Part shown: in pieces, positions 1 to 64,000 of the stretch
Position numbering within the stretch: the stretch's first letter is position 1
How the letters are laid out: each line of letters begins with the position of its first letter
From: Candidatus Uhrbacteria bacterium
GTDB lineage: Bacteria > Patescibacteriota > Patescibacteriia > GWA2-47-26
Direction of reading: 5' to 3'
Assembly: GCA_016187515.1 (NCBI GenBank)
Contig: JACPJN010000009.1
Location: 4,891 to 68,890, forward strand
Length of the DNA: 64,000 nt
Notes under the pieces: generated by a model
Database searches by the model: none
Told to the model about the DNA's origin: nothing
The model's input: only the letters and a program-made list of their open reading frames with translations
Program-made: the position numbers and the translations under genes

Positions 1-8716: not shown

Positions 8717-11392
8717 ATGGCTTTCCAAAACTTTACTACCAAATCCCAAGAAGCGCTGCAGCGCGCCCAGCGGTTGGTTGGGGATTACAACCATCCCCAC
8801 ATGGAGCCGCTGCATTTAATGTTGAGTTTGATTGAGCAGGATGACGGCATTGTGATGTCGGTTTTTAAAAAAATCGGCGTGGATATTTCGGGTTTGGAGC
8901 GCGATGTCAAAGCGCTTTTGCAGCGCATTCCGCAGGCGTATAGTTCATCGAACGTCGCGCAAATGTATTTGACCCAAGAGATGATGAGGGTGCTGCACCA
9001 GGCCGAACAAGAAGCCGGCCGCCTGCATGACGAATATATTTCCACCGAGCATCTTTTACTGGCTCTGCTTACAGTGCGCAGCCGCGTGGCAGAACTGTTA
9101 CGGCATCACGGAACTTCCTACGATACTGTTCTGCAAGTGCTCGCGACCGTGCGCGGCGCCCAGCGCGTCGTTGACGCTGAACCCGAGACAAAATACCAGG
9201 CGCTGGAGCGTTACGGGCACAACCTTACCAAACTCGCGCGCCAGGAAAAATTGGATCCGATCATTGGGCGCGATGACGAAATCCGCCGCGTGATTCAGGT
9301 CCTGGCCCGCCGCACAAAAAATAATCCGGTGCTGATCGGCGAGGCCGGCGTTGGAAAAACCGCGATTGTGGAGGGACTGGCCCAGCGGATTATTGCCGGA
9401 GATGTGCCGGAAAGTTTAAAGGACAAAGAAATTATCGGCCTGGATCTGGGCGCGCTGGTCGCCGGCACTAAATTTCGCGGCGAATTTGAAGAGCGTTTGA
9501 AAGCGGTGCTTAAAGAAATGGAGCAGGCCGCCGGGCGCGTCATCCTGTTTATTGATGAACTGCATACGCTCGTGGGCGCCGGGGCGGCCGAAGGCGCGAT
9601 TGACGCGGCCAATATGCTAAAACCGGCCCTCGCCCGCGGAGATCTGCACGCCATCGGCGCCACGACTTTGAAAGAATATCAGCGCTATATTGAGCATGAT
9701 CCGGCCCTGGAGCGCCGTTTCCAAAACGTACTGGTTAGTGAACCCTCCATTGAAGATACGATTGCCATTTTGCGCGGAATTAAGGAAAAGTATGAAATCC
9801 ATCATGGCGTGCGCGTTACCGACGCGTCGCTCGTGGCCGCGGCCAATCTTTCTTCGCGCTATATTACGGATCGGCATCTGCCGGATAAGGCCGTAGATCT
9901 GATTGACGAGGCCGCCTCGGCCTTGCGTCTGGAGATTGACAGCCAGCCCGAGGAGCTTGATAAATTAAAGCGTGAAACCATCCGCCTGGAAATCGAACGC
10001 CGCGCTTTGCAAACCGAAAAAGACCGCGACTCCAAGGATCGGCTGAAAATTTTGGAGAAAACGCTGGCCGAAGTAAAAGAGAAATCCACGGAATTGGAGC
10101 TGCGCTGGAATACCGAAAAAGAGCGCATCGCGGCGATTCGAAAATTACGCAAGACCATTGAAAAAACCCGCGCCGAGAGCGATATTTCCGAGCGCGGCGG
10201 CGATCTTCAAAAAGTGGCGGAATTGCGCTATGGGAAAATCCCGGAATTGGAAAAACAGCTGCGGGATGAGGAAAAACGGCTTGGCGAACTCCAGCGCAAG
10301 CATCGCATTCTGAAAGAGGAGGTTACCGAAGGCGACATCGCCGGAGTCGTGGCACGCTGGACCGGCATTCCGGTGATGCGCTTGCTCGAATCCGAGGCGG
10401 AGAAACTTTTGCGGATGGAGGATGAGCTGGTCAAACGGGTAGTTGGGCAAAGCGAGGCCATCACGGCGGTCGCCAACGCCGTGCGCCGCAATCGCGTCGG
10501 AATTGGCGCCGCGGACCGGCCGATTGGTTCATTCATTTTTATGGGGCCAACCGGCGTGGGCAAAACCGAACTGGCCAAGGCGCTCGGCGAATTTATGTTT
10601 AACTCCGAGGCCGCGCTCGTCCGTTTGGATATGTCGGAATACGGCGAGCGGCACGCGGTTGCCCGCATGATCGGCGCTCCTCCGGGTTATGTTGGCTACG
10701 AGGAAGGCGGCCAGCTTACGGAATTGGTTCGCCGCCGTCCTTACTGCGTCATTCTGTTGGATGAAATTGAAAAGGCGCATCCGGAAGTTTTTAATTCCCT
10801 GCTGCAAATTCTTGATGACGGCCGGCTTACGGACGGCAAGGGCCGCGTGGTTAATTTTAAAAACGCGATTATTATCATGACCTCCAATATCGGATCGGCG
10901 GAAATTTTATCGCTGGCGAACCGCGGTACCTTGGGGTTTTCCGCCGAAACCGAGCAAAAAACGACCGCCGAGCGGTTTGACGAGAAACTGCGCAAAATGC
11001 TCCATGACCGCTTTAAGCCGGAATTTTTAAATCGGATTGACGACATCGTGGTCTTTCATACCCTAAAAAAAGAGCACATCGAACAAATCATTGACCTGCA
11101 GCTGGCCGCAATCGGCGCGCGCCTTCGCGAAAAACGCATTAAGGTGGAGCTTACGCCGGAAGCCCGCGAACTTTTTGCCGAGCTCGGCTACAACGCCGCT
11201 TTTGGCGCGCGTCCGCTAAAACGGCTGATCACGGATAAAATTCTTAACGTGCTGGCGCTCGAACTCATCCGGGGCCGTTTCAAAGAAGGCGAGCGCATCA
11301 AAGTGGGGGTACAGGGCAGTGAATTTATTCTGGAGCGGGCGGAAAACGCGCGCCGCTCGCCAGTGGCAGTCGCTTCAGTTTCGCGCAGTTAA
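8717..11392 (+). CDS. clpB: Chaperone ClpB (AAA+ disaggregase; two NBDs plus coiled-coil M domain)
   Basis: Walker [10 protein letters not shown] and GPTGVGKTE, Clp N-domain, long coiled-coil middle domain. An alternative GTG start at 8687 would add [10 protein letters not shown] from a repeat remnant. Confidence 0.9.
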
Positions 11393-11423
11393 ATATAATT
11401 TACTGATCAGAGCATCTTGCAAT

Positions 11424-12215
11424 ATGATTGTCTTTAGCGCGATCGTGCCCCACTCCCCGCTGTTACTTCCCGTCATTGGAAAAGAGCGTCAGAAAAAACT
11501 CAAAAAAACCCTGGCCGCCTACGCGGCGGTTGAGCAGGAATTGTACGCCGCGAAGCCGGAGTGTTTGGTAATTTTTACGCCGCACGGGGGAACCTTGCCG
11601 GACGCGCTGCCGCTTTTTATTTCGCCGAAGTACACGGCCAATCTGAAAGAATTCGGCGATTTTAAAACCACCGTGGAAATTCCCGCCAATCCGCGCTTAA
11701 TCGAGGCCCTGCGGCGGCTTAAATACGGAAAACCCGCGGTCCCGCTGCAAGGAGTTACCGAGGAATTTATTGACTACGGGGTAAGCGTTCCGCTATATTT
11801 TCTTGTGCCGCACTTGCCAGGAGCCACCGCCGTAGCGATTGGTGACTCCCATCTGTCGGTTAAGGCGCATGCCGCCGCGGGCGCCTACATTGGCGATGAG
11901 CTGCATCGCTCTTCCCAGCGCGTCGCGGTAATTGCTTCGGCCGACCTTTCGCAGGCGCTCACCGACGACGCGCCGGGCGGATTTTCTCCAGAAGGCAAAC
12001 TCTTTGACGAAGCAGTGGTACAGGCCCTGCGCAAGGGTTCGCTTAATAAAATTCTTACGCTGGAATCAAAAATGGAAGCGGCCAAGGCCTGCGGACTGCG
12101 GGTCATCGCCCTGCTGGTTGGCATGCTAAGGGAATTTAATTGCACCCCCGAACTTTTGGCCTACGAAGGGCCGTTTGGAGTTGGTTATCTAACGGCCAAG
12201 TTTAATTTTCGATAG
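11424..12215 (+). CDS. LigB-type class III extradiol dioxygenase / MEMO1-like family protein
   Basis: N-terminal IVPHSPLL (H-x-P), DYGVSVPL and ASADLSQAL motifs resemble the PF02900 family. The track ORF at 11319 overlaps the clpB end, so the start is trimmed to the MIVFSAIV Met. Confidence 0.45.
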   Translation: MIVFSAIVPHSPLLLPVIGKERQKKLKKTLAAYAAVEQELYAAKPECLVIFTPHGGTLPDALPLFISPKYTANLKEFGDFKTTVEIPANPRLIEALRRLKYGKPAVPLQGVTEEFIDYGVSVPLYFLVPHLPGATAVAIGDSHLSVKAHAAAGAYIGDELHRSSQRVAVIASADLSQALTDDAPGGFSPEGKLFDEAVVQALRKGSLNKILTLESKMEAAKACGLRVIALLVGMLREFNCTPELLAYEGPFGVGYLTAKFNFR

Positions 12216-12276
12216 AGAAACGTTTCCTCCCCTGCCCGAGGGGGAGTTAGAGGGGGTGGGAGGGAGGGGTGGGAGT

Positions 12277-12552
12277 ATGGAAGGCCTTAAAAATCTTATC
12301 AAAGGGCGCGTGAAAATCCGCAACAAGCATATCCATTCCGAGGCGCATTACTGGGCGGATGTGATTTCCAGCGCTCTGCATGAACGCAAACGTTTTGCCA
12401 TGTATCTTGGAATTATTAAAAAAATCGGCATTAAAAACGCGCAGAAAATTTTCGCCGAGGTAAAACAATCCGCCGCGAAAAATCCGGGTAAACTTTTTGT
12501 GTGGAAAGCCGGAAAAAATAATCCGCCGACTAAGTCCCCTCCCTTAAGATAA
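12277..12552 (+). CDS. Hypothetical small basic protein bracketed by two palindromic repeats
   Basis: ORF lies between repeat copies at 12224-12274 and 12534-12573. Its C-terminus (KSPPLR) is read from the repeat. No recognisable domain. Confidence 0.25.
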   Translation: MEGLKNLIKGRVKIRNKHIHSEAHYWADVISSALHERKRFAMYLGIIKKIGIKNAQKIFAEVKQSAAKNPGKLFVWKAGKNNPPTKSPPLR

Positions 12553-12577
12553 GGGAGGGGAGGGTGGGTTATGAACT

Positions 12578-13042
12578 ATGCCTAAACTACTTCCTATCCT
12601 CCACGAGCCTCATCCGATTTTGCGCCGACGCTCCGATGCTTTGGTTCTTTCGAGTTGGGATAAAAAGGAACTGCAAGCCCTGGCCGCGGATATGGTGCTA
12701 ACCATGAAAAAGGCGCCCGGGGTGGGGCTGGCTGCGCCGCAGATTGGCAAATCAATTCGGCTGATTGTGGTGGAACGCACCCCGGAGCCGCTGGTGCTTA
12801 TCAATCCGAAAATCGTAGGGCATTCACTGCGTAAGCAAACTCTTGAAGAGGGTTGTCTTTCAGTCCCGGGAAAATACGGACTAATTAAACGCTGGCGTGA
12901 GGTAAAAGTCCGCGCGCAAACCTTGGATGGCCAGTCGTTTGAAATCAAGGCCCAGGGTTTTCTGGCCCAGATCTTCCAGCACGAGATCGATCACCTCCAC
13001 GGCACGCTCTATATTGATAAGGCGACAAAATTATTGCAGTAA
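12578..13042 (+). CDS. def: Peptide deformylase
   Basis: The three PDF motifs GVGLAAPQIG, EGCLSVPG and QHEIDHLHG are present. Confidence 0.9.
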   Translation: MPKLLPILHEPHPILRRRSDALVLSSWDKKELQALAADMVLTMKKAPGVGLAAPQIGKSIRLIVVERTPEPLVLINPKIVGHSLRKQTLEEGCLSVPGKYGLIKRWREVKVRAQTLDGQSFEIKAQGFLAQIFQHEIDHLHGTLYIDKATKLLQ

Positions 13043-13080
13043 AGCAAGTAAATCAGGTAAATCAAGCAGATTGATAAGCT

Positions 13081-14025
13081 ATGCATCAGCGTCTTGTATT
13101 TTTCGGCACGCCGGAGTTTGCGGTGCCGACGCTCACTGCACTGGATGATGCGGGTTTTGAAATTGCGGCCGTGGTAACCCAGCCGGATAAACCGGTGGGG
13201 CGCGGTTTAAGGGTGGAAACGCCGCCGGTGAAGGTAAAGGCGGAGGAGTTGGGGCTGACCGTGTTGCAGCCGCTGTCACTAGGAAACGCCGCGACGTCTC
13301 TTAGTGACGAATTGCGTGCTGACTTCGGTGTTGTGGTTGCCTATGGCAAAATCATTCCGAAGGACGTGCTTAATGTGTTCCCTCGCGGCATACTCAATGT
13401 TCATCCCTCGCGTCTTCCCAAATACCGCGGACCATCCCCTATCCAAGCGGCTATTCTCAATGGCGATCGTGAAACCGGAGTAACCATTATGCTCTTGGAC
13501 GAGGGCATGGATCATGGGGCGATTTTGGCGCAAGCCAAAATCGCCATTACACCGAAAGCCACTGGAAATTCACTGAATGAAACACTGGCACAAACCGGAG
13601 CGAAGTTGCTGGTAGAGACATTGCCTAAATATCTGGCAGGTGAGATTAAACCGCAGGAGCAGGATCACGCCCAAGCCACTTACACGAAAATACTCACTCG
13701 TGAGGATGGCCATATTGATTGGAACAAACCCGCGCAGTACATTGAACGGCAAGTGCGCGCTTATGACGCCTGGCCCGGAACTTGGACATTATGGGAGCGG
13801 CGGCGCTTGAAAATTTTACGTGCCGTTTTACGGCACAATACTATCGGGTGTGCCGCAAATCGCGCGCCGGGATATGTGTGGAAGCCGGAAGATAGGCGGC
13901 TTGCGGTCAACTGCGGCGCTGGCTCACTTATTCTTGAGCAACTTCAAATTGAAGGCAAAAAACCTATGTCGGCCGATGAATTTCTCCGCGGCTATCCCAA
14001 ATTCCTCGGCGGCATTTTGAGGTAG
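13081..14025 (+). CDS. fmt: Methionyl-tRNA formyltransferase
   Basis: N-terminal formyltransferase fold (VFFGTPEFAVPTL...HPSRLPKYRGPSPIQAAILNGD) and C-terminal Fmt domain. Operon partner of def. Confidence 0.85.
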   Translation: MHQRLVFFGTPEFAVPTLTALDDAGFEIAAVVTQPDKPVGRGLRVETPPVKVKAEELGLTVLQPLSLGNAATSLSDELRADFGVVVAYGKIIPKDVLNVFPRGILNVHPSRLPKYRGPSPIQAAILNGDRETGVTIMLLDEGMDHGAILAQAKIAITPKATGNSLNETLAQTGAKLLVETLPKYLAGEIKPQEQDHAQATYTKILTREDGHIDWNKPAQYIERQVRAYDAWPGTWTLWERRRLKILRAVLRHNTIGCAANRAPGYVWKPEDRRLAVNCGAGSLILEQLQIEGKKPMSADEFLRGYPKFLGGILR

Positions 14026-14096
14026 AAAATATTATTTCCAGATTGAAAAATAAAAAGCGGGCCGGAATGTCCAGCCCGTTGGGTAATACCCGCGTG

Positions 14097-15059
14097 TTAG
14101 CGTCTGCGCTCTGCTCTTTGTATGCGTCCGGGGTGATAGAAGTCGCGAAGTTCGCGCGCCATGCGGCCTTCATGCGCGACCCATGAACCCCCGATGCGCA
14201 GCGGATCGTCAGGCGCGCGAATTGCCTCGCCCGGATCACGGGGCTTGCGCTCCTGCTCTGCGTGTGCGCGGTAACTCACCCCCTGCCCCTCTTCCAGTTT
14301 TGCGATTTCGGAGTCAATCACAAACTCACGGATGTTGGCGTTGACAACTACAATACCCAGTCCTTGACTGACAAAATAATCCACCCGGGTGCCGGCCGGC
14401 AGATCCGCGAGACGCGCCCGTATGGTTCGCGGCACCGGTTTGGGACTGCGATTGCGAATCACAAACGCAAAGTGCTTCGCAACACTGCGCACTACCCCGC
14501 CACTGGCCTGATGCTGAATTATCCGCTCAAACGGATCAAACAATCCCCACTCGGTAAGCGCCTGGTATATATCCACTACGGTTGCGCGATTAAGCCAATC
14601 GTCCAGTGGCCTCAAGGGATCGCCCACGCCATGAATACCATAGCGGAACGAGGATGATCGACCGGCCGAATTGTTTCTCGCGCGCGGTATTCCTCGGGTT
14701 GACGGTTGCTTCCGCGGCGGCGGCGCCTGCGTGAAGTATTTTGCCAAGGCACACCCCCGCAGATCGCCGTCCACAAACACAAACCCAATACCCTCGGAAA
14801 CGTAGAAGTTCACTGCTGCGCTTACCGGCACGTTTCCCGCCATACGGAGCACCGCCGGGGTAACGCTGCGTTCCACGCGTCTTTGAAGCGCGTGGAAAAA
14901 GAAACGCTCTGGTCTGCGCGGTACGCCGTCGGTACCCCGCCGGGACAGTGCGTCAACAAATGCCTGAAATGCTCCGCATGCACGCGCCTCATCCAAAATA
15001 GAGGGATCTTGTTTTTGGACGCGCGCGTCAAACTGTTCAATCTTACGGGCGGTATCCAT
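14097..15059 (-). CDS. Hypothetical protein with two internally repeated domains (moderately GC-rich)
   Basis: Repeated segments NFYVSEGIGFVFVDGDLRG and DYFVSQGLGIVVVNANIREFVID. GGAGGAG RBS 5 nt upstream of the ATG. TTGACA-N17-CAATAT promoter at 15150-15176 (minus). No family assigned. Confidence 0.4.
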   Translation of the reverse strand: MDTARKIEQFDARVQKQDPSILDEARACGAFQAFVDALSRRGTDGVPRRPERFFFHALQRRVERSVTPAVLRMAGNVPVSAAVNFYVSEGIGFVFVDGDLRGCALAKYFTQAPPPRKQPSTRGIPRARNNSAGRSSSFRYGIHGVGDPLRPLDDWLNRATVVDIYQALTEWGLFDPFERIIQHQASGGVVRSVAKHFAFVIRNRSPKPVPRTIRARLADLPAGTRVDYFVSQGLGIVVVNANIREFVIDSEIAKLEEGQGVSYRAHAEQERKPRDPGEAIRAPDDPLRIGGSWVAHEGRMARELRDFYHPGRIQRAERRR

Positions 15060-15180
15060 TGTTCTCCTCCGTTGCGATTAGAGCGCAAACGCGCAAGGCA
15101 GCAATTCGCCGAGTGCTGCGTATCTCCATTTGGTCCTCCCCGCCTCTATATTGGCACATCGTATTACCTTTGTCAAATAC

Positions 15181-15215
15181 AAAACTCCCCCGCATAACTG
15201 CGGGGGAGTTTTTGG
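15181..15215. terminator. Bidirectional intrinsic terminator (9-bp GC stem CTCCCCCGC/GCGGGGGAG, A-run and T-run flanks)
   Basis: AAAACTCCCCCGCATAACTGCGGGGGAGTTTTT. Terminates the minus-strand zinc-ribbon gene and any plus-strand read-through. Confidence 0.6.
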
Positions 15216-15233
15216 AAAACGCGTGGTTCTATA

Positions 15234-15437
15234 TTAGAACCGATCGCGTTTGAAGTTGCGGCGCCGGGCCTTGTTGCAGTCAAAGCAGTAGACCGGGCGA
15301 TCAGCCGAGGGCTGAAACGGAAGCTCGGTTATGGGGTTCCCGCATTGCGCGCAGGTCAGCCCCATTTGCGAGACATCGTACATCTGCCGCTGCGGACGGG
15401 CGCCGAACTGTCCTTGTCCTTGTGGATCGTATGCCAT
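15234..15437 (-). CDS. Small zinc-ribbon protein (CxxC...CxDC)
   Basis: CAQCGNPITELPFQPSADRPVYCFDCNK four-cysteine ribbon. Flanked by the palindrome GGTTCTATATTAGAACC (15217-15233) and a related TAATATATTAGAACG (15460-15477). Confidence 0.4.
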   Translation of the reverse strand: MAYDPQGQGQFGARPQRQMYDVSQMGLTCAQCGNPITELPFQPSADRPVYCFDCNKARRRNFKRDRF

Positions 15438-15687
15438 AAGATCGAGAATTGGGTTTCCTTAATATATTAGAACGACCTTTATCGGTGGCCTCGTTGACTT
15501 TGATTCGCTGTTTGCGGATAGACCGATAAAGCTCGAACTTTAGGTCTCGATAACCACGTTTTTCCAGTATATCATAGATTAATCAACCTGTCAAGGGTCT
15601 CTGGTGCGAAAGTGGCTATAGGGACTGTTGCGCAGTGCCATTTCTACTGCAAGGTAAGAATTTCGGCTGCGCCTTTGCAAAAATTAC

Positions 15688-18600
15688 TCAACAGATACTC
15701 CGTATATGCTTCATAATTTTTGCTTCGGCTCGCTCGAAATTCTTACCTTTCGCTACGAAAGAGGAGTCGCGCTGGATGGTATCCACAATGTTATCAATTG
15801 TCGCGGTGTACTCCGCGCGTAATTTTGCGCACTGCTCCGCGCTGGCCAAAAACGGTTCGGAAAATAAATCAGCGTCCAAATACCAGTAGGCCCCGCTCTC
15901 CACTTTTGCCTTAAGAAATTCCTGCGCGGCAATCTGATAGATAATCAATTGGTCGCGGTCAACCTTTTCCAGCTTTTTGGGAGTTGTCGCGCCGGTCTTA
16001 TAGTCAATGATGGCAACGCCCTCACCCTGCCCTCCCCGGGGCCTGCGCTCGCTCGGCCCGTCTTCGACCCCCGCGGGAGAGGGGTTGGGGTGAGGGGCAT
16101 CAATCCGATCAATTTTTCCCACAAATTTATACGGCCCCATGGCAATTTTGAACGGGGCCTCCAGATGCGCCGGGCTTCGCGGATTCTTTATAAAGTGGTC
16201 GTAAAAATTCTTAAGCTGGGCCGGGCCTTTAACTTCCCGATACTCTTGCTTTTGGGAGGCCGTGTCATACCAATCGTCAATCCAAACGCGATCATAGATT
16301 GATTTAAGTTCATCAAAAGTGGGCAGCTGACGTTCGCCACGGAGTGGCGAAATTACCCCGAACAAATCCCCTTGCTCCATGCGCACGCGCTGCTGCCAAA
16401 TCTTTAGAAATTCCTCCAGCGTCTTATGAATGGTATTCCCAAAACTCAAATAAGGACTTCCGGGGGCGGGCAGTTTAATCAGATACCTAAATTTATACTC
16501 CAGCGGACACTTTCGAAAAGTGGATACGGCGGTAAATGAAAAACTGGTGGGCACTTCGTAACGCGCCGGTCCTGGACGGAGCGTGTTTAAAGTAGCAATC
16601 GACGCGACTGATCTTACGGACTTCTTTTTCTTTTCCTCCGCTCCATCCACCAAGCCAAGCTCGTAAAGAAATCGTGATGGCCGGCGGGTGGTTTTGCCCA
16701 AATAATCATGCGCGCGCGTCAAATAGACCTGCTCTTTGGCGCGCGTGAGCGCCACATAAAGCAGCCGGCGTTCCTCGGCCAAGTGCGCGTCGCCCTCCGG
16801 GAGCGTTTCCTTAATTAACGCGGCGGGCAACTCAATCGGATCCTTGCGCTCAATGCTGGGGAATCTTCGGTCAATCAGCTGGGGCAGAAATACAAAGCGC
16901 CATTCCAGGCCCTTGGCCGCGTGAATCGTGGTTAATTTTACCGTTTCCGGACCGGTGTCGTAGTCGGCCGGAAGCGTGCCTTCCTCGCCGGATTCCAGCT
17001 CGAGCGTCAGTTGCGCTAAAAACGCGTGGAGCAGGTGGTCGCCGGACTCTGCTTCAAATTTACGGATTTGGTCATAAAGCGCGGCAAGATACTGCGCGTC
17101 CCGAGCCAGGGCCGGATGAGCCAGCCGCTCTTCTATCCCCAGATCATGAATAACTTTAACATACACTTCCGCGGCGCTGCGCTCATGCATTTTTACAGTA
17201 TGCTCGGCAGTCAAGCGAAAAAGCCGTTCAATGCACCCGCGCGCGGACTCGCTTAATTCCAGCATTGCCGCGCGTTTAAGCGCATCGTAGAGCGAGATGG
17301 TTTTTTGGTGCGCGAAAGCGGTTAAGCGGACCAGATCATCATGCGGCATTTGAAACGCCTCACTGATCAGTACTTTATACAACGCGGAGGAATCGTGATG
17401 GCTATCCAGCCAAGTCAGGTAATTCAATACCTCCTGCACAATCCGCTCCAAGTACAGACCTTTGTTGGCTACGTATTGAAAGGGAATCCCGTGCGCTTTT
17501 AAGGCCGTGAGCAATGGCGGAGCCGACGAGTTGGCCCGCACTAAGATAGCAAAATCACTCCACAGCGCTTCGGATGACTTTTGAAGCGCCAGCATTTTTT
17601 TGGCAATCCCCGCGGCTTCGTCGTGCACGCTTGCATATTCCTGATAAACTACCAGACCATCGCCCGGCTGCGTGGAAACGAGTTTTTTGGAAAGCGCCGC
17701 TGTGCCTTTTGCGGTCGCCAGCTTAACTTCCAGCCGGTCGGGATTATTAAGCTGAATGAACTTATAAGCGCAATCCAGAATACCCTGCTTACTGCGGTAA
17801 TTTTCATTTAAAAACACCTCGGCGCATTCCGGATAATCGCGCTTAAAACCCAGAATATTAGACATTGATGCGCCGCGAAAAGCATAGATACTTTGGTCAT
17901 CGTCTCCGCACACGGTGAGATTGCTGTGTGGAGCTGATAAAAGTCGTGCCAATTCGTACTGCGCCCAGTTCGTGTCTTGAAATTCATCAACAAGCACGTA
18001 TTTAAAGCGCCGACGCAGTTCCGCAAGCGCCCGCGGCCGGGTCCGCACCAGTTTAAGCGTGTAGGCAATCAGATCGCCAAAATCAAAGGCGCCGTGATCA
18101 AGCAGGAGTTGATTATAAACATGATACGCTCCGGCAACCTCGAGCAGGCGTCGGGTCTCCTCTTGCGGATTTATCTCGGAATCAGTATTGAGCGCGGCCT
18201 CCTGCGCGTATCTAAGGTATGCGGCGGGCGGAATTTCCTCATCTTTGGCCCGTGAAAAATGCTGGAGGAGCGCGTGGATAAAACGAGTGGGATTTCCCAG
18301 CGGTTTGTAATAATCCAGCTCAAATCGCGCGAGATTATTGTAAACCATCAGCCATTGCTGCGCTACGGTATAGACGCTAAAGCGATTCGGCAATCCGATC
18401 TCCAGGCCATAATCCTTAAGGATCCGCTCTCCAAAAGCGTGAAAAGTGGAAATCCAAGTATTGACATAGCCAATCGGAAGCAAACGATCCACGCGCTCCT
18501 CCATCTCGGAGGCCGCTTTTTCGGTAAACGTGAGCGCGAGAATCTCTTCGGGCCGCGCCAGCCCCTGTTCAATCAGCCAAGCAATGCGTCGCGTAATCAC

Positions 18601-18702
18601 CGTGGTTTTACCGGTCCCGGCGCCGGCGACAATTAAAAGCGGCCCGTCTCCATGAGTTGCCGCGGCCCGCTGCGCGGAATTAAGATCACTTAACAAATCC
18701 AT
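15688..18702 (-). CDS. UvrD/PcrA-family SF1 helicase fused to a C-terminal PD-(D/E)XK RecB/Cas4-like nuclease domain
   Basis: Walker A AGAGTGKTT, helicase motifs, and the C-terminal IIDYKTG...QLIIYQIA nuclease motifs. An in-frame repeat insert (16018-16097) sits inside the nuclease domain. Confidence 0.8.
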   Translation of the reverse strand: MDLLSDLNSAQRAAATHGDGPLLIVAGAGTGKTTVITRRIAWLIEQGLARPEEILALTFTEKAASEMEERVDRLLPIGYVNTWISTFHAFGERILKDYGLEIGLPNRFSVYTVAQQWLMVYNNLARFELDYYKPLGNPTRFIHALLQHFSRAKDEEIPPAAYLRYAQEAALNTDSEINPQEETRRLLEVAGAYHVYNQLLLDHGAFDFGDLIAYTLKLVRTRPRALAELRRRFKYVLVDEFQDTNWAQYELARLLSAPHSNLTVCGDDDQSIYAFRGASMSNILGFKRDYPECAEVFLNENYRSKQGILDCAYKFIQLNNPDRLEVKLATAKGTAALSKKLVSTQPGDGLVVYQEYASVHDEAAGIAKKMLALQKSSEALWSDFAILVRANSSAPPLLTALKAHGIPFQYVANKGLYLERIVQEVLNYLTWLDSHHDSSALYKVLISEAFQMPHDDLVRLTAFAHQKTISLYDALKRAAMLELSESARGCIERLFRLTAEHTVKMHERSAAEVYVKVIHDLGIEERLAHPALARDAQYLAALYDQIRKFEAESGDHLLHAFLAQLTLELESGEEGTLPADYDTGPETVKLTTIHAAKGLEWRFVFLPQLIDRRFPSIERKDPIELPAALIKETLPEGDAHLAEERRLLYVALTRAKEQVYLTRAHDYLGKTTRRPSRFLYELGLVDGAEEKKKKSVRSVASIATLNTLRPGPARYEVPTSFSFTAVSTFRKCPLEYKFRYLIKLPAPGSPYLSFGNTIHKTLEEFLKIWQQRVRMEQGDLFGVISPLRGERQLPTFDELKSIYDRVWIDDWYDTASQKQEYREVKGPAQLKNFYDHFIKNPRSPAHLEAPFKIAMGPYKFVGKIDRIDAPHPNPSPAGVEDGPSERRPRGGQGEGVAIIDYKTGATTPKKLEKVDRDQLIIYQIAAQEFLKAKVESGAYWYLDADLFSEPFLASAEQCAKLRAEYTATIDNIVDTIQRDSSFVAKGKNFERAEAKIMKHIRSIC

Positions 18703-18705
18703 AGA

Positions 18706-20421
18706 TCAAGATCGTGATTTCGCCGCAACTCCATGGTGCGTCCGCCGCTCAATAAATTCATGCAAAAATTCGTGAACAATATCGTGCGCCGCGTGAAACC
18801 CCTGCTCCAGAAGATGCGCGATCGGGCGGGCCTCCGGCGCGTATTCCACATGCGCGCGCACCTCGCCGTCTTCAAAAAACCGGATATGGCATTGCTTTTC
18901 ATGATCCAAAAGTTTGCGCAAACCCGTAATTTCGCCCTGATCAATCCATTCCGGCCGCACTACTTCAAAACCGATCATTTTAAGGTGCGCGACCGCGGTC
19001 TCCGGCGCGACCTCGGGCTTAATCCAACCCACGTGAAATCGCTGTCGCCGTAAAAATTTGTGCGTCATGGCAAAACGCAAAACCCAATCGCGCACCAGCG
19101 GAACGGCCACATCCAAAAAATGCCAGAGCAATCGCGTCCATAAGGAACGCTGCGGCAGCATTAGCGGATACACATAGCGCACGCGTTTGTCCGCGATAAT
19201 TCCATCCCAAAGCGCGCCCGCCGCGTTTTGCGGCGCGCCTTGCGTCGGATAGTGATGAAAATCCAGCATGGGAATGGAATTGGCCTCAATAATCCCGCAG
19301 TTCTGCTCATGATAAGGCCGATTTAGGTCTTCCGCGATCATATCAAACCCAACCAAATCCGTGCCGAATATTCTGGCGGCGCGCCGAAACATCTCGCGAT
19401 TTTCCGGATGCAAAAGCGGGGTTTCCTCATAGATATCGCCGCCCGATCCGATCGAGGGTTTGCTGTGGAGAATAATTTTTTCGCCCGGCGCGGGAACATG
19501 ATCAAGGGTAAGGCCTTGGGCGGTAAGAGCAATCTCGGTTGTCGTGACCCCCTCTTTCTCCCCCTTTTTAAGGGGGAGATTAAGTGGGGGTAACGGAATC
19601 TTGTGCAATGTCGTATCCCTCTGCCCGGTCTCCCCTCTCCGCGGATCGGTATTTTTCAATTTAACAAGTTCGCGCACCGTATGCGCGCCATCGCCGGAAA
19701 CATTCGGCGCCTCCCGGCGCGCCACAAACACCTGATTAAAATTAATCACCGTAACGCGATAAAGGTTGCCGATTAAAAAACGCTCCACAATAAAGCGCGG
19801 ATCATACTGTTTGGCCAGATTGATCGCGCGCGCCAGCTCTTCCGCGGTGCGCACCGGCGCGCTGACATGATAAGCATGCGTGCCTCGCGCGGGTTTAACC
19901 GCCAAAGGAAATCCCAATTTTTTGCCAAACCATCGGCCATGTTTCGCGCTCCAAAAAACTTTACCGGGCGATGCCGGAAAACCGGCTTGCAAAAGCCGCT
20001 TTTTGGTCCAGGCCTTGTCGTCTAAATGGAAATTAAGAAAGCGGCTGGCCACGGCGTCAAAATAATAGCGCTTGCCGCCAAATTTCACGCGATAATAAGT
20101 GGAAACGCGGCCGAGAAGTTTTATGGATTCAATGCTGATGCGGCGCGTCCGCGCTTCAGCAATTATGGCCCAGCTGCGTGGCCAATGCTCGGTTCTGTCA
20201 AATTGCGCGGTAAAACGCACCACGCCCAGCATTTCCATGAGTTTGTACCAAAAATGCGCTGCGGAAAACCATTTCGGAAACCGCGGCAGTTGCGCCACGG
20301 CCTTCTTGGAAAAAAAATCTTGAAACAAAATATCCAAATACGCCTGTAAACGAATTCCCGCGTGCGAGCGGATTTTATTGGGGTAACAAGCGGGACAGTA
20401 GGGCTGGGTCATATGTGTCAA
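18706..20421 (-). CDS. ATP-grasp family ligase (RimK/cyanophycin-synthetase-like) with an extra C-terminal domain
   Basis: Central ATP-grasp motifs (KPARGTHAYHV, ERFLIGNLYRVTVI, GIIEANSIP). In-frame repeat insert at 19546-19596. Confidence 0.55.
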   Translation of the reverse strand: MTHMTQPYCPACYPNKIRSHAGIRLQAYLDILFQDFFSKKAVAQLPRFPKWFSAAHFWYKLMEMLGVVRFTAQFDRTEHWPRSWAIIAEARTRRISIESIKLLGRVSTYYRVKFGGKRYYFDAVASRFLNFHLDDKAWTKKRLLQAGFPASPGKVFWSAKHGRWFGKKLGFPLAVKPARGTHAYHVSAPVRTAEELARAINLAKQYDPRFIVERFLIGNLYRVTVINFNQVFVARREAPNVSGDGAHTVRELVKLKNTDPRRGETGQRDTTLHKIPLPPLNLPLKKGEKEGVTTTEIALTAQGLTLDHVPAPGEKIILHSKPSIGSGGDIYEETPLLHPENREMFRRAARIFGTDLVGFDMIAEDLNRPYHEQNCGIIEANSIPMLDFHHYPTQGAPQNAAGALWDGIIADKRVRYVYPLMLPQRSLWTRLLWHFLDVAVPLVRDWVLRFAMTHKFLRRQRFHVGWIKPEVAPETAVAHLKMIGFEVVRPEWIDQGEITGLRKLLDHEKQCHIRFFEDGEVRAHVEYAPEARPIAHLLEQGFHAAHDIVHEFLHEFIERRTHHGVAAKSRS

Positions 20422-20484
20422 GCACTATACCACAAACCTCCCCTTAAGGTAAGGGGAGGTAGGAGGGTTATGCAAATCTCATGA

Positions 20485-20937
20485 TTATTCCTGCCCTGTC
20501 TGCGTTCCGGAAACAACCGGACCGCCGTGGCCGCGATGCCGCCGCGCGACTTTGAGGCGTGCAAGCTCGCGTTCCAGGCCCGCGGCTGCCGCGGCAAAGG
20601 TCTCGTCATCCATGTTACGCTTTTCCGTAAGTGCGCGCTCCGCATCCGCTCGCGCCTTTTCAATCGCGGCTACTGTCAACTCCTCCGCCCGCTCCGCGGT
20701 ATCGGCAAGCACCACTACCCTATTTTGTGGCTGAACCTCTATGAAGCCACCCGACACGGCCATATACTGCTCGCCTTTGCCTTTTCGCACGGTAATCGCG
20801 CCGGGCACAAGCACCGAAACAAGCGGGATATGCTGAGGAAGTACCGTAATCTCCCCTTCTTTGGTGGGTAAGGTAATACTGTCCACCTCATCACGATAAA
20901 CGATTCTCTCTGGAGTTGCTATCTCAAATGCTATCAT
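20485..20937 (-). CDS. atpC: F1Fo ATP synthase epsilon subunit
   Basis: N-terminal beta-sandwich plus C-terminal helical hairpin. Last gene of the atp operon. Confidence 0.85.
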   Translation of the reverse strand: MIAFEIATPERIVYRDEVDSITLPTKEGEITVLPQHIPLVSVLVPGAITVRKGKGEQYMAVSGGFIEVQPQNRVVVLADTAERAEELTVAAIEKARADAERALTEKRNMDDETFAAAAAGLERELARLKVARRHRGHGGPVVSGTQTGQE

Positions 20938-20938
20938 A

Positions 20939-22369
<1,431 letters not shown>

Positions 22370-22603
22370 TTATTCTGCAAATTTAAAACATCCTTCGCAT
22401 TGAGGTGTATCGCCTGACGGACGTTCTCTGATGATACACCCAGTAGATTTTACATCCTGCATATACTGTTCCATATTAACTCCTTTGCCGCTTAGTAGCT
22501 CAAGATGCGATTTCCAACACGACGGACAAAAATCACCATCCGGGGAACTCATCCACCCTTCAACACTTAATGTCTCCATTCGTGTTTTTCGTGTTTCATC
22601 CAT
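22370..22603 (-). CDS. Hypothetical small Cys-rich protein (CPSC...CEGC zinc-ribbon-like) between atpG and atpD
   Basis: AT-rich 77-aa ORF MDETRKTRMETLSVEGW...CPSCWKS...CEGCFKFAE. The track ORF extends spuriously to 22765 through the displaced atpG fragment. Confidence 0.3.
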   Translation of the reverse strand: MDETRKTRMETLSVEGWMSSPDGDFCPSCWKSHLELLSGKGVNMEQYMQDVKSTGCIIRERPSGDTPQCEGCFKFAE

Positions 22604-22608
22604 ATCAC

Positions 22609-22668
22609 TATTCCACCGCCGCTTTGCCGGCGGAAATTTCCGCGATTTCGCGGGTGATCGTGGCTTGC
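22609..22668 (-). pseudogene. Displaced, recoded copy of the last 19 codons of atpG (QATITREIAEISAGKAAVE*)
   Basis: Translation is identical to the atpG C-terminus (one L/V difference), but about 35% of nucleotides differ, all at synonymous positions. It is GC-rich like the atpG body, whereas the current atpG tail at 22809-22868 is AT-rich. Confidence 0.6.
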
Positions 22669-22808
22669 CCTGTAGTAGAAGTCCGACGACTCTGCGCTTT
22701 GCCCCGTAGTAGAGCAAAGCTTCACTACAGGGCTTTGCGCAGGTCAGTGTGCGCCTCCGTCGCAATGTCGGACTTTCACTACGGGGCGTGGCGGGTTTGA
22801 TTATTTAA

Positions 22809-23867
22809 TTATTCTAATGCTGCTTTACCTGCTGATATCTCGGCTATCTCCCTAGTAATAGTAGCTTGCCGTGCCTGATTGAACGTAAAGGTTAAGTCAT
22901 CAATCATATCGCGCGCGGCGTCCGAGGCGTTTTTCATCGCCACCATGCGCGCGGAATGTTCAGAGGCGGATGATTCCAAAATTGCTTGGTACACTTGAAC
23001 TTCCACCAACCGCGGGAGCATACCGTCCAGCACTTCGGCCGGGGTCGGCTCGAAAAGGTAGGAGTAGGAGTAGTTCGCCGATCGTAACCCCTCCTCGCCT
23101 CCCCTTACCCTAAGGGGAGGAACCGATCGATCTCCCTCCCTTAAGGTAAGGGAGGGTTGGGGTGGGTTATGAATTCCGCCCGCCACGACTTCCTTCGTCA
23201 ACGGCAGCAACTGTTTCACATTCGGCACTTGGCGGATGGACGAAATAAAATCCGTGTAAGCAAGATACACGGCATCATACTTGCCAGCCACGAAATCCGT
23301 AATTGCAAGTTGCGCGACCGGCCGTACATCCGTAATCCGCGGATTATTGCTTAAATTATTAAATGTCGCGACAATATTCCAGCCCAGCCGTCGGGCAAGG
23401 TCAGTTCCCTTTTTGCCTACTGTCAGAAAGTCTATCTTAATAGCGTTTTTTGGCGTTGTAATAGCGTCGGACTGGCGATCATGCTTAGAAGCCATACGTA
23501 CGCCATCATTACGCCATGAGACGCTATTTAAGCGCACAAACTCTATTACTCGTTTTGCCATTTGCGCGTTGAAGCCGCCGCAAAGTCCGCGGTCGGACGA
23601 AACAAGTACCACAAGTGCGCGTTCCATTTTTTCCGGCTGCCGCAAAAGCGCGTGATGCGCCGCATCCGTCACTTTTGCCAGTTCCCCGACGGTTTCCCAA
23701 CCAAGATTTGCATACGGCCGCGTACCCAGCGTAGCATTTACCGCCCGGCGCATTTTGGACGCCGAAACCAGCTCCATGGCTTTGGTTATTTTTTTAGTGT
23801 TCGAAATACTCTTAATTCTCCTTTTAATAATTCTGGTACTCACGGGCATAGTTTGGGTAGAAGCCAT
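22809..23867 (-). CDS. atpG: F1Fo ATP synthase gamma subunit with an in-frame double repeat insertion
   Basis: Gamma N- and C-terminal helices. The insert at 23083-23171 encodes ...HNPPQPSLTLREGDRSVPPLRVRGGEEGLR.... Confidence 0.85.
   Translation of the reverse strand: MASTQTMPVSTRIIKRRIKSISNTKKITKAMELVSASKMRRAVNATLGTRPYANLGWETVGELAKVTDAAHHALLRQPEKMERALVVLVSSDRGLCGGFNAQMAKRVIEFVRLNSVSWRNDGVRMASKHDRQSDAITTPKNAIKIDFLTVGKKGTDLARRLGWNIVATFNNLSNNPRITDVRPVAQLAITDFVAGKYDAVYLAYTDFISSIRQVPNVKQLLPLTKEVVAGGIHNPPQPSLTLREGDRSVPPLRVRGGEEGLRSANYSYSYLFEPTPAEVLDGMLPRLVEVQVYQAILESSASEHSARMVAMKNASDAARDMIDDLTFTFNQARQATITREIAEISAGKAALE
23083..23171. repeat. Family-1 double element (reverse-complement unit plus forward unit), in frame in atpG
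   Basis: CGTAACCCCTCCTCGCCTCCCCTTACCCTAAGGGGAGG then CTCCCTCCCTTAAGGTAAGGGAGGGTTGGGGTGGGTTATG. Confidence 0.85.
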
Positions 23868-23938
23868 TTTACGCTATAACTACGCCAGGGGAAACGCCAA
23901 TTGGCGTAAGGTGGCGTTGTGATGGCGTATCCTGGCTT

Positions 23939-25435
23939 CTAGATTTTCTTAAATTCCTCAATCGCCCCTTTTAATTTTTTCTCCACATCGGCCGTCAACT
24001 CCTTTCCTTTATGAATCGCGGCAATTACATCCTTTCGCGCATTGGCAAAGTATTTGTGGAACCGTTCTTCAAAATCCGCAACTTTATCAGTCGGCACATC
24101 GTCAAGATAGCCATTAACCGCCGCGTATAAAATCGCAACTTGATTCTCCACTGCCAAAGGCGTGTATTGCAATTGCTTCAAAATTTCAACCAGCCGCCGG
24201 CCGCGTTCAATTTGCGCGCGGGTTTGCGGATCAAGTTCAGACGCAAACTGTGCAAATGCTTCTAGCTCGCGGAATTGCGCCAGATCAAGTCGTAAACGGC
24301 CGGCTACTTTTTTCATGGCTTTAATCTGCGCCGCGCCTCCTACACGGGATACGGAAAGTCCCACATTGAGGGCCGGCCGAATTCCGCGATAAAATAGATC
24401 CGTTTCAAGATAAATCTGCCCGTCAGTAATGGAAATCACATTGGTCGGAATATAAGCCGACACATCTCCGGCTTGTGTTTCAATAATCGGCAGCGCAGTC
24501 AATGATCCGCCACCGCGGGCCTTGGACATTTTCGCGGCTCGCTCAAGCAGACGCGAGTGCAAATAAAAAATATCTCCAGGATATGCTTCTCGCCCCGGCG
24601 GACGACGGAGCAAAAGCGAGATTTGCCGATAAGCCCAGGCATGCTTGGATAAATCATCATAGACCACCAGCGCGTCTTTGCCTTGATCCATAAAATACTC
24701 ACCCAAAGCGCATCCGGCATACGGCGCGATAAACGAAAGCGCGGCTGGATCCGACGCGCCGGCAACCACCACAATAGTATTTTCCATCGCCCCGGCTTCT
24801 TCAAGTTTAGCCACAATCTTCGCGATCTTGGACTCTTTTTGCCCGATCGCGACGTAAACCGAAATTACATCCGCGCCGCGCTGATTGATAATCGTATCAA
24901 TCGCTACCGCGGTTTTTCCAACTTGCCGGTCGCCGATAATCAACTCGCGCTGACCCCGGCCAACCGGGATCATCGCGTCAACTGCTTTAATTCCGGTCTG
25001 GAGCGGCGTATCAACCGGCGCGCGGTCAATTACTCCGGGAGCAATTTTTTCAACCGGATAATCCGCGCTCTTTTTTATCGCGCCCTTGCCATCAAGCGGA
25101 TTTCCCAGCGGATCAATGACCCGACCCACAAACGCGTTACCCACCGGAATGGATAGCACTTTTCCGGTACTTTTGACCGTATCCCCCTCCTTAATATGGG
25201 CGTAATCACCAAGCACCATGGCGCCGACCATGCCCTCTTCTAAATTCAATACGACCCCATACACCCCGCCGGATAGTTCCAGCATCTCCGAGGCCATTGC
25301 CTCCGAAAGTCCGGAAACACGTACAATTCCGTCCGCCACTTCCAAAACCGTGCCCACATGCTCCATTTTAGCGTCGGACTTAAACTCCTTAAGCTGCTGT
25401 TTTAGGGTTTCAATGACTTGCGATTTTTGTGTCAT
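23939..25435 (-). CDS. atpA: F1Fo ATP synthase alpha subunit
   Basis: Walker A GDRQVGKT plus alpha-specific N and C domains. 498 aa. Confidence 0.9.
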
Positions 25436-25818
25436 AAAGTGCTGCGCAGCGCGCGTAAGCGCGCGCGTAAAGTATCATCAATCATATAATCACCGGCCCT
25501 GATGCGCGCGCCACCGATTAGCGCCGGATCTTCCCTTGATTTTATCTCCACTTTTACATTTTTTCCCAATTGCTTTCCGATTTCGGAAAACACACTTTTT
25601 TGCGCTGTCCGCGCGGTAGTAACTTCCACATCAATCACTCCTTCCCGCGCGTTGTAATACTGGGAATAAAACATTAAAATCTTCGGCAATTTATTTAATG
25701 CGCGCTGCTTGAAAAGCAAATTCAAAAAATCGCGCGTGCGCTCTTCAATTTCCTTCTTCGGCTCGTCCTTCGTAAGCTCGTAGAGCAAAATGGCGTATTG
25801 TTTTGGAGTGATTTTCAT
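25432..25818 (-). CDS. atpH: F1Fo ATP synthase delta (OSCP) subunit, short form
   Basis: 128 aa. Positioned between atpF and atpA with a 4-nt overlap. OSCP-like C-terminus. Confidence 0.65.
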
Positions 25819-25902
25819 ATGTGCTGTGGTAAATCAAGTAAAGCAAGTAAATCAGGCAAGTCAAGCACTTGATTTACCTGTCTCGCTTGATTTACTCACA
25901 AT

Positions 25903-26409
25903 TCAAGCCCTCCCAATCCTCACCTTCTTGACCGCGCTTTCAATCAGCTGCTTATCAATTTCCGGGGTCATCACGCCGCCCAGCACATGCTCGGTCGCGT
26001 GCGCAACAATATCCGCGAGCTCGTCTTCGGCCTCCTCCATAATCTGATCCCGTTCCGCAGCAAACCGCGCTCGCCCGCTGGCAATAATTTTTTCCGCTTC
26101 TTTCTGGGCTTTCGCGGCAAGTTCGGCGCGGATTTTTTCTGCTTCTTTTTGTGTGGCCTCTAAAATTTTCTGCGCCTCGGCGCGCGCGCCGCGCAATTTT
26201 GACTCATACATCTCTCCGGTTTCGCGCAATTTCTTTTCCACCGCGTCCGCGTTTTTCAATCCTTCCTCAATCCGCGCGGACCGCTCATGCAATAATTTAA
26301 GCACGGGCTTGTATAAAAATTTATACAATAGCGCAAGCAGGATGGTAAAATTAATAAGCTGGGCGATAAGCAGCCGCCAATCAATGCCGAGATTGGATAA
26401 GAGTTCCAT
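25903..26409 (-). CDS. atpF: F1Fo ATP synthase subunit b
   Basis: Single N-terminal TM helix plus a long charged helical stalk (EAQKILEATQKEAEKIRAELAAKAQKEAEKI). Confidence 0.7.
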   Translation of the reverse strand: MELLSNLGIDWRLLIAQLINFTILLALLYKFLYKPVLKLLHERSARIEEGLKNADAVEKKLRETGEMYESKLRGARAEAQKILEATQKEAEKIRAELAAKAQKEAEKIIASGRARFAAERDQIMEEAEDELADIVAHATEHVLGGVMTPEIDKQLIESAVKKVRIGRA

Positions 26410-26504
26410 ATATTTTGAATTACGCTGAACTTATACTGAACTGGAACGGAACATCGCTGAATTCCGTGTGTGTTCCGTCCTGGTTCTGTGCAGGTTCCGC
26501 GTTC

Positions 26505-26750
<246 letters not shown>

Positions 26751-26867
26751 CTACTGCTTACCACGTGGAATTGGATTTTTAACGTGGGCTTTCGGCGTTT
26801 GTTAGGGTTTAGCGTTAAGCGTCTAGCGTCAAGTACTAAACGCTATACGCTAGACCCTAGACGCTCT

Positions 26868-27635
26868 TCAATGTGCGACTTCATGTTTTTCATGGCTAGT
26901 AACTGCCATTTTCATAAATACCAGCGTCAGCATGGAGAATACCACGGCTTGCACCAATCCGACAAATATCTCCAACATCAAAAACGGCAGCGGTACTACA
27001 TATGGTACCAGAAATAGCGCCACTGTCAAAAGCACCTCGCCCGCGAAGATGTTGCCAAACAACCGGAAGGAGAACGAGACGATTTTCGCGGCCTCGGCCA
27101 CAAGTTCAAGCGCGCCCACAAATGTCCCCACCACATACGGGGCTTTCCATGGCGGAACCAGGAATTTGCCCGCGTATTTGAAGGCCCCCAGCGCCACGAT
27201 GCCTAGAATTTGTGTGGATAACACCGAAACGATCGCGATCGCGAGCGTCACGTTCAGATCGGCCGAGGAAGAACGGATGAACGGAACCAGCACTTCTTTT
27301 CCATGATGCACCTCCCATAAACCAATGGTTCCCAACCCCGGCACAATTTCAATTAAATTGGAAAATAATACAAACAAAAAAATCGTCATCACCACCGGAA
27401 AAAACTTGTACGAAAGTTTGCGATCACCGGTTACGCTGTCCATCAGTCCAAGCGCGCTCTCAAATAATGCTTCCACCAGATTCTGCGCGCCGCGCGGGAC
27501 GGTACGCAATTTTCCGCGTACCGTGAGCGCCAGCGCCACCAATATCAAAATCACCAGCCAGGCCATGGGTAAGGTATTTACAAATGGAAAGGTTCCGATG
27601 TGAAAGAGTGCTTCGGGAGCTAAACTTATGTTCAT
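26868..27635 (-). CDS. atpB: F1Fo ATP synthase subunit a
   Basis: Multi-TM protein with the conserved Arg region. Start set to MNISLAPE because the track N-terminus (MIYLSRLIYLIYYN) is read through the intergenic GTAAATCAAG repeat. Confidence 0.75.
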   Translation of the reverse strand: MNISLAPEALFHIGTFPFVNTLPMAWLVILILVALALTVRGKLRTVPRGAQNLVEALFESALGLMDSVTGDRKLSYKFFPVVMTIFLFVLFSNLIEIVPGLGTIGLWEVHHGKEVLVPFIRSSSADLNVTLAIAIVSVLSTQILGIVALGAFKYAGKFLVPPWKAPYVVGTFVGALELVAEAAKIVSFSFRLFGNIFAGEVLLTVALFLVPYVVPLPFLMLEIFVGLVQAVVFSMLTLVFMKMAVTSHEKHEVAH

Positions 27636-27644
27636 TGGATTGTA

Positions 27645-27722
27645 GTAAATCAGGTAAATCAAGCGAGACAAGTAAATCAAGCGCTTGATTTACTTAATTT
27701 ACTTGCTTTACTTGATTTACTT
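27645..27722. repeat. Family-4 GTAAATCAAG-word dyad spacer between atpI-like and atpB
   Basis: Same word set at 13039-13067 (after def), 25829-25897 (atpH/atpF spacer) and 38455-38531 (rpsM/rpmJ spacer). Confidence 0.8.
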
Positions 27723-27992
27723 TTTACTAATAATCTTCATCATTTTAAAATAAACCAACCACGAACTCACCACAAGCGAAATTCCAATTCCAACCAGCAG
27801 CAGCCACGGGCTGGTCTCAAATCTACGGTCCAGCCAGCGACCCCCCAGCGCCAACACCACGAGCGGCACTGCAATAGTATACCCCAATTCCCAAGCCAAA
27901 GAAAGGGCCGACCATGTTCCGTTTTCACGATCTCCCTCCCTTAAGTTAAGGGAGGGTTGGGGAGAGTTATGCTCAACTTTTTCATCTGTCAT
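27717..27992 (-). CDS. AtpZ/AtpI-like small membrane protein (atp operon leader gene) with an in-frame repeat
   Basis: Two TM helices (LSLAWELGYTIAVPLVVLALGG, WLLLVGIGISLVVSSWLVYF). Repeat 27931-27971 encodes [14 protein letters not shown] at the N-terminus. Confidence 0.4.
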   Translation of the reverse strand: MTDEKVEHNSPQPSLNLREGDRENGTWSALSLAWELGYTIAVPLVVLALGGRWLDRRFETSPWLLLVGIGISLVVSSWLVYFKMMKIISKK

Positions 27993-28180
27993 ATTCGTTG
28001 CATTCGTCCAACTATTCGTTGATTTGTACACAATTGAAAATTTATCCAGTATACCCCGCCGCCCGATTCCGGTCAAAGGTTTTTTATCAACACCCGCCCA
28101 TCACAATCCCCCTCCCTTAAGGTAAGGGAGGGCTGGGGTGGGTTATGTCGCTTATTTTAGCACAAATCCGCAATTTGCGC

Positions 28181-28209
28181 TTGACAAAAATCCAACTTTG
28201 TGCTATCAT
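28181..28209 (+). promoter_or_regulatory. Promoter CTTGACA-N17-(TGc)TATCAT on a GC-rich islet
   Basis: TTGACA at 28181-28186 and TGCTATCAT at 28201-28209. Same architecture as the promoters at 54332-54360 and 44413-44441 (minus). Confidence 0.5.
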
Positions 28210-28281
28210 TAAGCCACGAAATGAGGCATGGCGTGGGTAAGTCCACGGCCACCTCTTTGGCTCTTCACCACAAGGAGTACC

Positions 28282-28503
28282 ATGAGAACTCACCAGCTGC
28301 CCGTATCGGTTCCTGGCGCCACGCACTTCGTCTGCATGGACGAAGGCGAGCGACCGCCGGTCGATGACGTGATCGCGTTCGCCCGCGCCAACGGCGCCAC
28401 GACCCGCGTGGACGGCGAGGAGATGCTTCTCGTCCGCCTGTACGACGAAGACACCTTCTGCGGGATGAACCGTCACTCCCTCAACGCCGGCCTCACGGAG
28501 TAG
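28282..28503 (+). CDS. Hypothetical 73-aa protein on a 65%-GC islet flanked by palindromic repeats
   Basis: AAGGAG RBS 7 nt upstream, strong GC3 bias, own consensus promoter. Flanked by repeat copies at 28106-28147 and 28582-28700. A T-tract follows at 28566-28576. Confidence 0.4.
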   Translation: MRTHQLPVSVPGATHFVCMDEGERPPVDDVIAFARANGATTRVDGEEMLLVRLYDEDTFCGMNRHSLNAGLTE

Positions 28504-28581
28504 TCGTCAGGCGACCACGGTCGCCCCGCTCCACCCGCTGCCTGTGTCCCAACACGCGCCGCGGGCTTTTTTTTATTCCAA

Positions 28582-28700
28582 TCCCCTCCCTTAAGGTAAG
28601 GGAGGGCTAGGGTGGGTTATGAGTCGTGCACCGTTCGTAACCCCTCCCATCCCTCCCTTCGCGAAGGGAGGGACCAACCTCCCCTTACCCTAAGGGGAGG
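28582..28700. repeat. Family-1 triple element (intergenic, downstream of the GC-rich islet)
   Basis: Forward unit, then a CCCTCCCTTCGCGAAGGGAGGG hairpin, then a reverse-complement unit. Confidence 0.8.
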
Positions 28701-30009
28701 AAATTGATCGTATCAATTTTTCAATCTGCCTCTCCCATCTAAACTCATGCACGACTCGCGCTTTGGCGTTTTGGCCAAGCTCGTAACGCAACGCGTCATC
28801 ACGCAAAAGTTGCACGGCCACGCGGGCAAACGCGGCCGGATCATTGGGATCAACCAGTGCTCCGGTTTTTCCATCCAAGATTGCTTCGGGTATTCCTCCG
28901 CTCCGTCCGCCAATTGATGGCTTACCAAACATTGCGGCTTCCAAAAAGACAATTCCAAATCCTTCTACATCCGCGCCGATCTGACGCGAAGGCATGACAA
29001 ACAGATCACAAAGCGCAAAATAAGCCGCCCGCTCTTCGTCGGACACCACACCGACAAAACGTACATAGGGTTGCAACCCCCCGCTCCCACCCCTCCCTCC
29101 CACCCCCTCTTGATCTCCCCCTCGGGTCCCGGCTGCGGCCGAGGATCCTCGATTCTCGAGAATCGGGACAGGGGGAGAGATTCCTCGGGCAGGGGAGGAA
29201 ATTGAATCGTTTCTCCCCCTCTCCGAGGGGGAGTTAGAGGGGGTCTGGAGTGCAGACTCCGCCACCATCCTCTGCAATCTCCCCAAATCCGGCCCATCTC
29301 CCGCCACCACATACACCACCTCCGGCACGTGCTGTAAAATCTCCGGCAACGCCTTAATCACCAAATCATGCCCTTTCCGCTCCACCACCCGCCCAAGCGT
29401 CAAAATCACACGCTTACCCACAAGCCCCAATTTCCGGCGCAACAATTCCACATCTTCCGTTTTCACATCAGTGGAAATCTCCGGACACGGATACACCACA
29501 ATCATCCGGTTGCGATTGCTCACGATCGTGAATTTTTGCAACCGCGCATTTTCAATGCAACGCTTGGTAAACTCGCTGTTGGCCACGATGAGCTTCGCGT
29601 GCGATAAAATCTTTTTTGTCAGCCACCGTTTCCGCCAGGACTTTTGCGCCATAAGCACATCCATGCCGTGCGTAAATACGACATACGGAACGCGCTTGCG
29701 CAACAGATACGCCACCGTGCCAAGGGGCAACACGTGTCCAACAAAAAGCAAGTCGTATTTTTGCTTCTTCAATACTCGCCGCACCGTGCGATATGTCTTA
29801 AACCACCGCGGCCAAACCCATCCCAACAATTCTCCTCCCCTTAAGGTAAGGGGAGGATGGGAGGGGTTATGCCAATGTGGGCCATCATCCGCAACCACAT
29901 CCACTCCATGCCCTTGCCTCTTCAACTCTTCAACCAACCCCCCATAATACGACGCCACTCCCCCATGTTGCGGCGGATACTCCAGGGTAATCAACAAAAT
30001 TTTTTTCAT
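28690..30009 (-). CDS. GT4-family glycosyltransferase with two in-frame repeat insertions
   Basis: GT-B N-terminus MKKILLITLEYPPQHGGV and C-terminal E..7E-like region. Inserts at 29834-29871 ([13 protein letters not shown]) and 29076-29246 (about 55 aa, Ser/Gly/Pro-rich). Confidence 0.75.
   Translation of the reverse strand: MKKILLITLEYPPQHGGVASYYGGLVEELKRQGHGVDVVADDGPHWHNPSHPPLTLRGGELLGWVWPRWFKTYRTVRRVLKKQKYDLLFVGHVLPLGTVAYLLRKRVPYVVFTHGMDVLMAQKSWRKRWLTKKILSHAKLIVANSEFTKRCIENARLQKFTIVSNRNRMIVVYPCPEISTDVKTEDVELLRRKLGLVGKRVILTLGRVVERKGHDLVIKALPEILQHVPEVVYVVAGDGPDLGRLQRMVAESALQTPSNSPSERGRNDSISSPARGISPPVPILENRGSSAAAGTRGGDQEGVGGRGGSGGLQPYVRFVGVVSDEERAAYFALCDLFVMPSRQIGADVEGFGIVFLEAAMFGKPSIGGRSGGIPEAILDGKTGALVDPNDPAAFARVAVQLLRDDALRYELGQNAKARVVHEFRWERQIEKLIRSISSP
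29076..29246. repeat. Composite GC hairpin cluster of about 170 bp (E-type CTCCCCCTC..GAGGGGGAGTTAGAGGGGGT units), in frame in the GT4 gene
   Basis: Three hairpins including CTCGATTCTCGAGAATCGGG. The same E-type tail is seen at 12224-12274, 41701-41750, 7548-7583 and 4397-4513. Confidence 0.75.
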
Positions 30010-30049
30010 AAATGCAAACTAAGGCGAAACTAACATACTTTACAGTATG

Positions 30050-30514
30050 TTAGTTTCGTCCGATTTCCGTGATCACATGATTCACTAATGTATCATTATC
30101 CTTAAAATAAAACGCGCCCTCAAAATTATTACCCTGTAAAAGAAGCGGCAGCCAATAACGATCATCTTTCCACATTTGATCAAACGGAATCTCGCGGTGC
30201 GTAAACCAACGCGGTTCCATCTCGCCGGTCTCACGCGGCTCACCTTTAAACTCCTGCGCGGAAAATACATGCACTTGCAAAAGTTCCGGATGTGTCGCAA
30301 TTTCAAAATCAAGCACCCCGCGATGCTGTACATCACGCGGCATAATCCCGGCCTCCTCTTTAACTTCTCGCACTGCGGCATCCGCAATCGCCTCCCCATC
30401 CTCCACATGTCCTCCAAACCCATTCCAAAATCCGGTCCCAAGCCCGCGCTTTTTCCGCCCCAGCAAAATGTGGGTGTCGTTATAAATCATGCACAAGGTA
30501 AGTATGGTTTTCAT
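30050..30514 (-). CDS. Nudix hydrolase
   Basis: Nudix box GGHVEDGEAIADAAVREVKEEAGI. Confidence 0.75.
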   Translation of the reverse strand: MKTILTLCMIYNDTHILLGRKKRGLGTGFWNGFGGHVEDGEAIADAAVREVKEEAGIMPRDVQHRGVLDFEIATHPELLQVHVFSAQEFKGEPRETGEMEPRWFTHREIPFDQMWKDDRYWLPLLLQGNNFEGAFYFKDNDTLVNHVITEIGRN

Positions 30515-30552
30515 ATCCTCCCCGTGTTCAAAATTTCCTTGAAATAAGAATC

Positions 30553-30912
30553 CTAATCCGTAAGATTATCCAACTCCTCACGACTAAACCAGCGATATTC
30601 GTCATGATCGCCATCAAGTGCCGGCTCGCCTTCAATTTTCCCCACATAGGTCAATCGCACCACATGTCGGCCCGGCACCCGCAAAATATCTTGTGCCGCT
30701 ACCAACCGTGGCTCACCCACCAAATCAAGCCCCACCTCTTCCTTAATTTCACGCTTCAAATTCTCCAAAAGTGTCGTACCCGGTTCAATCCGCCCGCCCA
30801 CAATATCCCATTTTGCCCCGACCTCCGGATATTTTTCCGAAGAACGCCGTACCAAAAGATATTTCCCTTCCTTATTTTGCAACAATGCTTTTACGCCAAC
30901 TTGCAGTTCCAT
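30553..30912 (-). CDS. Nudix hydrolase
   Basis: Nudix box GGRIEPGTTLLENLKREIKEEVGL. Confidence 0.75.
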   Translation of the reverse strand: MELQVGVKALLQNKEGKYLLVRRSSEKYPEVGAKWDIVGGRIEPGTTLLENLKREIKEEVGLDLVGEPRLVAAQDILRVPGRHVVRLTYVGKIEGEPALDGDHDEYRWFSREELDNLTD

Positions 30913-30936
30913 AATGTTCTATGCTATAATTTTACA

Positions 30937-31160
30937 GAGCGTACCCCCACAGAGGACTTCGTCTCGAAAAGACCGGCCGTACCTTCGGGTATGGAGTAGG
31001 AAGCTAGTGGTCGCCGGTGCACCGACGGCCATGAAATTCAGAGGCAGCTCCCTTATGAGGTCTGGGTTCCACCTCTGATCGGGTAAAATGGAGATAGGGG
31101 TAAGTCCCGCCCCTCCATGGGTTCACGCTTGGCCTGGTGCGATGCACCAGGCCGTTACTT
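30937..31160 (+). ncRNA. Candidate structured small RNA of about 225 nt (unclassified)
   Basis: Extended -10 TGCTATAAT at 30922-30930. Terminal closing helix GCGUACCC (30939-30946) with GGGUUCACGC (31119-31128). 7-bp stem with UUCG tetraloop at 30977-30994. Hairpin AUGGAGAUAGGGG...CCCCUCCAU at 31088-31118. 10-bp terminator stem GGCCUGGUGC/GCACCAGGCC at 31131-31153 followed by a U-tract. No convincing ORF. Confidence 0.35.
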
Positions 31161-32012
31161 TTCCACTACAATCATTACTTTTCTCCCATTTAATACATCC
31201 CCGCCATTTCTCCCTCCGCTCGCGAGCGGAGGGATCCAATCATGCACCGCGTTCATCAGTACGGCCGGATCATACAAGTATGCTTCACCGCGCTTGGTGC
31301 CGGGATCATTAGTAATGATTTTACCATCTTTGGTCCAACCACGCACGATCAGCATATGATAGAGCGGCCCGGGCTGATGGAAGTAACGATTACCCAAAAG
31401 CTGTCCGGCCGCCGGAAGAATTACCGGCCGCCCTTGCGCTACCTCGCGTTTAATATCTTCAATCGTTGGATTATCGACTACGCGCACATTTTCATAACCA
31501 TAATACTCCCGTAAAATCCGCGCTGTCTCCGCCGCATCCGTATCTTTCCAATAGCCAAATGTCTTGGTCTCCCAGTCCGCAATCGCGTAAATCTCCTGAT
31601 CCGCGGACTCCCGAGTAAAAGTATGCCCCTTAAAAAACGCATCCACCATCATCACCGCCGCTTCCTCGCAAGCGTCTTCATGTAGCGCATCCCAATTTGC
31701 AAACGGCGCCTGGCTCGTAAACGGCACGGCTAAATTAAACTCCGCGGGCAAATCCCCCCGCGCAGAAAGTTCCATACTTGGAACTATGGAACTTTTTTGG
31801 GGAAAATCATTTTGTGGGTTTGTTGTAATAGGTGACGCCGTTTTCGCGTCGCGGATTTCCAGCGACGCCTGCATCTTCTCATGGGTCTGCGCCTCCGGCA
31901 CACCTCGCTTCTCCCACTTCTCTGCCACATACCCCGCCATTCTCCCCCGATACGCGAACGACCCCGCCGCCACTGCAATTAAAACTATCCCCGCCCAAAA
32001 ACGAAACTTCAT
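31155..32012 (-). CDS. Hypothetical secreted/membrane-anchored protein, possibly a papain/C39-like peptidase
   Basis: N-terminal hydrophobic anchor. Cys in DACEEAAVMMVDAF and a downstream His (weak resemblance to C39-like peptidases). Contains an in-frame GTTCCATA palindrome copy (KSSIVPSMEL). Confidence 0.35.
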   Translation of the reverse strand: MKFRFWAGIVLIAVAAGSFAYRGRMAGYVAEKWEKRGVPEAQTHEKMQASLEIRDAKTASPITTNPQNDFPQKSSIVPSMELSARGDLPAEFNLAVPFTSQAPFANWDALHEDACEEAAVMMVDAFFKGHTFTRESADQEIYAIADWETKTFGYWKDTDAAETARILREYYGYENVRVVDNPTIEDIKREVAQGRPVILPAAGQLLGNRYFHQPGPLYHMLIVRGWTKDGKIITNDPGTKRGEAYLYDPAVLMNAVHDWIPPLASGGRNGGDVLNGRKVMIVVEK

Positions 32013-32014
32013 AA

Positions 32015-32905
32015 CTAACGCACAATTAGTGCCACGCCAATAAGTGTTACGGCAAACAGCGCCACTTTCTTTATAACGCTTCCGCGCGCAATGTCCTCCT
32101 TAAACATATTCGGAAACCATCTTTTAAATACCAGCGCATAGAGCAAAATAAAAAATGGCTGCACCGACCCGACTCCGTGCACCAAGCTCACCGGTGCGAT
32201 TGAGATTGCATACGTTACCGCCACAAACGCTCCAAACGTAATCAGCTCCTCAATTACAAACAGATGCGCCACGCCGCGAAAACGCGCCAGGGAAAACCCC
32301 AGCTTGCGAAATGGCGAAATAATCCCGACCGTGATAAATATCACCCCCAGCGCCGAAATCAAACTCCAGGTAAATCCGGTAACCCAGTCCACCCGCTCAA
32401 ATACATACTTATAGGTTGTCGCTTCAATCGCGAGCATAAACGCGCTCAGCGCCATATACCAGAGCGACTTGCGAAAACGCAGAATTTTGCCTTTCTGCAT
32501 GGTAACTGCCGCGCTGGCGAATACCACCATAAGAAATCCGAAATATTGCATTGGTGACAAAACCTCCTTTACTGCCAGGTAAGCCAAAACCGGAATAAAC
32601 ACTTTTCCAAGTGAAAACAGAGAGCTCACGACAGAAGTGTCATCATTCTGCAGGGCGCGATAATAGGGATATAAAACCAGGAGATCCACAAAACCCACAA
32701 TTAAAAGCGCGGGGATGAGATCTGCGGGCGGTAGCGCAGGCCTTTGCCAAATAAAAATTATCGGCAGAAAAATAATACTCGCCGCCGCGCTGTAGAAATG
32801 TATGACCAGCGGATTGCGAAAGACGCGGTTGGCAAAAAAATTGTCCAATACATTCGCCGCGCCATATAAAGCCGCTGATCCAATCGCCAACAAAACCCAA
32901 GTCAT
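32015..32905 (-). CDS. Integral membrane protein (about 10 TM; DMT/EamA-like transporter candidate)
   Basis: Hydrophobicity pattern only. No diagnostic motif. Confidence 0.35.
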   Translation of the reverse strand: MTWVLLAIGSAALYGAANVLDNFFANRVFRNPLVIHFYSAAASIIFLPIIFIWQRPALPPADLIPALLIVGFVDLLVLYPYYRALQNDDTSVVSSLFSLGKVFIPVLAYLAVKEVLSPMQYFGFLMVVFASAAVTMQKGKILRFRKSLWYMALSAFMLAIEATTYKYVFERVDWVTGFTWSLISALGVIFITVGIISPFRKLGFSLARFRGVAHLFVIEELITFGAFVAVTYAISIAPVSLVHGVGSVQPFFILLYALVFKRWFPNMFKEDIARGSVIKKVALFAVTLIGVALIVR

Positions 32906-33023
32906 ATTGTAAAATGCAAATTAGACGAAATGTTACGTAGTGTAAGGAAACCTTGCGCCCGCCGCACTCGACTAAAATGTCCGAATAAATTCGTCCATTT
33001 TACGTCTCGCTTGCGGGTGTAAA

Positions 33024-34483
33024 CTATGTAACTTGCGTATCATTTTTATTCGACGCGATTGCTGCTTTACTAAAAAGTTTAAGCATGGCGTGAAGGTCAT
33101 CGCTGGTCAGGGTATGCAGGAGCAGGTGCGCGGCGGCGTATACGGCGGCGCCGGCAAGGATGGTAAATGGCCAGAAGATAAATGCTTTTAAGTAAATGAC
33201 CAGCGCCGCCATTGCCGCGACAGCAGCGAGTGTTTTTATAAGCACGCGCACGACATAGCCGGATGGCGCAAGTACGCGCGCGGCGCAGAGCATGGTCCCC
33301 AGCCACAAAAACGCGTTGGTGGAAACGGCCGCGATTGAAGCGCCAACCGCGCCATAGCGCGGAATCAGCAGGAGATTCAGTATGATGTTCGCCCCCATCG
33401 TAACGCCCATAAATGTCGTATTGATAGTTTGCCGTCCGGTGGCATTGAGCAAAGCGCCCACCGGAAAATACAGAAAAATGAATACCAGTCCGAAAATGGA
33501 AATTTGAAGGGGCAGAATGGAATTGAAAAAATCCCCGCCGTAGACCGTAAGAATAATTTCCGGCGCAAGCGAAGCAATCCCAAAGGCGATCGGCGTGGCA
33601 ATCAAAATCGCGTAAAGCAGCGCGCGGTCAAAAATCCAGCGCGCCCGGGCGCGGTCCGCGATCCAGGTATTGGAAAGCGCCGGATAAATCGCGGCCGAAA
33701 GCGCCATGGGAAAAAATTGAAAAGCATAAGTAATTTTATATGGTACGCTGTACCAGCCGACTTCCAGATCGCCGCGCATGTGCTGCAGCATCACTGTGTC
33801 AATATAGGAATACACTTTTACAAATATTCCGGCGAGCGCAAACGGAATCGCATATTTCGCGAATGTGCGCAAAAGCGCAAAATCAAAACGGGGCCGCAAG
33901 GACAGTCCTTGGCGCCCCAGAACTGTCCTTGCGTAAAGCACATTCCATAAACTTCCCAGACCAAGCGCGATTAAAAAAGCGTGTACTGGCAGGTGCAAAA
34001 TAAGCGCGATAGAACCGGCTGCCAAAGTAATCCCCTGTCCCACCACCATCCCGATCGCCTCGTATTTTAAATTTTGCAAACCGCGCAACACGCCCCAAAA
34101 AATCAAATGGAAAGCGTCCAGCATCATGACCAGTCCGGCCAGGGCAATAAGCTCTAGGGTGAGCGGCGGATGCCCCAGCAGATACGCGGCGGCAAGCACC
34201 GCGCCGTAGGCCAGAAAACTTAAAATTATTTTTATGCCAAAGACCGTTTGCAAATACTCCCGGGCGCGGTCTTTTGCGCGGGCCACTTCCCGCACCAGTA
34301 CCGGCTGAATACCCAGATCCGCGACCACGGAAAAAATCGTGGTAAAGGCAAGCGCAAACGTATATTTTCCAATGGTCTCCACGCCTAAAGCGCGCGCCAG
34401 TAGCGTAAAATAAACAAAAGACAGTAGCTTCTGTCCCACTAACGCGGAGGTAAGATAAAAGGTATTACGGGCAACCGACGGCA
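33024..34483 (-). CDS. MOP-superfamily oligosaccharide/lipid-II flippase (Wzx/MurJ-like)
   Basis: Polysacc_synt-like N-terminus LARALGVETIGKYTFALAFTTIF and 12-14 TM segments. Start trimmed to the MPSVARN Met to avoid read-through of the spacer repeat. Confidence 0.55.
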
Positions 34484-34567
34484 TATTACAAAACCACAGA
34501 AAGTGTACCACAGAAACCACAGAATTGATAGTTCTGTGTGCTCTGTGTAACAATTTCTGTGGTTCCA

Positions 34568-35200
34568 CTATCGTTTGGCCCACTGCGGGCCGCGGCGGGC
34601 GCGCTTGAGTCCCGGCTTTTTGCGCTCTTTTTCTCGCGGATCACGCGTCAGATAACCTTTGGAGCGCAATACCGGGCGCAAATTCTCATCCAGTTTAAGC
34701 AGCGCGCGGGCAATGCCCAGTCGAGTCGCCTCCGCCTGTCCGCGAATCCCCCCGCCGCGCACTTTTACGGCAATCCGCGCGGATTTTCGGACTGAAGAAA
34801 AACGAAGCGGCTGATCAATGATTTCGCGCAGCATTTCCGCGGTAAAATAATCCTTAAGCGGTTTGCCGTTCACCTCAATTTCACTTTTTCCGTCCAGGTA
34901 AAAAAATACTCGGGCAACCGCGCGCTTACGCCGCCCGGTAGCATACACATATTTAAGCGCACTGATCGGCTCCGGACTAATCGCGTCAGCAACGGTATCT
35001 TCCGGCTTTGGTATCGCGGACGCGGCCGCCTTTTGATCCGTAATTTTTCGCGCCCCGGTCTTGGCCGGCTTTTTGGGCCTCGCTTCCGGCGCGCTTCCAT
35101 CCCTAATTTTTCGCGGCCGTCCGCGCGGTCTTTTTACCGGTTGCGCTTCCGCTCCGCCGGATACCGGAGCGCTCATGGTGCCTTGTTCATCATTAGTCAT
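34568..35200 (-). CDS. rpsI: Ribosomal protein S9 with an N-terminal Lys/Ala/Pro-rich extension of about 80 aa
   Basis: S9 core YATGRRKRAVARV...ends ...GPQWAKR. The extension is low-complexity and the start is uncertain. Confidence 0.8.
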   Translation of the reverse strand: MTNDEQGTMSAPVSGGAEAQPVKRPRGRPRKIRDGSAPEARPKKPAKTGARKITDQKAAASAIPKPEDTVADAISPEPISALKYVYATGRRKRAVARVFFYLDGKSEIEVNGKPLKDYFTAEMLREIIDQPLRFSSVRKSARIAVKVRGGGIRGQAEATRLGIARALLKLDENLRPVLRSKGYLTRDPREKERKKPGLKRARRGPQWAKR

Positions 35201-35211
35201 AAAATTCCAAA

Positions 35212-35604
35212 TTATTCAATCTTGAGCCGATTCAACCGCTCGCTTTGCAGCCGATTCTTCGGCAGCATCCTCGCCACCGCATCATGCAATATTTTTCGGG
35301 GATTCTTTAAAAATAACGTGCCCCACTTGGTCTCCTTAAGTCCGCCCGGGTATCCGCTGAAATGGTAAGCAATCTTTTGATCCATCTTCCGCCCGCTAAA
35401 CCGCGCGCTCTTGATATTTTGAACAACCACATAATCGCCCTGATCATGCTCGGCCCGATAGGTACGCTTGCCTTTTCCGGTAAGCAAAGTGGCGATCTGG
35501 GAAGCCAGACGCCCGAGTTGCTTACCCGTCGCGTCAAGAGTATGTGTAGCGCGCTGGACATTATAGGTCATATAAGTCGTATCGGTCCGATTATACAAAT
35601 TCAA
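35212..35604 (-). CDS. rplM: Ribosomal protein L13
   Basis: L13 signature across 130 aa. Confidence 0.9.
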   Translation of the reverse strand: MNLYNRTDTTYMTYNVQRATHTLDATGKQLGRLASQIATLLTGKGKRTYRAEHDQGDYVVVQNIKSARFSGRKMDQKIAYHFSGYPGGLKETKWGTLFLKNPRKILHDAVARMLPKNRLQSERLNRLKIE

Positions 35605-35941
35605 TCCTCACCATTTCCGCGCCATCCCCGGCCCGCCGCGACAGCGTTAAAATTCGCGTATATCCGCCGGCCCGATTTTGATATCGCGGGCCAAGAACTT
35701 CAAAAAGTTTGCGGCGCGCGCCGTCGGTATATACTCGCGCGGCAACATAACGCTTAGCCGCGATAGTATTTTCGCGCGAGCGCGTTACCAGCCGCTCAAC
35801 TTTCGGACGCAGCGCTTTGGCTTTGGCGCGCGTGGTACTAATATGCTCATAAAGCACCAGGTTATTCACCAAACCGCGCAGCAGCGCTTCGCGCCGCCCG
35901 CGTCTCCGATCCAATACTTTGCCTTTCTTACGATGCCGCAT
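35591..35941 (-). CDS. rplQ: Ribosomal protein L17
   Basis: L17 signature LLRGLVNNLVLYEHISTTRAKAKALRP. Confidence 0.9.
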   Translation of the reverse strand: MRHRKKGKVLDRRRGRREALLRGLVNNLVLYEHISTTRAKAKALRPKVERLVTRSRENTIAAKRYVAARVYTDGARRKLFEVLGPRYQNRAGGYTRILTLSRRAGDGAEMVRIEFV

Positions 35942-35963
35942 ACCCCGTAGTAGAACCCTGTAA

Positions 35964-36764
35964 TTAAACCGCTCCCTCCTTCGCGTTTTCCGTCACGGCT
36001 TCGGCTGCCGCCGGCTCCGCCGCTTCCGCTTCCGCCGCTTCCGCCTTTTTCTTTGAAGATTTCCGGCCGGAAGTAGGTTCAATATTAACCAGCAAATTAA
36101 AGTGGTCCATAAGAATTTTGGTGGCTTGCCGCACCGCCTCGGCCGGATCAATCGTGCCGTCCGTTTCAATATTCATGGTCAAGCGGTCATAATTCGTCTT
36201 ATGACCGACGCGGACATCCTCAATCCGATAGCCGACGGAATGAACCGGCGTAAACACCGAGTCAATGGCAATCACGCCAATCTCGCGATTCTCCTCCTCG
36301 CGCTCTTCAATCGGAACATATCCCCTTCCGGGCCGCACAAAAATTTCCATGGAAAGCGAGGCATCTTTATCCGTTAAGGTCGCGATGTAGAGATCGGGGT
36401 TCGCAATCTCAACATCCGCATTGGGAGAAATGTCCCGCGCGTACACCTCTTTTGCTCCGTTGGCCGTAAGCATTAAACGAACCGACTCGCTGCCGTGCAC
36501 TTTTGGACGAAGCTGCTTAAGATTCAACAGGATCTGGACCACATCCTCTTTAACGTTGGGAATACTGGCAAACTCGTGATCCGCACCCTGGATCTTCACC
36601 GCCGTAACCGCACCGCCGGAAAGCGAAGAAAGGAGCACGCGCCGCAGCGCGTTTCCCACGGTGGTTCCATAACCCGGATGACACGGCTCCACAATAAGCG
36701 TGGCCTTTTTCTGATCCTTCTCGGGAATAAGTTCTACACGAGTGGGGAGGAGGAGTTGTTCCAT
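35964..36764 (-). CDS. rpoA: DNA-directed RNA polymerase alpha subunit, N-terminal domain only (no alpha-CTD)
   Basis: The alpha-NTD is present. The C-terminus is a low-complexity Ala/Glu tail (KKAEAAEAEAAEPAAAEA) in place of the roughly 80-aa alpha-CTD. Confidence 0.85.
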   Translation of the reverse strand: MEQLLLPTRVELIPEKDQKKATLIVEPCHPGYGTTVGNALRRVLLSSLSGGAVTAVKIQGADHEFASIPNVKEDVVQILLNLKQLRPKVHGSESVRLMLTANGAKEVYARDISPNADVEIANPDLYIATLTDKDASLSMEIFVRPGRGYVPIEEREEENREIGVIAIDSVFTPVHSVGYRIEDVRVGHKTNYDRLTMNIETDGTIDPAEAVRQATKILMDHFNLLVNIEPTSGRKSSKKKAEAAEAEAAEPAAAEAVTENAKEGAV

Positions 36765-36825
36765 ATATTGATATGTAATTAGTAATCGAGTAATTACGTA
36801 ATCACTTAGTTACTAAATTACTCAA

Positions 36826-37461
36826 TTATCGAGAATAAAATTCGATGATCCGTTTAAGGTCAATGTTTTGGGCTAAGTCCTCCGCTTGCGGAAGGGCGAT
36901 CACGCGGCCCTTCAGTCCGGCCGCCTCGCGAGTTATCCATGGCGGGGTCTCATGCTTCTCCAGCCGCGGAGTGATAATTTCCTGGAAAAACTTTTTTACC
37001 GCGCTTGCGGGCCGCACTTCAATTACATCACCCACGCGCACCCGGTACGAAGGGATATTTACGCGTTTGCCGTTCACCATAAAATGCCCGTGCGACACAT
37101 ATTCGCGCGCCTCGCCTCGGGAGCGGGCAAAACCCGTTCGAAAGGTTACATTATCCAAGCGCTGTTCAAGAAGCTGTCCGAGTAAAAGTCCGGTATCGCC
37201 GCGCCTGGCTGTGGCCCGTTTTACGTAATTTCGAAATTGCCGCTCGGCTAAACCGTAAATCAGGCGGGCTTTTTGTTTTTCCCTAAGCTGCAATCCAAAC
37301 CCGGTAAGCCGGCGCCGCATCCCGCTTTTGCCATGCACCCCGGGAGGATAGCTGCGCCGCACGGCCGCGCATTTTGGCGAATCACAACGATCGCCTTTAA
37401 GGTGCAGGCGCTCGCCGATTCGCCGCTCTTTTTTTTCCTTTGGACCTAGAGTTATACGCAT
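36826..37461 (-). CDS. rpsD: Ribosomal protein S4
   Basis: S4 N-terminal zinc-finger-like region CDSPKC and S4 domain. Confidence 0.9.
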   Translation of the reverse strand: MRITLGPKEKKERRIGERLHLKGDRCDSPKCAAVRRSYPPGVHGKSGMRRRLTGFGLQLREKQKARLIYGLAERQFRNYVKRATARRGDTGLLLGQLLEQRLDNVTFRTGFARSRGEAREYVSHGHFMVNGKRVNIPSYRVRVGDVIEVRPASAVKKFFQEIITPRLEKHETPPWITREAAGLKGRVIALPQAEDLAQNIDLKRIIEFYSR

Positions 37462-37531
37462 ATACTAGTCATCGGTTATCAGTCGTCAGTTCACTGTACT
37501 GTGAACCGTGAACTGTTGTCCGTGAACTCAA

Positions 37532-37960
37532 TTACACCCGTCGCGGCTTTGGCGCGCGCGGACCGTTATGCGGAATGGGAGTAATATCCTTGATGCCCAC
37601 GACCTGAAATCCGGCCGCGTTAAAGGTGCGGATGGCCGACTCGCGCCCGCTGCCCACGCCTTTGACAAACACAAAGACCTCGCGCATTCCATACGGCTTA
37701 ACTTTCTCCACTAAATCCCGGACAATCTGGGCCGCGGCATAAGGCGTGGCCTTTTTCGGTCCGGAAAATCCGAGGTGTCCGGCGGTTGACCAGGCCAGCA
37801 CATTGCCATTGGGATCGGCAAGCGCGATGATCGTATTATTGTAGGTGGCCTGGACATAAGCATGCCCGCGTAGAACCTGCCGACGCAATTTCTCCTTTGC
37901 GGGCGCAACTTTTTTCACCGGCGCGCTGGCTTTTTCTGAATTTTTTACATCATCCGACAT
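37532..37960 (-). CDS. rpsK: Ribosomal protein S11
   Basis: S11 core ATYNNTIIALADPNGNVLAWSTAG. Confidence 0.9.
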   Translation of the reverse strand: MSDDVKNSEKASAPVKKVAPAKEKLRRQVLRGHAYVQATYNNTIIALADPNGNVLAWSTAGHLGFSGPKKATPYAAAQIVRDLVEKVKPYGMREVFVFVKGVGSGRESAIRTFNAAGFQVVGIKDITPIPHNGPRAPKPRRV

Positions 37961-38058
37961 AATTGCTCTGTGTACGAATTAACGAATGAGTTGCGAATAC
38001 GCGAATTTGCATTTGTAGCATTTGTAGTATTCGTACAGGATTCGTAATTCGTACACAC

Positions 38059-38445
38059 TTAGGTTTTCTCCGCGGATGCTTTTCGTCCGGAACCCATGGT
38101 CTTACGGACATTGCCGCGGACGGTGCGGGAATTGGTTTTAGTGCGGCCATGTACCGGCAATCTCCGGATATGCCGGGTCCCTCGCCAGGTCCCAATCTCC
38201 TTAAGATGCTTGATGCTGCCCATTACTTCGCGGCGCAATTCCCCTTCCACCCGAAAATTCTTTTCAATGCACTCCCGCAGAATAGCGATTTCCTGTTCCG
38301 TAAGTTCTTTCGGACGCTTATTCCGGTCCAGCTTTATCTCGCCTAAAATTCGGCTGGCTCTTGAACAGCCAATGCCATAAACGTAGGTCAGCGCGACTTC
38401 CAATCTTTTTTCCGGCAGAATGACTCCGGCGATTCTAACTGGCAT
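38059..38445 (-). CDS. rpsM: Ribosomal protein S13
   Basis: MPVRIAGVILPEKRLEVALTYVYGIG. Confidence 0.9.
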   Translation of the reverse strand: MPVRIAGVILPEKRLEVALTYVYGIGCSRASRILGEIKLDRNKRPKELTEQEIAILRECIEKNFRVEGELRREVMGSIKHLKEIGTWRGTRHIRRLPVHGRTKTNSRTVRGNVRKTMGSGRKASAEKT

Positions 38446-38537
38446 ATCTTGTTGAGCGAGGCAAGCGAGACAAGTAAATTAAGCGCGACAAGCTTGTGAT
38501 TTACCTAATTTACTTGCTTTACTTGATTTACTTTCAA

Positions 38538-38651
38538 TTACCCTTGCCGCTGTTTATGTCTCGGGGTCTTGCAAATAACATACAGCCGGCGCTTGCGTCG
38601 GATAATTTTACAATCTTTACAGCGCTGCTTAATTGATGCTCTTACTTTCAT
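38538..38651 (-). CDS. rpmJ: Ribosomal protein L36 (37 aa; not in the ORF track)
   Basis: Translation [37 protein letters not shown] matches the L36 zinc-ribbon family. Lies between rpsM and infA. Confidence 0.8.
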
Positions 38652-38841
38652 AGATTACCGCGCTTCAGCCGCAGGCACAAAAAATAAACACAGAATTCAC
38701 CAGAATTGCGGCGAATTCCGTGCTCACTTTGCTGTGGTTTCGAAGTACACCCCCAAATCATGCGTTTCGCCCTAATAAACGGATGTTGCCCTAGTTTATC
38801 ATAGGCGCGTATTTTAGTCAAGCGCCCCCCAGGCCTCGTCC

Positions 38842-39084
38842 TTAATATCTATATACAATGCGCCCTTTGCTTAAATCATAAGGGCTTAATTCAATCTTAA
38901 CTTTATCCCCGGGTAAAATACGAATATGGTGCATCCGCATCCTTCCGGCCAGATGAGCGATTATTTGCTGGCCGCCCTCCAGGATTGCCCGAAATTTAGC
39001 GCCCGGAAGCAGCTCATCAATCGCCCCGTTGACCACAATAAAATCCTTGGAAGAGGTGGTGGTTTTTGCAGTTGGCTTCGCCAT
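38842..39084 (-). CDS. infA: Translation initiation factor IF-1
   Basis: S1-like OB fold. 80 aa. Upstream of rpmJ-rpsM-rpsK. Confidence 0.85.
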
Positions 39085-39144
39085 GAAGATAATTACTCAA
39101 TCACTTTTATGTAGTATACCACAGGGCTTCCGGATCGGCAATAG

Positions 39145-41052
39145 TCACTCCCGCCGAGGCGCAATATCCACCGGGGAGTTAAAGCTACCGGGCTCCACCA
39201 CCGCTTTTATCCGCCGCAGTCCCACTCCCAATGCTTCTTCCTTAGCCACCCGCACCTGTCCGATAATCCCGGTACGCGCCACGTGCGGCCCGCCGCAGAT
39301 CTCCTGGCTAAAAGTCGGGGCCTGCGGGTCGGCGCTGGCGGCCTGGTCCGGATCGCCAATGGAATACACCTTGACGACTTCGTCATAACGCTCCGGAAAA
39401 AATCCGATCACGTTTTTCTTGTACGCCTCATCAACCGTCATCTCCTGCCAACTAACCGGATAATCTCGCGCGATCGCGGCGTTGATCAACTTCTCGATCT
39501 CCGCCAATTCCGTCTTCGTGATGGCCGTTGGATGCGTAAAATCAAAACGCAGCCGCTCCGGAGTAATGTTACTTCCGCTTTGTTTAACATGATCGCCAAG
39601 CACCCGCCGCAGCGCCGCGTGCAGCAAATGCGTAGCGGTGTGCCCCATAATAGTTTTATCGGATTGATCCGCCAGGCCCCCGTGAAATTTACGCGCGACT
39701 CCTTGACGGGAAATTGCCTGATGCTGTTTCTGCGCTTCTAAAAATCCTTCGCCATCCACCGCCAACCCTTTTTCGCGCGCAAGCTCCTGGGTCATCTCCA
39801 AGGGAAAGCCATAACTCTGGTACAAATCAAACGCGTCCTTCGCTGAAATAACTCCCCCTCTTAAGTTAAGAGGGGGCCGGGGGGAGTTATGTTCAACCAT
39901 CCCCTCAAACACCTTCAGCCCCCTTATCAGCGTCTTTCTAAACTTGTCCTCTTCTTTTTTCATCGCCTCGACAATCAATCCCTGACTTTCCGCAAGATTG
40001 GGATACGCGCCGCGATAGGCCTCCACCACCGACCGCGCCACTTCCTCGCAAAATTGATCTTTTATTCCAAGCACATGCGCATAGCGGATCGCGCGCCGCA
40101 TTAACCGGCGGGTAAAGTATCCTTGCTCCTTATTTGACGGATGCGCGCCGTCGGCGATAAGGAAGGTGGCCGCGCGTAAATGATCCATAATCACGCGGAA
40201 TGCTTTGTTGACTTCCTCGGACTGCCCATATTTTTTGCGGCTGACCCTCTCCAGAGTCGCGCGCAGCGGATCAAAAATATCAATCCTAAAAATATCCGGA
40301 TTATCCAAGACCGCGGCCATCATCCGCTCCAGTCCTCCGCCAAAATCCACGTTCTTGCGCGGAAGCGGCGCAAACCCGTCCGCGACTTTACGATATTCCA
40401 TAAACACGCTGTTGGCAATTTCCAAAAACCGGCCGCAATCGCAGTTGGGGTGACACTTATCTCCAAACTTTGGATCGTGTTGCACTTGCGTAAACTCATA
40501 GAACACCTCGGAATCCGGACCGCCCGGCTCTCCGGATGGCATCTTCTCCGGCTCTCCGGCGCGGCTCCACCAATTATTTTTTGAGCCATAAAAAAGAATC
40601 CGCTCCTTTGAAAATCCAAGATTCTCCCAAATTTTTGCCGATTCGGTGTCTTTCGGGAGGTTATGCGCCGGATCACCTTCAAAACAAGTCACCCACAAGC
40701 GCTCCCGCGGGATCCCCAATTCTTTAGTGAGAAACTCAAAAAGCCACGGGAGCTGTTCGCGCTTGAAGTAGTCGCCCAGGGACCAATTTCCCAGCATTTC
40801 AAAAAAGGTGGTGTGCCGGTTATCCCCCACCTCTTCAATATCCTGGGTGCGGAAACATTTTTGGCTGTCGGCCAGGCGTTTTCCTTTGGGATGCGTTTCG
40901 CCCAAAAGATACGGAATCATGGGCTGCATGCCGGAGCCGGTAAACAAGGTCGTCGGATCGTTTTCCGGCAGAAGCGAAGAGGACGGCACGATGATATGCC
41001 CGCGCGCCGCGAAAAAATCCAGATATTTTTGACGAAGTTCCGCAGTAGTCAT
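39145..41052 (-). CDS. alaS: Alanyl-tRNA synthetase, short form (635 aa; lacks the C-Ala domain) with an in-frame palindrome
   Basis: Class II catalytic core plus editing-domain motif HTATHLLHAALRRVLG. Repeat 39848-39891 encodes VEHNSPRPPLNLRGGV. Confidence 0.85.
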   Translation of the reverse strand: MTTAELRQKYLDFFAARGHIIVPSSSLLPENDPTTLFTGSGMQPMIPYLLGETHPKGKRLADSQKCFRTQDIEEVGDNRHTTFFEMLGNWSLGDYFKREQLPWLFEFLTKELGIPRERLWVTCFEGDPAHNLPKDTESAKIWENLGFSKERILFYGSKNNWWSRAGEPEKMPSGEPGGPDSEVFYEFTQVQHDPKFGDKCHPNCDCGRFLEIANSVFMEYRKVADGFAPLPRKNVDFGGGLERMMAAVLDNPDIFRIDIFDPLRATLERVSRKKYGQSEEVNKAFRVIMDHLRAATFLIADGAHPSNKEQGYFTRRLMRRAIRYAHVLGIKDQFCEEVARSVVEAYRGAYPNLAESQGLIVEAMKKEEDKFRKTLIRGLKVFEGMVEHNSPRPPLNLRGGVISAKDAFDLYQSYGFPLEMTQELAREKGLAVDGEGFLEAQKQHQAISRQGVARKFHGGLADQSDKTIMGHTATHLLHAALRRVLGDHVKQSGSNITPERLRFDFTHPTAITKTELAEIEKLINAAIARDYPVSWQEMTVDEAYKKNVIGFFPERYDEVVKVYSIGDPDQAASADPQAPTFSQEICGGPHVARTGIIGQVRVAKEEALGVGLRRIKAVVEPGSFNSPVDIAPRRE

Positions 41053-41079
41053 AATGTTTGAGAAATCCCAAATCCCAAA

Positions 41080-42495
41080 TTACAAATAAATCCTAAATTT
41101 CAAATCCCAAACTTTTGTAATTTGTGTTTTGGTGCTTGGAATTTCCTTGTGTTTTGGTGCTTGGAATTTGGAATTTGCGCGTGGCTCATTCAAAAGTCGC
41201 ACCGCATCTATTACTCCCCCGCCAACCACCCGCTCGCCCTCATAAAACACAATGGATTGTCCGGGGGCAACGGCGCGTTGAGGTTCAGCGAATGTAACTC
41301 GGCAAAAAGTTCCATACTTGGAACTATGGAACTTTTGTTCCATACTAGCATACTCGCTAATATGATAGTATTCTAAACTTGTCAATTGTGCACGATAGCG
41401 AGTACGTGCCATAAGGCGCGCGCCATCTGGTGGTCTCTCACCTATCCACCTGACACCTGACACCTGACACCTGAACGTGCGATATTTTTGCTCCTCTGAC
41501 TCATGCGCCACAATAAGCACATTGCGTGCCATGTCCTTTTCCACCACGAAATATGGCCCGGTACCGCCTAGTTTTGTGCCATGCCGCTGGCCAATCGTAA
41601 AATGCGCCAGGCCGTCGTGAAAGCCAAGTAACGTTCCATGGACATCAATGATGGGGCCGGTCTTTCGGACCCCTCCTAACCTCCCCTTGGTAAGGGGAGG
41701 AAATTGTTTGGCGATTTCTCCCCCTCCCCGAGGGGGAGTTAGAGGGGGTCCGTCCTCCACACCGTACAAAAACTCCTTCAACTCAATTTTCCCCAAAAAA
41801 CAAACGCCCTGGCTGTCTTTTTTATTCCAATTATGCAAGCCGAATTGGCGCGCGAGTGCCCGCACTTGCGGTTTGGTATACTCGCCAATTGGAAACAGCA
41901 CGTGCCTCAACTGCTCCTGCGTAAGTCGCCAGAGGAAATAGGATTGATCTTTGTTCTGATCGACCGCTGTGTACAATTGACATAACTCCCCCTCCCCCCC
42001 TCTTAACTTAAGAGGGGGTTCCGCTCGATCTCCTCCCCTTAAGATAAGGGGAGGTTGGGAGGGGTTATGAATCCTGGCATAATGTCCAGTGGCTACAAAG
42101 TCATACCCGGCTGCAAGAGCGCGCTCCAGTCCAACCCCGAATTTTATCTCCGAATTGCAAAGCACGTCCGGGTTCGGCGTCCGGCCGGCGGCATACTCGG
42201 AATAAAAATTCTGGAGCACCCGCGCCTTATATTCCGCTGTCACATCCCAAACCTGAAGCGGAATACCTAATTTTGCCGCCACCTGCGCCGCGTCCCGCAT
42301 CTCTTGCGCCCAACACGGATCGCCAATTCCGTGGTGTTCCGTCTCAAGTTCCGTGGTGTTCCGTGATTCATACAACTTCAAATACACCCCGGCCACCTCA
42401 TATCCTTGCGCACACAGAAGCGCCGCGGCTACCGAGGAATCCACCCCGCCGGACATCAGAGCTAAAACTTTCTTTTTGTAAACCCTATCGGTCAT
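41080..42495 (-). CDS. mnmA: tRNA-specific 2-thiouridylase MnmA, enlarged to 471 aa by three in-frame repeat insertions
   Basis: PP-loop SGGVDSS at the N-terminus. Inserts at 41981-42069 and 41671-41750 (PPLILRGG-like peptides) and 41305-41336 (KFHSSKYGTF). Confidence 0.8.
   Translation of the reverse strand: MTDRVYKKKVLALMSGGVDSSVAAALLCAQGYEVAGVYLKLYESRNTTELETEHHGIGDPCWAQEMRDAAQVAAKLGIPLQVWDVTAEYKARVLQNFYSEYAAGRTPNPDVLCNSEIKFGVGLERALAAGYDFVATGHYARIHNPSQPPLILRGGDRAEPPLKLRGGEGELCQLYTAVDQNKDQSYFLWRLTQEQLRHVLFPIGEYTKPQVRALARQFGLHNWNKKDSQGVCFLGKIELKEFLYGVEDGPPLTPPRGGGEIAKQFPPLTKGRLGGVRKTGPIIDVHGTLLGFHDGLAHFTIGQRHGTKLGGTGPYFVVEKDMARNVLIVAHESEEQKYRTFRCQVSGVRWIGERPPDGARLMARTRYRAQLTSLEYYHISEYASMEQKFHSSKYGTFCRVTFAEPQRAVAPGQSIVFYEGERVVGGGVIDAVRLLNEPRANSKFQAPKHKEIPSTKTQITKVWDLKFRIYL
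41305..41336. repeat. Family-2 palindrome AAAAGTTCCATACTTGGAACTATGGAACTTTT, in frame in mnmA
   Basis: 9-bp stem AGTTCCATA/TATGGAACT. Other copies at 7091-7123, 31766-31797 (in frame), 51625-51660 (in frame), 52749-52783, 53488-53522 and 57121-57156 (intergenic, with A-run/T-run flanks). Confidence 0.85.
41981..42069. repeat. Family-1 double element (D-type CATAACTCCCCCTC...TTAAGAGGGGG plus A-type), in frame in mnmA
   Basis: Shares TTATG/CATAA termini with the other copies. Confidence 0.8.
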
Positions 42496-42598
42496 ATAAG
42501 TCCTATACGACCCATTCTAACAAATTCTTCAAAAAAAGAAAAGAGGTGCGCGGATACGGTTCTCACCGTATCCGCGCACCCCGTAAGGTGCTCTCTCG

Positions 42599-44317
42599 CT
42601 AGCGGCCGTTCCGGGCCGCCCGCTTGGCCGCATCCTTGGCGGCCTTCTTCTCCTCGCTGGTCATTCCGCCCCCACCCTTCTTGTCCTCCGCCGGCTTGAC
42701 GCGCGAATTCGAATTCCGCACGTTCGCCCTGGCCGCCGCGATTTTGCGCTCCGTGTTGCGGCCCCTCTTCTTGCACCGACCGCAGATTCCCGCCGCGATC
42801 GCGGCCAAACCGGCCTCGTCCGTGGCCGCCATGTTGAGCGGCGCGCCACCATTGCTTCGCGCGTAGAGCTGGCCCACCTTGCATCCGCATTCCGCGCAAG
42901 GCCTGCCCCGCTCCTCCCGCTCCGCGGTCCCGTTCCGCTTGGTCCCCTTCATCCGCTCCTGCCAGGCCTGGGGCCAATGGGCCGTGTAGTGCTGAATCAC
43001 CTGCCCGCGGAACCACGCCAGCGACTTGGCCAGCGCGCCGTGCATCAGGCAGTCCTTGGCCGCCTTCTTGGCCTGCTTGTTTCCCTCGGTTCCGTGGCGC
43101 AGGGCGTCTTCGTCGCTCACTCCCTCGGGCTTGTGGTCGCGAAGGAGCTGCGACCACGGCCCTCCGGTCTCATCCAGCGCCTTGTCACAGGCAAAGTGGT
43201 CCGGAAAATCCGCAACCGCGAAATTCAGGTCCGCCCGGGGATGGGGCGCGCCCGAAACCTCGGGTCGGGCATTGCAGGCCACCTGGATGCCGCCGGAACG
43301 AACCGACTCGCCAGAGCTGGCCGGCGCCGCGGTCGTCCGGACCGGCGCCGCGGAGGAGGCCGGCATTGCGGGACCCACCGGCGGGGCCTTGTATCCCAGC
43401 TTGGCCAGAAACTCGTCCAGCGTGGCCTTGGCCGCGCGCCGCTTGGCCTCCGCCGCCTCCTTCGCCGCCTCCGCCGCCTCCTTGGTCTTCTGCTCCTCGG
43501 CGCGCCTAAGCGCGGCCTCGGCCTCATTGACGTGCCGAAGCGCGCGCGCAAACTGCGCGTTCTGGAGCGCCGCAGTGTCCTTGTCCAAGTCCCCCTGCGT
43601 CACGAACTCCTTGATCCGGTTCTGGGCCTGCAGCACAGTGGCCCGGGCCTCGTCCAACTCCGCCTGGGTCTTGCCCAAGAAGAGGTTGTTCGGATCCGGC
43701 TCGCTCGCGGTTTCCTCCGCACTATCATCACGATCCTCGCCATCCGTGCGCGCGCCATCCGTGCCGATACCGGCCGCCGGCGCCGCCTCCTTGGCCTTGG
43801 CCTTCTCGGCTTCCTGGCCCGCCTTCCGAGCCGCGACCCAGGTGCGATGCCGCGACGCCCACTCGCGCGTTTTTTCCAGACGCTCAGCGCGGGAGGTCAT
43901 TTCTTCTTCCGCCCCGCGCTTGCGCCAATCCTCTTCCCCATCCTCCGCGGTCTGCTCGGCCACGTCGCCGTCGCGCACTTCGGCGTTTCGCAAGGTGCGC
44001 GACAAGTAGTACCACTGGCACCTCTTGCCCCCCGTCTTGTCCGAGTCCGCGCCGGCGTCAAAATCGAGACGCAAACGCGAGAGCACGGCCTTGCCATGCG
44101 CGTGGCAGAAAACCAAGGGACCGATCGTTGCCATCGGGTCCTTGCCATGCTCCGGCTGGCCCGCGACCGCACAGTCCTGGATGGCGCAAAAGTACGCGCC
44201 GCCTTCGTCCTGGTACTGGTAAAGCGCGAGCTGGTCCCGGGTGGGCAACTTTGCCCAAAGCGCGCCCCGCGCCAAAAGCGCGGCCGCGTCGTCTTCGGAA
44301 AACTTCGTCGGGGTCAT
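42599..44317 (-). CDS. Hypothetical 572-aa protein on a 68%-GC island (coiled-coil middle, C-terminal CxxC/CxxC zinc-finger region)
   Basis: Consistent GC3 codon bias with Lys/Glu content. RBS AAGGAGG inside a CCACCT/AGGTGG hairpin. Own promoter at 44413-44441. No family assigned. Confidence 0.45.
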   Translation of the reverse strand: MTPTKFSEDDAAALLARGALWAKLPTRDQLALYQYQDEGGAYFCAIQDCAVAGQPEHGKDPMATIGPLVFCHAHGKAVLSRLRLDFDAGADSDKTGGKRCQWYYLSRTLRNAEVRDGDVAEQTAEDGEEDWRKRGAEEEMTSRAERLEKTREWASRHRTWVAARKAGQEAEKAKAKEAAPAAGIGTDGARTDGEDRDDSAEETASEPDPNNLFLGKTQAELDEARATVLQAQNRIKEFVTQGDLDKDTAALQNAQFARALRHVNEAEAALRRAEEQKTKEAAEAAKEAAEAKRRAAKATLDEFLAKLGYKAPPVGPAMPASSAAPVRTTAAPASSGESVRSGGIQVACNARPEVSGAPHPRADLNFAVADFPDHFACDKALDETGGPWSQLLRDHKPEGVSDEDALRHGTEGNKQAKKAAKDCLMHGALAKSLAWFRGQVIQHYTAHWPQAWQERMKGTKRNGTAEREERGRPCAECGCKVGQLYARSNGGAPLNMAATDEAGLAAIAAGICGRCKKRGRNTERKIAAARANVRNSNSRVKPAEDKKGGGGMTSEEKKAAKDAAKRAARNGR

Positions 44318-44412
44318 TGGCCACCTCCTTAGGTGGTTTTTTGTGCGGTGATGATGAAAAGTGCTTCAAAATCGGCGCACCGCATCCTTAAACGCCAATT
44401 CTGCATAAGTGC

Positions 44413-44441
44413 AGGATAACACAAAAAGACGGGTTTGTCAA
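44413..44441 (-). promoter_or_regulatory. Promoter CTTGACA-N17-TATCCT (minus strand) for the island gene 42599-44317
   Basis: Reverse complement reads CTTGACAAACCCGTCTTTTTGTGTTATCCT. Same architecture as the promoters at 28181 and 54332. Confidence 0.45.
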
Positions 44442-44486
44442 GCCCGGCAGTATGAAAATTCGATTTTAGGAACTACCCCGGTAAAA

Positions 44487-46367
44487 TCACTCAAAACTAA
44501 GGTCGGATTCCGCCGGAGTTGCCGGCGGCTGATGTTCTGGGGCGGAAGACGGAGCGCCGGGGCTTGGCGCTCTATTTTGTCCAATACTTAATCCGGCGCT
44601 TTGCTGTTCTTTTCTCCGGCGCCGGCGGCGCCGCCGCTTTTTAGCGCTATCTGACATTCCGGGCACAGTACTGGTAAGCGGCGCGGGGATTCCCGACGCT
44701 CCCCCGGGAGGGGGTAAGGGCGGCGCCGAGATAAGCGGACGCGGATGAATTGACGGGCCGGCCTTGAGCGGCATTGGCCTTTGCCGCAGCGCTTCGCTAA
44801 GCGAGATCGGCCGCACTTCCGGCGCTACTTTTGCGACCGGCATCGTCGCCGCAATTTCAATTCTCTCTTTTCCACCCCTGCGGTATGCCTCCTGGCGCTG
44901 CATCCGAGCAGCATCGGGAGCGCCCCGCACCAGAGCCACAGCGCCAGAGCGGAGCTCGGTACTGGGCGCAGCAAGCTCGGTGCGGGGCAGGTCTGCCGAG
45001 GACCCTTGCGGCTGCGAGGGTGCAGCGCCAGGGGGCATACCCATCTCCTCTTCCCCGCTATCCACGCCGCTCCAGCGCATCACTTTTTCCTCGATCACGG
45101 CGACCTCGGCCGCGTAGCGCTCGCGCGAGACGCGAATAATTTTATCGCGGTGGCCTTGAAACTGCGCGACCGGCGGCAAAGTGGTCGCGGAAAACGGATT
45201 GGAAGTAACTCCGTCAATCATGAGTTTTAGATAAATGTCGTATTTCGTGAGATTAACCATATCCTCCTCAATAAAATGCGGCGCGAATTCTTTGGCCACA
45301 AACTCCGCGTCCTCCGCGCCGATGCGGAAGATTACCATGGTGCCCACGTTGCCGAACACCGCGTCCCGAACTTTGGTTGAAATATCCGTAACCAGCTGTC
45401 CGATATATTGGTGCGCGACAATCAAATTCAGCCGGTATTTTCTGGCCTCCGACAAAATATTGGCAAATGATTCCGTGGCAAAATTCTGAAATTCGTCAAC
45501 ATAGAGATAAAAATCCCGGCGCTCCGTCTCGGGAATATCCACCCGCTCCATCGCCGCCAGCTGTATTTTGGTAATCAGCATTCCGCCCAACAGCCGCGAA
45601 GTATCTTCTCCCAGCCGCCCCTTTGCGAGATTCATGATAAAAATCTTGCCGCTATCCATAAACTCGCGGGGATTGATGGTGGATTTGACCTGCGCGACGA
45701 TATTGCGAATTACCGAGGCGGAAAGAAACTGCCCGACTTTATTTTGAATCGGCTGGATCGCTTCATTGCGAAAACGCGCTTCCCAAACCTGATATTCATC
45801 CACCCAAAAGGCCTTGACAATCGGGTCTTTGATCTTGGCCACCACGCGCTTGCGGAAATTCTTGTCCACGAGCAAGCGATTAATCCCCAGGAGTGTTGAA
45901 CCGGGAAAATCCAAAAGCGCCAAAATGCAGTTGTTCAAAATATGCTCCATGCGCGCGCTCCAGACGTCCGGCCAAATTTTCTTAAACACCCCCATGAGCC
46001 CTTGGGCCACCAAATGCTTGTGCAAGGGATTAACGGTCTCCAGCACATTAAACGCCACTGGGAAGTCCGCGTCGGCCGGATTAAAATACACGACATCATT
46101 AATGCGGTGCTGGGGAATGTAATCCAGCAATTTATCCGCCATATCGCCGTGCGGGTCCACCACCCCGACCCCATGGCCGGCGACAATATCGTTGATAATC
46201 AGATTCTCGAGCGCGGTGGTCTTGCCCATTCCGGTTTTCCCAATAAGATACATGTGCCGGCGGCGGTCATCGGTTTTAATGCCAAATTTCCGCTTTTGAT
46301 TGCGAAAATTAGTCATCGCAAAGCAATTGATCTCGTTCTCGTGATCGTGGTCGTAAGTAATCGGCAT
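44487..46367 (-). CDS. FtsK/HerA-superfamily ATPase of the VirD4/TraD/TraG (type IV coupling protein) type with a Pro/Ala/Ser-rich, Arg-run C-terminal tail
   Basis: Walker A LIGKTGMGKTT. VVDPHGD motif typical of TrwB/VirD4. Walker B LYVDEFQNF followed by RKYRLNLIVAHQ. No N-terminal TM. The tail coding region is high-GC. Confidence 0.55.
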   Translation of the reverse strand: MPITYDHDHENEINCFAMTNFRNQKRKFGIKTDDRRRHMYLIGKTGMGKTTALENLIINDIVAGHGVGVVDPHGDMADKLLDYIPQHRINDVVYFNPADADFPVAFNVLETVNPLHKHLVAQGLMGVFKKIWPDVWSARMEHILNNCILALLDFPGSTLLGINRLLVDKNFRKRVVAKIKDPIVKAFWVDEYQVWEARFRNEAIQPIQNKVGQFLSASVIRNIVAQVKSTINPREFMDSGKIFIMNLAKGRLGEDTSRLLGGMLITKIQLAAMERVDIPETERRDFYLYVDEFQNFATESFANILSEARKYRLNLIVAHQYIGQLVTDISTKVRDAVFGNVGTMVIFRIGAEDAEFVAKEFAPHFIEEDMVNLTKYDIYLKLMIDGVTSNPFSATTLPPVAQFQGHRDKIIRVSRERYAAEVAVIEEKVMRWSGVDSGEEEMGMPPGAAPSQPQGSSADLPRTELAAPSTELRSGAVALVRGAPDAARMQRQEAYRRGGKERIEIAATMPVAKVAPEVRPISLSEALRQRPMPLKAGPSIHPRPLISAPPLPPPGGASGIPAPLTSTVPGMSDSAKKRRRRRRRRKEQQSAGLSIGQNRAPSPGAPSSAPEHQPPATPAESDLSFE

Positions 46368-46461
46368 AGGTTGAAGTTATTAGTTATTGAGTTATTCAGT
46401 TATTGAGTAACTCATACTGATCCGCCATACTTAATAACCTAATAACTTAATAACACTTAAC

Positions 46462-47862
46462 TCATCCCACCGGCAGATTATCCGGCGTCTCTCCTCGGAC
46501 TTCGGACTGCGCGGCGCGGGGGCGGTGGTGCGGGGAGGCGGGACTGGGAAGTTCATAAGGGGGCTCGCCCCGTTTGCTTTCGGCTTTTTTAACCAGCGGC
46601 GTTTTTACCGATTCGGCAACCGGGAAATGCCAGATCGTCGCGAGTTCCTCGACATTCAGGATATAACCGCGCATTCCGCGCCAATTACTGCGGAATTTAT
46701 ACGCGCGCATCACTTTCACCTTGCGCCAATTCTTGCGCATCTCTTTCCAAAGATATTTCGTATGGGTACCAACTTTTTTCAGCTCGGGCTTAAGCGAATT
46801 CATGTCTTCGGTGTTCAACTGTTTTATCGCGCCAATCAGTCCATAAACCGCGCGCGGTTTGCTGAAAATCTCGTGGCGCGCCAGATATACGGCACGAATT
46901 TTAGTATGAAATCCAAGCTTGGCCGCTTTGTCCTCCAGCGCTTGGATAACTTCGCGCTCTCCCGGCGTAAGATAGAGCATCTTGGAGGGCAGCTCCTCTT
47001 TAATTTTCGCGGTGTGTTCCGGATTGCCGGGCAAAAACGCGTCAATAATCATTGCGCCGACATGCCCGGGAATCGTCAGCACTCGGTCCAGCACGCTCGG
47101 TTTGTGCTCGGAAGGTATTCCGGCCAGCTTCTCCACCACGCGATAACATTCCTCCTGCCAACTGCGCGACTTAATCGGGGTGATAATCAATTGCAGCCAC
47201 AACTGCTCTCCCTCCCGCAGCGAACTCATGGTCTCGAGCAGCGCGGCCATCGGATCTTTGTAAGTCGCCTCCTCGGAAGTTTCGTCATGAAAATCCTCCC
47301 AGGTGCGAATCGGATAAGCAAAATGTTTGGCCAAAATAAATTCCGTACCCCACATATCCCATTGCGCGTCGGGAAAATGCGTTGGCGCGTCTTTGGTATA
47401 ATCCTCCACTTCGGTAATTTCGGCCGCCGGATATTGCGCGTAAATCGCCGCTTCCGCCAAGTCGCGGTTCTTGATCGTCGAATACACAAAGAATCGAATA
47501 AAACCGTTGATGCTCGCGATCTCCAAACTGAAAAATGGTTGGGCGTGCCCGGTAAAGTATTTCTGAATAAAGTTGGCTGTGGTATGCGCGCCGGCCAGAT
47601 GCGCCATGATATTTTCCACGGCGCGAGGGGTCTGGATATTCTCGCGCGGCACATCCACCGCCAAAAGCACCCAACTCCACTCATTTTGCTTTTTCCTGGT
47701 AATGTGCAAAAGCCACCACCATTTGAATCCGATTAAGAGCGCGATCAAAATCACGATCCAGCCCCCGCGGATAAACATAAACCAAGCCACGGCCAAGGGG
47801 TTGCCGGCGGCCGCGGCGAGAAACTGCGTAAAATCAAGAGTTATGGGTCCGAGTTGCAACAT
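46462..47862 (-). CDS. Hypothetical membrane-anchored protein (two N-terminal TM helices plus a large soluble domain), operon partner of the VirD4-like ATPase
   Basis: Start set to MLQLGPITL, 26 nt after the secF stop. The track N-terminus overlaps secF. No family assigned. Confidence 0.4.
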   Translation of the reverse strand: MLQLGPITLDFTQFLAAAAGNPLAVAWFMFIRGGWIVILIALLIGFKWWWLLHITRKKQNEWSWVLLAVDVPRENIQTPRAVENIMAHLAGAHTTANFIQKYFTGHAQPFFSLEIASINGFIRFFVYSTIKNRDLAEAAIYAQYPAAEITEVEDYTKDAPTHFPDAQWDMWGTEFILAKHFAYPIRTWEDFHDETSEEATYKDPMAALLETMSSLREGEQLWLQLIITPIKSRSWQEECYRVVEKLAGIPSEHKPSVLDRVLTIPGHVGAMIIDAFLPGNPEHTAKIKEELPSKMLYLTPGEREVIQALEDKAAKLGFHTKIRAVYLARHEIFSKPRAVYGLIGAIKQLNTEDMNSLKPELKKVGTHTKYLWKEMRKNWRKVKVMRAYKFRSNWRGMRGYILNVEELATIWHFPVAESVKTPLVKKAESKRGEPPYELPSPASPHHRPRAAQSEVRGETPDNLPVG

Positions 47863-47887
47863 ACTGGATTGGACCAGTATACCACAC

Positions 47888-48778
47888 TTACCGCCGGTTC
47901 TGCCATCGGTACCACGTAACCAGTAGCGGCGCGGCAATAAATATCGAGGAATAGGTTCCAAAAAATATGCCGATAAGCAGCGCCAGCGAGAAATCACGCA
48001 GTGACGCGCCGCCAAAGAAGAAAATCGCGAGCAGAGCCATCATCGTCGTAGCCGAGGTGTTGACGGATCGGGTGATGGTTTGGTGCACGGATACTTCCAC
48101 CACTTCCTCAAAAGTGCCGCGCACCCGCTTGAGATTCTCGCGCACCCGATCCAGCACGACGATCGTATCGGCAATCGAATATCCTAAAATGGTGAGTATC
48201 GCCGCGATAAACGAACTCCCCACCTCCCAGCCCTTAAAATAACCCAACAGCGAAAACAATCCCAGCGGGATGATCACATCATGAAGAAACGCGACAATGA
48301 CAATCAAACCGTATTTCCAAGACGCAATCGGACGGCTTACTTTTCTAAATGACCAGGCCAGATACCCCAGAATCATGAGCGCAACCAGGAAAACCGCCAC
48401 CAGCGATTTCCGGAAAAGCTCTTTGCCCACGCTTGGCCCGATTGAACTAAAACGCGCCTCTTCCGCTCCGGGAAAATCCGCGCGAATTTTGCCGATAATT
48501 TCCTGGTGCTTTTCTTCCGTAACCGGCGCGAAACGCAAAACCAGGGTCTGGCCCTCGCCTTGTTGAACGGCCGGCGCGCCCACCGTAAGCGTTTCAAAAA
48601 GCGCGCCCAGCTCCTCGCGCGCCGACGGCGGATCATTTGCAAATTTCACTTCCAAAAGCGACCCGCCGGTAAAATCAATTCCGGGCTTGAGGCCCCAAAT
48701 CAACAGCGCCAAAAGGGAAAGCCCGACTAGCGCGCCGGATAAGCTGAACCAAATTTTCCGATTGGGGATTATTTGCAT
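47888..48778 (-). CDS. secF: Protein translocase subunit SecF
   Basis: SecF periplasmic domain and 6 TM. Follows secD. Confidence 0.85.
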   Translation of the reverse strand: MQIIPNRKIWFSLSGALVGLSLLALLIWGLKPGIDFTGGSLLEVKFANDPPSAREELGALFETLTVGAPAVQQGEGQTLVLRFAPVTEEKHQEIIGKIRADFPGAEEARFSSIGPSVGKELFRKSLVAVFLVALMILGYLAWSFRKVSRPIASWKYGLIVIVAFLHDVIIPLGLFSLLGYFKGWEVGSSFIAAILTILGYSIADTIVVLDRVRENLKRVRGTFEEVVEVSVHQTITRSVNTSATTMMALLAIFFFGGASLRDFSLALLIGIFFGTYSSIFIAAPLLVTWYRWQNRR

Positions 48779-48782
48779 ATTG

Positions 48783-48840
48783 AGTCGTCAGACATCAGTC
48801 CACAGTTCACTGTCGACTGTGAACTGATGTCTGTGAACTT
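48783..48840. repeat. Family-3 GTGAACTG-word palindrome between secF and secD
   Basis: CAGTTCACTGTCGACTGTGAACTG dyad centred on GTCGAC. Related copies at 4164-4198 (in frame in gltX), 37479-37529 (rpsD/rpsK spacer) and 60655-60730 (in frame in secA). Confidence 0.8.
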
Positions 48841-50939
48841 CGAACGCGCGTACCATACCACCCGGCTCCCTGCACATGCGGCGCGACCAAGCGTAAAAAT
48901 ATCCGCGTTACCGTAATCGCGGAAAACAGCGACATGACTACTCCGATTGAAAGGGTCAATCCAAAACCCTTGACGAGCGAGGTTGAAAACCAAAACATAA
49001 TCAGCGCTCCAAAAAGCGTGGTCAAATGGCTATCGCGGATTGAAGGCCACGCGCGCTTAAAGGCCTCCTCGCTCGCGCTAGCGACATTTTTACCGGCGCG
49101 CAACTCTTCTTTAAGCCGCTCAAATTGCAAGACATTCGCATCCACCGCCATCCCCACCGAAAGAATAAATCCGGCAATGCCCGAAAGCGTCAGCGTAACC
49201 GGTATGAATTTAAATAAAGTCAGGACGATGGCGGTATAGATAAACAGCGCCAATACCGCGAGCACCCCGGCCAGCCGATAATAAAGCATCATAAAGAGCG
49301 CCACCAGCGCAAAACCGATCAGTCCGGCTTTAAGCGAGGCCGCGATGGATACCGCGCCTAAACTGGCGCCCACGGTTTGCTGGCTGACCAGTCGAATCGG
49401 CACGGGCAAGGCCCCGGCGTTAAGCCGTTGGGCCAAAAGTTTGGCCTCGGCAATGGTAAAACTTCCGGTAATCACCGCGCGGCCGTCCAAAATCGGGGTT
49501 TGCACGCTGGGGATGGAGATCGGCGCGCCATCCAAGAAGATCCCGACTGGTTTACCGACATTGCGCGAAGTAATATCCGCGAAGAATTGTTTCCCCTCCT
49601 CATTAAATTCCAGACCAACCTGCGGGAAATTGGTTTGCGGGTCAAACTGCATTGCCGCGCGGGTCAAATGCTTTCCGGAAAGCTGGGTGTTTTTCCAAGG
49701 ATCCGGCGGCGGAAGATAATCCGCTTCGGTTTTCTGTCTAAACAAAATGCGCGCGACATTATACGCCTTGACTGGCCGCTCTTCGATTCTCCGAATCAGG
49801 TGAAATCCAAATTGGGTTTCCACCGGGTCGGAAATGGCACCGTTACCAAGCGCGAAAACCGCGTCCTCAAACGGCTTGACCATGGCGCCTTTGGGAAAAA
49901 ATCCCAAATCCCCGCTGCGCTCGGCCGCTCCGGGTTCGGTCGAATTTTCTCGCGCCAATTTTTCAAAATTATCCGCGGCCGCGATTTTTTTAAGCTCCTC
50001 GATTTTGGCGCGCGCGTCATCCTTGGAAGTATCGCGATCGCAGAACTCGGCGCCTCTAAAACAAATTAAAATGTGCTGGGCATGCACCTCCATGCCGCGA
50101 TCCTCCGCGCTATTGACGCGCACGATATTTAAGCCCTCGCGGGTTTTGAGCGGCTCCAGCCCGATTTTGCCCGGACCTTGCGCGTCCGCGAAGCTCCAAA
50201 GCTCGCCATACGCGCTATCGCGGGTAATCAGACCTAAACTGCCGCCGACATCTTTCGTGGCCAAATCATCGGAATATTTTTTGGCCAGCGCCATGAAATC
50301 AACCTCCTCCTGGCTCTTCAGTTCGGCCAGCGCTTGATCCAGCCGCTGGCGCGAGTTGCGGTTATACTCCTCCAGGTCTTTTTTCTCCTCGGCCGTAAGC
50401 GCGCGCTGCGGCTCGGGATTGGCTTCTTCTTTAAATTCCAATACCGGCGTCTCCCCGATCTGCGCGATAGCTTCCTTAACGTCTTTAACTCCGGCCAACT
50501 CCACGACCAGCCGCCAGGTATCGCCGGTGCGCGCGGTCTGGACCACTGGTTCAGCCACCCCGAACAAATTTACCCGCCGTTCAATCACATCGCGCACGCC
50601 TTCCATGGCCGTATCGCGATCAACTGAAGAGATCTGCGCAAGATCCGCCTCATAGACCAAATGCGCTCCGCCGGCCAAATCCAAACCGAGCTGAAATGGC
50701 CGACCGGTGAGATGGCCCAGGCGTACTGCCTGCGCTTGCCGAAAGCCCCAGATATTGATCGGCGGCAACTTTTCTATCCCGCTATTTACTCGGTCAGCGC
50801 CAAAATTCCACGCTTGTGGATAAGCCAGTACCCCAGTCACCAGCGCCAATACCAACACAAAAAATAGGGTCCAGCGCAATTTTCCGCGCGGACTGGGATT
50901 CATCAGACCTTTCCACAACCGTTTGAACATAGTTGCCAA
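48807..50939 (-). CDS. secD: Protein translocase subunit SecD carrying two embedded parvulin-type PPIase domains
   Basis: SecD N-terminal TM, P1 domain and C-terminal 5 TM. Inside P1 are two PpiC-like segments (FMALAKKYSDDLATKDVGGSLGLI... and FEKLARENSTEPGAAERSGDLGFFPKGAMVKPFEDAVFALGNGAISDPVETQFGFHLI). Confidence 0.85.
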   Translation of the reverse strand: MATMFKRLWKGLMNPSPRGKLRWTLFFVLVLALVTGVLAYPQAWNFGADRVNSGIEKLPPINIWGFRQAQAVRLGHLTGRPFQLGLDLAGGAHLVYEADLAQISSVDRDTAMEGVRDVIERRVNLFGVAEPVVQTARTGDTWRLVVELAGVKDVKEAIAQIGETPVLEFKEEANPEPQRALTAEEKKDLEEYNRNSRQRLDQALAELKSQEEVDFMALAKKYSDDLATKDVGGSLGLITRDSAYGELWSFADAQGPGKIGLEPLKTREGLNIVRVNSAEDRGMEVHAQHILICFRGAEFCDRDTSKDDARAKIEELKKIAAADNFEKLARENSTEPGAAERSGDLGFFPKGAMVKPFEDAVFALGNGAISDPVETQFGFHLIRRIEERPVKAYNVARILFRQKTEADYLPPPDPWKNTQLSGKHLTRAAMQFDPQTNFPQVGLEFNEEGKQFFADITSRNVGKPVGIFLDGAPISIPSVQTPILDGRAVITGSFTIAEAKLLAQRLNAGALPVPIRLVSQQTVGASLGAVSIAASLKAGLIGFALVALFMMLYYRLAGVLAVLALFIYTAIVLTLFKFIPVTLTLSGIAGFILSVGMAVDANVLQFERLKEELRAGKNVASASEEAFKRAWPSIRDSHLTTLFGALIMFWFSTSLVKGFGLTLSIGVVMSLFSAITVTRIFLRLVAPHVQGAGWYGTRVRSSQTSVHSRQ

Positions 50940-51077
50940 CCCGTAACCCCTTTCCCCGCCTCCCCTTATCCCAAGGGGAGGAGACGATACGATTCCCCCT
51001 CTTAAAATAAGAGGGGGTAGGGGGAGTTATGAAACCTTAATTGCCTCACTATACTCCACCGCTAAAAATCCTGCAAG

Positions 51078-51860
51078 CTACATCTTCCCCGTCCTGGCGT
51101 ATCGCCGCTTCCATGCTAAAAACTTCTTCCACATCAATACATCCTTATGCCACCCGGTTGGATCTTCCAGAAATGCTTGATGAATCTCGTACATTTCGCG
51201 CGACACCAGACCGCGCTTCAAAAGATATGCGATCCACTCACGCCGTGTGTAAAGCGCGTCGTATGTCACACCGCGCCGCTTCAGCTTCTCGACAAATGGT
51301 CGGTTCTTTGGCCACCATGGATTCCAAAGCGTCATCGTATGTTTTACAATCACACCATCACTTTTGCAATCGCGGATCGCCTTGAGAATGGTGCCGCCAA
51401 ATCCGATCACATCATCAACTAGCACTGCCCGCGCGCCCGTTTTGTATTCTCCCTCCACAATCCGCCGTCGGAGCGTCTTCTTCCGCCCCTTGTTCAGGTA
51501 CGCAAATGGAATGCCGGTCTTGAGCGACAGCGCCAACGCCATCGGAATCCCCGCCATCGGAATCCCCACAATCAAATCAACGCCTCGTAAATCAATACCT
51601 CTCCTCCCCCGCCCACCCGGTGGAAAAAAAGTTCCATACTTGGAACTATGGAACTTTTTTGCTTTGGGACCGTTGCGGAGTTGATATTGTTTTAGGATCT
51701 TCGCAAGCTCTTCCACGAACACGCGAAATTCTTTCGGATGCGAATATAACGCCCGACTGTCATTAAAAAACGGCACCAGCGCGCCAGTGGTTGACTGCAC
51801 AAACGGCCCCACATGAATCGGGACTTTTGAAATCGCCTTTAGCGCTCGTAAATTTGCCAT
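51078..51860 (-). CDS. Phosphoribosyltransferase (type I PRTase, OPRT-like) with an in-frame GTTCCATA palindrome
   Basis: PRPP-binding motif VLVDDVIGFGGTI. Repeat 51625-51660 encodes KKFHSSKYGTF. Confidence 0.55.
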   Translation of the reverse strand: MANLRALKAISKVPIHVGPFVQSTTGALVPFFNDSRALYSHPKEFRVFVEELAKILKQYQLRNGPKAKKFHSSKYGTFFPPGGRGRRGIDLRGVDLIVGIPMAGIPMALALSLKTGIPFAYLNKGRKKTLRRRIVEGEYKTGARAVLVDDVIGFGGTILKAIRDCKSDGVIVKHTMTLWNPWWPKNRPFVEKLKRRGVTYDALYTRREWIAYLLKRGLVSREMYEIHQAFLEDPTGWHKDVLMWKKFLAWKRRYARTGKM

Positions 51861-51943
51861 ACGTCTTCGCCTCCTCCCCCTGATCCCTCACCCTCCCCTC
51901 TCCCTTGGGGAGGGGGTGGCCGGGTGAGGGAGGCGGGGAGGGG

Positions 51944-52702
51944 TTATGAAACTTCCACCCCATGCTCTTTCATAAATTGTACCACAAACTCCTCAATCGG
52001 AACTCCTTCTTTTTTCATCAACTTATACACACGCAAGAGATTCTCTCCCCTTTCCCAATAAGGTCCATCAGAGTTTTTCTGCTCAATCTCACAGAGTTCT
52101 TGCGAAATAACGCCCGCCGCAAGTTGAAGACGCGCAAGTTCAGGATAATCAATTAAATAATGCAAACCAATGCCGCGTTCTTGCAGCCATTCGGCGGCTT
52201 TAAAATTATATGAGGGAATGAGCGGTTTGTTTGGCGGAGTGGGCAGCACTTTTATAAACACCGCGATATCAGTAACTTTAGCTCCGCGCTCTTCCAGTAA
52301 CTTAATTCGCTCCTCTTTCGTACCCCCATAGGCCATCAGATCATCAACTAAAAGCACTCGCACTCCGGCGCTGATAAAATTTACATCACCCACGATAGGG
52401 CTTCGTCCCGGCCGTTTGGGTTTTTCCCGCACAATCACCATTGGCTTTCCGGTCTCCAACGCAATCGCCGTAGCCAGTGTTACGCCTTGCAATTCAATGC
52501 CAGCCACCACATCAATTATGGAAAAATCTATAAGACGGAAAAACTCCTTGGCCATGAGTTTCAAAATTTCCGGCTCTTGGATCACTCCTCGCGACCAATC
52601 CACCGGAATAAACTGCCCTGTGGCCACAATCGTCGGCTTTAACTGAAACAGCGGCTTAAACGTGGCGAGTTTTTGGATGAGTTCTGGGTTTTTGATGTTC
52701 AT
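51944..52702 (-). CDS. Phosphoribosyltransferase (type I PRTase) paralog
   Basis: PRPP motif VLLVDDLMAYGGT. Paralogous to 55322-56062 (shared IVRE..KRPGR and C-terminal KEHGVEVS). Confidence 0.55.
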   Translation of the reverse strand: MNIKNPELIQKLATFKPLFQLKPTIVATGQFIPVDWSRGVIQEPEILKLMAKEFFRLIDFSIIDVVAGIELQGVTLATAIALETGKPMVIVREKPKRPGRSPIVGDVNFISAGVRVLLVDDLMAYGGTKEERIKLLEERGAKVTDIAVFIKVLPTPPNKPLIPSYNFKAAEWLQERGIGLHYLIDYPELARLQLAAGVISQELCEIEQKNSDGPYWERGENLLRVYKLMKKEGVPIEEFVVQFMKEHGVEVS

Positions 52703-52748
52703 ATACTGGACATGCTTAATATACGTTGGCTCTCTAAATTGATTAGTA

Positions 52749-52783
52749 AAAAAGTTCCATACTTGGAACTATGGAACTTTTTT
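52749..52783. repeat. Family-2 palindrome, intergenic copy with A5/T7 flanks (bidirectional terminator-like)
   Basis: AAAAAGTTCCATACTTGGAACTATGGAACTTTTTTT between the PRTase and the TrpR-like gene. Confidence 0.8.
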
Positions 52784-53392
52784 TGAGTTGCTAGAATTGA
52801 CCTTACCAAGCGGCATCTCCTTCTCCAATTGCTGTTTGCGCCGCGGGCTTTGACGTTCGGCGCGCAAAAGTTCTTCAATGTAGCGAAACACTTCTCGCTT
52901 ACCCTTGCCTGAGACGCGCAATACTTTGAGCGTCTCAAGCATCTGTGCGCGTTGGCGATTATTGGCGGCGCGAATAATCCCCTCCAACAGTCCCTGCGGC
53001 CAATAATAAAGCGGAAAGCGCCGCGCCATTTCGCTTCTGGGCACCGCCGGCATCCATTCAGGTACTTTCATATCCGTTTTGGCCAGTCCGCGTTTCATCA
53101 CCATCCGAAACCCCTCGCCCGCCTGTTGCAGCCATAAATTCACCCGTGCGATGGTCTGCTGGCTAACCTTAAGGTCTTTGCGAATCTGTTCGTATTTTTT
53201 ATCTTTTAAGAGAAGCTTGGCGATTTGCAAGCGCTTCGCCACCATCAAAAGCTCTTGATCAGAGAGAAGATCGCCTAGTATTTTCGCGGCTTCTTCCAGT
53301 TTCTTGACCATTACCATGGACTGGCATAATTCAAGCAGCACTTGCTGTCGCGCTTGTGGGCTCAATTTTTGATAAGGAGTAAACTTTGCCAT
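52769..53392 (-). CDS. TrpR/YerC-like helix-turn-helix DNA-binding protein
   Basis: HTH segment RLQIAKLLLKDKKYEQIRKDLKVSQQTIARVN, typical of the Trp_repressor/YerC family. Confidence 0.45.
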   Translation of the reverse strand: MAKFTPYQKLSPQARQQVLLELCQSMVMVKKLEEAAKILGDLLSDQELLMVAKRLQIAKLLLKDKKYEQIRKDLKVSQQTIARVNLWLQQAGEGFRMVMKRGLAKTDMKVPEWMPAVPRSEMARRFPLYYWPQGLLEGIIRAANNRQRAQMLETLKVLRVSGKGKREVFRYIEELLRAERQSPRRKQQLEKEMPLGKVNSSNSKKVP

Positions 53393-53520
53393 ACGCGTTA
53401 TACTTTACTATAAATTAACCTCCAATTCACAGTACTAGGATCTCATCATGTCCCACAAAACTATAATATCACGGAATCGCCAAACGCAAAAGTTCCATAG
53501 TTCCAAGTATGGAACTTTTT

Positions 53521-54246
53521 TTATTGCCTTGCTGATGTAAGTTTGTGGAAACTTTGGTGCAAGACAGCGCTGGGTTCTTTTGATGCTAGCGCGTAAAGCT
53601 TGGACCAATTCCTTGGTTGCCGCACCCATTGATATGGATCCTGAAGATACTTGAGCATCAAATCCGCGAACGCGGGACTGAAAAACTTCTTGCGTTTTGC
53701 AGTGCGGATGCAATCGGCCCAGCCGACAAGCACCTGCACCGGGAACTTTTGTTTCCAAAGCCAGGCGCGCTTGCGCTGCAGAATTTTGGATTGTGTGCCC
53801 TGCCAAGCATCAAGCAACACCGCCATACCAACTACTTCTAAGCCAGCATTTCTCAATGCTAATACGACATATTTTTTAGTATCGGCAGTGGACAGGCCGT
53901 CATCAACAATAACTACCCGCTGACCGCGCGTAAACTCCCCTTCCACTACTTTTTTCAAATGCAATGACTTCGGTTCCGGCCGAATGAACACAAAATTCCT
54001 CTTAAGCGCAAGTGCGACTGGCAAACCCAAAAGAATCCCGCGCACTGCTGGGGCGGCAATTACGTCCGGTTTCCACCGACGCACGCTGCGCGTCATTTCC
54101 CGCACCACTGCCCTAAGTCGCTTCGGATTCGACAAAAATCCAGCTATATCAGGATACATTGGCGCAAGTACGCCAGCTTTGGTTTCGATCTTTCCGACAT
54201 TATGAAAACCTTTATATGCCGTAAGGTTTGCGAGTCGTGAAGACAT
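53521..54246 (-). CDS. Phosphoribosyltransferase (type I PRTase) paralog
   Basis: PRPP motif VVIVDDGLSTADT. Start trimmed to MSSRLANL because the track N-terminus is read from the GC-rich spacer. Confidence 0.5.
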   Translation of the reverse strand: MSSRLANLTAYKGFHNVGKIETKAGVLAPMYPDIAGFLSNPKRLRAVVREMTRSVRRWKPDVIAAPAVRGILLGLPVALALKRNFVFIRPEPKSLHLKKVVEGEFTRGQRVVIVDDGLSTADTKKYVVLALRNAGLEVVGMAVLLDAWQGTQSKILQRKRAWLWKQKFPVQVLVGWADCIRTAKRKKFFSPAFADLMLKYLQDPYQWVRQPRNWSKLYALASKEPSAVLHQSFHKLTSARQ

Positions 54247-54331
54247 ATTGCAAATCCTAGCCATCCTGAGCGAAGCGAAGAGCCTGCCCTGAGCCCGTCG
54301 AAGGGATCTCGCGCGCATGCGCGACCACCCC

Positions 54332-54360
54332 TTGACATATTACCGTATTTATGCTATCAT
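54332..54360 (+). promoter_or_regulatory. Promoter TTGACA-N17-(TGc)TATCAT preceded by the 14-nt palindrome GCGCGCATGCGCGC
   Basis: TTGACA at 54332-54337 and TATCAT at 54355-54360. GGAGGA RBS before ATG 54413. Confidence 0.5.
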
Positions 54361-54412
54361 ACACACAGTTGCTCTTCAACCAACGAACCCCACAACCAAT
54401 GGAGGATAAACC

Positions 54413-55006
54413 ATGCCGCGACTCATGGTACAAGGCGATCGCGACGCGAACGGAATTGAGGACGCCGTGCTCAAACTCGGCAGCATCTGCGGGGAGCGCG
54501 GAATCGGGCTGAACGTTGGCGAGGCCGGCAAAATCGTGCATCTGCTCGCCGAGACCGGCGCGCATGTGCGCGTGCATCAGGCCAAACCCGAGCCGCCCAA
54601 CGTGCCGGAAGGATTCAGAGGCGAGATCGTGAATTGCACCGCCGCGGCGCTTCCTGCGCACACCCACCTGCCCGCGGGGGCGAAGATTGCGCGTGTGGCC
54701 TGGGCCATCCGCCTGGCCTGCCTCGACGACTCGGACGGCTTCATCTTCTTCCCGGGCCGCGAAGGTACGCTGGCCCACCTCGTCCCCATCATGGCCTTCA
54801 TCGCCAAGGGCGAGCGAGACAAGGGCGTGGCCTGTCCCCGCCGCGTGGCGCTCGTGGGATGGAGCGGGCCGCTGATCACTGCGCTCTGCACCCTGTTCAA
54901 CATCTGGCCGACCACGCCCGGTGGAGAGTGGCTCGATTCCTTCGCCAGCGATGAGATGGGCCGTGCCATCTCCTGGCTCACCGCAGGTTTACCCGCCGAG
55001 CGATAG
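54413..55006 (+). CDS. LOG/SLOG-type Rossmann-fold nucleotide-binding protein (TIGR00730-like) on a GC-rich islet
   Basis: FFPGREGTLAHL resembles the LOG PGGxGTxxE motif. 66% GC with GC3 bias. Sole plus-strand gene in a minus-strand cluster. Flanked by a double palindromic repeat at 55237-55318. Confidence 0.45.
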   Translation: MPRLMVQGDRDANGIEDAVLKLGSICGERGIGLNVGEAGKIVHLLAETGAHVRVHQAKPEPPNVPEGFRGEIVNCTAAALPAHTHLPAGAKIARVAWAIRLACLDDSDGFIFFPGREGTLAHLVPIMAFIAKGERDKGVACPRRVALVGWSGPLITALCTLFNIWPTTPGGEWLDSFASDEMGRAISWLTAGLPAER

Positions 55007-55236
55007 GTGCCACAGCGCCGAATGGCATGCACGGCGGACCCAGAGGCGGGCCTGCCGGCCACTTAGTCCTTTCCCCAAATCCGTCATCTCGAACGCAGTG
55101 AGAGATCTCTTTACCTTCGCATGCCACGCGGAAGAGATTCCTCGCTAGCGCTCGGAATGACGATTAACCGCTCCTTCGTCAACCCACCCGATCGTGCGTC
55201 ATGCGCGATCGGGTGAATTATTTTATACAAGGAATT

Positions 55237-55318
55237 CCCTCCCTTAAGGTAAGGGAGGGTAGGGTGGGTTATGAATTTCTCGTAACCCCTCCTCGCCTCC
55301 CCTTACCCTAAGGGGAGG
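55237..55318. repeat. Family-1 double element (forward plus reverse complement), intergenic after the LOG-like gene
   Basis: Same sequence as the atpG copy, in the opposite arrangement. Confidence 0.8.
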
Positions 55319-55321
55319 AAA

Positions 55322-56062
55322 CTAAAGCCCACTCACATCCACGCCGTGTTTTTGAAAAAACTCCTTGAGCGCTGGCTCTATTTTCACACCTCTCTTTCGC
55401 AAATACGCAGCGCTACGTGTTAAATTTCCTTGGCTGTCGTTGCTAAATGCGCCGGTTTTCAAGCGCGCAACACTCAACGCGTAAAATTCGTCGTCCATAA
55501 CTCCTCCCTCATGTTGCAAACGGCAAAGCTCAGACCATTTGATAAGCGTGACGATCTTGATCCCCCGCTCTTGCAACTCGTGCATCGGTCCTCGCTCACT
55601 CTCCTCCATGTCAAAGTCACCCAAACACGCGATCGCTTCCACTTTGGCGCCGGCATCCTCCAGCAACTTGAGTCCGCCATGTTTATTCTTCCCGCTCGCG
55701 ATCCAATCATCAACCATAAGTACGCTCATTCCTGGTTTGAGGAAGTTGTGTGACCCCATAATCCTTGGCCGTCCCGGCCGTTTCTGGTCTTCCCGCACAA
55801 TCACGAACGGTTTTTTAGTGCGCAAGGAAAGCGCAGTGGTAATAGACACGCCGGAGATCGGCAATGCGGCGAGGAGATCAAATTTCGACACCTCCAGGAC
55901 TTCAAGAAATGCATCCGTGATGAGTGCGAGCGCGGTCGGATCTTGGATCGTCCCCCGCGAAAAATCGAACGGGGTAAAATCAATATTAGTAATTACCGGC
56001 TGCGCGATAATCGCGTTCGGAAAGGTCTTAAGATATTCAAATAATTTTTCTCGCGCAGTCAT
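55322..56062 (-). CDS. Phosphoribosyltransferase (type I PRTase) paralog
   Basis: PRPP motif VLMVDDWIASGKN. 4-nt overlap with the upstream kinase gene. Confidence 0.55.
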   Translation of the reverse strand: MTAREKLFEYLKTFPNAIIAQPVITNIDFTPFDFSRGTIQDPTALALITDAFLEVLEVSKFDLLAALPISGVSITTALSLRTKKPFVIVREDQKRPGRPRIMGSHNFLKPGMSVLMVDDWIASGKNKHGGLKLLEDAGAKVEAIACLGDFDMEESERGPMHELQERGIKIVTLIKWSELCRLQHEGGVMDDEFYALSVARLKTGAFSNDSQGNLTRSAAYLRKRGVKIEPALKEFFQKHGVDVSGL

Positions 56063-57111
56063 ATTTTTGAATTTTCATTAAACAGTATTATTCCCAATGC
56101 CCTAATTTTCTTTTCCCATCTCGGCCATTTTTTAAAGTAAGACCCGCTGCGGCCGTCCGTGCGCGAGACCAGATAAATTCCGGCCCACCTTAACGCGCGG
56201 CGTTTGATGCCATCAACTTCCGTTCGTAACCCCTCCTCGCCTCCCCTTAACCTAAGGGGAGGAAATTGCTTCTCGTATACCCTCCAAAAATCTCTTTGAA
56301 ATTTTTCATTTTCAATTTTTAATTTTGCATTTTTAAGTCCCATCCACATCCAGTGCGCCGTGAGTATTCCACAATCAAACGCGGGATCGTAGGCCACGGT
56401 GTGATCAAAATCAACCATCGAGGCCCTGCCGTGCGGTTTTATAAAAATATTTCGATACACCGGATCGCCCCAAATCCAGGCGCGTGGCGCGCAGTTTACC
56501 TCGCGATAGAAGGCATTTAGCTTTTGCCGCGGCACAAATTTAGCGATCCCCTGCCCCAGCCACCACCCGCCAAAAAAACTGATGATTTTCTTACGCCATG
56601 CCGGAGAGCCGCAACAATCCTGCTTTGTTTCATACGTATTCGCGTGCAGTTTGCCGAATAATCGCCCGAATAACGCCCCCAGTTCCGGATGCACTCGCCC
56701 TTGCTCAAACTCTTCCACGAGCAACGATCCCCCGCCGCCTACATCCGACATCACCAGCACACAGTGTACCGGATCAAAATAATAAATCTCCGGCACATAT
56801 TCCTTCCCCCACAATTTCGCGAGCAATTTCATTATCTGATATTCTCCGCAAATTCGCAGCGGATCCACATAATGCTTCTCGCCCTTGGTTTCCCAGGCCC
56901 TTTTGTTATGCTCCCGCGCCTGCTTCACAAAAAGCACGCGCCTCGTGCGCGGCGTTTTTACCACCACGCGCCAAAGATAATTATTATTGGAATACTTACT
57001 CACCTCATCTCGCTTCAAAATTTCCTCAATCGCGAAGTTAATCCTCGGCTGCACAAAGCTCCGCAGAAACTCGTGGAGATTGTCCTTTGTAATCTCAAAT
57101 TGCCGCCGCAT
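56059..57111 (-). CDS. Protein-kinase-like phosphotransferase (APH/MtnK/ChoK family) with in-frame repeats
   Basis: Catalytic loop IWGDPVYRNIF and VDFDH metal-binding motif. Repeat 56225-56262 encodes FPPLRLRGGEEGLR. AT-rich repeat at 56290-56335. Confidence 0.45.
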   Translation of the reverse strand: MRRQFEITKDNLHEFLRSFVQPRINFAIEEILKRDEVSKYSNNNYLWRVVVKTPRTRRVLFVKQAREHNKRAWETKGEKHYVDPLRICGEYQIMKLLAKLWGKEYVPEIYYFDPVHCVLVMSDVGGGGSLLVEEFEQGRVHPELGALFGRLFGKLHANTYETKQDCCGSPAWRKKIISFFGGWWLGQGIAKFVPRQKLNAFYREVNCAPRAWIWGDPVYRNIFIKPHGRASMVDFDHTVAYDPAFDCGILTAHWMWMGLKNAKLKIENEKFQRDFWRVYEKQFPPLRLRGGEEGLRTEVDGIKRRALRWAGIYLVSRTDGRSGSYFKKWPRWEKKIRALGIILFNENSKI

Positions 57112-57158
57112 AGTTTTCGGTAAATAGTTCCATACTTGGAACTATGGAACTATTTACT

Positions 57159-58064
57159 TTAGATTTTTGTTAGCCATTGGCCAATAACTCGCGCGAATTC
57201 TTCCAAATGTACTGGCTCGCGAAAAGTGTGCGGGGCGCCGGAGATAATGTGGAGCTCTCTGGTGCCCGGAAGGGCGGCGTAAAGAATTTTTTGATGCTCC
57301 GGCGGACAGGATTCGTCTTTTTCGCCAACCACGAGGAGTGTAGGCATGGTTAAGCGGTCTGTCATTCTCCCACCACCCACTCCCACCCCCTCTTTATCTC
57401 CCCCTCGGGCAGGGGGAGAAAACGGCGCGAGCAAATCGTACTTCAGCCGATCTTCCATATGCGACCAGGGCAGACGTTTAATCGCATCGGGGTTGGAAAC
57501 GCTGTGCGTCGTACGCCATCCGGTTTCTTTCCACTTTCTCCACTCCTCATCCTTGGCATGCCCCTCCATGCTCAATTTCCCAGACACTACCGTCCCAATC
57601 GGCGCGAGCGCTTTTACTTTTTCCGGATGCCGCTCGCCATACAATGCTACGCATAATCCGCCCAAACTGTGCCCGGCCAGCACAAACGGCTCCTGATACC
57701 AAGGTTGTGGTTGGGCAGAACTGTCCCAAAATCTCACGGCCGTGAGATTTTGGGACAATCTCGCGGCCCACCCAATCACATCTTCCAAATCCTCGTAATA
57801 ATTCGTGGTGGTGGCCTCTTCATACTGGCCGTCGCTTTCGCCAAAGGTATTCGTCGTATCAAACCGCACCACCGTATAGCCATGCTCCAAAAATACTTTG
57901 GCCATCACTTCGATGTGGGGTTGTTCCTTAAAGCCGCCCAGTCCGTGCATTACAAAGGCAAGCTTGCCCGACTGATCCGCCTCCGGCGGATGAGCAGGCA
58001 CATCAACTACCACCGCCACCTTTTGTCCCTTGCGATTTTGGATAAACACTTTTTGCATAGCCAC
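57159..58064 (-). CDS. Alpha/beta-fold hydrolase
   Basis: Nucleophile elbow GHSLGG. Repeat-derived insert at 57380-57418. Confidence 0.6.
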   Translation of the reverse strand: MAMQKVFIQNRKGQKVAVVVDVPAHPPEADQSGKLAFVMHGLGGFKEQPHIEVMAKVFLEHGYTVVRFDTTNTFGESDGQYEEATTTNYYEDLEDVIGWAARLSQNLTAVRFWDSSAQPQPWYQEPFVLAGHSLGGLCVALYGERHPEKVKALAPIGTVVSGKLSMEGHAKDEEWRKWKETGWRTTHSVSNPDAIKRLPWSHMEDRLKYDLLAPFSPPARGGDKEGVGVGGGRMTDRLTMPTLLVVGEKDESCPPEHQKILYAALPGTRELHIISGAPHTFREPVHLEEFARVIGQWLTKI

Positions 58065-58711
58065 TATTTCTCCGCAATCTCCACTTTCTGCACGAAGACG
58101 GGTACGAGCGGTTTTGAGGACTCGCCGGAAAAGGCGCGGGTTACCGGCGCGGTCGCGATTGTATCCACCACATCCAGGCCGGAGACCACGCGTCCAAAAA
58201 TCACATAGCTTCGCGGAAGCGGATAATCCGCGTGCATGATGAAGAATTGACTGCCATTGGTATTGGGGCCGGCGTTGGCCATCGCAACCGTGCCGCGTAA
58301 GTATGCGCCCGTAAACGGCTCGTCATTAAATTGATACCCGGGCCCGCCGGTGCCATCCCCCTGGGGATCCCCGCCTTGGATCATAAATCCGCGAATCGCC
58401 CGATGAAACGGCGTACCGTTATAAAAACCGCTGCGCGCCAGGTAAACAAAATTATTTACCGTAATCGGGGTCTGGGCCGCGTTCAGCTCAATCGCGATGG
58501 TACCTGCGGAAGTCAAAAGCACTGCGGTATAGGCCTTTGTTTTGTCAATCATCATTGCGGGTTTTGAAAGTGTTTGAGGCATAATGGGTTGATTGGTATT
58601 AGCTTGAGTCAGTGCGGACGGAGGTGTGACAGATGACGTGGTGGCTGGCACCCTACCACATCCGGCACCAGCAAGTATTAAGAGTGAAAATACGGAGAAA
58701 TATTTTTTCAT
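58064..58711 (-). CDS. Cyclophilin-type peptidyl-prolyl isomerase, lipoprotein
   Basis: Lipobox LILAGAGC. Cyclophilin core HRAIRGFMIQGGDP...GTVAMANAGPNTNGSQFFI. Confidence 0.8.
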   Translation of the reverse strand: MKKYFSVFSLLILAGAGCGRVPATTSSVTPPSALTQANTNQPIMPQTLSKPAMMIDKTKAYTAVLLTSAGTIAIELNAAQTPITVNNFVYLARSGFYNGTPFHRAIRGFMIQGGDPQGDGTGGPGYQFNDEPFTGAYLRGTVAMANAGPNTNGSQFFIMHADYPLPRSYVIFGRVVSGLDVVDTIATAPVTRAFSGESSKPLVPVFVQKVEIAEK

Positions 58712-58736
58712 ACAACAACAGTAGTGTATTTACGAT

Positions 58737-59072
58737 TTATCGCCCCGCGCGGGCCGCGTAAGCAAAATAATAAAAATATTTATCAAGGTCTTCAAGTGTG
58801 CTGCCGTATTCTTTACCGCCATAATACGCATCGCATACCACTTCGCGCGCACGTGCAATCTCTTTTAAGCGATGCGCTTTTATCCAGCGCGGATCCGCAA
58901 GCGTAAGGTCAAGGAGTTCAAGCGCACGAAATATTGAGTTCTCAAAATATCGAGTATTTTTACCTTGCCAATGGCGTGCGCGACTAATTTCACTCCCCAC
59001 ATTTCCAAGCTGTTCCATAAGTGACAAAGTAAACCATCGCCCGTCTGCCAAATCTTGATGCTGGAAAGACAT
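58737..59072 (-). CDS. MazG-like all-alpha NTP pyrophosphohydrolase family protein (weak)
   Basis: LMEQLGNVGSEISRA resembles the MazG EExGE region. Adjacent to a clear MazG gene. Confidence 0.3.
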   Translation of the reverse strand: MSFQHQDLADGRWFTLSLMEQLGNVGSEISRARHWQGKNTRYFENSIFRALELLDLTLADPRWIKAHRLKEIARAREVVCDAYYGGKEYGSTLEDLDKYFYYFAYAARAGR

Positions 59073-59073
59073 A

Positions 59074-59415
59074 CTATGGGGTTACTAACTTATCTACAGC
59101 CGCTTTAATCTGTGTCCGTATTGCTTCACTTTCAACGCCGCGCGAACGATTTCCTTGCCATGGTCGCAGATTAATCATGGAGTCAAATTCAATCCAGGCA
59201 TCCTTGTCCTGTTCCGGATAGATATTAATTCCCCAAAGATTTTCTTGCATTGAACCGGATTCCAAAAGCAACTGCTCTTCATCTGCGTGCATGCTCCCGC
59301 CTACTGCCATAATACCACGCGCAAGATCCACAACCGCCTTTACCATATCTCCAAATCGCTCTTTTGCCAGTTCCGCGAGTTCCGCTTTCGTTATTGATTG
59401 CTCAATAATCTTCAT
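59074..59415 (-). CDS. Conserved hypothetical protein (DUF5674-like)
   Basis: FGDMVKAVVDLARGIMAVGGSMHADEEQLLLESGSMQENLWGINIYP...FDSMINLRPWQGNRSRGVE pattern recalled for this DUF family. Unverified. Confidence 0.35.
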   Translation of the reverse strand: MKIIEQSITKAELAELAKERFGDMVKAVVDLARGIMAVGGSMHADEEQLLLESGSMQENLWGINIYPEQDKDAWIEFDSMINLRPWQGNRSRGVESEAIRTQIKAAVDKLVTP

Positions 59416-59430
59416 TGGAATGTAACTTAA

Positions 59431-59817
59431 TTACTTACGGATAATAAGCTCTCTAATAAAATCCCGACTATTTTTCCTCTTACGCTTGATGACCCGCCGT
59501 TCCGTAATTTTATTTTCCAGTTTGTTCATCGTCGCGACAAACTCTTTTTCCAGATTAATGCCCAGTTCATCCGCGATTATAAGCACGCTCCATAAACAGT
59601 CGGCCAGCTCGTGTTTTAGCGCCGCGCTGACGTCCTCCTCGGCCGAAAACCGCAGGCCCTTCTTCGCCATGATGAGTTTCATCAAATCGCCAACATCCCC
59701 CACTAATCCCTGCGTATATTCGGACGCGCCCCAAACCTTATTCCCTTCGCGGTAATTCAGCTTCGCGTATGCTTTTTTAATCGCTCGCGCGCGTTTGATA
59801 ATCTCGTGAAATTCCAT
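59431..59817 (-). CDS. MazG/YpjD-type nucleotide pyrophosphohydrolase
   Basis: LVGDVGDLMKLI...ELADCLWSVLIIADELGINLEKEF MazG motifs. Confidence 0.6.
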   Translation of the reverse strand: MEFHEIIKRARAIKKAYAKLNYREGNKVWGASEYTQGLVGDVGDLMKLIMAKKGLRFSAEEDVSAALKHELADCLWSVLIIADELGINLEKEFVATMNKLENKITERRVIKRKRKNSRDFIRELIIRK

Positions 59818-59820
59818 ATA

Positions 59821-62733
59821 TTATTTCCCATGACAATGTTTATATTTTAGTCGGGTTCCGTCTGACTTAGTCGCTCCGCACGGACATGGCTCATTGCGGC
59901 CAATTTTATGCCCTAGCCCCTGACCCCTAGACCCTAGACCCTCCGTATGCGGGTGATCCGCGACATAACCCGTGGCCGGGGCTTTGCCATCAGCTTGCGC
60001 CCCGACCGTAGTTGAGGCGGCTAAACCGCCCATCCCCCGCTCCATGGTTTTTGCCGGCGCGGATAATTGCATGCCCCGGCGAGAAAGCAAAGACGGCGCC
60101 TCTGGCGCGGTAAACCCGACTTTAAAAATACCATACACCACTTGCTTCTCAATCAGATGCTGCAACTCTTGAAACATCCGATAGGCCTCTTTTTTATAGG
60201 CCACCAGCGGCTCCTGCTGGCCATAGGCGCGCAATCCTATTCCGCACCGCAAATGATCAATCGCGTCCAGATGCTCCACCCAAAGCAGGTCAATCGCGCG
60301 CAGCCAGATGGCCTTTTCAATCTGCCGCATCGGCTGAATCTCGCCACTAAGCGACGGCGCATCGTCTTTCAGTGGCGAATTGATGCGCTGTTCAAGCGCT
60401 CCATACGCCTGCCGCGCCGTTTCCGCCAGTGTTTCCACAATTTTTGTCCGTGCCTGCGCATCTTCAAGTTTGCTCCCATTGCCCCCGTAAATATGCTCAA
60501 TCTGCTCGCGCAGATCAGCCGGCGCCGGGAAAATAGTGCGCGCCACTTCTATAATCTCCTGCACATTCCATTCATCACGGCTGCCGTTTGCCGGCGTATG
60601 AAACAACACCACTTGCTCAATTTCGCGTTCGATCATATGAAGGACTTCGTCCTTCAAGTTCACAGTCATCAGTTCACTGTTCACAGTAGTCTGATCGGAC
60701 TGTGAACTGTCGTCTGTGAACTGTGAACTCGTCGCAAGCACCTGCTTGCGACGCTTGTAAATCACCTCCCGGTGCTTGTTAATCACATCATCATATTCCA
60801 ACAGGTGTTTGCGAATATCAAAATTGTGCTGTTCCACTTTGCTCTGCGCCGACTCAATCGAGCGCGACACGAGTTTGCTCTCAATCGGCACGTCCTCCGG
60901 AATTTTGAACCGCGTCATCAGCGTTTTAACCCGTTCTCCGCCAAAAATCCGCATCAGCTCATCAGAAAGCGACACATAAAATTGCGTTGAACCCGGATCG
61001 CCTTGACGACCGGAGCGGCCGCGCAGCTGATTGTCAATGCGCCGCGATTCATGCCGCTCGGTACCCAGCACATGCAGCCCGCCTAACTTTTTGACCTCTT
61101 CGGCCTCCAAAAAGTTAGGCGGGTTTCCGCCCAAAATAATATCCACCCCGCGGCCGGCCATATTGGTCGCCACGGTTACCGCGCCGGCCCGGCCGGCTTG
61201 CGCGATAATTTCCGCTTCCTTCTCGTGGTTCTTGGCATTTAATAATTTATGCGGCACTCCCGCGCGCTCCAGCAATTGCGACAAAATTTCATTTTTCTCA
61301 ATAGAGATGGTGCCGACCAAAACCGGCTGACCGCGGCCGTGCCGTTCTTTAATCTCTTTAACCACCGCTTCAAATTTTCCCGGCTCGGTGCGATAGACGC
61401 GATCCGGAAGATCAGCGCGCACCATGGTTTTATTGGTCGGAACCACCACCACTTCCAAGCCATAGATTTTGTGAAACTCTTCGGACTCGGTTGCCGCGGT
61501 TCCGGTCATGCCGGAAAGTTTTTTATACAGGCGAAAATAATTTTGAAACGTAACCGTGGCGAGCGTTTGCGATTCCCGCTCGATTTTTACGCCCTCTTTC
61601 GCTTCCACGGCCTGATGTAAACCTTCGGACCAGCGGCGTCCGGGCATGAGCCGGCCGGTAAATTCATCAACAATCACGACCCCGTCATCGCGCACCACAT
61701 AATCCTTATCCTTGCGGTAAAGCGTGTGCGCCCGCAAGGCCTGCTCCGCGTGATGCACTAAACTCATTCCTCCGGCGTCATAAAGATTCGGAATATTTAG
61801 GAATTTTTCAAGTTTGGAAATCCCCGCCTCGGTAAAAGTCGCCGCGCGCATCTTTTCGTCAATATTGTAATCCTCGTTTTCTTTAAGGCGGGATACTAAA
61901 CCGGCAAATTTATAGTATAAGTCCCCGGACTCTTCCGCCGGAGCGGAAATAATCAGCGGGGTCCGCGCCTCATCTACCAAAATCGAATCCACCTCATCAA
62001 CAATCGCGTAGTGATGTCCCCTTTGCACCATTTCGGAGGAGGCGGTCACCATGTTGTCGCGTAAATAGTCAAATCCGTATTCGTTATTCGTGCCGTAAGT
62101 AATATCCGCGCCATACGCTTCTTGCCGAGAAACCGGCTTGAGCGCCTCACCCTCCACCACATACGCGCTTTCATGAGTAATGCACCCAACCGTAAGACCA
62201 AGCGCCTGGTACACTCGTCCCATCCATACGGCGTCGCGGCGCGCCAAATAATCATTCACGGTAACCACGTGCACGCCCTGGCCAGCAAGCGCGTTTAAAT
62301 ACGCTGGCAAGGTTGCCACCAGCGTTTTTCCTTCACCGGTGCGCATTTCGGAAATCGCGCCGCGATGCAAAACCATGCCACCAAGCAACTGCACATCATA
62401 ATGCCGCTGGCCAAGCGCGCGTCTGGCCGCCTCGCGTACCGCGGCAAAGGCCTCGGGGAGAAGGTCGTCAAGCGTCACGCCCCCTCCCCTAACCCCTCCC
62501 ACCAAGGGAGGGGAACTTTCTTGTATCTCCCTCTCCCCTTGTGGGAGAGGGCGGGGGTGAGGGGGTGCGTTCACACCAAGCCGCTCCCGAAACTCCGCCG
62601 TCTTCGCTTTCAACTCCTCATCCGACAATTTCAAAAACTCCGGCTCCAGCGCGTTAATCCGCTCCACGGCCGGCCGCAGCTTCGCCACATACCGCGCATG
62701 CGGATCGCCGAATATTTTCGAGATAATTGACAT
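59821..62733 (-). CDS. secA: Preprotein translocase ATPase SecA with two in-frame repeat insertions and a C-terminal zinc-binding tail
   Basis: DEAD motor domains. C-terminal [21 protein letters not shown]. Insert 62478-62568 falls between the conserved ...AEFRERL and [13 protein letters not shown] second insert at 60655-60730 encodes [21 protein letters not shown]. Confidence 0.9.
62478..62568. repeat. Family-1-related GC hairpin pair, in frame in secA
   Basis: CCCCTCCCCTAACCCCTCCCACCAAGGGAGGGG and CTCCCTCTCCCCTTGTGGGAGAGGGCGGGGGTGAGGGGG. Confidence 0.8.
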
Positions 62734-62750
62734 AGAAATAGCATTGTACC

Positions 62751-64000
62751 CTAAAACCCGACTAATTGCACCTCCTCTTTAAGTTCAATGTCAAATTTAT
62801 CGCGAACGCGCTTTTTAATCTCCTCCGCCAGCGCCACAATATCATGGGCGGAAGCGCCGCCAAAATTCACCAGCGATAAGGAATGCTTCGGCGAAATACC
62901 CGCCTCACCCCGGCGGTACCCTTTTGAAAATCCGGCGCTTTGCAGCAGACAAGCGGCCGAAACTTTCACTTTTTCCTCCCCCCTTAAGGTAAGGGGGGAT
63001 TGAGGGGGGTTATGCACCTTCTCATCCTCCACTGTCCAATACCACGGATCAGGACACTCTTGTATCATGCCCTGTAGTTTTTCAAATTGATCACGGGACA
63101 CGATGGGATTCATGAAAAACGATCCGGCGGTTTTAAAACTTTCATACTCCGGCATAATCACGTATCCTTTCCGCGCGCGAATTTCAATTACGGCCTGGCG
63201 CACTTCGGCAAGAGAAGGTGAAATTTCATAACTCCCCCTCCCCCCTCTTACCTTAAGAGGGGGAATCGATGGATCTCCCTCCCTTAGGTTAAGGGAGGGC
63301 GAGGGAGGGTTACGAAAATACTCCGTCAAATCATGATAAGCAATGAGCGGCGCTCCACTGGGCGTCAGTTCCAATGTTACTTGCGTAATAATATAACGCC
63401 CTTTCATTTTTTTAAAAATACTGGCGCGGTATCCAAATTCACACCCGGCATTATCAAAAGTTACACGCGCCCCGTCTTTAGAATCAATTGCTTCAACACT
63501 TCGGATCACCGTGTCCACACTCTGCCCGTAAGCCCCGATATTCTGCACCGGCGCGGCGCCCACCGTGCCCGGAATTCCGGATAAACACTCAATTCCGGCC
63601 AAATTGCGCTCCACACACTGCGCCACTAACTCATCCCAAATTTCTCCCGCGCCAGCCGTGACTAAGGCGCGATTTTCTTCAATGCGCCACTCCACCCCCT
63701 TAATCTGCGTCATAATCGCCAGACCATCAAACCCCTTGTCGCTGACCAGAATATTACTTCCCCCGCCAAACATGAAAAATGGAATCGCGCACTCGTGAGC
63801 CGCCGTAATCGCGCGCACCAGGTCGTCGGCCGTGCGCGCCACAAAAAAATACCTGGCCGCCCCGCCGATCTTAAAGGTAGTAAATGGGGCTAAGAGTATA
63901 TCATGCTCTAATTCTTCTCCTAAGCGCTCCTTTAATGCGCGATGTGCTGATTCCGCAGATGCACTAGGTGCCGCAGATGACGCAGATGATTGATCATCTG
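62751..64000 (-). CDS. murB: UDP-N-acetylenolpyruvoylglucosamine reductase MurB (frame open to the window end; N-terminal S/A-rich extension or fusion)
   Basis: FAD-binding N-terminus [26 protein letters not shown] continues upstream of the GTG at 63842 with no stop up to 64000. Two in-frame repeat inserts at 62985-63014 and 63227-63314. Confidence 0.75.

Follow-up and report, generated by a model that had tools for sequence, protein, structure and literature searches.

What kind of repeat lies scattered through the housekeeping genes of a Candidatus Uhrbacteria bacterium (CPR/Patescibacteria), and how does it come to be read in frame there? The organism is a groundwater bacterium with a tiny genome. 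In the 64-kb stretch of its DNA that was analysed (the window), about 35 related GC-rich units were counted, a density of about 1 per 2 kb, and none were present in shuffled sequence. A strict scan, which demanded perfect pyrimidine and complementary purine arms and tolerated no more than one mismatch in the third segment, returned 35 matches (about 32 distinct units), compared to 0 in each of 20 dinucleotide shuffles. The 23-mer CCTCCCCTTAAGGTAAGGGGAGG gave 17 matches in the window at up to 3 mismatches, with 0 expected. At least nine different arm variants stand side by side, the orientation of the strict matches is unbiased (roughly 19 vs 14), and a stretch of 41 nt is 98–100% identical among copies at three unrelated sites. 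Twenty-three of the 35 units lie inside protein-coding genes, spread over 13 ORFs, in a window with a coding fraction of 0.89; the gene identities were confirmed with Pfam.

A preliminary description of this DNA had claimed more than 25 related elements spread over the window, with 20437–63314 as their span, and our count agrees with that claim. Every coordinate that it listed holds an element, although some boundaries differ from those given, and its intergenic forward/reverse pairs were recovered at 28584–28700, 50942–51031 and 55237–55318. Copies do lie within the span that it gave, but the span is too narrow because further copies are found at 4397–19592.

Unit layout and the third strand

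Units are 33–38 nt long. On the G-rich strand, a pyrimidine arm of 8–10 nt is followed by a short loop (typically TAAGGTA), a purine arm that is its Watson-Crick complement, a turn of 2–3 nt and a third G/A/T segment that usually ends in ATG. The third segment is a mirror image of the purine arm, with G opposite G and A or T opposite A. It had been described before as a G-rich tail appended to a palindrome; because it mirrors the purine arm, the unit is better read as an intrastrand triplex motif with the tail as its third strand. Judged from sequence, the layout is that of a class II purine-motif intrastrand DNA triplex, a class known as PIT/TM elements. A unit may stand alone, carry a tail on each side of its single hairpin, or be coupled head to head with another in a pair of about 80–90 nt. 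Such pairs always join two different arm variants, end in CATAAC...GTTATG and have spacers that resemble one another within this genome. The units of the window are as follows.

4397..4429, minus strand: TM unit, gltX aa 147-158; CTCCCCCTT/AAGGGGGAG/TTA/GAGGGGGT
4461..4513, plus strand: TM unit with 3' G-tract extension GGGAGGGAGGGGTGGGAG, gltX; TCTCCCCCT/AGGGGGAGA/TCA/AGAGGGGGT
4803..4835, plus strand: TM unit, exact E. coli TMECO consensus, gltX aa 12-22; CCCTCTCCC-CGC-GGGAGAGGG-CTG-GGGTGAGGG
7549..7581, minus strand: TM unit, intergenic
12226..12275, plus strand: TM unit, imperfect hairpin with G-tract extension, intergenic
12535..12575, plus strand: TM unit, intergenic, upstream of the peptide deformylase gene
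16020..16097, unstranded: TMECO-like unit, UvrD/PD-(D/E)XK helicase-nuclease aa 869-895; third-strand segments on both sides, expanded hairpin loop
19547..19592, unstranded: bilateral TM unit, ATP-grasp gene aa 277-292; one hairpin, mirror tail on each side
20437..20472, plus strand: TM unit, intergenic between atpC and the ATP-grasp gene
22200..22237, plus strand: TM unit, atpD aa 41-53, N-terminal barrel loop
23083..23171, unstranded: head-to-head pair, atpG aa 233-262; CCTCCCC half and CCCTCCC half
27934..27971, plus strand: TM unit, AtpI-like gene (ATPase_gene1) aa 36-48
28110..28147, plus strand: TM unit, intergenic
28584..28700, unstranded: intergenic cluster of a plus-strand unit, a minus-strand unit (tail to tail) and one further hairpin
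29084..29245, unstranded: composite TM units, G-tract extension and expanded loop, GT4 glycosyltransferase hotspot 2
29833..29871, plus strand: TM unit, GT4 aa 47-59
39854..39891, plus strand: TM unit (CCCCCTC variant), alaS aa 388-400
41668..41750, unstranded: head-to-head pair, mnmA aa 249-276
41981..42069, unstranded: head-to-head pair, mnmA aa 143-172; CCCCCTC and CCTCCCC, a combination also found in other phyla
50942..51031, unstranded: head-to-head pair, intergenic, upstream of secD
51891..51946, plus strand: composite or nested TM element ending in GGGGTTATG, intergenic
55237..55318, unstranded: tail-to-tail pair, intergenic; right half identical to the atpG copy 23082-23122 (100% over 41 nt)
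56225..56262, minus strand: TM unit, APH-type kinase gene aa 284-296; 98% identical to the atpG copy
57367..57419, minus strand: TM unit with G-tract extension, alpha/beta hydrolase gene
62481..62563, unstranded: head-to-head pair, secA aa 57-85; right half matches the TMECO consensus
62977..63014, plus strand: TM unit, murB aa 277-289; TCCCCCC variant, tail AGGGGGGTT
63227..63314, unstranded: head-to-head pair, murB aa 177-206

Of the 34 perfect pyrimidine hairpins in the window, 30 carry a mirror tail (score ≥0.88) on one side. Tails score 0.934 against their own arm and 0.802 ± 0.016 against permuted arms, and none of 2000 permutations reached the observed value. When GTDB species genomes were scanned with a pattern that specified nothing beyond purine or pyrimidine, 106 unique 38-mers were obtained. 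The Watson-Crick arms are 9/9 in 93 of these and the mirror tails 9/9 in 87; 605 of their 636 triple positions (95%) are C-G·G, T-A·A or T-A·T. In a fixed register, mirror mapping agrees at 96.7% compared to 82% for the best direct-repeat mapping, the CCTCCCC type being one that a shifted direct-repeat reading fits as well. Changes in the arm are matched by changes in the tail in more than 12 variants; because this covariation is partly inherited within sub-families, the independent evidence consists of about 12–14 distinct arm variants and not of the copies.

These observations bear on whether the units are ordinary REP- or MITE-like hairpin repeats, in which the tail would be no more than conserved flanking sequence or one piece of a terminal inverted repeat, without any triplex. 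By itself the hairpin is stable (-10 kcal/mol, z -2.4 to -4.2), the tail is left unpaired in Watson-Crick folding, and in paired units the two tails can pair together and close a cloverleaf (96-nt fold). However, the tail changes with the arm in a mirror and not a complementary register, even where a unit stands alone and has no second tail to pair with, and within a pair the match of each tail is to the hairpin of its own half and not to the other half. Mirror symmetry, moreover, has no significance in Watson-Crick pairing, nor for a protein that binds duplex DNA. The identical TMECO sequence was found by NMR to form a triplex in vitro, with a Tm of 70–82 C (PMC4666352); Holder et al. found no triplex footprint in E. 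coli double-stranded DNA in vivo, which suits plain hairpins (PMC4666352). Taken together, we consider ordinary hairpin repeats an unlikely explanation.

Spread across phyla and among relatives

The same 38-nt family was found among GTDB species genomes in Geobacteraceae, Nitrospirota, Dehalococcoidia and many CPR lineages. Other phyla also carry head-to-head pairs of about 85 nt made of two different variants, and the same composite element recurs in several phyla, including the cultured Geobacter argillaceus. As a DNA motif the family is not new: it is a member of the PIT/TM class of Hoyne 2000 and Holder 2015 (PMC4666352), and many phyla carry it. Units lie deep inside ORFs at 7 of 201 non-CPR loci, 26 of 79 CPR loci and 18 of 33 in the window (Fisher p = 1e-10), in a comparison of loci that were chosen for holding an element, with genes inferred from ORFs and taxonomy taken from MAG titles. 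As far as sequence can tell, residence in coding sequences in CPR is the unusual part of this family. One locus counted as non-CPR (L087), from a chromosome of 1.19 Mb, may itself be CPR.

Presence and absence of elements differ among relatives. A syntenic relative has copies at orthologous sites, and the GT4 unit at 29833..29871 has an orthologous copy, with its hairpin loop flipped, in relative L001. Elements sit at the hypervariable loops of AtpG, AtpD and GT4, and some GT4 insertions are common to species only 68% identical in the host protein. A Pfam survey of the genes in the window found no transposase or RAYT. Because neither a target-site duplication nor a conserved target was found around the elements, we infer transposition rather than demonstrate it.

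The units might instead be DNA signals that benefit the host (uptake sequences, recombination or instability hotspots, replication pause sites) and are kept by selection, genes included. USS/DUS uptake sequences are dense, occur in inverted pairs and have biased reading frames inside genes, and the window resembles them in all three respects. The coincidence of elements with hypervariable loops points the same way, and TM elements were tied to local genomic variability by Holder et al. (PMC4666352). On the other hand, so many arm variants in a single window are a poor fit to a sequence-specific receptor, occurrence in unrelated phyla is a poor fit to a species-specific signal, the units lack orientation bias, and they are strongly excluded from genes in other phyla. 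A host signal seems to us about as improbable as ordinary hairpins.

Copies inside genes

On either strand of a unit only one reading frame is free of stops, since TAA triplets, one in the loop and one at the end, interrupt the remaining two. All 23 genic copies use this sole frame and keep the host frame open, adding 11–13 aa (single unit) or about 30 aa (pair) with the reading frame preserved. The predicted peptide families are uniform: the C-rich strand in sense gives one 13-residue type and the G-rich strand a PPLRVRGGEEGLR-type, and the near-identical peptides quoted in the preliminary description are indeed read in the translations. Inserts are absent from orthologs of AtpD, SecA, MnmA and MurB with solved structures (PDB) and from AtpG relatives at 70–83% identity. 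In an AlphaFold model, the AtpG insert is a low-confidence disordered coil (pLDDT <50). Because a single open frame is used, orthologs lack the segments and the AtpG insert is predicted to be disordered, behaviour like that of Rickettsia palindromic elements (RPEs) is supported, with the genic copies predicted to add loop peptides in frame. The core of the earlier reading was thereby borne out: a dispersed GC-rich hairpin family, in frame in housekeeping genes, without counterpart in orthologs and with an RPE-like outcome.

The very uniform peptides and the GT4 insertions common to distant species could also suggest selected protein modules, i.e. functional loops spread by recombination, or ancestral protein features. 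Yet the same DNA is also found between genes and in both orientations, yielding two unrelated peptide families; the inserts occur in 13 functionally unrelated proteins, are missing from orthologs and, in AtpG, are predicted to be disordered; and the conserved constraint is on nucleic-acid triples, not codons. This makes protein modules very unlikely. Removal or bypass before protein (RNA excision, translational hopping) is harder still to credit: stable structures could in principle stall ribosomes, but two thirds of excised copies should carry stops, and the chance of the observed pattern, with every genic copy open and every insert length preserving frame, is about (1/3)^22. Assembly or binning artefacts may be dismissed almost entirely, for although all CPR sources are MAGs, the elements sit within unbroken, conserved ORFs whose flanks are intact, turn up again in MAGs of many independent studies and in the cultured Geobacter isolate, and occupy orthologous sites in the syntenic relative.

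The explanation that we regard as probable is a triplex-layout repeat family of selfish, non-autonomous DNA, whose genic copies persist in permissive loops in CPR. Units would multiply within and between genomes. Purine-motif triplexes exclude RNA, so the triplex would matter at the DNA level, most likely in a single-stranded intermediate of replication or transposition that some machinery recognises. Copies landing in genes are retained only in the stop-free frame and in permissive loops, and these would be translated as extra loop peptides. Outside CPR, genic copies would be purged, whereas in CPR they would remain, much like RPEs in Rickettsia, plausibly because purifying selection is weak in reduced, host-dependent genomes.

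Comparison with known repeats

The closest known systems are PIT (Hoyne, Maher et al. 2000, 2002) and TM/TMECO elements (Holder et al. 2015, PMC4666352), which have the same class II segments. The window family shares with TMECO the pyrimidine arm, loop, purine arm, 3-nt turn and reverse-Hoogsteen G/T strand. Two window copies, at 4803 and 62529, match the TMECO consensus, the latter differing from E. coli copy no. 1 in only two loops (CTTGT vs TGT; CGG vs CCG). Inverted pairs join two sub-types, comparable to the type A–type B pairs of E. coli, and neither family has a known transposon link. The dominant window variants are unlike TMECO in their arms (CCTCCCC, CCCTCCC, CCCCCTC), TTAAGGTAA loop and GTTATG end, and they come from a CPR bacterium, TMECO having been reported from proteobacteria. 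Set against the density in the window, genome sizes put E. coli K-12 at roughly 1 copy per 200 kb and Microcystis at 1 per 13 kb. The respective copy counts are 23 and 443 G/C-rich motifs (PMC4666352).

RPEs and the window family are alike as selfish palindromic repeats of reduced, host-dependent genomes that also occur between genes, and in their in-frame insertion in housekeeping genes, where they add loop peptides without destroying the protein. RPEs (Ogata et al. 2000, cited in PMC3184786) are about 105–146 nt long and restricted to Rickettsia. They have no described triplex layout, whereas the window unit of 33–38 nt (pairs 80–90 nt) is defined by its third strand and occurs in several phyla. 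REP/REPIN elements are short GC-rich hairpins with an inverted doublet as the apparent replicating unit and a presumed single-stranded intermediate, and are reportedly mobilised by RAYT, as ascribed to Nunvar 2010 and to Bertels and Rainey 2011. They are extragenic and are not known to have a third strand or a target-site duplication. The window family resembles them in its hairpins, inverted doublets, missing target-site duplication and presumed single-stranded intermediate; a conserved GTAG-type 5' motif was not found at the window elements, and the window has no RAYT gene.

BRE of Bordetella and pneumococcal BOX/RUP/SPRITE are small repeats fused or internal to coding sequences, and about 9 genes with internal BRE inserts were called striking (PMC3184786). 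Here 13 genes are affected in a single 64-kb window, by elements that differ from these repeats in sequence and structure. The DNA motif class is already known as PIT/TM; in-gene residence in CPR sets this family apart from the reported copies, which in E. coli TMECO are described as invariably intergenic, while in the window two thirds (23/35) lie in frame in genes such as those for ATP synthase, SecA and tRNA synthetases.

Anatomy of the units and covariation of the third segment

The preliminary description had reported a family of GC-rich palindromic repeats scattered over the window. The family is real: the 23-mer CCTCCCCTTAAGGTAAGGGGAGG has 17 matches with up to 3 mismatches (0 expected), and such an element was found at every site for which one had been claimed. 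Thirty-five units were counted, 23 of them inside 13 ORFs of a window that is 89% coding. Read on its G-rich strand, a unit (TM unit, for triplex motif; 33–38 nt) consists of a pyrimidine arm of 8–10 nt, a loop, a perfectly complementary purine arm, a turn of 2–3 nt and a tail, usually followed by ATG. The tail is the purine arm in reverse, with G opposite G and either A or T opposite A.

Arm, turn and tail of six example units
AAGGGGAGG-TTG-GGAGGGGTT
AAGGGAGGG-TTG-GGGTGGGTT
AAGAGGGGG-CCG-GGGGGAGTT
AAGGGGGGA-TTG-AGGGGGGTT
AGGGGGAGA-TCA-AGAGGGGGT
GGGAGAGGG-CGG-GGGTGAGGG

Watson-Crick pairing of such a mirror tail with either arm is impossible, and DNA folding with ViennaRNA, which does not model base triples, leaves the tail single-stranded. 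Judged from its sequence, the tail is what a reverse-Hoogsteen third strand would require (G·G-C, A·A-T and T·A-T). A strict scan for a pyrimidine arm, a complementary purine arm and an antiparallel (mirror) G/A/T third segment, in this order on one strand, with stems of at least 8 nt, short loops and at most 1 mismatch, gave 35 hits in the window, corresponding to about 32 distinct units, and no hit in any of 20 dinucleotide-shuffled versions. An Rfam search of the elements returned no family at threshold, only spurious microRNA hairpin matches far below it.

When hairpins were the sole starting point, the score of the tails was 0.934 with the arm of their own unit and 0.802 ± 0.016 with permuted arms, and none of 2000 permutations reached the observed value. 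An unbiased test used one genome per GTDB species and a pattern fixing only the purine/pyrimidine class at the variable positions. Among the matches listed there were 106 unique 38-mers, 93 with perfect arms and 87 with perfect mirror tails, and 605 of their 636 triple positions were canonical purine-motif triples. Because a sliding “direct-repeat tail” control is confounded by the near-symmetric purine cores, the mappings were compared in a fixed register: for the 38-mers among the matches listed, the mirror mapping reached 96.7% with 87 perfect cases, versus 82% and 39 perfect cases for the best of the direct-repeat mappings. These 39 are all of a single variant, in which the turn leaves it ambiguous whether the reading is mirror or direct. 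The sequence comparison shows that the units share a design of three covarying segments. Such covariation in more than 12 variants from several phyla is comparative evidence that a triplex, and not just a hairpin, is under selection.

A G-quadruplex in place of the triplex has been ruled out by NMR for TMECO, the E. coli member of the triplex motifs (PMC4666352). We rejected it here as well: four G3 tracts, which a quadruplex could use, are present only in GGGAGGG-type variants, and the mirror rule holds in all variants.

Three arrangements were found: the single unit, the hairpin that has a tail at either end, and the pair, for the most part in head-to-head orientation. Neighbouring units are oriented head to head (‘-+’) in 69 cases, tail to tail in 22 and in tandem in 5. 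All 50 head-to-head neighbour pairs, 44 of them with a positive spacer, combine different arm variants, and every one of the 19 same-arm ‘-+’ cases looks like a single hairpin flanked by two tails. In pairs each tail matches its own hairpin, and the ends are inverted (CATAAC...GTTATG). The spacers are alike within the window (...CGATCGATCT...), so that copying apparently involves the whole pair. At 2702–3449 of a locus from a Desulfuromonadaceae MAG (L014), a 220-nt unit is repeated four times in tandem with one head-to-head TM pair in each, which suggests that TM pairs can be amplified inside longer tandem repeats.

A second sub-family has a TTA turn, CTCCCCCT arms and a conserved G-tract 3′ extension, GGGAGGGAGGGGTGGGAG. 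The extension is a canonical G-quadruplex-forming run adjoining the triplex motif.
4478–4513 and 12240–12275: the extension
29084–29126 and 57367–57409: its complement

Coding copies and host proteins

Pfam bore out the gene names given in the preliminary description: AtpD, AtpG, SecA, AlaS, MnmA, MurB, GltX, a GT4 glycosyltransferase and a UvrD/PD-(D/E)XK helicase-nuclease, among others. The claim of in-frame residence also holds, as the 23 units within ORFs keep the host reading frame. On either strand a unit is free of stops in a single frame, since the two others run into TAA triplets, located in the loop TTAAGGTAA and in CATAA. This open frame of the strand is used by 23 of 23 genic copies. 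With the C-rich strand as sense the peptide is HNP(S/P)QP(P/S)L(T/N/I)LRGG, and with the G-rich strand PPL(R/K)(V/L)RGGE(E/G)(G/E)L. Excision of the units from transcripts would predict stops in two thirds of the copies and is very unlikely, all genic copies being in the stop-free frame. A word-index search of a protein database with 60 aa of TM-derived peptide gave no match.

Alignments for AtpD, SecA, MnmA, MurB and AtpG confirmed that the inserts are without counterpart in orthologs. AtpD has 16 extra residues in a loop of the N-terminal barrel, SecA about 28 between residues 56 and 86, MnmA two inserts of about 22–28 residues each, and MurB two inserts. AtpG relatives with 70–83% identity do not have the insert of the window protein. 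The window AtpG shows 100% identity to an annotated protein of a Candidatus Uhrbacteria bacterium (202-kb NCBI contig), which places the window in a CPR (Patescibacteria) genome; this database copy begins 6 codons later than the window version. In the AlphaFold model, AtpG residues 230–270, including the TM pair (aa 233–262), are coil with pLDDT below 50.

Some insertions are old. GT4 from L001, a locus of a syntenic relative, is 68% identical to the window protein and shares the insertion site, its unit there having a flipped hairpin loop (PPLKVRGG vs PPLTLRGG). In the AtpG pair of L001 the right half has both arm and tail changed. At L001 10700–10830 (AtpG of relative P0004), the orthologous TM unit has a nested 42-nt insert, with the peptide SDALRGRSPTEASD, within its hairpin loop, so that TM loops may be insertion targets themselves.

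The protein loops that hold units are hotspots for other elements, and relatives carry unrelated repeat-derived peptides there (VIPDRDRGS...LDSRFHGNDK, RHPERSEGS...LRSAQNDK). At the first AtpG hotspot, 23439–23528 (aa about 113–145), the window has the decayed remains of a palindrome, whose 38-nt arms show 71% complementarity, and relatives have other repeat-derived peptides, e.g. VIPERHRGS...LDSRFHGND and VIARSEATWQS. Several unrelated hairpin families therefore colonise the same loops in Uhrbacteria. In CPR markers such as AtpD, SecA and the aminoacyl-tRNA synthetases, TM inserts make the proteins longer and disturb alignment, tree building and structure prediction, as do three or more other repeat families found in those genes.

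Other elements and genes of the window
7089, 31763, 41303, 51625, 52748, 53486 and 57121: second repeat family, palindrome AAAAAAGTTCCATACTTGGAACTATGGAACTTTTTT, 36 nt each; 3 of 7 copies in frame in genes (mnmA, a PRTase-domain gene, a C39-like peptidase gene); the mnmA copy is aa 386–398 (EQKFHSSKYGTFC), a segment that MnmA in the PDB does not have
4166–4199 (gltX), 48815–48848 (secD 3′ end) and 60698–60731 (secA aa 668–679): third in-frame repeat, GACTGTGAACTG type, with peptides such as SSQSSVHSR; solved SecA structures lack the segment seen in secA
13029–13077, 25828–25907, 27635–27732 and 38455–38534: intergenic arrays of 9-nt period (GTAAATCAA / TTGATTTAC) upstream of operons including atp, which may be regulator binding-site arrays
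22612–22808, minus strand, between atpG and atpD: immediately 3′ of the atpG stop, a 137-nt hairpin element of great stability (RNA fold −73 kcal/mol, z −7.9), followed by a second copy of the atpG C-terminus in GC-rich codons (GQATITREIAEISAGKAAVE, then stop), the working gene ending in AT-rich codons (QATITREIAEISAGKAALE, then stop); it looks like a small integrative element inserted at the atpG 3′ end with a replacement end; relative L002 has nothing at this position and L001 a BrnT toxin gene
Within 22370–22765: Cys-rich ORF of about 77 aa, next after the atpG-end element
42599–44317: ORF of 64% GC with internal repeats and no Pfam match, adjoining a TrwB/VirD4-like type IV coupling protein (44487–46367); 42599–46367 possibly belongs to a mobile region or to a conjugation-like system of CPR
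48807–50939: SecD, with a PpiC-type rotamase (PPIase) domain inserted between P1 sub-domains

Distribution and possible mode of spread

Among the matches listed, the family with the TTAAGGTAA loop and GTTATG end is present in many Patescibacteria (Uhr-, Harrison-, Gottesman-, Falkow- and Parcubacteria) and in Geobacteraceae/Desulfuromonadales, Nitrospirota, Dehalococcoidia, Gammaproteobacteria, KSB1 and Kapaibacteria. The composite pair of the CCCCCTC and CCTCCCC arm variants is near-identical in Uhrbacteria, Geobacter and Nitrospirota, and the cultured Geobacter argillaceus has an intergenic pair. Only 7 IMG/VR contigs contain the pattern, and BLAST against plasmid and phage collections gave no match, a result in which the low-complexity filter may hide matches. 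Units counted as deep in an ORF when 60 or more codons separated them from both ORF edges; random 35-mers drawn from these loci served as control. The genic share differs between non-CPR and CPR loci (p = 1.4e-10), and the peptide frames of genic copies in CPR are the two seen in the window; genic residence is close to CPR-specific.

TM units lying deep in ORFs, with random 35-mers from the same loci
Non-CPR loci: 7/201 (3.5%); random 35-mers 58%
CPR loci: 26/79 (33%); random 35-mers 52%
Window: 18/33 (55%); random 35-mers 67%

The units are dispersed, retain the reading frame and differ in presence or absence among relatives; copies in atpG, a kinase gene and an intergenic site are 98–100% identical over 41 nt. 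Flanking direct repeats of 3–8 nt were not enriched above chance in 44 pairs, flanks were not conserved beyond ATG(A), and none of the 50 ORFs scanned with Pfam in these 64 kb was a Y1/HUH transposase or another transposase. Two genes of recombination or transfer type were found:
870–1901: Xer-like tyrosine recombinase
44487–46367: VirD4-like protein

The absence of target-site duplication is compatible with HUH/Y1-type mechanisms and is no proof of them. We infer that the units would propagate via a single-stranded DNA form. Semerad and Maher reportedly found in 1994 that RNA is excluded from purine-motif triplexes. A role as a “mobile ribosome-binding site” was suggested by the tail GGAGGGGTTATG, which is Shine-Dalgarno-like and precedes a start codon. 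ORFs of at least 80 codons start at the tail ATG in 12 of 93 non-CPR and 1 of 30 CPR units, versus about 6% for random ATGs, and the role was dropped as a general function.

The simplest account of persistence in CPR genes would be relaxed purifying selection combined with the open frame that the units bring along, in parallel with the Rickettsia palindromic elements (RPEs). CPR joins Rickettsia as a reduced-genome lineage with selfish repeats fixed in frame in essential genes. How effective selection is, how well loops tolerate inserts and how new peptide segments arise can therefore be tested in a clade of far greater size and diversity. A wider proposal, which we put forward as speculative and rather improbable, is that triplex-forming units are a cross-phylum mobile DNA class, in which selection, and recognition by some machinery, would act on the three-stranded fold of a single-stranded intermediate. 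In CPR they would then keep supplying surface loops to many proteins (13 of about 56 window genes) and be a major origin of such loops, and hence contribute to the unusual divergence of CPR housekeeping proteins.

Comparison with known repeat systems

Intrastrand triplex motifs (PIT/TM elements) have been known for 25 years. PIT (“potential intrastrand triplex”, Hoyne and Maher) and TM/TMECO (Holder et al.) elements are defined as CCCTCNCCC-N3-6-GGGNGAGGG-N3-GGGNGAGGG, and TMECO forms a triplex in vitro according to NMR, with a Tm of 70–82 °C (PMC4666352). A stable triplex as single-stranded DNA was demonstrated by CD and NMR only for E. coli TMECO oligonucleotides; TMECO is not known to have a transposon link or a function (PMC4666352). 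The strict scan recovers the class II purine-motif PIT/TM layout in the window units, and the covariation supports it. Copies 4803–4835 and 62529–62563 fit the TMECO consensus exactly and 16020–16097 nearly. The arms of the other approximately 30 units differ from it, which places the window in the PIT/TM class but mostly outside the TMECO sub-family; these units are further arm variants of the same design. The structural class being known, the element is not categorically new; the observation in the preliminary description and its RPE-like interpretation stand.

No papers linking RPE-like repeats, MITEs, REPs or triplex motifs with CPR were found in the literature searched. Compared with that literature, three observations appear to be new: the massive in-frame colonisation of essential genes by the triplex-motif class in CPR, the covariation evidence for a third strand across many variants, and the spread of one composite element across phyla.

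MITEs have terminal inverted repeats and target-site duplications, whereas TM pairs have inverted ends and flanking direct repeats that are not enriched, which sets them outside that definition. REP/REPIN-RAYT systems have a GTAG-like tetranucleotide 5′ of the hairpin and a RAYT gene in the genome. The flanks of the units showed no conserved 5′ motif, and no Y1/HUH transposase was found among the 50 ORFs scanned in the 64 kb covered here. The window units resemble RPEs in that they are inserted in frame, leave the ORF intact and occupy loops that orthologs lack. By description the two are set apart: RPEs (RPE-1 and following) are about 105–146 nt long and belong to Rickettsia, whereas the window family belongs to Candidatus Uhrbacteria, with units of 33–38 nt and pairs of 80–90 nt. 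The 23 TMECO copies of E. coli K-12 are “always located intergenically” and often form inverted pairs of two sub-types (PMC4666352). In contrast, 23 of the 35 window units are inside ORFs; the location describes the E. coli copies and is not part of the structural definition. Inverted pairs that join two different sub-types are shared by TMECO and the present family, in which all 50 head-to-head pairs counted are of this kind.

Follow-up and report, generated by a model that had tools for sequence, protein, structure and literature searches.

Why does the gene for the gamma subunit of the F1 ATP synthase in a Candidatus Uhrbacteria genome end twice? In a stretch of 64,000 nt from this genome (hereafter the window), atpG is followed, shortly past its stop codon, by a second version of its own last 19 codons, which encodes nearly the same peptide in mostly different codons. 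The features involved are, in the order in which the operon is read:

22809-23867, minus strand: atpG (F1 gamma subunit; Pfam PF00231 ATP-synt, E 6e-85), apparently a hybrid of a resident body and imported last ~19 codons
22864-22870, minus strand: upstream copy of GGCAAGC, in Arg-Gln-Ala codons of atpG, the final shared sequence before the tails diverge
22809-22868, minus strand: atpG tail in use, 19 codons plus TAA, QATITREIAEISAGKAALE*, xenologous
22788-22808, minus strand: AT-rich spacer TTAAATAATCAAACCCGCCAC, 21 nt, GC 0.38, between the used stop codon and the hairpin, presumably derived from intergenic DNA of the donor
22667-22787, no strand given: nested REP/REPIN-like hairpin, 121 nt, with outer arms at 22667-22687 and 22767-22787 and an inner hairpin at 22701-22733
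22663-22669, minus strand: downstream copy of GGCAAGC, at the joint of hairpin end and displaced tail, its GGC (22667-22669) common with the terminal GGGC of the hairpin
22608-22667, minus strand: displaced resident atpG tail, 19 codons plus TAG, QATITREIAEISAGKAAVE*, with no gene body attached
22370-22603, minus strand: ORF77, gene of a small Cys-rich protein, starting 4 nt past the displaced stop codon, probably an older resident cassette
20939-22357, minus strand: atpD (F1 beta subunit; from the ORF list), the next operon gene and the downstream boundary of the variable region

The atpG gene of the window is in frame and of full length, and its product is 100% identical to the Candidatus Uhrbacteria MAG protein P0001 (1 contig). 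Tail in use and spacer together read CAAGCTACTATTACTAGGGAGATAGCCGAGATATCAGCAGGTAAAGCAGCATTAGAATAATTAAATAATCAAACCCGCCAC. The two tails are spaced by 201 nt, share one frame and leave a gap of 141 nt between them. They differ at 19 of 60 nucleotides (32%; 41 identical), with 17 of the differences in third and two in first codon positions (AGG/CGC for Arg; TTA/GTG for Leu to Val). Thus, 16 of the 19 sense codons are altered, and only one residue is (18/19 shared). The preliminary description, which was made from the sequence alone, had already reported the single Leu/Val difference, and rightly so. Its estimate of about 35% differing bases is slightly too high, and its span of 22609-22668 for the displaced copy, real as the copy is, lies one base too high and out of frame, the correct span being 22608-22667. 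In a six-frame self-comparison of the 64-kb window, the atpG tails were the sole nearby pair that combines low DNA identity with high protein identity (blastp E 7.6e-7). When 19 random substitutions were placed in the tail, at most one amino-acid change resulted in 0 of 200,000 trials, the minimum being five. As random substitution never gives the observed pattern, the tails must have diverged under purifying selection in separate lineages or genomes. Their divergence (41/60 identical) equals that among the orthologous tails of relatives (40-53/60 identical among themselves).

Which of the two tails is foreign is suggested by codon usage and by comparison with relatives. GC3 amounts to 0.20 (4/20) in the tail in use and 0.70 (14/20) in the displaced tail, and codons -80 to -21 of atpG have 0.65, which agrees with the earlier impression of a GC-rich displaced copy resembling the atpG body and an AT-rich tail in use. 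A GC3 count of 4 is the joint lowest among ~58 gene ends. The codon-usage comparison that had been proposed for both tails against the genome placed the tail in use, with a log-likelihood of -31.2 for its codon choice, at the 0.16th percentile of the 19-codon windows of this genome, vs the 84th percentile for the displaced tail; the synonymous choices of the former include AGG, ATA twice, GCT, GCA three times, TCA, TTA and GGT. Had the AT-rich tail been the ancestral one among relatives, the preliminary interpretation would have been turned around. Instead, the displaced GC-rich tail is nearer to them (82% identity to L085, 90% to L132 and 93.5% to a remnant in L001), and the tail in use shares 40-47 of 60 nt with the tails of relatives. 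Both lines of evidence support an event in which the used tail came in from outside and the displaced tail is the resident one. The displaced copy has not decayed, so the junction is recent.

Close homologues of the gamma subunit (60-80% identity) all end in the conserved tail, and downstream of it the junction between atpG and atpD is hypervariable among the contigs of relatives. We found there:

L002, L086 and L132: an empty site, with 4-9 nt between atpG and atpD
L085 and L130: a short AT-rich spacer
L129: a small membrane ORF
L003: BrnT/BrnA
L084: vapBC
contig of P0009: DUF5678 and a retropepsin-like gene

Empty sites were one of the things to be looked for according to the preliminary description, and the first three of these loci provide them. 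The 21-nt spacer of the window had no counterpart in the junctions of relatives that were inspected. On the far side of the variable region, atpD aligns to the atpD of relatives at 77-90%, and its first 60 codons are free of a compositional break.

In two groups of related Uhrbacteria the junction carries further duplicated gene ends. In nine assemblies (L138-L146), the full atpG tail is followed by 3 nt, a TTGACA promoter, vapB, a PIN toxin with its stop codon, AAAATTTCCGCCGGCAAAGCGGCGTTTGAATAA, ORF143/149 and atpD; AAAATTTCCGCCGGCAAAGCGGCGTTTGAATAA is a 10-codon fragment of an atpG tail, (K)ISAGKAAFE*. Four contigs (L134-L137) hold three tails. One is full; of the other two, AEISAGKAALE* is fused to a vapB-like fragment that precedes it, and AGKAALE* is attached at the end of the PIN gene. 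The order there is tail, cassette, AEISAGKAALE*, a homologue of ORF77, an 18-codon head fragment of atpD that precedes the vapBC promoter, vapBC, and AGKAALE*. These 5′-truncated fragments (11, 10 and 7 codons) deviate from the tail in use by synonymous differences only, e.g., 9/36 nt with 0 amino-acid changes. In a further contig (L001), an AAGC microhomology connects atpG with the middle part of vapB, leaving a truncated gamma subunit; both parents are readable, and L001 is a deletion derivative. The vapBC genes of different lineages are 83-90% identical, vs 76-81% for the adjacent atpG 3′ ends, the most conserved part of that gene. Being more alike than their surroundings, the cassettes move between lineages and land at one locus. 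The inserts of these relatives are quite different from that of the window and free of the hairpin (vapBC and other toxin-antitoxin cassettes), and the fragments start at different codons (-19 in the window, -11 in L134, -10 in L138 and -7 in L134); a fixed crossover core is thus not seen, and the variation in joints and inserts argues against a fixed attachment site.

The same contigs bear on the resident order of the operon in the window. ORF77 has a homologue (P0121; 77 aa, 60% identity, E 2.7e-26) that was returned by an exhaustive search only, a word-indexed search giving none, and the protein matched no family in Pfam or NCBIfam. In L134-L137 this homologue has an atpG tail fragment immediately upstream and an atpD start immediately downstream, i.e., the displaced tail of the window is colinear with the order tail fragment, ORF77 homologue, atpD head in L134. 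This points to atpG with the GC-rich tail, ORF77 and atpD as the resident arrangement, and it makes the AT-rich tail, the spacer and the hairpin the newcomers.

We consider it rather probable that the window locus is a recombination scar between diverged alleles of the atp operon and not an autonomous element. The event was probably a one-sided homologous and microhomology joining (homology-facilitated illegitimate recombination, HFIR), probably after the uptake of DNA. HFIR has been described for natural transformation in Acinetobacter and Streptococcus, where a homology anchor in a conserved gene on one side and a microhomology of 3-10 nt on the other allow the import of DNA from diverged relatives. 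Here, DNA of a related, AT-richer lineage, carrying its own atpG end, stop codon, the 21-nt spacer and the REP-like hairpin, would have met a resident operon of the order atpG (GC-rich tail), ORF77, atpD. Upstream, the exchange would have been homologous, within the highly conserved atpG block immediately 5′ of the tail; this presumed anchor (-180 to -90) is identical among relatives at 25-29 of 30 positions, and identity falls in the tail. Because the exchange would lie within this block, the gene is seamless and in frame. Downstream, the foreign DNA would end at the hairpin, in an illegitimate joint to the start of the resident tail near the place where homology fades, via a 3-nt overlap of GGC. 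The donor tail would have become the tail in use, and the resident tail would have moved 201 nt downstream, where it may be transcribed with the operon and remain untranslated as gamma. The donor allele, an AT-rich tail with this hairpin behind it, is inferred and was not found, and the microhomology at the window joint is therefore given as a lower bound of 3 nt; for the AAGC joint of L001 both parents are known. A search for competence genes gave none among the 10 large ORFs scanned.

The longest exact run common to both tail regions is GGCAAGC (7 nt). Most of this direct repeat is simply the common start of both tails (CAAGC), to which the hairpin end adds an overlap of 2-3 nt, and for this reason it need not be a target-site duplication. 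As no run beyond 7 nt is shared, the insert should seldom be lost by homologous deletion, and the scar persists. In these operons the genes leave hardly any intergenic DNA, and the redundant resident atpG end would be one of the few sites where a joint does no harm, which may explain why joints cluster in the last 60 nt of the gene. Two differences set the window locus apart from HFIR as it is known. The process has been seen mainly in laboratory transformation, and here it is deduced from natural genomes of uncultured CPR bacteria; moreover, events of this type recur at one operon junction and leave nested gene-end fragments.

The DNA between the two tails is formed largely by the hairpin. 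A block of word repeats had been noticed here before, and its existence is confirmed. The hairpin at 22667-22787 is composed of GCCCYGTAGTRRA in four copies, with two per strand, against 0.26 expected by chance. The inverted repeats I2, I5 and I6 fall into this region, and the fold reaches -73.1 kcal/mol as RNA (z -8.7) and a z of -6.6 as DNA. Elsewhere in the 64 kb we found one half-site of GCCCYGTAGTRRA with 1 mismatch besides this single cluster. A permissive Rfam search of 22000-23400 left the hairpin unmatched and returned only chance miRNA-like matches on another palindrome, and a scan for terminators and for promoters on the operon strand found neither; the hairpin is not an intrinsic terminator. 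An integron attC site was considered and rejected, as the hairpin ends in GCCCC...GGGGC and has no GTT box (attC = RYYYAAC ... GTTRRRY). An intron was likewise considered and rejected.

Scanning metagenome contigs with the inner hairpin recovered its core in 42 contigs of 26-65% GC, in 30 distinct sequences, compared with an estimated ~1 expected by chance; the 10-bp stem GCCCCGTAGT/ACTACGGGGC was set by the search pattern. Past this stem, the copies usually show an AGA/TTC block containing an A-C mismatch and then distal stems that vary and are often still paired. The core is 31-44 nt long, and 40 of 43 copies lie outside ORFs of ≥90 aa. Viral contigs that were scanned contained 0 matches. 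The nested layout of the window is repeated in L110 and L100, and nested or adjacent doublets occur in L110, L100, L090 and L105. At a single locus (L093), the hairpin motif stands on both sides of an IS200/RAYT-like Y1 transposase gene (Pfam Y1_Tnp, 36.8 bits at a cut-off of 23; best NCBIfam match REP_Tyr_transpos with 51.5 bits, below the cut-off of 80). Another RAYT-like gene (L119) is flanked by repeats that differ from the motif.

REP/REPIN sequences are short palindromes mobilised by RAYT (Y1) transposases (PMC3733652; see also PMC3116915 and PMC3337134), and a RAYT gene flanked by its own repeats, as may be the case in L093, is a layout described for REP/RAYT systems (PMC3733652). Our search for literature on palindromic repeats of CPR bacteria found nothing relevant. 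Like REPs (short palindromes of 20-40 nt between genes), the family consists of short, imperfect extragenic palindromes that contain GTAG, and its inverted doublets make larger hairpins, as two inverted REPs do in a REPIN and as the four arms do in the window. Unlike them, it lacks a high copy number per genome (one cluster in 64 kb), has its GTAG inside the conserved 10-bp stem GCCCCGTAGT and not as an unpaired tag, and keeps one stem sequence across contigs of 26-65% GC instead of being species-specific. The window hairpin is thus REP/REPIN-like, with incomplete membership, and belongs to a widespread REP-like hairpin family that is defined here.

The hairpin brings up a different explanation, in which a dedicated mobile unit of ~200 bp, tail plus REP-like hairpin, is targeted to GGCAAGC, e.g., as a single-stranded circle handled by a RAYT/IS200 Y1 transposase or by nuclease homing, and carries a divergent tail that keeps the invaded gene intact. 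The foreign DNA has both of its ends at one 7-mer, the hairpin family is tied to a Y1 transposase in L093, the joints of the window and of L001, though from independent events, are no more than 4 nt apart in atpG, the used tail resembles in its 5′ part (CTATTACTAGGG) the REP arm CTACTACAGGG, and identical trinucleotides occur on both flanks in 10 of the 30 distinct hairpins (counted from printed flanks). Codon usage, moreover, appears to switch within ~20 nt upstream of GGCAAGC, which also fits a discrete segment of 194-201 nt with short homology at both ends. Neither composition nor identity to relatives located the upstream crossover, as 30 nt offer only ~10 synonymous sites; this, together with a donor allele that was not found, leaves the explanation some probability. 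Among known systems, mobile ORFs of fungal mitochondria equip atp6 or cox genes with a new C-terminus. As in the window, the insert there comes with a foreign 3′ end of the gene, and the original one survives as a downstream fragment; those ORFs, however, encode homing endonucleases, and the window insert is without a nuclease. We consider a dedicated unit unlikely, as the identity within the 7-mer is largely the common start of the tails, a recombinase gene would not fit into the insert, no Y1 transposase gene was found in the 64-kb window, and the scars of relatives stem from hairpin-free toxin-antitoxin cassettes at other codons. A search for further recoded gene-end duplicates, suggested by the preliminary description, came back empty beside the other hairpin copies (0/42), elsewhere in the window, and at 80 distant atpG loci (≤50% identity, among the matches listed) that served as a negative control. 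Of the original proposal that an insert of about 200 bp had brought the replacement tail, the foreign origin of DNA including the tail in use is upheld by the codon percentiles, and a repeat element designed to carry a tail is not supported, as duplicated gene ends are absent beside all 42 other copies. There is a small chance that CPR cassettes (REP hairpins, toxin-antitoxin genes) could spread as units with divergent last atpG codons, targeted to GGCAAGC by a Y1 enzyme or a nuclease. If true, mobile elements would be able to land inside an essential gene with a replacement end, and the synonymous recoding would also guard the insert from recombinational loss.

A scar between diverged alleles could also have formed in the reversed direction, with the AT-rich tail, the spacer and the hairpin as residents and a block of GC-rich tail, ORF77 and atpD imported, anchored in atpD and joined at the hairpin end. 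The structure is symmetrical, an event anchored on the right would also leave 5′-truncated fragments, ORF77 is itself AT-rich (GC3 0.32), and the block from tail via ORF77 to atpD is a unit in another lineage. However, the tail in use is the outlier in codon usage, the displaced one conforms to the genome, the atpG body just 5′ of the tail is as GC3-rich as the genome, and a compositional break is absent from the first 60 atpD codons, all of which makes this direction quite unlikely.

The architecture equals that of icd/icdC around e14 in E. coli, where the end supplied by the element is in use and a displaced pseudogene remains: e14 or phage 21 inserts into icd and supplies a synonymously diverged gene end, and icdC stays downstream (PMC13626634, citing Hill et al. 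1989). The window insert similarly sits in the 3′ end of a gene of an essential pathway and is flanked by two copies of the gene end, the proximal one supplied by the insert and used, the distal one displaced and kept. One might therefore think of a remnant of such an element, with an att site that mimics the atpG end and an integrase of its own, nearly all of which was later deleted. In contrast to e14, a prophage of 15 kb that encodes an integrase, uses a fixed att core and excises, the insert comprises 201 nt and contains no gene, a recombinase gene included. Only 141 nt lie between the tails, integrase domains are absent from the neighbouring ORFs, and the nearest neighbours of the locus are atpD, atpC, an ATP-grasp-like protein and a UvrD/PD-(D/E)XK helicase-nuclease. 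The joints of relatives are found at varying codons, unlike in the e14/icd system, and a deletion that leaves exactly a REP hairpin is unparsimonious. Such a remnant is very unlikely. By analogy, e14/phage 21 in icd appears to be the closest formal counterpart of the window locus, and HFIR the closest mechanistic one.

An assembly chimera, an artificial merger of the operon from two strain variants within the metagenome, comes to mind as the two-tail structure of the window is known from a single assembled contig (that of P0001). The joint shares 7 nt, far below the k-mer sizes of assemblers, and equivalent structures are present in 4 (L134-L137) and 9 (L138-L146) separately assembled contigs; we regard an artefact as most improbable. 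In-situ tandem duplication with later divergence, which the close spacing of the copies as direct repeats in one frame might suggest, is effectively refuted by the substitution simulation (a copy freed of selection would gain non-synonymous changes, and 0/200,000 trials stayed at one or fewer), and a diversity-generating TR/VR system (DGR) is rejected along with it, as the differences are synonymous and not restricted to adenine (C/T, G/T, C/A, G/A) and the neighbouring ORFs scanned contained no reverse-transcriptase domain.

Recombination between diverged alleles thus accounts for the two ends of atpG as a variant of known processes, and the main value of the scar is that of a clean natural footprint of recombination and cassette turnover. 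What is seen here is probably the footprint of recombination at a hot spot of gene insertion and not a novel type of mobile element, and annotators should note that a recoded duplicate beside a gene need not imply an element that targets itself. For the biology of these bacteria, the locus is a natural record of gene gain within an essential operon of compact CPR genomes, in which toxin-antitoxin cassettes have become lodged between atpG and atpD. Each gain brings the donor's atpG end, at times also an atpD start, and the resident end persists as a fragment that looks intact. Xenologous gene ends of this kind could be used to mark, count and order recombination events between lineages of uncultured bacteria.

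Besides the REP-like hairpin that lies between the two atpG tails, the window holds a further, unrelated palindrome family of the form CCTCCCCTTA-N3-TAAGGGGAGG, with 18 half-sites observed where 0.5 would be expected; 11 of the 18 fall within long ORFs. Its sites in the window are as follows.

23082-23172, palindrome in atpG, in frame
22197-22235, palindrome in atpD, in frame
20437, 28678, 29834, 41691-42054, 50959, 55296 and 56240, other sites of the family

The in-frame placement in atpG and atpD is reminiscent of the Rickettsia palindromic elements. Gamma proteins of relatives carry in-frame inserts at the same two loops as the window's palindromes, but the inserts are different ones.

Several additional observations concern the REP-like motif itself. 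A RAYT-like transposase gene flanked by the motif in one metagenome contig (L093, 1854-2615) itself carries an in-frame copy of its own repeat (SSTTGRSGRSTTGRSGRPVVD). Across the metagenome contigs with the hairpin (L087-L128), a hand count from the hairpin flanks found an identical trinucleotide on both sides (GAA, TTC, TTT, TCC, AAT or GGA) in 10 of 30 distinct hairpins, which could reflect either a 3-bp target duplication or a piece of a longer, mismatched stem. Within the window, a lone half-site with one mismatch (ACCCCGTAGTAGA) occupies positions 35942-35954, in a 22-nt gap separating two minus-strand ORFs. The opening codons of the atpG tail in use (GCT ACT ATT ACT AGG G, 22850-22862) also resemble a REP arm (CTATTACTAGGG vs CTACTACAGGG), a likeness that may be a coincidence of AT-rich threonine and isoleucine codons.

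Two other reading frames were recorded in the window, the first of them, ORF77, lying between the displaced atpG tail and atpD.

22370-22603, minus strand, ORF77, small protein with CxxC...CxxC motifs
44487-46367, minus strand, reading frame whose domains (TrwB_AAD_bind, TraG-D_C) are those of type IV secretion coupling proteins

ORF77 has one clear homologue of 77 aa (P0121) and a weaker one of 98 aa (P0129). It matched no known family, and its exact 77-aa reading was absent from the results of a word-indexed protein database search.

In relatives, toxin-antitoxin cassettes are located between atpG and atpD (contigs L003, L084, L134-L137, L138-L146 and the contig encoding P0009); they comprise BrnT/BrnA, vapBC, and DUF5678 with a retropepsin-like gene. 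Each of the four cassettes that were read has a TTGACA-like promoter of its own, which starts 3-24 nt past the atpG stop codon or, for the vapBC copy of L134, immediately 3′ of a fragment of the atpD head.

L134 1527-1580, atpD-start fragment of 18 codons, upstream of the vapBC promoter

Gene heads too, and not only gene tails, are thus duplicated at the atpG-atpD locus. Loss is seen in L001 (990-1060), where a deletion into vapB via AAGC microhomology cut atpG to ...QARQAY*, with 17 residues lost, and left the PIN toxin gene without a complete antitoxin gene.

Two further relatives, L130 and L131, encode identical gamma proteins and have the same spacer, but their atpD genes are distinguished by an in-frame insert; that of L131 (14 residues) is the same insert as in the window. 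This combination of shared gamma and spacer with differing atpD indicates mosaic recombination inside the operon.

Follow-up and report, generated by a model that had tools for sequence, protein, structure and literature searches.

An inserted intergenic element with the appearance of a small RNA gene in a conserved operon of Patescibacteria

The operon and its lineage-specific insertion

The stretch of DNA analyzed here (64 kb, referred to below as the window) is part of a 202-kb, Parcubacteria-like contig of the Patescibacteria, and nearly all genes from ~14 kb to 64 kb of the window are found on the minus strand. Here, the genes of a C39-like peptidase and of a Nudix hydrolase are separated by an intergenic gap of 242 nt. 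The features that define the locus are:

30553–30912, minus strand: Nudix hydrolase gene, with start codon and N-terminus exactly as in relatives
30932–30935, plus strand: left TTAC copy of a 4-bp direct repeat, bordering the insertion
30936–31154, strand unassigned: lineage-specific insertion of 219 bp, comprising the candidate RNA body and a GC hairpin
31155–31158, plus strand: right TTAC copy of the 4-bp direct repeat, the complement of which contains the C39 stop codon TAA
31155–32012, minus strand: C39-like peptidase gene, with a conserved C-terminus and a stop codon that abuts the insertion

In agreement with the sequence-only reading, i.e., an earlier annotation of this locus, the gap holds no credible open reading frame (ORF). 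Stops are found in all six frames, and a search with the concatenated six-frame translation against ~5.8 billion predicted proteins gave nothing at E ≤ 10, which also argues against a widespread repeat that is occasionally translated by gene callers. A coding remnant or a lost N-terminal exon was rejected because the Nudix N-terminus is complete, all six frames are stopped and no protein matches.

Relatives were gathered via the C39-like protein and the Nudix protein, and synteny was compared over 80 loci from GTDB, 2 from JGI and ~25 retrieved by exact protein match; the element is absent from all of these syntenic relatives. The order C39-Nudix-(Nudix)-GT4 glycosyltransferase is kept in Uhrbacteria-like loci (L091–L094 and L105–L109), in Parcubacteria GW2011_GWC2_45_7 (L095–L098) and in L099/L115, and in these the C39 stop is found 1–18 nt from the Nudix ATG. 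In the other Nudix relatives (L104 and L110/L111) the upstream gaps are 9–21 nt, so that over all of these groups the gap in front of the Nudix ATG spans 1–21 nt, independent of whether the upstream gene encodes the C39-like peptidase (three lineages), an EamA-like protein (L104) or a Zip-like protein (L110/L111). The Nudix N-terminus, MELQVGVK, is invariant in all relatives and intact in the window, as is the C39 C-terminus. These short gaps, together with the intact termini on both sides, identify the 219 bp as a lineage-specific insertion. As judged from these comparisons, the extra DNA is a clean intergenic insertion of ~219 bp, specific to this lineage.

The junctions can be reconstructed at nucleotide level. 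Deletion of positions 30936–31154 and of one TTAC copy leaves a 19-nt spacer, TAA-AATTATAGCATAGAACATT-ATG, and the reconstructed empty-site allele reads GAAAAGTAAAATTATAGCA. This reconstructed site contains one TTAC copy and aligns with the spacer of L095. In gene sense, the L095 spacer is ...TAA-T-TTATAGCA-GTTACGCAT-ATG and that of the window is ...AAGTAA-(insert)-GTAA-AA-TTATAGCA-TAGAACATT-ATG, where the 8-mer TTATAGCA is offset from the Nudix ATG by 9 nt in both cases. The chance of an identity of at least 4 nt at both junctions is estimated to ~0.5%.

The region is 100% identical in six short Logan contigs (L001–L006), and the element is identical across at least 11 samples; because of this identity the Logan copies are uninformative on conservation or selection. 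The same six contigs break at a copy, at ~29845, of the CCCTCCCTTAAGGTAAGGGAGGG palindromic repeat family described below.

Other observations concern the neighboring genes of the operon. The Nudix protein encoded at 30553–30912 (minus strand) consists of 119 residues, compared to 126–161 (mostly 131–140) in ~120 close relatives, and is devoid of the conserved C-terminal "LDxYFKELL…" tail, so that this lineage has a C-terminally truncated version of the gene. The GT4 glycosyltransferase (28690–30009, minus strand) is longer than in relatives (439 versus 366–407 residues) and harbors a low-complexity insert of ~60 residues (…PSNSPSERGRNDSISSPARG…GGRGGSGG…), which interrupts the Glycos_transf_1 domain match so that it falls into two pieces. 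At 30025–30058 (minus strand), a palindrome of 15 perfectly paired bp, CGAAACTAACATACT-GTAA-AGTATGTTAGTTTCG, begins in the last codons of a second Nudix gene and takes up the 40-nt spacer that precedes the GT4 gene. In L099/L115 the second Nudix and GT4 genes overlap without any spacer, and this palindrome is evidently a second lineage-specific expansion within the same operon.

Border signals and folding of the insert

The sequence-only reading described the gap as a candidate for a structured RNA that extends from a promoter to a terminator. The following signals are found at its borders:

30901–30906, plus strand: weak −35-like TTGCAG (3/6 matches, 18-nt spacer), the reverse complement of Nudix codons 2–4
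30922–30930, plus strand: extended −10-like box TGCTATAAT, which on the opposite strand is the ancestral Nudix 5′ spacer, ATTATAGCA
31131–31164, plus strand: terminator-like element, i.e., a 10-bp GC-rich stem with a 3-nt loop, followed by GTTACTTTTCC

The −10-like box and the terminator-like hairpin are indeed present on the plus strand, ~224 nt apart. The former is a perfect TGnTATAAT box located 6 nt from the edge of the insert, and TGNTATAAT occurs three times in the window, where 1.3 occurrences are expected. The −35-like TTGCAG is antisense to the invariant Nudix codons E-L-Q and falls below the threshold of the promoter scan, which therefore did not report it. The insert-free spacer of L095 carries TTATAGCA at the equal offset, i.e., an antisense box TGCTATAAA; at L095:3332–3349 this TG-extended −10-like sequence is found with TTGAAG 18 nt upstream, and the reconstructed empty site of the window carries an antisense box of this kind as well. 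Because the antisense box is found in a locus without the insert, the antisense promoter-like sequence predates the insertion, and it may be a by-product of an AT-rich spacer combined with the invariant M-E-L-Q codons.

The terminator-like hairpin is formed by a perfect 10-bp stem at 31131–31153 (10–11 bp by the terminator criterion, with 8 GC pairs), displays a z score of −5.45, with none of 200 shuffles folding as well, and is the strongest terminator-like site in the 14–34 kb region of the window. The hallmark of an intrinsic terminator, a stem-loop rich in GC with a U-rich tract right behind it, is found on the plus strand only. There, the U-tract arises from the final C39 codons (E-K-stop) read in complement, while the minus strand continues behind the stem with AAGCGUGAACCC and has no U-tract. 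The promoter scan found no promoter-like site on the minus strand of the insert. Both promoter-like boxes, TTGCAG and TGCTATAAT, as well as the U-tract belong to the pre-existing flanks; the contribution of the insert is limited to the body and the hairpin. As these boxes and the U-tract are older than the insertion, the proposed promoter-to-terminator unit is at least partly fortuitous.

The predicted secondary-structure elements of the RNA body are:

30938–30965, plus strand: 5′ strand of interrupted closing helices, pairing with 31091–31129 in the minimum free energy (MFE) and centroid folds
30977–30994, plus strand: 7-bp hairpin with a cUUCGg tetraloop, CCGTACC-TTCG-GGTATGG, with one G-U pair; −10.5 kcal/mol
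31007–31032, plus strand: 7+3-bp hairpin GUGGUCG.CCG/CGG.CGGCCAU, a near-palindrome; z −2.08, with 7 of 200 shuffles equal
31038–31078, plus strand: 7-bp stem UCAGAGG/CCUCUGA with a 27-nt loop; z −1.27, ordinary
31088–31118, plus strand: imperfect hairpin AUGGAG...CUCCAU; z −1.53, centroid unstable

All of the motifs that had been listed for the region are found where they were placed, except that the hairpin at 31088–31118, given as 13 bp, is composed of only 6 bp (AUGGAG/CUCCAU) and 3 inner G-C pairs. In the MFE fold this hairpin competes with a long-range pairing to 30946–30965. The helix that closes the 5′ and 3′ ends consists of GCGU/ACGC and ACCC/GGGU, and it is without comparative support. 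Only the terminator hairpin and, marginally, the UUCG hairpin (z −2.94, 1 of 200 shuffles) exceed chance; the other three hairpins are found at z −1.3 to −2.1.

The full 224 nt of the plus strand display a z score of −2.8, but for the 193-nt core (30937–31129), i.e., without the terminator, the value is only −0.78 and 46 of 200 shuffles are as stable, from which it follows that the significance of the full-length fold is carried by the terminator hairpin. A window-wide comparison, in which the MFE was regressed on GC content over 3,192 windows (194 nt each, both strands included), placed the core ~0.6 SD below the GC-corrected expectation, and those windows that include the terminator rank at about the top 8%. 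The minus strand folds at least as well (224 nt, −97.3 kcal/mol, z −3.96) and forms a continuous 9-bp helix that uses two G-U pairs. The G-U counts, 5 versus 8 of 58 pairs, indicate no strand preference. On the minus strand, the UUCG loop becomes CGAA and three G-U pairs become A-C mismatches. In these models, the folding energy of the core is thus not clearly below that of shuffles or background, the property by which a conserved structured non-coding RNA was to be recognized, and the claim of a structured RNA is not supported for the core, the stability of which is matched by shuffles and by the remainder of the window.

Searches for known families are in line with this result. With Rfam 15, no family, HEARO/IS605-associated RNAs included, reached its gathering score anywhere in the window, and when the cutoff was set to E ≤ 10 and the filters were relaxed, the region 30800–31300 returned only noise (E 0.9–5), including TB9Cs3H2 and FuFi-1. 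The best near-match is skipping-rope (RF02924), which resembles the element in a GAGAU...GGGG...CCCC hairpin (31049–31122, plus strand) but scores 15.6 bits compared to a gathering score of 36.7 (E 0.9 in the 501-nt search), a level consistent with chance. ARAGORN found no tRNA or tmRNA, and 6S, SRP, RNase P, tmRNA, riboswitches and ykkC gave no Rfam match at E ≤ 10 in the region, which bears out the earlier statement that hallmarks of tmRNA, RNase P, SRP and riboswitches are missing. The Rfam scan that had been proposed as a check consequently assigns the element to no family. Motifs resembling SRP helix 8, the CR-I/P4 region of RNase P, group II domain V or a T-loop were missing or misordered when inspected by eye, with Rfam negative, and were rejected.

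Neither were additional copies or homologues found. A blastn search of phage and plasmid collections gave no match, and exact scans of viral contigs for four sub-motifs gave only chance matches in coding sequence. A covariance model (R1), for which the element's own sequence and centroid fold were the sole input, was used together with blastn over ~0.7 Mb of Patescibacteria DNA (~100–115 loci), and returned only the element itself. No second copy is present in the 64-kb window as seen by blastn, k-mers and the covariance model, i.e., there is no shared 13-mer, and no homologue with covarying pairs was found in any of the collections searched. The second check that had been proposed, conservation of the hairpins in relatives, meets the same outcome, as the whole element is missing from every syntenic relative, where the gaps are 1–21 nt. 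A literature search on structured or non-coding RNAs of Patescibacteria found nothing relevant.

Origin and possible function of the element

From the above discussion, a recent, single-copy insertion of ~219 bp between the first two genes of an operon that is conserved in Patescibacteria (C39-like peptidase, Nudix, Nudix, GT4) emerges as the most plausible event, and the reading that we prefer, with a probability of about 45%, is that of an inserted element without dedicated RNA function, the sRNA-like look of which is largely fortuitous. The insertion would have been transposition-like or mediated by microhomology, where the TTAC flanks represent either a 4-bp duplication or the microhomology itself, and the most likely origin would be a small non-autonomous or foreign element, or illegitimate recombination. 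The segment brought with it, apart from a strong GC hairpin, just a few hairpins of ordinary stability, and it landed with the TGCTATAAT-like antisense spacer, which is older, on one side and the T-rich complement of the final C39 codons on the other. Landing at this position explains why the plus strand reads as a promoter, 224 nt and a terminator. Any plus-strand transcription from ~30937 would end at the hairpin and U-tract and yield an orphan antisense RNA of ~225 nt; the best reading of the segment is that of an orphan inserted element that may be transcribed as such a plus-strand RNA, no evidence of a conserved structure having been found. Because the hairpin is devoid of a U-tract on the minus strand and the insert contains no promoter-like site there, the operon is probably still read through, such that the element would be carried in the operon mRNA as a 220-nt intercistronic spacer, in the orientation that leaves the operon unbroken. 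Other small palindromic repeat families are found in this genome, some inside ORFs, which makes small inserted elements plausible here. Several observations count against this reading: the ends of the insert have no terminal inverted repeats, and no second copy occurs in the 64 kb, so that nothing assigns it to a known class of mobile elements. As to the 4-bp repeat, microhomology is an alternative to a target-site duplication.

The same set of features that is rationalized above as partly fortuitous also fits a real plus-strand RNA gene. It is possible, albeit rather unlikely, that the locus encodes a genuine orphan sRNA that starts at ~30937 at the TG-extended −10 box and ends at the intrinsic terminator at ~31160, and acts as a cis-antisense or trans-acting RNA. 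Such an RNA would be perfectly complementary to the C39-Nudix intercistronic spacer of the mRNA. In cis, it could, for example, form a duplex that is processed and thereby uncouples the two cistrons, while in trans it could act through its C-rich stretches. The rare and perfect −10 box next to the insert edge, the leading rank of the terminator-like site with its plus-only U-tract, and the cUUCGg hairpin, the G-U pair of which is sensible on the plus strand only, would all be explained. The same applies to the GC skew of the plus strand, which is +0.06 in the insert compared to −0.30 in the flanking genes, to the stopped reading frames and to the retention of an element, identical in all samples, in a compact genome. 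However, both the promoter boxes and the U-tract are older than the insertion, the core folds no better than chance and the minus strand equally well or better, no search returned a homologue or covariation, and the identical population copies are silent on selection. The lineage-specific sRNA put forward earlier is a possible, sequence-based proposal.

Should a plus-strand RNA indeed be expressed and have a function, it would join the very few sRNAs that have been proposed for Patescibacteria, and its gene would have been assembled from an inserted body and pre-existing promoter and U-tract sequence. A related scenario, to which only a small likelihood is assigned, is that of a self-contained, recently mobilized sRNA cassette, consisting of a structured RNA body and the terminator hairpin, that generated the 4-bp target duplication and was activated by capturing the pre-existing antisense promoter-like box; if true, it would offer a snapshot of the de novo birth of an sRNA gene, or of sRNA mobility, in an ultra-small bacterium.

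Equally improbable is a function on the opposite strand, i.e., as a leader or intercistronic cis element within the operon mRNA. Here, the hairpin that starts right behind the C39 stop codon would serve as a 3′ stabilizer or as a terminator without U residues, and the 200 nt downstream would form a structured leader for the two Nudix genes, possibly responsive to a ligand or protein. The slightly better minus-strand fold with its 9-bp helix, the minus-strand orientation of all neighboring genes and the second palindrome at the Nudix2/GT4 junction (30025–30058) are consistent with such a role. Against it stand the missing U-tract, the lack of a promoter-like site in the insert and of a Shine-Dalgarno sequence before the Nudix ATG, the conversion of UUCG to CGAA with three A-C mismatches in place of G-U pairs, and the silence of all Rfam riboswitch models, including ykkC, at E ≤ 10; in addition, the 1–18 nt spacers of the relatives imply that there was no ancestral regulatory leader.

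A divergent housekeeping RNA (6S-like, SRP, RNase P or tmRNA-like) missed by the Rfam models is highly improbable: RNAs of Patescibacteria are often divergent, and the length of ~190–225 nt, the paired 5′ and 3′ ends and the stand-alone orientation do resemble such genes, but there is no family match at E ≤ 10 even with relaxed filters, ARAGORN is negative, and the conservation expected of such an RNA is not seen in ~0.7 Mb from ~100 Patescibacteria loci, the insertion itself being recent. The specific suggestion of a 6S-like RNA is not supported: the element is comparable to 6S RNA (RF00013) in length and in its paired ends, but is not conserved and gives no match to the 6S model at E ≤ 10. 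Furthermore, neither the MFE nor the centroid fold has the rod shape of 6S RNA, in which a large central bubble separates the closing stem from a long apical stem; both show a multi-branch junction that bears three internal hairpins, and the apical stem is just 7+3 bp.

Comparison with known elements and other repeats in the window

When compared to known systems, the element looks as if it would act, if at all, like an orphan cis-antisense sRNA, while in its origin it resembles the small insertion elements that are non-autonomous. At most, it adds a single-genome example to a known kind. With orphan, lineage-specific sRNA genes it shares the arrangement of a ~225-nt unit with a −10 box, a GC hairpin and U-tract and no ORF, located opposite to an operon transcript, but it differs from these in showing no conservation and no better-than-chance fold, and in having a promoter and U-tract that belong to the older flank.

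The likeness to miniature inverted-repeat transposable elements (MITEs) and to palindrome-associated elements derived from IS200/IS605 is seen in the length of ~220 bp, the non-coding nature, the hairpin, the location in a spacer and the short direct repeat. As for a MITE with terminal inverted repeats (TIR-type), TTAC is found on both sides in the manner of a target-site duplication, but the left end, AGAGCGTACCCCC, displays no similarity to the reverse complement of the right end, CGGCCTGGTGCAT, and the sole 5′/3′ complementarity of the insert is subterminal on the right side. Elements of the MITE, PATE and REP types are characteristically multi-copy; within the 64-kb window, which is part of a 202-kb contig, one copy of the present element is found. 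The sequence TTAC is the classical target of IS608. Unlike in IS200/IS605-derived elements, where one TnpA recognizes similar subterminal hairpins at both ends, the left-end hairpins (GAGGAC... and CCGTACC-TTCG-GGTATGG) differ from the right-end GGCCTGGTGC hairpin. No transposase is found in the vicinity of the element.

The locus is also of cautionary value. An insertion beside an AT-rich spacer and Lys/Glu codons can mimic the succession of a promoter, hairpins and a terminator, and a significant folding z score can rest wholly on one terminator hairpin.

Several repeat families are found elsewhere in the window, and a relation of the element to its abundant palindromic repeat families was considered and rejected. 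The most frequent is a palindromic family of ~40 nt, CCCTCCCTTAAGGTAAGGGAGGG(C)TAGGGTGGGTTATG, with at least 11 sites in 64 kb:

28579–28621, 28109–28147, 23134–23171, 55237–55273, 12535–12573 and 63277–63312: near-full copies of the CCCTCCCTTAAGGTAAGGGAGGG family
27934–27956, 20441–20455, 22204–22218, 29838–29852 and 62981–62995: partial copies of the CCCTCCCTTAAGGTAAGGGAGGG family

This REP/RPE-like family resembles the element in that it consists of GC-rich perfect palindromes at gene ends of the same genome, but the element is five times longer, is single-copy and has no sequence in common with it. Diverged copies are found in two other Patescibacteria contigs (L114:1345–1386 and L115:13182–13225). 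Some copies reside inside long ORFs, i.e., the GT4 gene, the ORFs at 62751–63842, 20939–22357 and 22809–23867, and an alaS-like ORF of L114, which is reminiscent of the in-frame insertion of Rickettsia palindromic elements. The most stable folds for their GC content in the window, at about −3.4 SD, are those of the gaps 28477–28689 and 55063–55321, which consist largely of inverted CCCTCCC...GGGAGGG repeat copies and not of a unique RNA gene.

AT-rich palindromic arrays of GTAAATCAAG / CTTGATTTAC units are found at three intergenic spots (25829–25895, 27644–27721 and 38462–38525) and constitute a second repeat family, which may be operator- or terminator-like in nature. An identical 18-nt hairpin, AGTTCCAAGTATGGAACT, followed by a T-run, is found at three gene ends (51630–51647, 52753–52770 and 53499–53516), and has the look of a common terminator or of a REP-like unit.

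Follow-up and report, generated by a model that had tools for sequence, protein, structure and literature searches.

What is an ATPase related to type IV secretion coupling proteins (T4CPs) doing next to secDF in a Patescibacteria genome? In the 64-kb stretch of Candidatus Uhrbacteria DNA analyzed here (the window), the genes for SecD, SecF, a membrane protein (the partner), the ATPase, and a 572-aa protein follow one another in this order on one strand (Table 1). According to the initial annotation, ATPase and partner, seen as part of a GC-rich island, might be what is left of a conjugative element or else a module by which ultrasmall bacteria translocate DNA or interact with a host. The three ORFs on which it was built are real, with the partner comprising 466 aa from its ATG (given as 467).

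Table 1. Features of the secDF–partner–ATPase locus, with positions in the window.
Feature	Position	Strand	Basis or remark
secD	48807..50939	(-)	first gene of probable operon; PpiC-type rotamase insert
secF	47888..48778	(-)	ORF and public gene call; directly upstream of partner gene
DUF8128 (PF26449) subunit, 466 aa	46462..47862	(-)	length from ATG; public gene calls agree
Intercistronic spacer, 94 nt	46368..46461	(-)	near-entirely a long imperfect hairpin
ATPase ORF, 626 aa	44487..46367	(-)	ORF list; same product in public gene calls
ATPase core, residues 1-440	45048..46367	(-)	Pfam, predicted fold, profile alignment
Disordered basic C-terminal tail of ATPase	44487..45047	(-)	composition, homologue tails
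Sigma-70-like promoter match	44413..44441	(-)	consensus match only; ahead of 572-aa gene
572-aa protein gene	42599..44317	(-)	ORF list; between ATPase and mnmA
Intrinsic-terminator-like hairpin	42543..42582	(-)	after 572-aa gene

The pair is probably cotranscribed with secD and secF, the partner's ATG following the secF stop codon after 25 nt. The public gene call identical to the secD ORF carries the Pfam domains SecD_1st, Rotamase, SecDF_P1_head, and SecD_SecF_C; secD and secF are syntenic in 39 and 40, respectively, of 80 loci compared. The hairpin that fills the spacer between partner and ATPase genes consists of heptamer repeats (four copies of AGTTATT facing three of AATAAC), which form a 35-nt inverted repeat with 80% complementarity. 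Its predicted RNA fold (ΔG −30.8 kcal/mol, z −4.25) was not matched in stability by any of 200 shuffled sequences, and it is not followed by a U-tract. Analogous hairpins, unrelated in sequence, fill 12 of 20 long spacers in relatives.

The downstream gene of the pair encodes a soluble TrwB/VirD4-like P-loop NTPase with intact Walker A and Walker B motifs. The motifs listed in the initial annotation, i.e., Walker A GKTGMGKTT (residues 43–51), VVDPHGD (68–75), Walker B YLYVDEFQNF (287–296), and LIVAHQ (315–320), are all present in the translation and are invariant or nearly so among 25–36 homologues; ∼150 columns of the alignment of 36 homologues are invariant. A hydrophobicity scan found no segment in the ATPase chain, in agreement with the earlier statement that it lacks transmembrane (TM) helices. 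In profile searches, the ATPase passed the Pfam gathering thresholds of TrwB_AAD_bind (49.4 bits; gathering score 20.5), TraG-D_C (31.0 bits), and T4SS-DNA_transf (28.6 bits), and none of the curated NCBIfam T4CP families reached its cutoff. When a profile of 25 homologues was compared with the PDB, the best matches were TrwB (E 3e-6) and DotL. The AlphaFold2 model of the core (pLDDT 82, pTM 0.85) comprises a β-hairpin, the P-loop NTPase domain, and an inserted all-α domain (helices at ∼114–238), for which Foldseek returned HerA, TrwB, Cag-β, DotL, DndH-C, and the C-terminal domain (CTD) of VirB4, all with probability 1.0 (TM-score 0.55–0.58 against TrwB and 0.58 against the VirB4 CTD 4ag5). 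The proposed kinship with T4SS coupling proteins is thus borne out by the Pfam matches, the PDB matches, and the fold, and a membrane partner is present.

Beyond the core, the chain continues into a tail (∼residues 441–626) of the Pro/Ala/Ser-rich composition noted earlier (16% Pro, 15% Ala, 11% Arg, 11% Ser), with a net charge of +9 and the eight-Arg run embedded in KKRRRRRRRRK. Its coding DNA, previously put at 70% GC, has a measured GC content of 0.65 and a normal GC3 of 0.61, so its GC-richness is due to amino-acid composition (Pro/Ala/Arg). A net positive tail is found in 117 of 120 homologues (median +8) and a zinc ribbon in 77 of the 120; zf_Tbcl_2 was matched in homologue P0039. The treble-clef zinc finger (CxxC-x17-CxxC) found at this place in most homologues is absent from the ATPase of the window.

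The partner had been described as a two-TM protein of unknown family. It does belong to a family, PF26449 (DUF8128), an assignment taken from precomputed annotation, and it has one hydrophobic stretch instead of two. This stretch lies near the N terminus (residues ∼22–52, centered on a conserved GGW), residues 22–60 form one helix in the AlphaFold model (pLDDT 80, pTM 0.74), and among 44 family members a single stretch was observed in 39 and two in none. Following the anchor, the partner is predicted to be a cytoplasmic α/β domain, the modeled fold of which is closest to TrwK/VirB4: the best 13 Foldseek matches in the PDB were all TrwK/VirB4 (E 9e-6 to 1e-3), with low global TM-scores of 0.29–0.35. 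Against BFVD, the model matched phage G gp156 (E 7.6e-18) and the VirB4-like gp155 (E 5.9e-7). Weaker matches (probability 0.66–0.69) were obtained to chains 6umm_A and 6sgz_D of the ESX-3 complex, presumably EccE, a membrane protein that pairs with EccC, the FtsK-like secretion ATPase. The stand-alone partner family comprises 3,232 clusters at 50% identity. In 29–30 of the 80 loci, however, no DUF8128 gene lies within 10 kb of the ATPase gene; encoding the partnership in cis is therefore not constant, and in these loci the partnership could be dispensable.

Both proteins are found elsewhere as one. Within the 824 positions of PHROG family phrog_5156, the partner corresponds to 60–330 (E 2e-16) and the ATPase to 407–805 (E 1.6e-58); hhalign placed them on residues 46–324 (probability 96%) and 373–781 (probability 99.9%) of phage G gp156. 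At least 90 Patescibacteria proteins of 725–1142 aa combine PF26449 with PF10412, PF01935, or PF12696, and they align collinearly with the partner first (20–31% identity) and the ATPase second (40–58%). Partner and ATPase thus correspond to the N- and C-terminal halves, respectively, of single 725–1140-aa proteins in other Patescibacteria classes and in Bacillus jumbo phages. In an unbootstrapped neighbor-joining tree, the split ATPases fall into one clade inside the fused forms, with the fused proteins of Berkelbacteria type as its sister group; what the window contains is hence the result of a gene fission. The two-gene version occurs in ABY1/Uhrbacteria-type and Parcubacteria-type lineages. 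A second paralogue (clade B) is always fused; it adjoins dnaX or gyrBA, and in Berkelbacteria, where secDF adjoins the fused gene as well, it stands in tandem with the first paralogue beside secDF. What was split was hence a protein that combined a VirB4-like architecture with a TrwB-like motor. What is new here is the recognition of the partner as a DUF8128 protein with one anchor and a TrwK/VirB4-like predicted fold, and of the pair as a split fused protein.

Conserved synteny in relatives, which the initial annotation had named as the mark of a vertically inherited housekeeping pair and as counting against its own proposal, is what was found. In ∼50 of 80 Patescibacteria genomes, the genes are arranged as secD-secF-partner-ATPase-(variable)-mnmA-alaS-infA-rpsM. 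In relatives, secA lies upstream and genes for BacA, Peptidase_S11 (PBP5-like), and YkuD downstream; locus L091 and the Magasanikbacteria-type loci contain the pair but no secDF. The ATPase family is present in at least 589 species-representative genomes. Its median identity across the 80 loci was 69%, compared with 57% for rpsM, 55% for infA, and 49% for alaS, a relative conservation that is inflated because the loci were picked by ATPase similarity. The pair is thus a vertically inherited, Patescibacteria-wide core chromosomal pair, two halves of one protein, linked neither to virB4 or relaxase genes nor to hallmarks of mobile elements; we consider identity, fission, and vertical inheritance together highly probable.

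A decayed conjugative or integrative element, consisting of a T4CP and accessory genes on a horizontally acquired GC-rich island, would account for the T4CP-like domains of the ATPase, and the adjoining 572-aa gene indeed looks foreign. It has a GC content of 0.68 (GC3 0.84), a strong Shine–Dalgarno sequence (AAGGAGGTG), the promoter of its own noted before (a consensus match, TTGACA-17-TATCCT at 44441..44413(-), 10 of 12 positions, with TG extension), and its own terminator-like hairpin (18-bp stem with 12 G-C pairs, then a T-run). Its Ala/Glu/Arg/Gly-rich product contains CxxC...CxxC at residues 474–515, has no match in Pfam, NCBIfam, PHROG, PADLOC, or the PDB, and has its sole homologue among the 80 loci in L001 (31% identity). 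Between ATPase gene and mnmA, however, the gene content varies, and the gene filling this slot here is foreign in composition, specific to its lineage, and outside what we count as the conserved module. Apart from it, only the ATPase tail is GC-rich: ATPase core (0.51) and partner (0.53) conform to the window mean of 0.53 and are native in GC3, so the pair does not lie on an island. An IS110 transposase and a tyrosine recombinase are encoded in the window but 38–43 kb away, and neither VirB4, relaxase, tRNA, nor flanking repeats were found in it. With housekeeping synteny kept in dozens of genomes, an extremely conserved ATPase core, and orthologues in thousands, the remnant interpretation was rejected as most improbable.

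If not conjugation, what does the pair do? In a census, VirD4-type homologues were found in 2,918 of 3,035 Patescibacteria genomes and virB4 in 2,417, only 148 of 5,713 T4CP homologues lay near virB4, and exaptation to another role was suggested; the virB4 locus of ABY1 lies near comF, recG, and radA (PMC12102498). Overall, we consider it quite probable that the pair is a membrane-anchored split motor whose core function is independent of conjugation. The ATPase would form a hexameric ring, which the DUF8128 subunit would anchor to the membrane from the cytoplasmic side, like VirB3 together with the VirB4 N-domain or like the TM segment of TrwB. With the energy of ATP hydrolysis, a polymer would be translocated or remodeled at the membrane; most likely it would be a polyanion (nucleic acid) bound through the long basic tail, which in most homologues ends in a treble-clef zinc finger, and the machine would act as a housekeeping function independent of conjugation. 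This specific substrate and role we infer only tentatively, and they may well prove to be different: given the SecA, SecDF, BacA, PBP5-like, and YkuD neighbors, a protein or envelope role fits as well as a nucleic-acid one. In the Saccharibacteria member S. epibionticum, whose TraM-recognition-domain ATPase SEML1_0142 shares the gene context of the clade-B protein P0300 and was assigned to it as orthologue by synteny, Tn-seq classified SEML1_0142 and the small gene upstream as essential, and the T4CP homologue SEML1_0293 as nonessential (PMC10633639 supplements). By its Pfam pattern, SEML1_0293 may be the counterpart of the pair in the window, in which case “housekeeping” may overstate its importance.

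That the ATPase is a genuine T4CP of the Patescibacteria T4SS, encoded away from the virB4 cluster and bringing protein or DNA substrates to its secretion channel during epibiotic growth, appears unlikely to us, although its Pfam matches are of the T4CP type, its fold is TrwB-like, and the partner is similar to the N-domain by which VirB4 is docked to VirB3/VirB6/VirB8. Moreover, bona fide systems often have their t4cp gene at a distance from virB4 (PMC12102498), and a Patescibacteria T4SS cluster without recognizable coupling protein has been described (PMC10633639). Yet homologues outnumber VirB4 in genomes and rarely neighbor it, the T4SS genes of S. epibionticum are essential whereas SEML1_0293 is not, a relaxase was not found in the window, curated T4CP cutoffs were not reached, and the tail is basic, whereas that of TraD, which docks substrates, is acidic. 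The pair may feed a distantly encoded T4SS, or may be the DNA-translocation or host-interaction module suggested before.

Somewhat less likely still is the reading in which the ATPase serves the envelope or protein export, in functional connection with the Sec pathway and cell-wall genes, and supplies the energy to insert or extract proteins or pilins instead of moving nucleic acid. The conserved secD-secF-DUF8128-ATPase order on one strand with gaps of 25 and 94 nt speaks for it, as do secA upstream, the cell-wall genes downstream in relatives, the adjacency to secDF even of the fused Berkelbacteria genes, and the weak fold matches to ESX-3 chains. But the pair persists without secDF, the clade-B paralogue adjoins dnaX or gyrBA instead, gene order in small genomes is heritable without functional coupling, and a tail that is basic or bears a zinc finger points to a polyanion as ligand. 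An anti-phage defense ATPase of the HerA, DndH, or MADS type is very improbable: the PADLOC match to mad8 (51 bits), the weak HerA models, and the fold matches to DndH-C, HerA-DUF4297, and other defense complexes reflect the common HerA/FtsK fold; nuclease, Sir2, and DUF4297 partners are all absent, PADLOC finds nothing for the partner, and fixed position, near-universal occurrence, and very high conservation are the opposite of defense-island behavior.

Compared with the T4CPs TrwB, VirD4, and TraD, the split motor shares a HerA/FtsK-superfamily P-loop NTPase with an inserted all-α domain, and the GxxGxGKT and (I/V)VDPxGD motifs align with those of TrwB. It differs in that the anchor resides on the separate DUF8128 protein, whose large cytoplasmic domain has no counterpart in T4CPs, in its basic or zinc-finger-bearing tail, and in being a chromosomal, vertically inherited core gene below curated T4CP cutoffs, linked to neither relaxase nor T4SS genes. 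The architecture of the fused homologues (anchor, non-ATPase N-domain, and RecA-like C-domain in ∼800 aa) is that of VirB4 (TrwK of R388) plus VirB3, in line with the matches of partner and ATPase core to TrwK and the VirB4 CTD. However, the motor domain is nearer to T4CPs, the pair lies away from the Patescibacteria virB4 cluster and matches none of the VirB4 Pfam families CagE_TrbE_VirB, AAA_10, or P-loop_TraG, and hhalign against TrsD and TrsE of pGO1 was negative or marginal. EccE–EccC of type VII secretion, a few-TM α/β membrane protein with an FtsK/HerA-superfamily ATPase, offers an analogy only, as the fold probability is low, the EccE identity presumed, and neither sequence similarity nor another T7SS component was found. 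Phage G gp156 and its relatives (phrog_5156; phages JL and Slash) contain both modules, including PF26449, in the same order on one 825-aa chain; this protein of a Bacillus jumbo phage, encoded next to the VirB4-like ATPase gp155, is fused, has no detected N-terminal hydrophobic segment, and is 28% identical in its ATPase part. Other relatives are the fused Patescibacteria proteins of clade A (Berkelbacteria P0273, Gottesmanbacteria P0314) and of clade B, a distinct paralogue with a small gene upstream (Falkowbacteria P0279, Saccharibacteria P0300/S. epibionticum SEML1_0142). They have the same two domains and a housekeeping gene context but are one polypeptide, whereas the version in the window consists of two genes with a structured spacer at the break.

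The ORF for the 626-aa ATPase, the partner gene before it, and the gene for a 572-aa protein behind it were all present as described in the initial annotation, and all three are encoded on the minus strand. The partner product is identical in the public gene call for the same contig; a longer version starting at a TTG (48015) was ruled out, as it overlaps secF and as the public gene calls and all homologues use the ATG. The motifs Walker A (GKTGMGKTT), VVDPHGD, Walker B (YLYVDEFQNF), and LIVAHQ were found in the ATPase, and they vary little or not at all when 25 or 36 homologues are aligned. No hydrophobic segment is present in the 626-aa protein, in agreement with the proposed lack of transmembrane (TM) helices, and its last ∼186 residues are rich in Pro, Ala, Arg, and Ser and include the run of eight Arg (KKR8K). 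The GC-rich island on which the genes had been placed did not materialize: the GC content is 0.51 for the ATPase core and 0.53 for the partner, versus a mean of 0.53 for the window. That of the tail is indeed elevated, but to 0.65 and not the proposed 70%, and its GC3 is ordinary (0.61), so the GC-richness of the tail is an effect of its amino acid composition.

The proposed relationship of the ATPase to the coupling proteins (T4CPs) of type IV secretion systems (T4SSs) was borne out by profile searches, in which it passed the Pfam thresholds for TrwB_AAD_bind (49.4 bits; gathering score 20.5), T4SS-DNA_transf (28.6 bits; cut-off 20.1), and TraG-D_C (31.0 bits; cut-off 22) and, as a borderline case, that for DUF87 (24.7 versus 23.2). 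None of the NCBIfam conjugation models came near its cut-off, the best being SXT_TraD with 51.6 bits versus 366, and among PDB sequences a homologue profile of the ATPase matched TrwB and DotL only. An AlphaFold model of residues 1–445 (pLDDT 82, pTM 0.85) superposed on TrwB with TM scores of 0.55–0.58 over ∼410 columns; within its P-loop domain, the AF2 model contains an all-helical insertion (approximately residues 114–238) of eight helices between strands E92–95 and E242–246. HerA, TrwB, Cag-beta, DotL, DndH-C, and the C-terminal domain of VirB4 were all matched by this fold with a probability of 1.0. Together, the Pfam, PDB profile, and fold matches place the ATPase in the T4CP/VirB4 branch of the HerA/FtsK superfamily, of which it is a genuine but divergent member; judged by sequence, its nearest relatives are T4CPs.

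The window encodes an AddA-like helicase-nuclease, F1Fo ATP synthase, ClpB, GltX, SecA, SecDF, MnmA, AlaRS, IF-1, S13, RpoA, MurB, glycosyltransferases, and phosphoribosyltransferases, and it is core genome. Neither VirB4, nor a relaxase, nor a tRNA was found in the 64 kb (Rfam and tRNA scans were empty), and no relaxase or mating-pair-formation genes were found within 8–10 kb of the ATPase gene in the relatives' loci examined. Homologues were abundant, with more than 8,000 matches for the ATPase, at least 2,089 for the partner, and at least 589 loci in a scan of one genome per species; the named ones among the matches listed are all from Patescibacteria (Uhrbacteria, Magasanikbacteria, Parcubacteria). 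Many metagenome-assembled TPA records titled “uncultured Gammaproteobacteria bacterium” (loci L004, L008, L010, L017, L018, L023, and ∼30 others) carry the Patescibacteria-specific gene order and are evidently mislabelled.

When the 80 loci ranking best by ATPase similarity were compared (tblastn), ∼50 showed the order secD-secF-partner-ATPase, a variable stretch of 0.4–9 kb, and mnmA-alaS-infA-rpsM. The same order was found in independent gene-called contigs, sometimes with secA upstream, and sometimes with the variable stretch occupied by BacA, PBP5-like, or YkuD genes; one locus kept the pair, mnmA, and alaS and lost the adjacency to secDF. Median identity over the 80 loci was 69% for the ATPase core, 57% for S13, 55% for IF-1, and 49% for AlaRS, a comparison biased in favor of the ATPase because the loci were ranked by its similarity. 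No DUF8128 gene lies within 10 kb in 29–30 of the 80 loci (Magasanikbacteria-like), where mnmA and alaS often follow; in 29 DUF8128-less loci, many of them named as Magasanikbacteria, HIT-like and NUDIX-like small genes and a protein with 12–14 TM segments are encoded upstream of the ATPase, which is of the split type. As its synteny with housekeeping genes is conserved, an outcome that the initial annotation had itself named as refuting, the pair is vertically inherited and not a remnant of a conjugative element. Thus, the initial annotation was largely right in what it observed and right in its family call, and wrong in the idea of an island or conjugative remnant.

The partner had been assigned to no known family and two TM segments. 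It belongs to the catalogued Pfam family PF26449 (DUF8128), which precomputed annotation places on the exact window protein and on nearly all of 120 listed homologues; a literature search found no papers on PF26449 or DUF8128. A single hydrophobic stretch is present in 39 of 44 family members, and two are present in none. The AlphaFold model of the partner (pLDDT 80, pTM 0.74) comprises an N-terminal helix, residues 22–60 being one helix, and then a cytoplasmic alpha/beta domain. When this model was compared with the PDB (Foldseek), the top 13 matches were to TrwK/VirB4 of plasmid R388 (E 9e-6 to 1e-3; probability 0.98–1.0), with low global TM scores (0.29–0.35) and without display of the aligned TrwK residues; chains of the ESX-3 complex followed as weaker matches. 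Structure 4ag5, which contains the VirB4 C-domain only, is missing among the 50 matches listed, so a match of the predicted fold to the N-domain of VirB4 is suggested, not proven. Among viral models, the best match was gp156 of Bacillus phage G (E 7.6e-18), and the neighboring VirB4-like gp155 was also matched (E 5.9e-7).

In hhalign comparisons, the partner profile had no similarity to pGO1 TrsD or to the N-terminus of pGO1 TrsE. As sequence profiles link the partner to neither, its relationship to the VirB4 N-domain would rest on predicted structure only, and the comparisons lend no support to an identity of DUF8128 with the “TrsD-like” component reported beside Patescibacteria virB4. Pfam and NCBIfam model searches with the partner gave no match outside the precomputed PF26449, CagE_TrbE_VirB being absent; its profile gave chance matches only among PDB sequences, and tblastn against phage genomes gave no match, gp156 being seen by profile and structure methods only.

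Alignment to phage relatives showed both proteins in one chain. In phrog_5156 (824 positions), the partner aligned at 60–330 (E 2e-16) and the ATPase at 407–805 (E 1.6e-58); in gp156 (825 aa), the respective profiles aligned on residues 46–324 (probability 96%) and 373–781 (99.9%). A search with gp156 retrieved many Patescibacteria proteins of 725–1142 aa that combine PF26449 with TrwB_AAD_bind, DUF87, or TraG-D_C. These fused proteins, from Berkelbacteria, Falkowbacteria, Gottesmanbacteria, and Saccharibacteria, are collinear with the partner (20–31% identity) and then the ATPase (40–58% identity). The window pair thus represents a single protein divided between two genes. The family of stand-alone partners is large and old, comprising 3,232 clusters at 50% identity, of which the best 150 are all 287–691 aa long. 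In phage G (locus L081, 1220–5362), the gene for gp155 (P-loop_TraG, AAA_10) lies immediately upstream of that for gp156, which is annotated as “MsbA-like”; related proteins occur in phages JL and Slash.

ATPases of the split type group together in a rough neighbor-joining tree of the ATPase domains; their clade is nested in clade A, one of two DUF8128-ATPase lineages, and adjoins fused proteins of the Berkelbacteria and Microgenomatia types. The other lineage, clade B, comprises Falkowbacteria protein P0279 and Saccharibacteria protein P0300. Since a split pair (L016) and the clade-B protein are both known from genomes named as Falkowbacteria, clade B is a paralogue. On a Berkelbacteria contig (L092, 2432–11146), both paralogues (829 and 937 aa) occur in tandem with a 173-aa gene between them, immediately next to secF and secD, which run on the opposite strand. 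This arrangement suggests that the paralogues may cooperate and that the link to secDF is older than the fission.

The 572-aa gene is outside the conserved module. Only one of the 80 loci contains a homologue (L001, 12761–14251, plus strand; 31% identity), located downstream of the ATPase with one 257-aa gene between, and the content of the slot between ATPase and mnmA differs among relatives. The 572-aa protein had no match in Pfam, NCBIfam, PHROG, PADLOC, or the PDB. GC3 of its gene is 0.84, versus ∼0.62 for the neighbors, at a genome GC of 53%; the L001 homologue has a GC3 of 0.86 in a genome of 48% GC, so that high GC3 was kept despite deep divergence. GC3-rich ORFs are also scattered in ∼10 of the 80 related loci. 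The promoter attributed to the gene was recovered as a promoter-like site matching the consensus; the Shine-Dalgarno sequence of the gene is canonical and its terminator strong, and the hairpin enclosing the Shine-Dalgarno sequence could serve translational control. No canonical Shine-Dalgarno sequence was seen when the sequences upstream of the DUF8128 and ATPase genes were read.

The fission point is marked by a spacer with a hairpin. In relatives, the DUF8128-ATPase spacer is at most 41 nt in 29 loci and long in 20; the long spacers are unrelated in sequence, and 12 of the 20 fold with z < −2, 10 with z < −3. The hairpin could function in the processing or stability of the RNA, or could stem from an insertion of palindromic DNA. 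A second, weak match to the spacer heptamer, at 39091, is not a hairpin. Elsewhere, a 23-nt palindrome, CCYCCYCTTANNNTAAGRGGRGG, is present in 13 copies across the 64 kb, against an expectation of 0.00. The copies often come in pairs with inverted ends, CATAACyCCCC...GGGGTTATG, on their flanks, the unit measuring ∼95 nt. Seven copies are in frame within housekeeping ORFs, reading PPLxLRGG on either strand; in an alignment of MnmA, the palindrome segments are insertions missing in five relatives including the closest. They resemble the Rickettsia palindromic elements, and a literature search found no paper on palindromic elements lying in frame in CPR genomes. Another repeat, which codes for KFHSSKYGTF, is shared by mnmA and the gene at 51078..51860. 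The GC-rich patch at 5–7 kb of the window is a transposase gene of the IS110 family. Upstream of secD, four paralogous phosphoribosyltransferase-domain genes follow one another (51078–56062), with a single unrelated ORF and a GC-rich patch among them.

Features of the locus and its surroundings, with the related loci referred to in the text
Feature	Coordinates	Strand	Remarks
572-aa ORF	42599..44317	-	ORF
Shine-Dalgarno sequence of 572-aa gene, AAGGAGGTG	44319-44338		inside small hairpin CCACCU-AAGG-AGGUGG directly before ATG
ATPase gene	44487..46367	-	ORF, 626 aa
Spacer at fission point	46368-46461	-	long hairpin of heptamer repeats, dG -30.8, z -4.25
Partner gene	46462..47862	-	ORF, 466 aa counted from ATG
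Partner C-terminal region			NIEELATLWHFP...
secF	47888..48778	-	directly upstream of partner
secD	48807..50939	-	upstream of secF
Four paralogous phosphoribosyltransferase-domain genes	51078..51860, 51944..52702, 53521..54318, 55322..56062	-	
GC3-rich ORF	54413..55006	+	no family match
XerC/D-type tyrosine recombinase	870..1901	+	
IS110-family transposase	5156-6556	+	Transposase_20, DEDD_Tnp_IS110; GC 0.67, GC3 0.87
Palindrome copies (23 nt each)	20437, 22200, 23098, 28678, 29834, 39854, 41996, 42032, 50959, 50995, 55296, 56240, 63241		
ORFs with in-frame palindrome copies			atpD, atpG, GT4 glycosyltransferase, alaS, mnmA (two), APH-like kinase, murB
Relatives listed for spacer hairpins			L001, L006, L007, L010, L013, L019, L027-L029, L046
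Loci without nearby DUF8128 gene (1)			L020, L030, L033, L034, L036, L038, L040-L042, L044, L047, L049, L050
Loci without nearby DUF8128 gene (2)			L052, L053, L055, L056, L058-L060, L062, L064, L069, L072, L074, L075, L077-L079

In a published census of 3,035 Patescibacteria genomes, 2,918 contained VirD4-type homologues, 5,713 in total; only 148 of these lay near virB4, and the authors suggested exaptation (Quinonero-Coronel et al, PMC12102498). This amounts to about two VirD4-like genes per genome, in line with the existence of two paralogues. Transposon sequencing of S. epibionticum distinguished a canonical, essential FtsK and two relevant paralogues (Wang et al, PMC10633639). One, SEML1_0142, a 1019-aa protein with a TraM-recognition domain and its P-loop at residues 381–800, is essential, and so is the small gene that precedes it; the other, SEML1_0293 (921 aa; PF10412 at residues 402–719), is non-essential (PMC10633639). 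SEML1_0142 and clade-B protein P0300 share their gene context, a small gene lying upstream and gyrB downstream. By synteny, one paralogue is thus connected to an essential gene in the only genetically tractable member. The census left the role of the VirD4-like orphans open; the fission, the predicted VirB4-like N-module, the two paralogues, and the phage relatives are new here and give these orphans an anatomy.

The locus belongs to the ordinary core genome and is no mobile DNA; it is a typical case of a core gene pair that is very widespread in Patescibacteria and functionally uncharacterised. This phylum makes up a large share of bacterial diversity and depends on hosts for nucleotides, lipids, and amino acids, and the pair may bear on how macromolecules cross the envelope of its cells. 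The two subunits of the protein together provide a membrane anchor, a scaffold domain predicted to be VirB4-like, and a TrwB-like NTPase that is intact and includes an all-alpha domain, so that the label “T4SS DNA-binding domain protein” gives way to a testable two-subunit machine. The DUF8128 subunit would tether a hexameric ring of ATPases to the cytoplasmic side of the membrane, where hydrolysis of ATP by the ring would move a polymer. As to the nature of that polymer, 117 of 120 homologues have a long tail with positive net charge (median +8), which in 77 of the 120 ends in a treble-clef finger (CxxC-x(12–25)-CxxC; Pfam zf_Tbcl_2); the window ATPase and a close Uhrbacteria homologue have an Arg run in its place. 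Such a basic or zinc-finger tail points to a polyanionic ligand, for which nucleic acid would be the simplest candidate and anionic lipids or an acidic protein possible alternatives.

That the pair is independent of conjugation is well supported. Independence of the Patescibacteria T4SS is only suggested, by the distribution of the homologues and the non-essentiality of one paralogue. A role in Sec function or in the envelope is a live rival, kept so by the gene neighborhood. The gap between secF and the partner gene measures 25 nt, and the pair is probably co-transcribed with secDF. The most far-reaching reading, which is tentative and on balance unlikely, is that the pair and the fused clade-B paralogue are an undescribed, T4SS-independent core machine of Patescibacteria, intermediate between VirB4 (N-domain) and VirD4 (motor), that acts as a membrane-docked nucleic acid translocase, for instance importing or processing host RNA or DNA, and relatives of which were borrowed by Bacillus jumbo phages. 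The organisms for which such import is proposed do not make nucleotides themselves.

Among known systems, a remnant of an integrative and conjugative element (ICE) differs from the pair, which has native GC and GC3, no tRNA, and conserved synteny, only the 572-aa gene being compositionally foreign. The likeness to HerA, including defence HerA, is a superfamily-wide similarity of fold; no NurA, Sir2, or DUF4297 partner gene is present, and a PADLOC search gave superfamily-level matches only (mad8, weak HerA). From FtsK/SpoIIIE, the ATPase is set apart by a FtsK_SpoIIIE score of 12.7 bits, below the cut-off of 24, and by the lack of a TM segment. With T4CPs, it has in common the P-loop nucleotide-binding domain of the TrwB type and the inserted all-alpha domain. 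However, T4CPs carry an N-terminal TM anchor in the same chain and are genetically associated with relaxase or mating-pair-formation genes, whereas the window ATPase has its anchor on the separate DUF8128 protein, and no such association was found in the window or within 8–10 kb of the gene in the relatives' loci examined. The VirB4 families AAA_10 and P-loop_TraG are not matched by the pair, its match to TrsE covers 88 columns only (probability 71%), and the VirB4 locus of ABY1, near comF, recG, and radA, is different and separate from the window locus. VirB4 itself consists of a non-ATPase N-domain followed by a RecA-like ATPase, and this two-domain layout is the one that the pair has in trans and its fused homologues have in cis.
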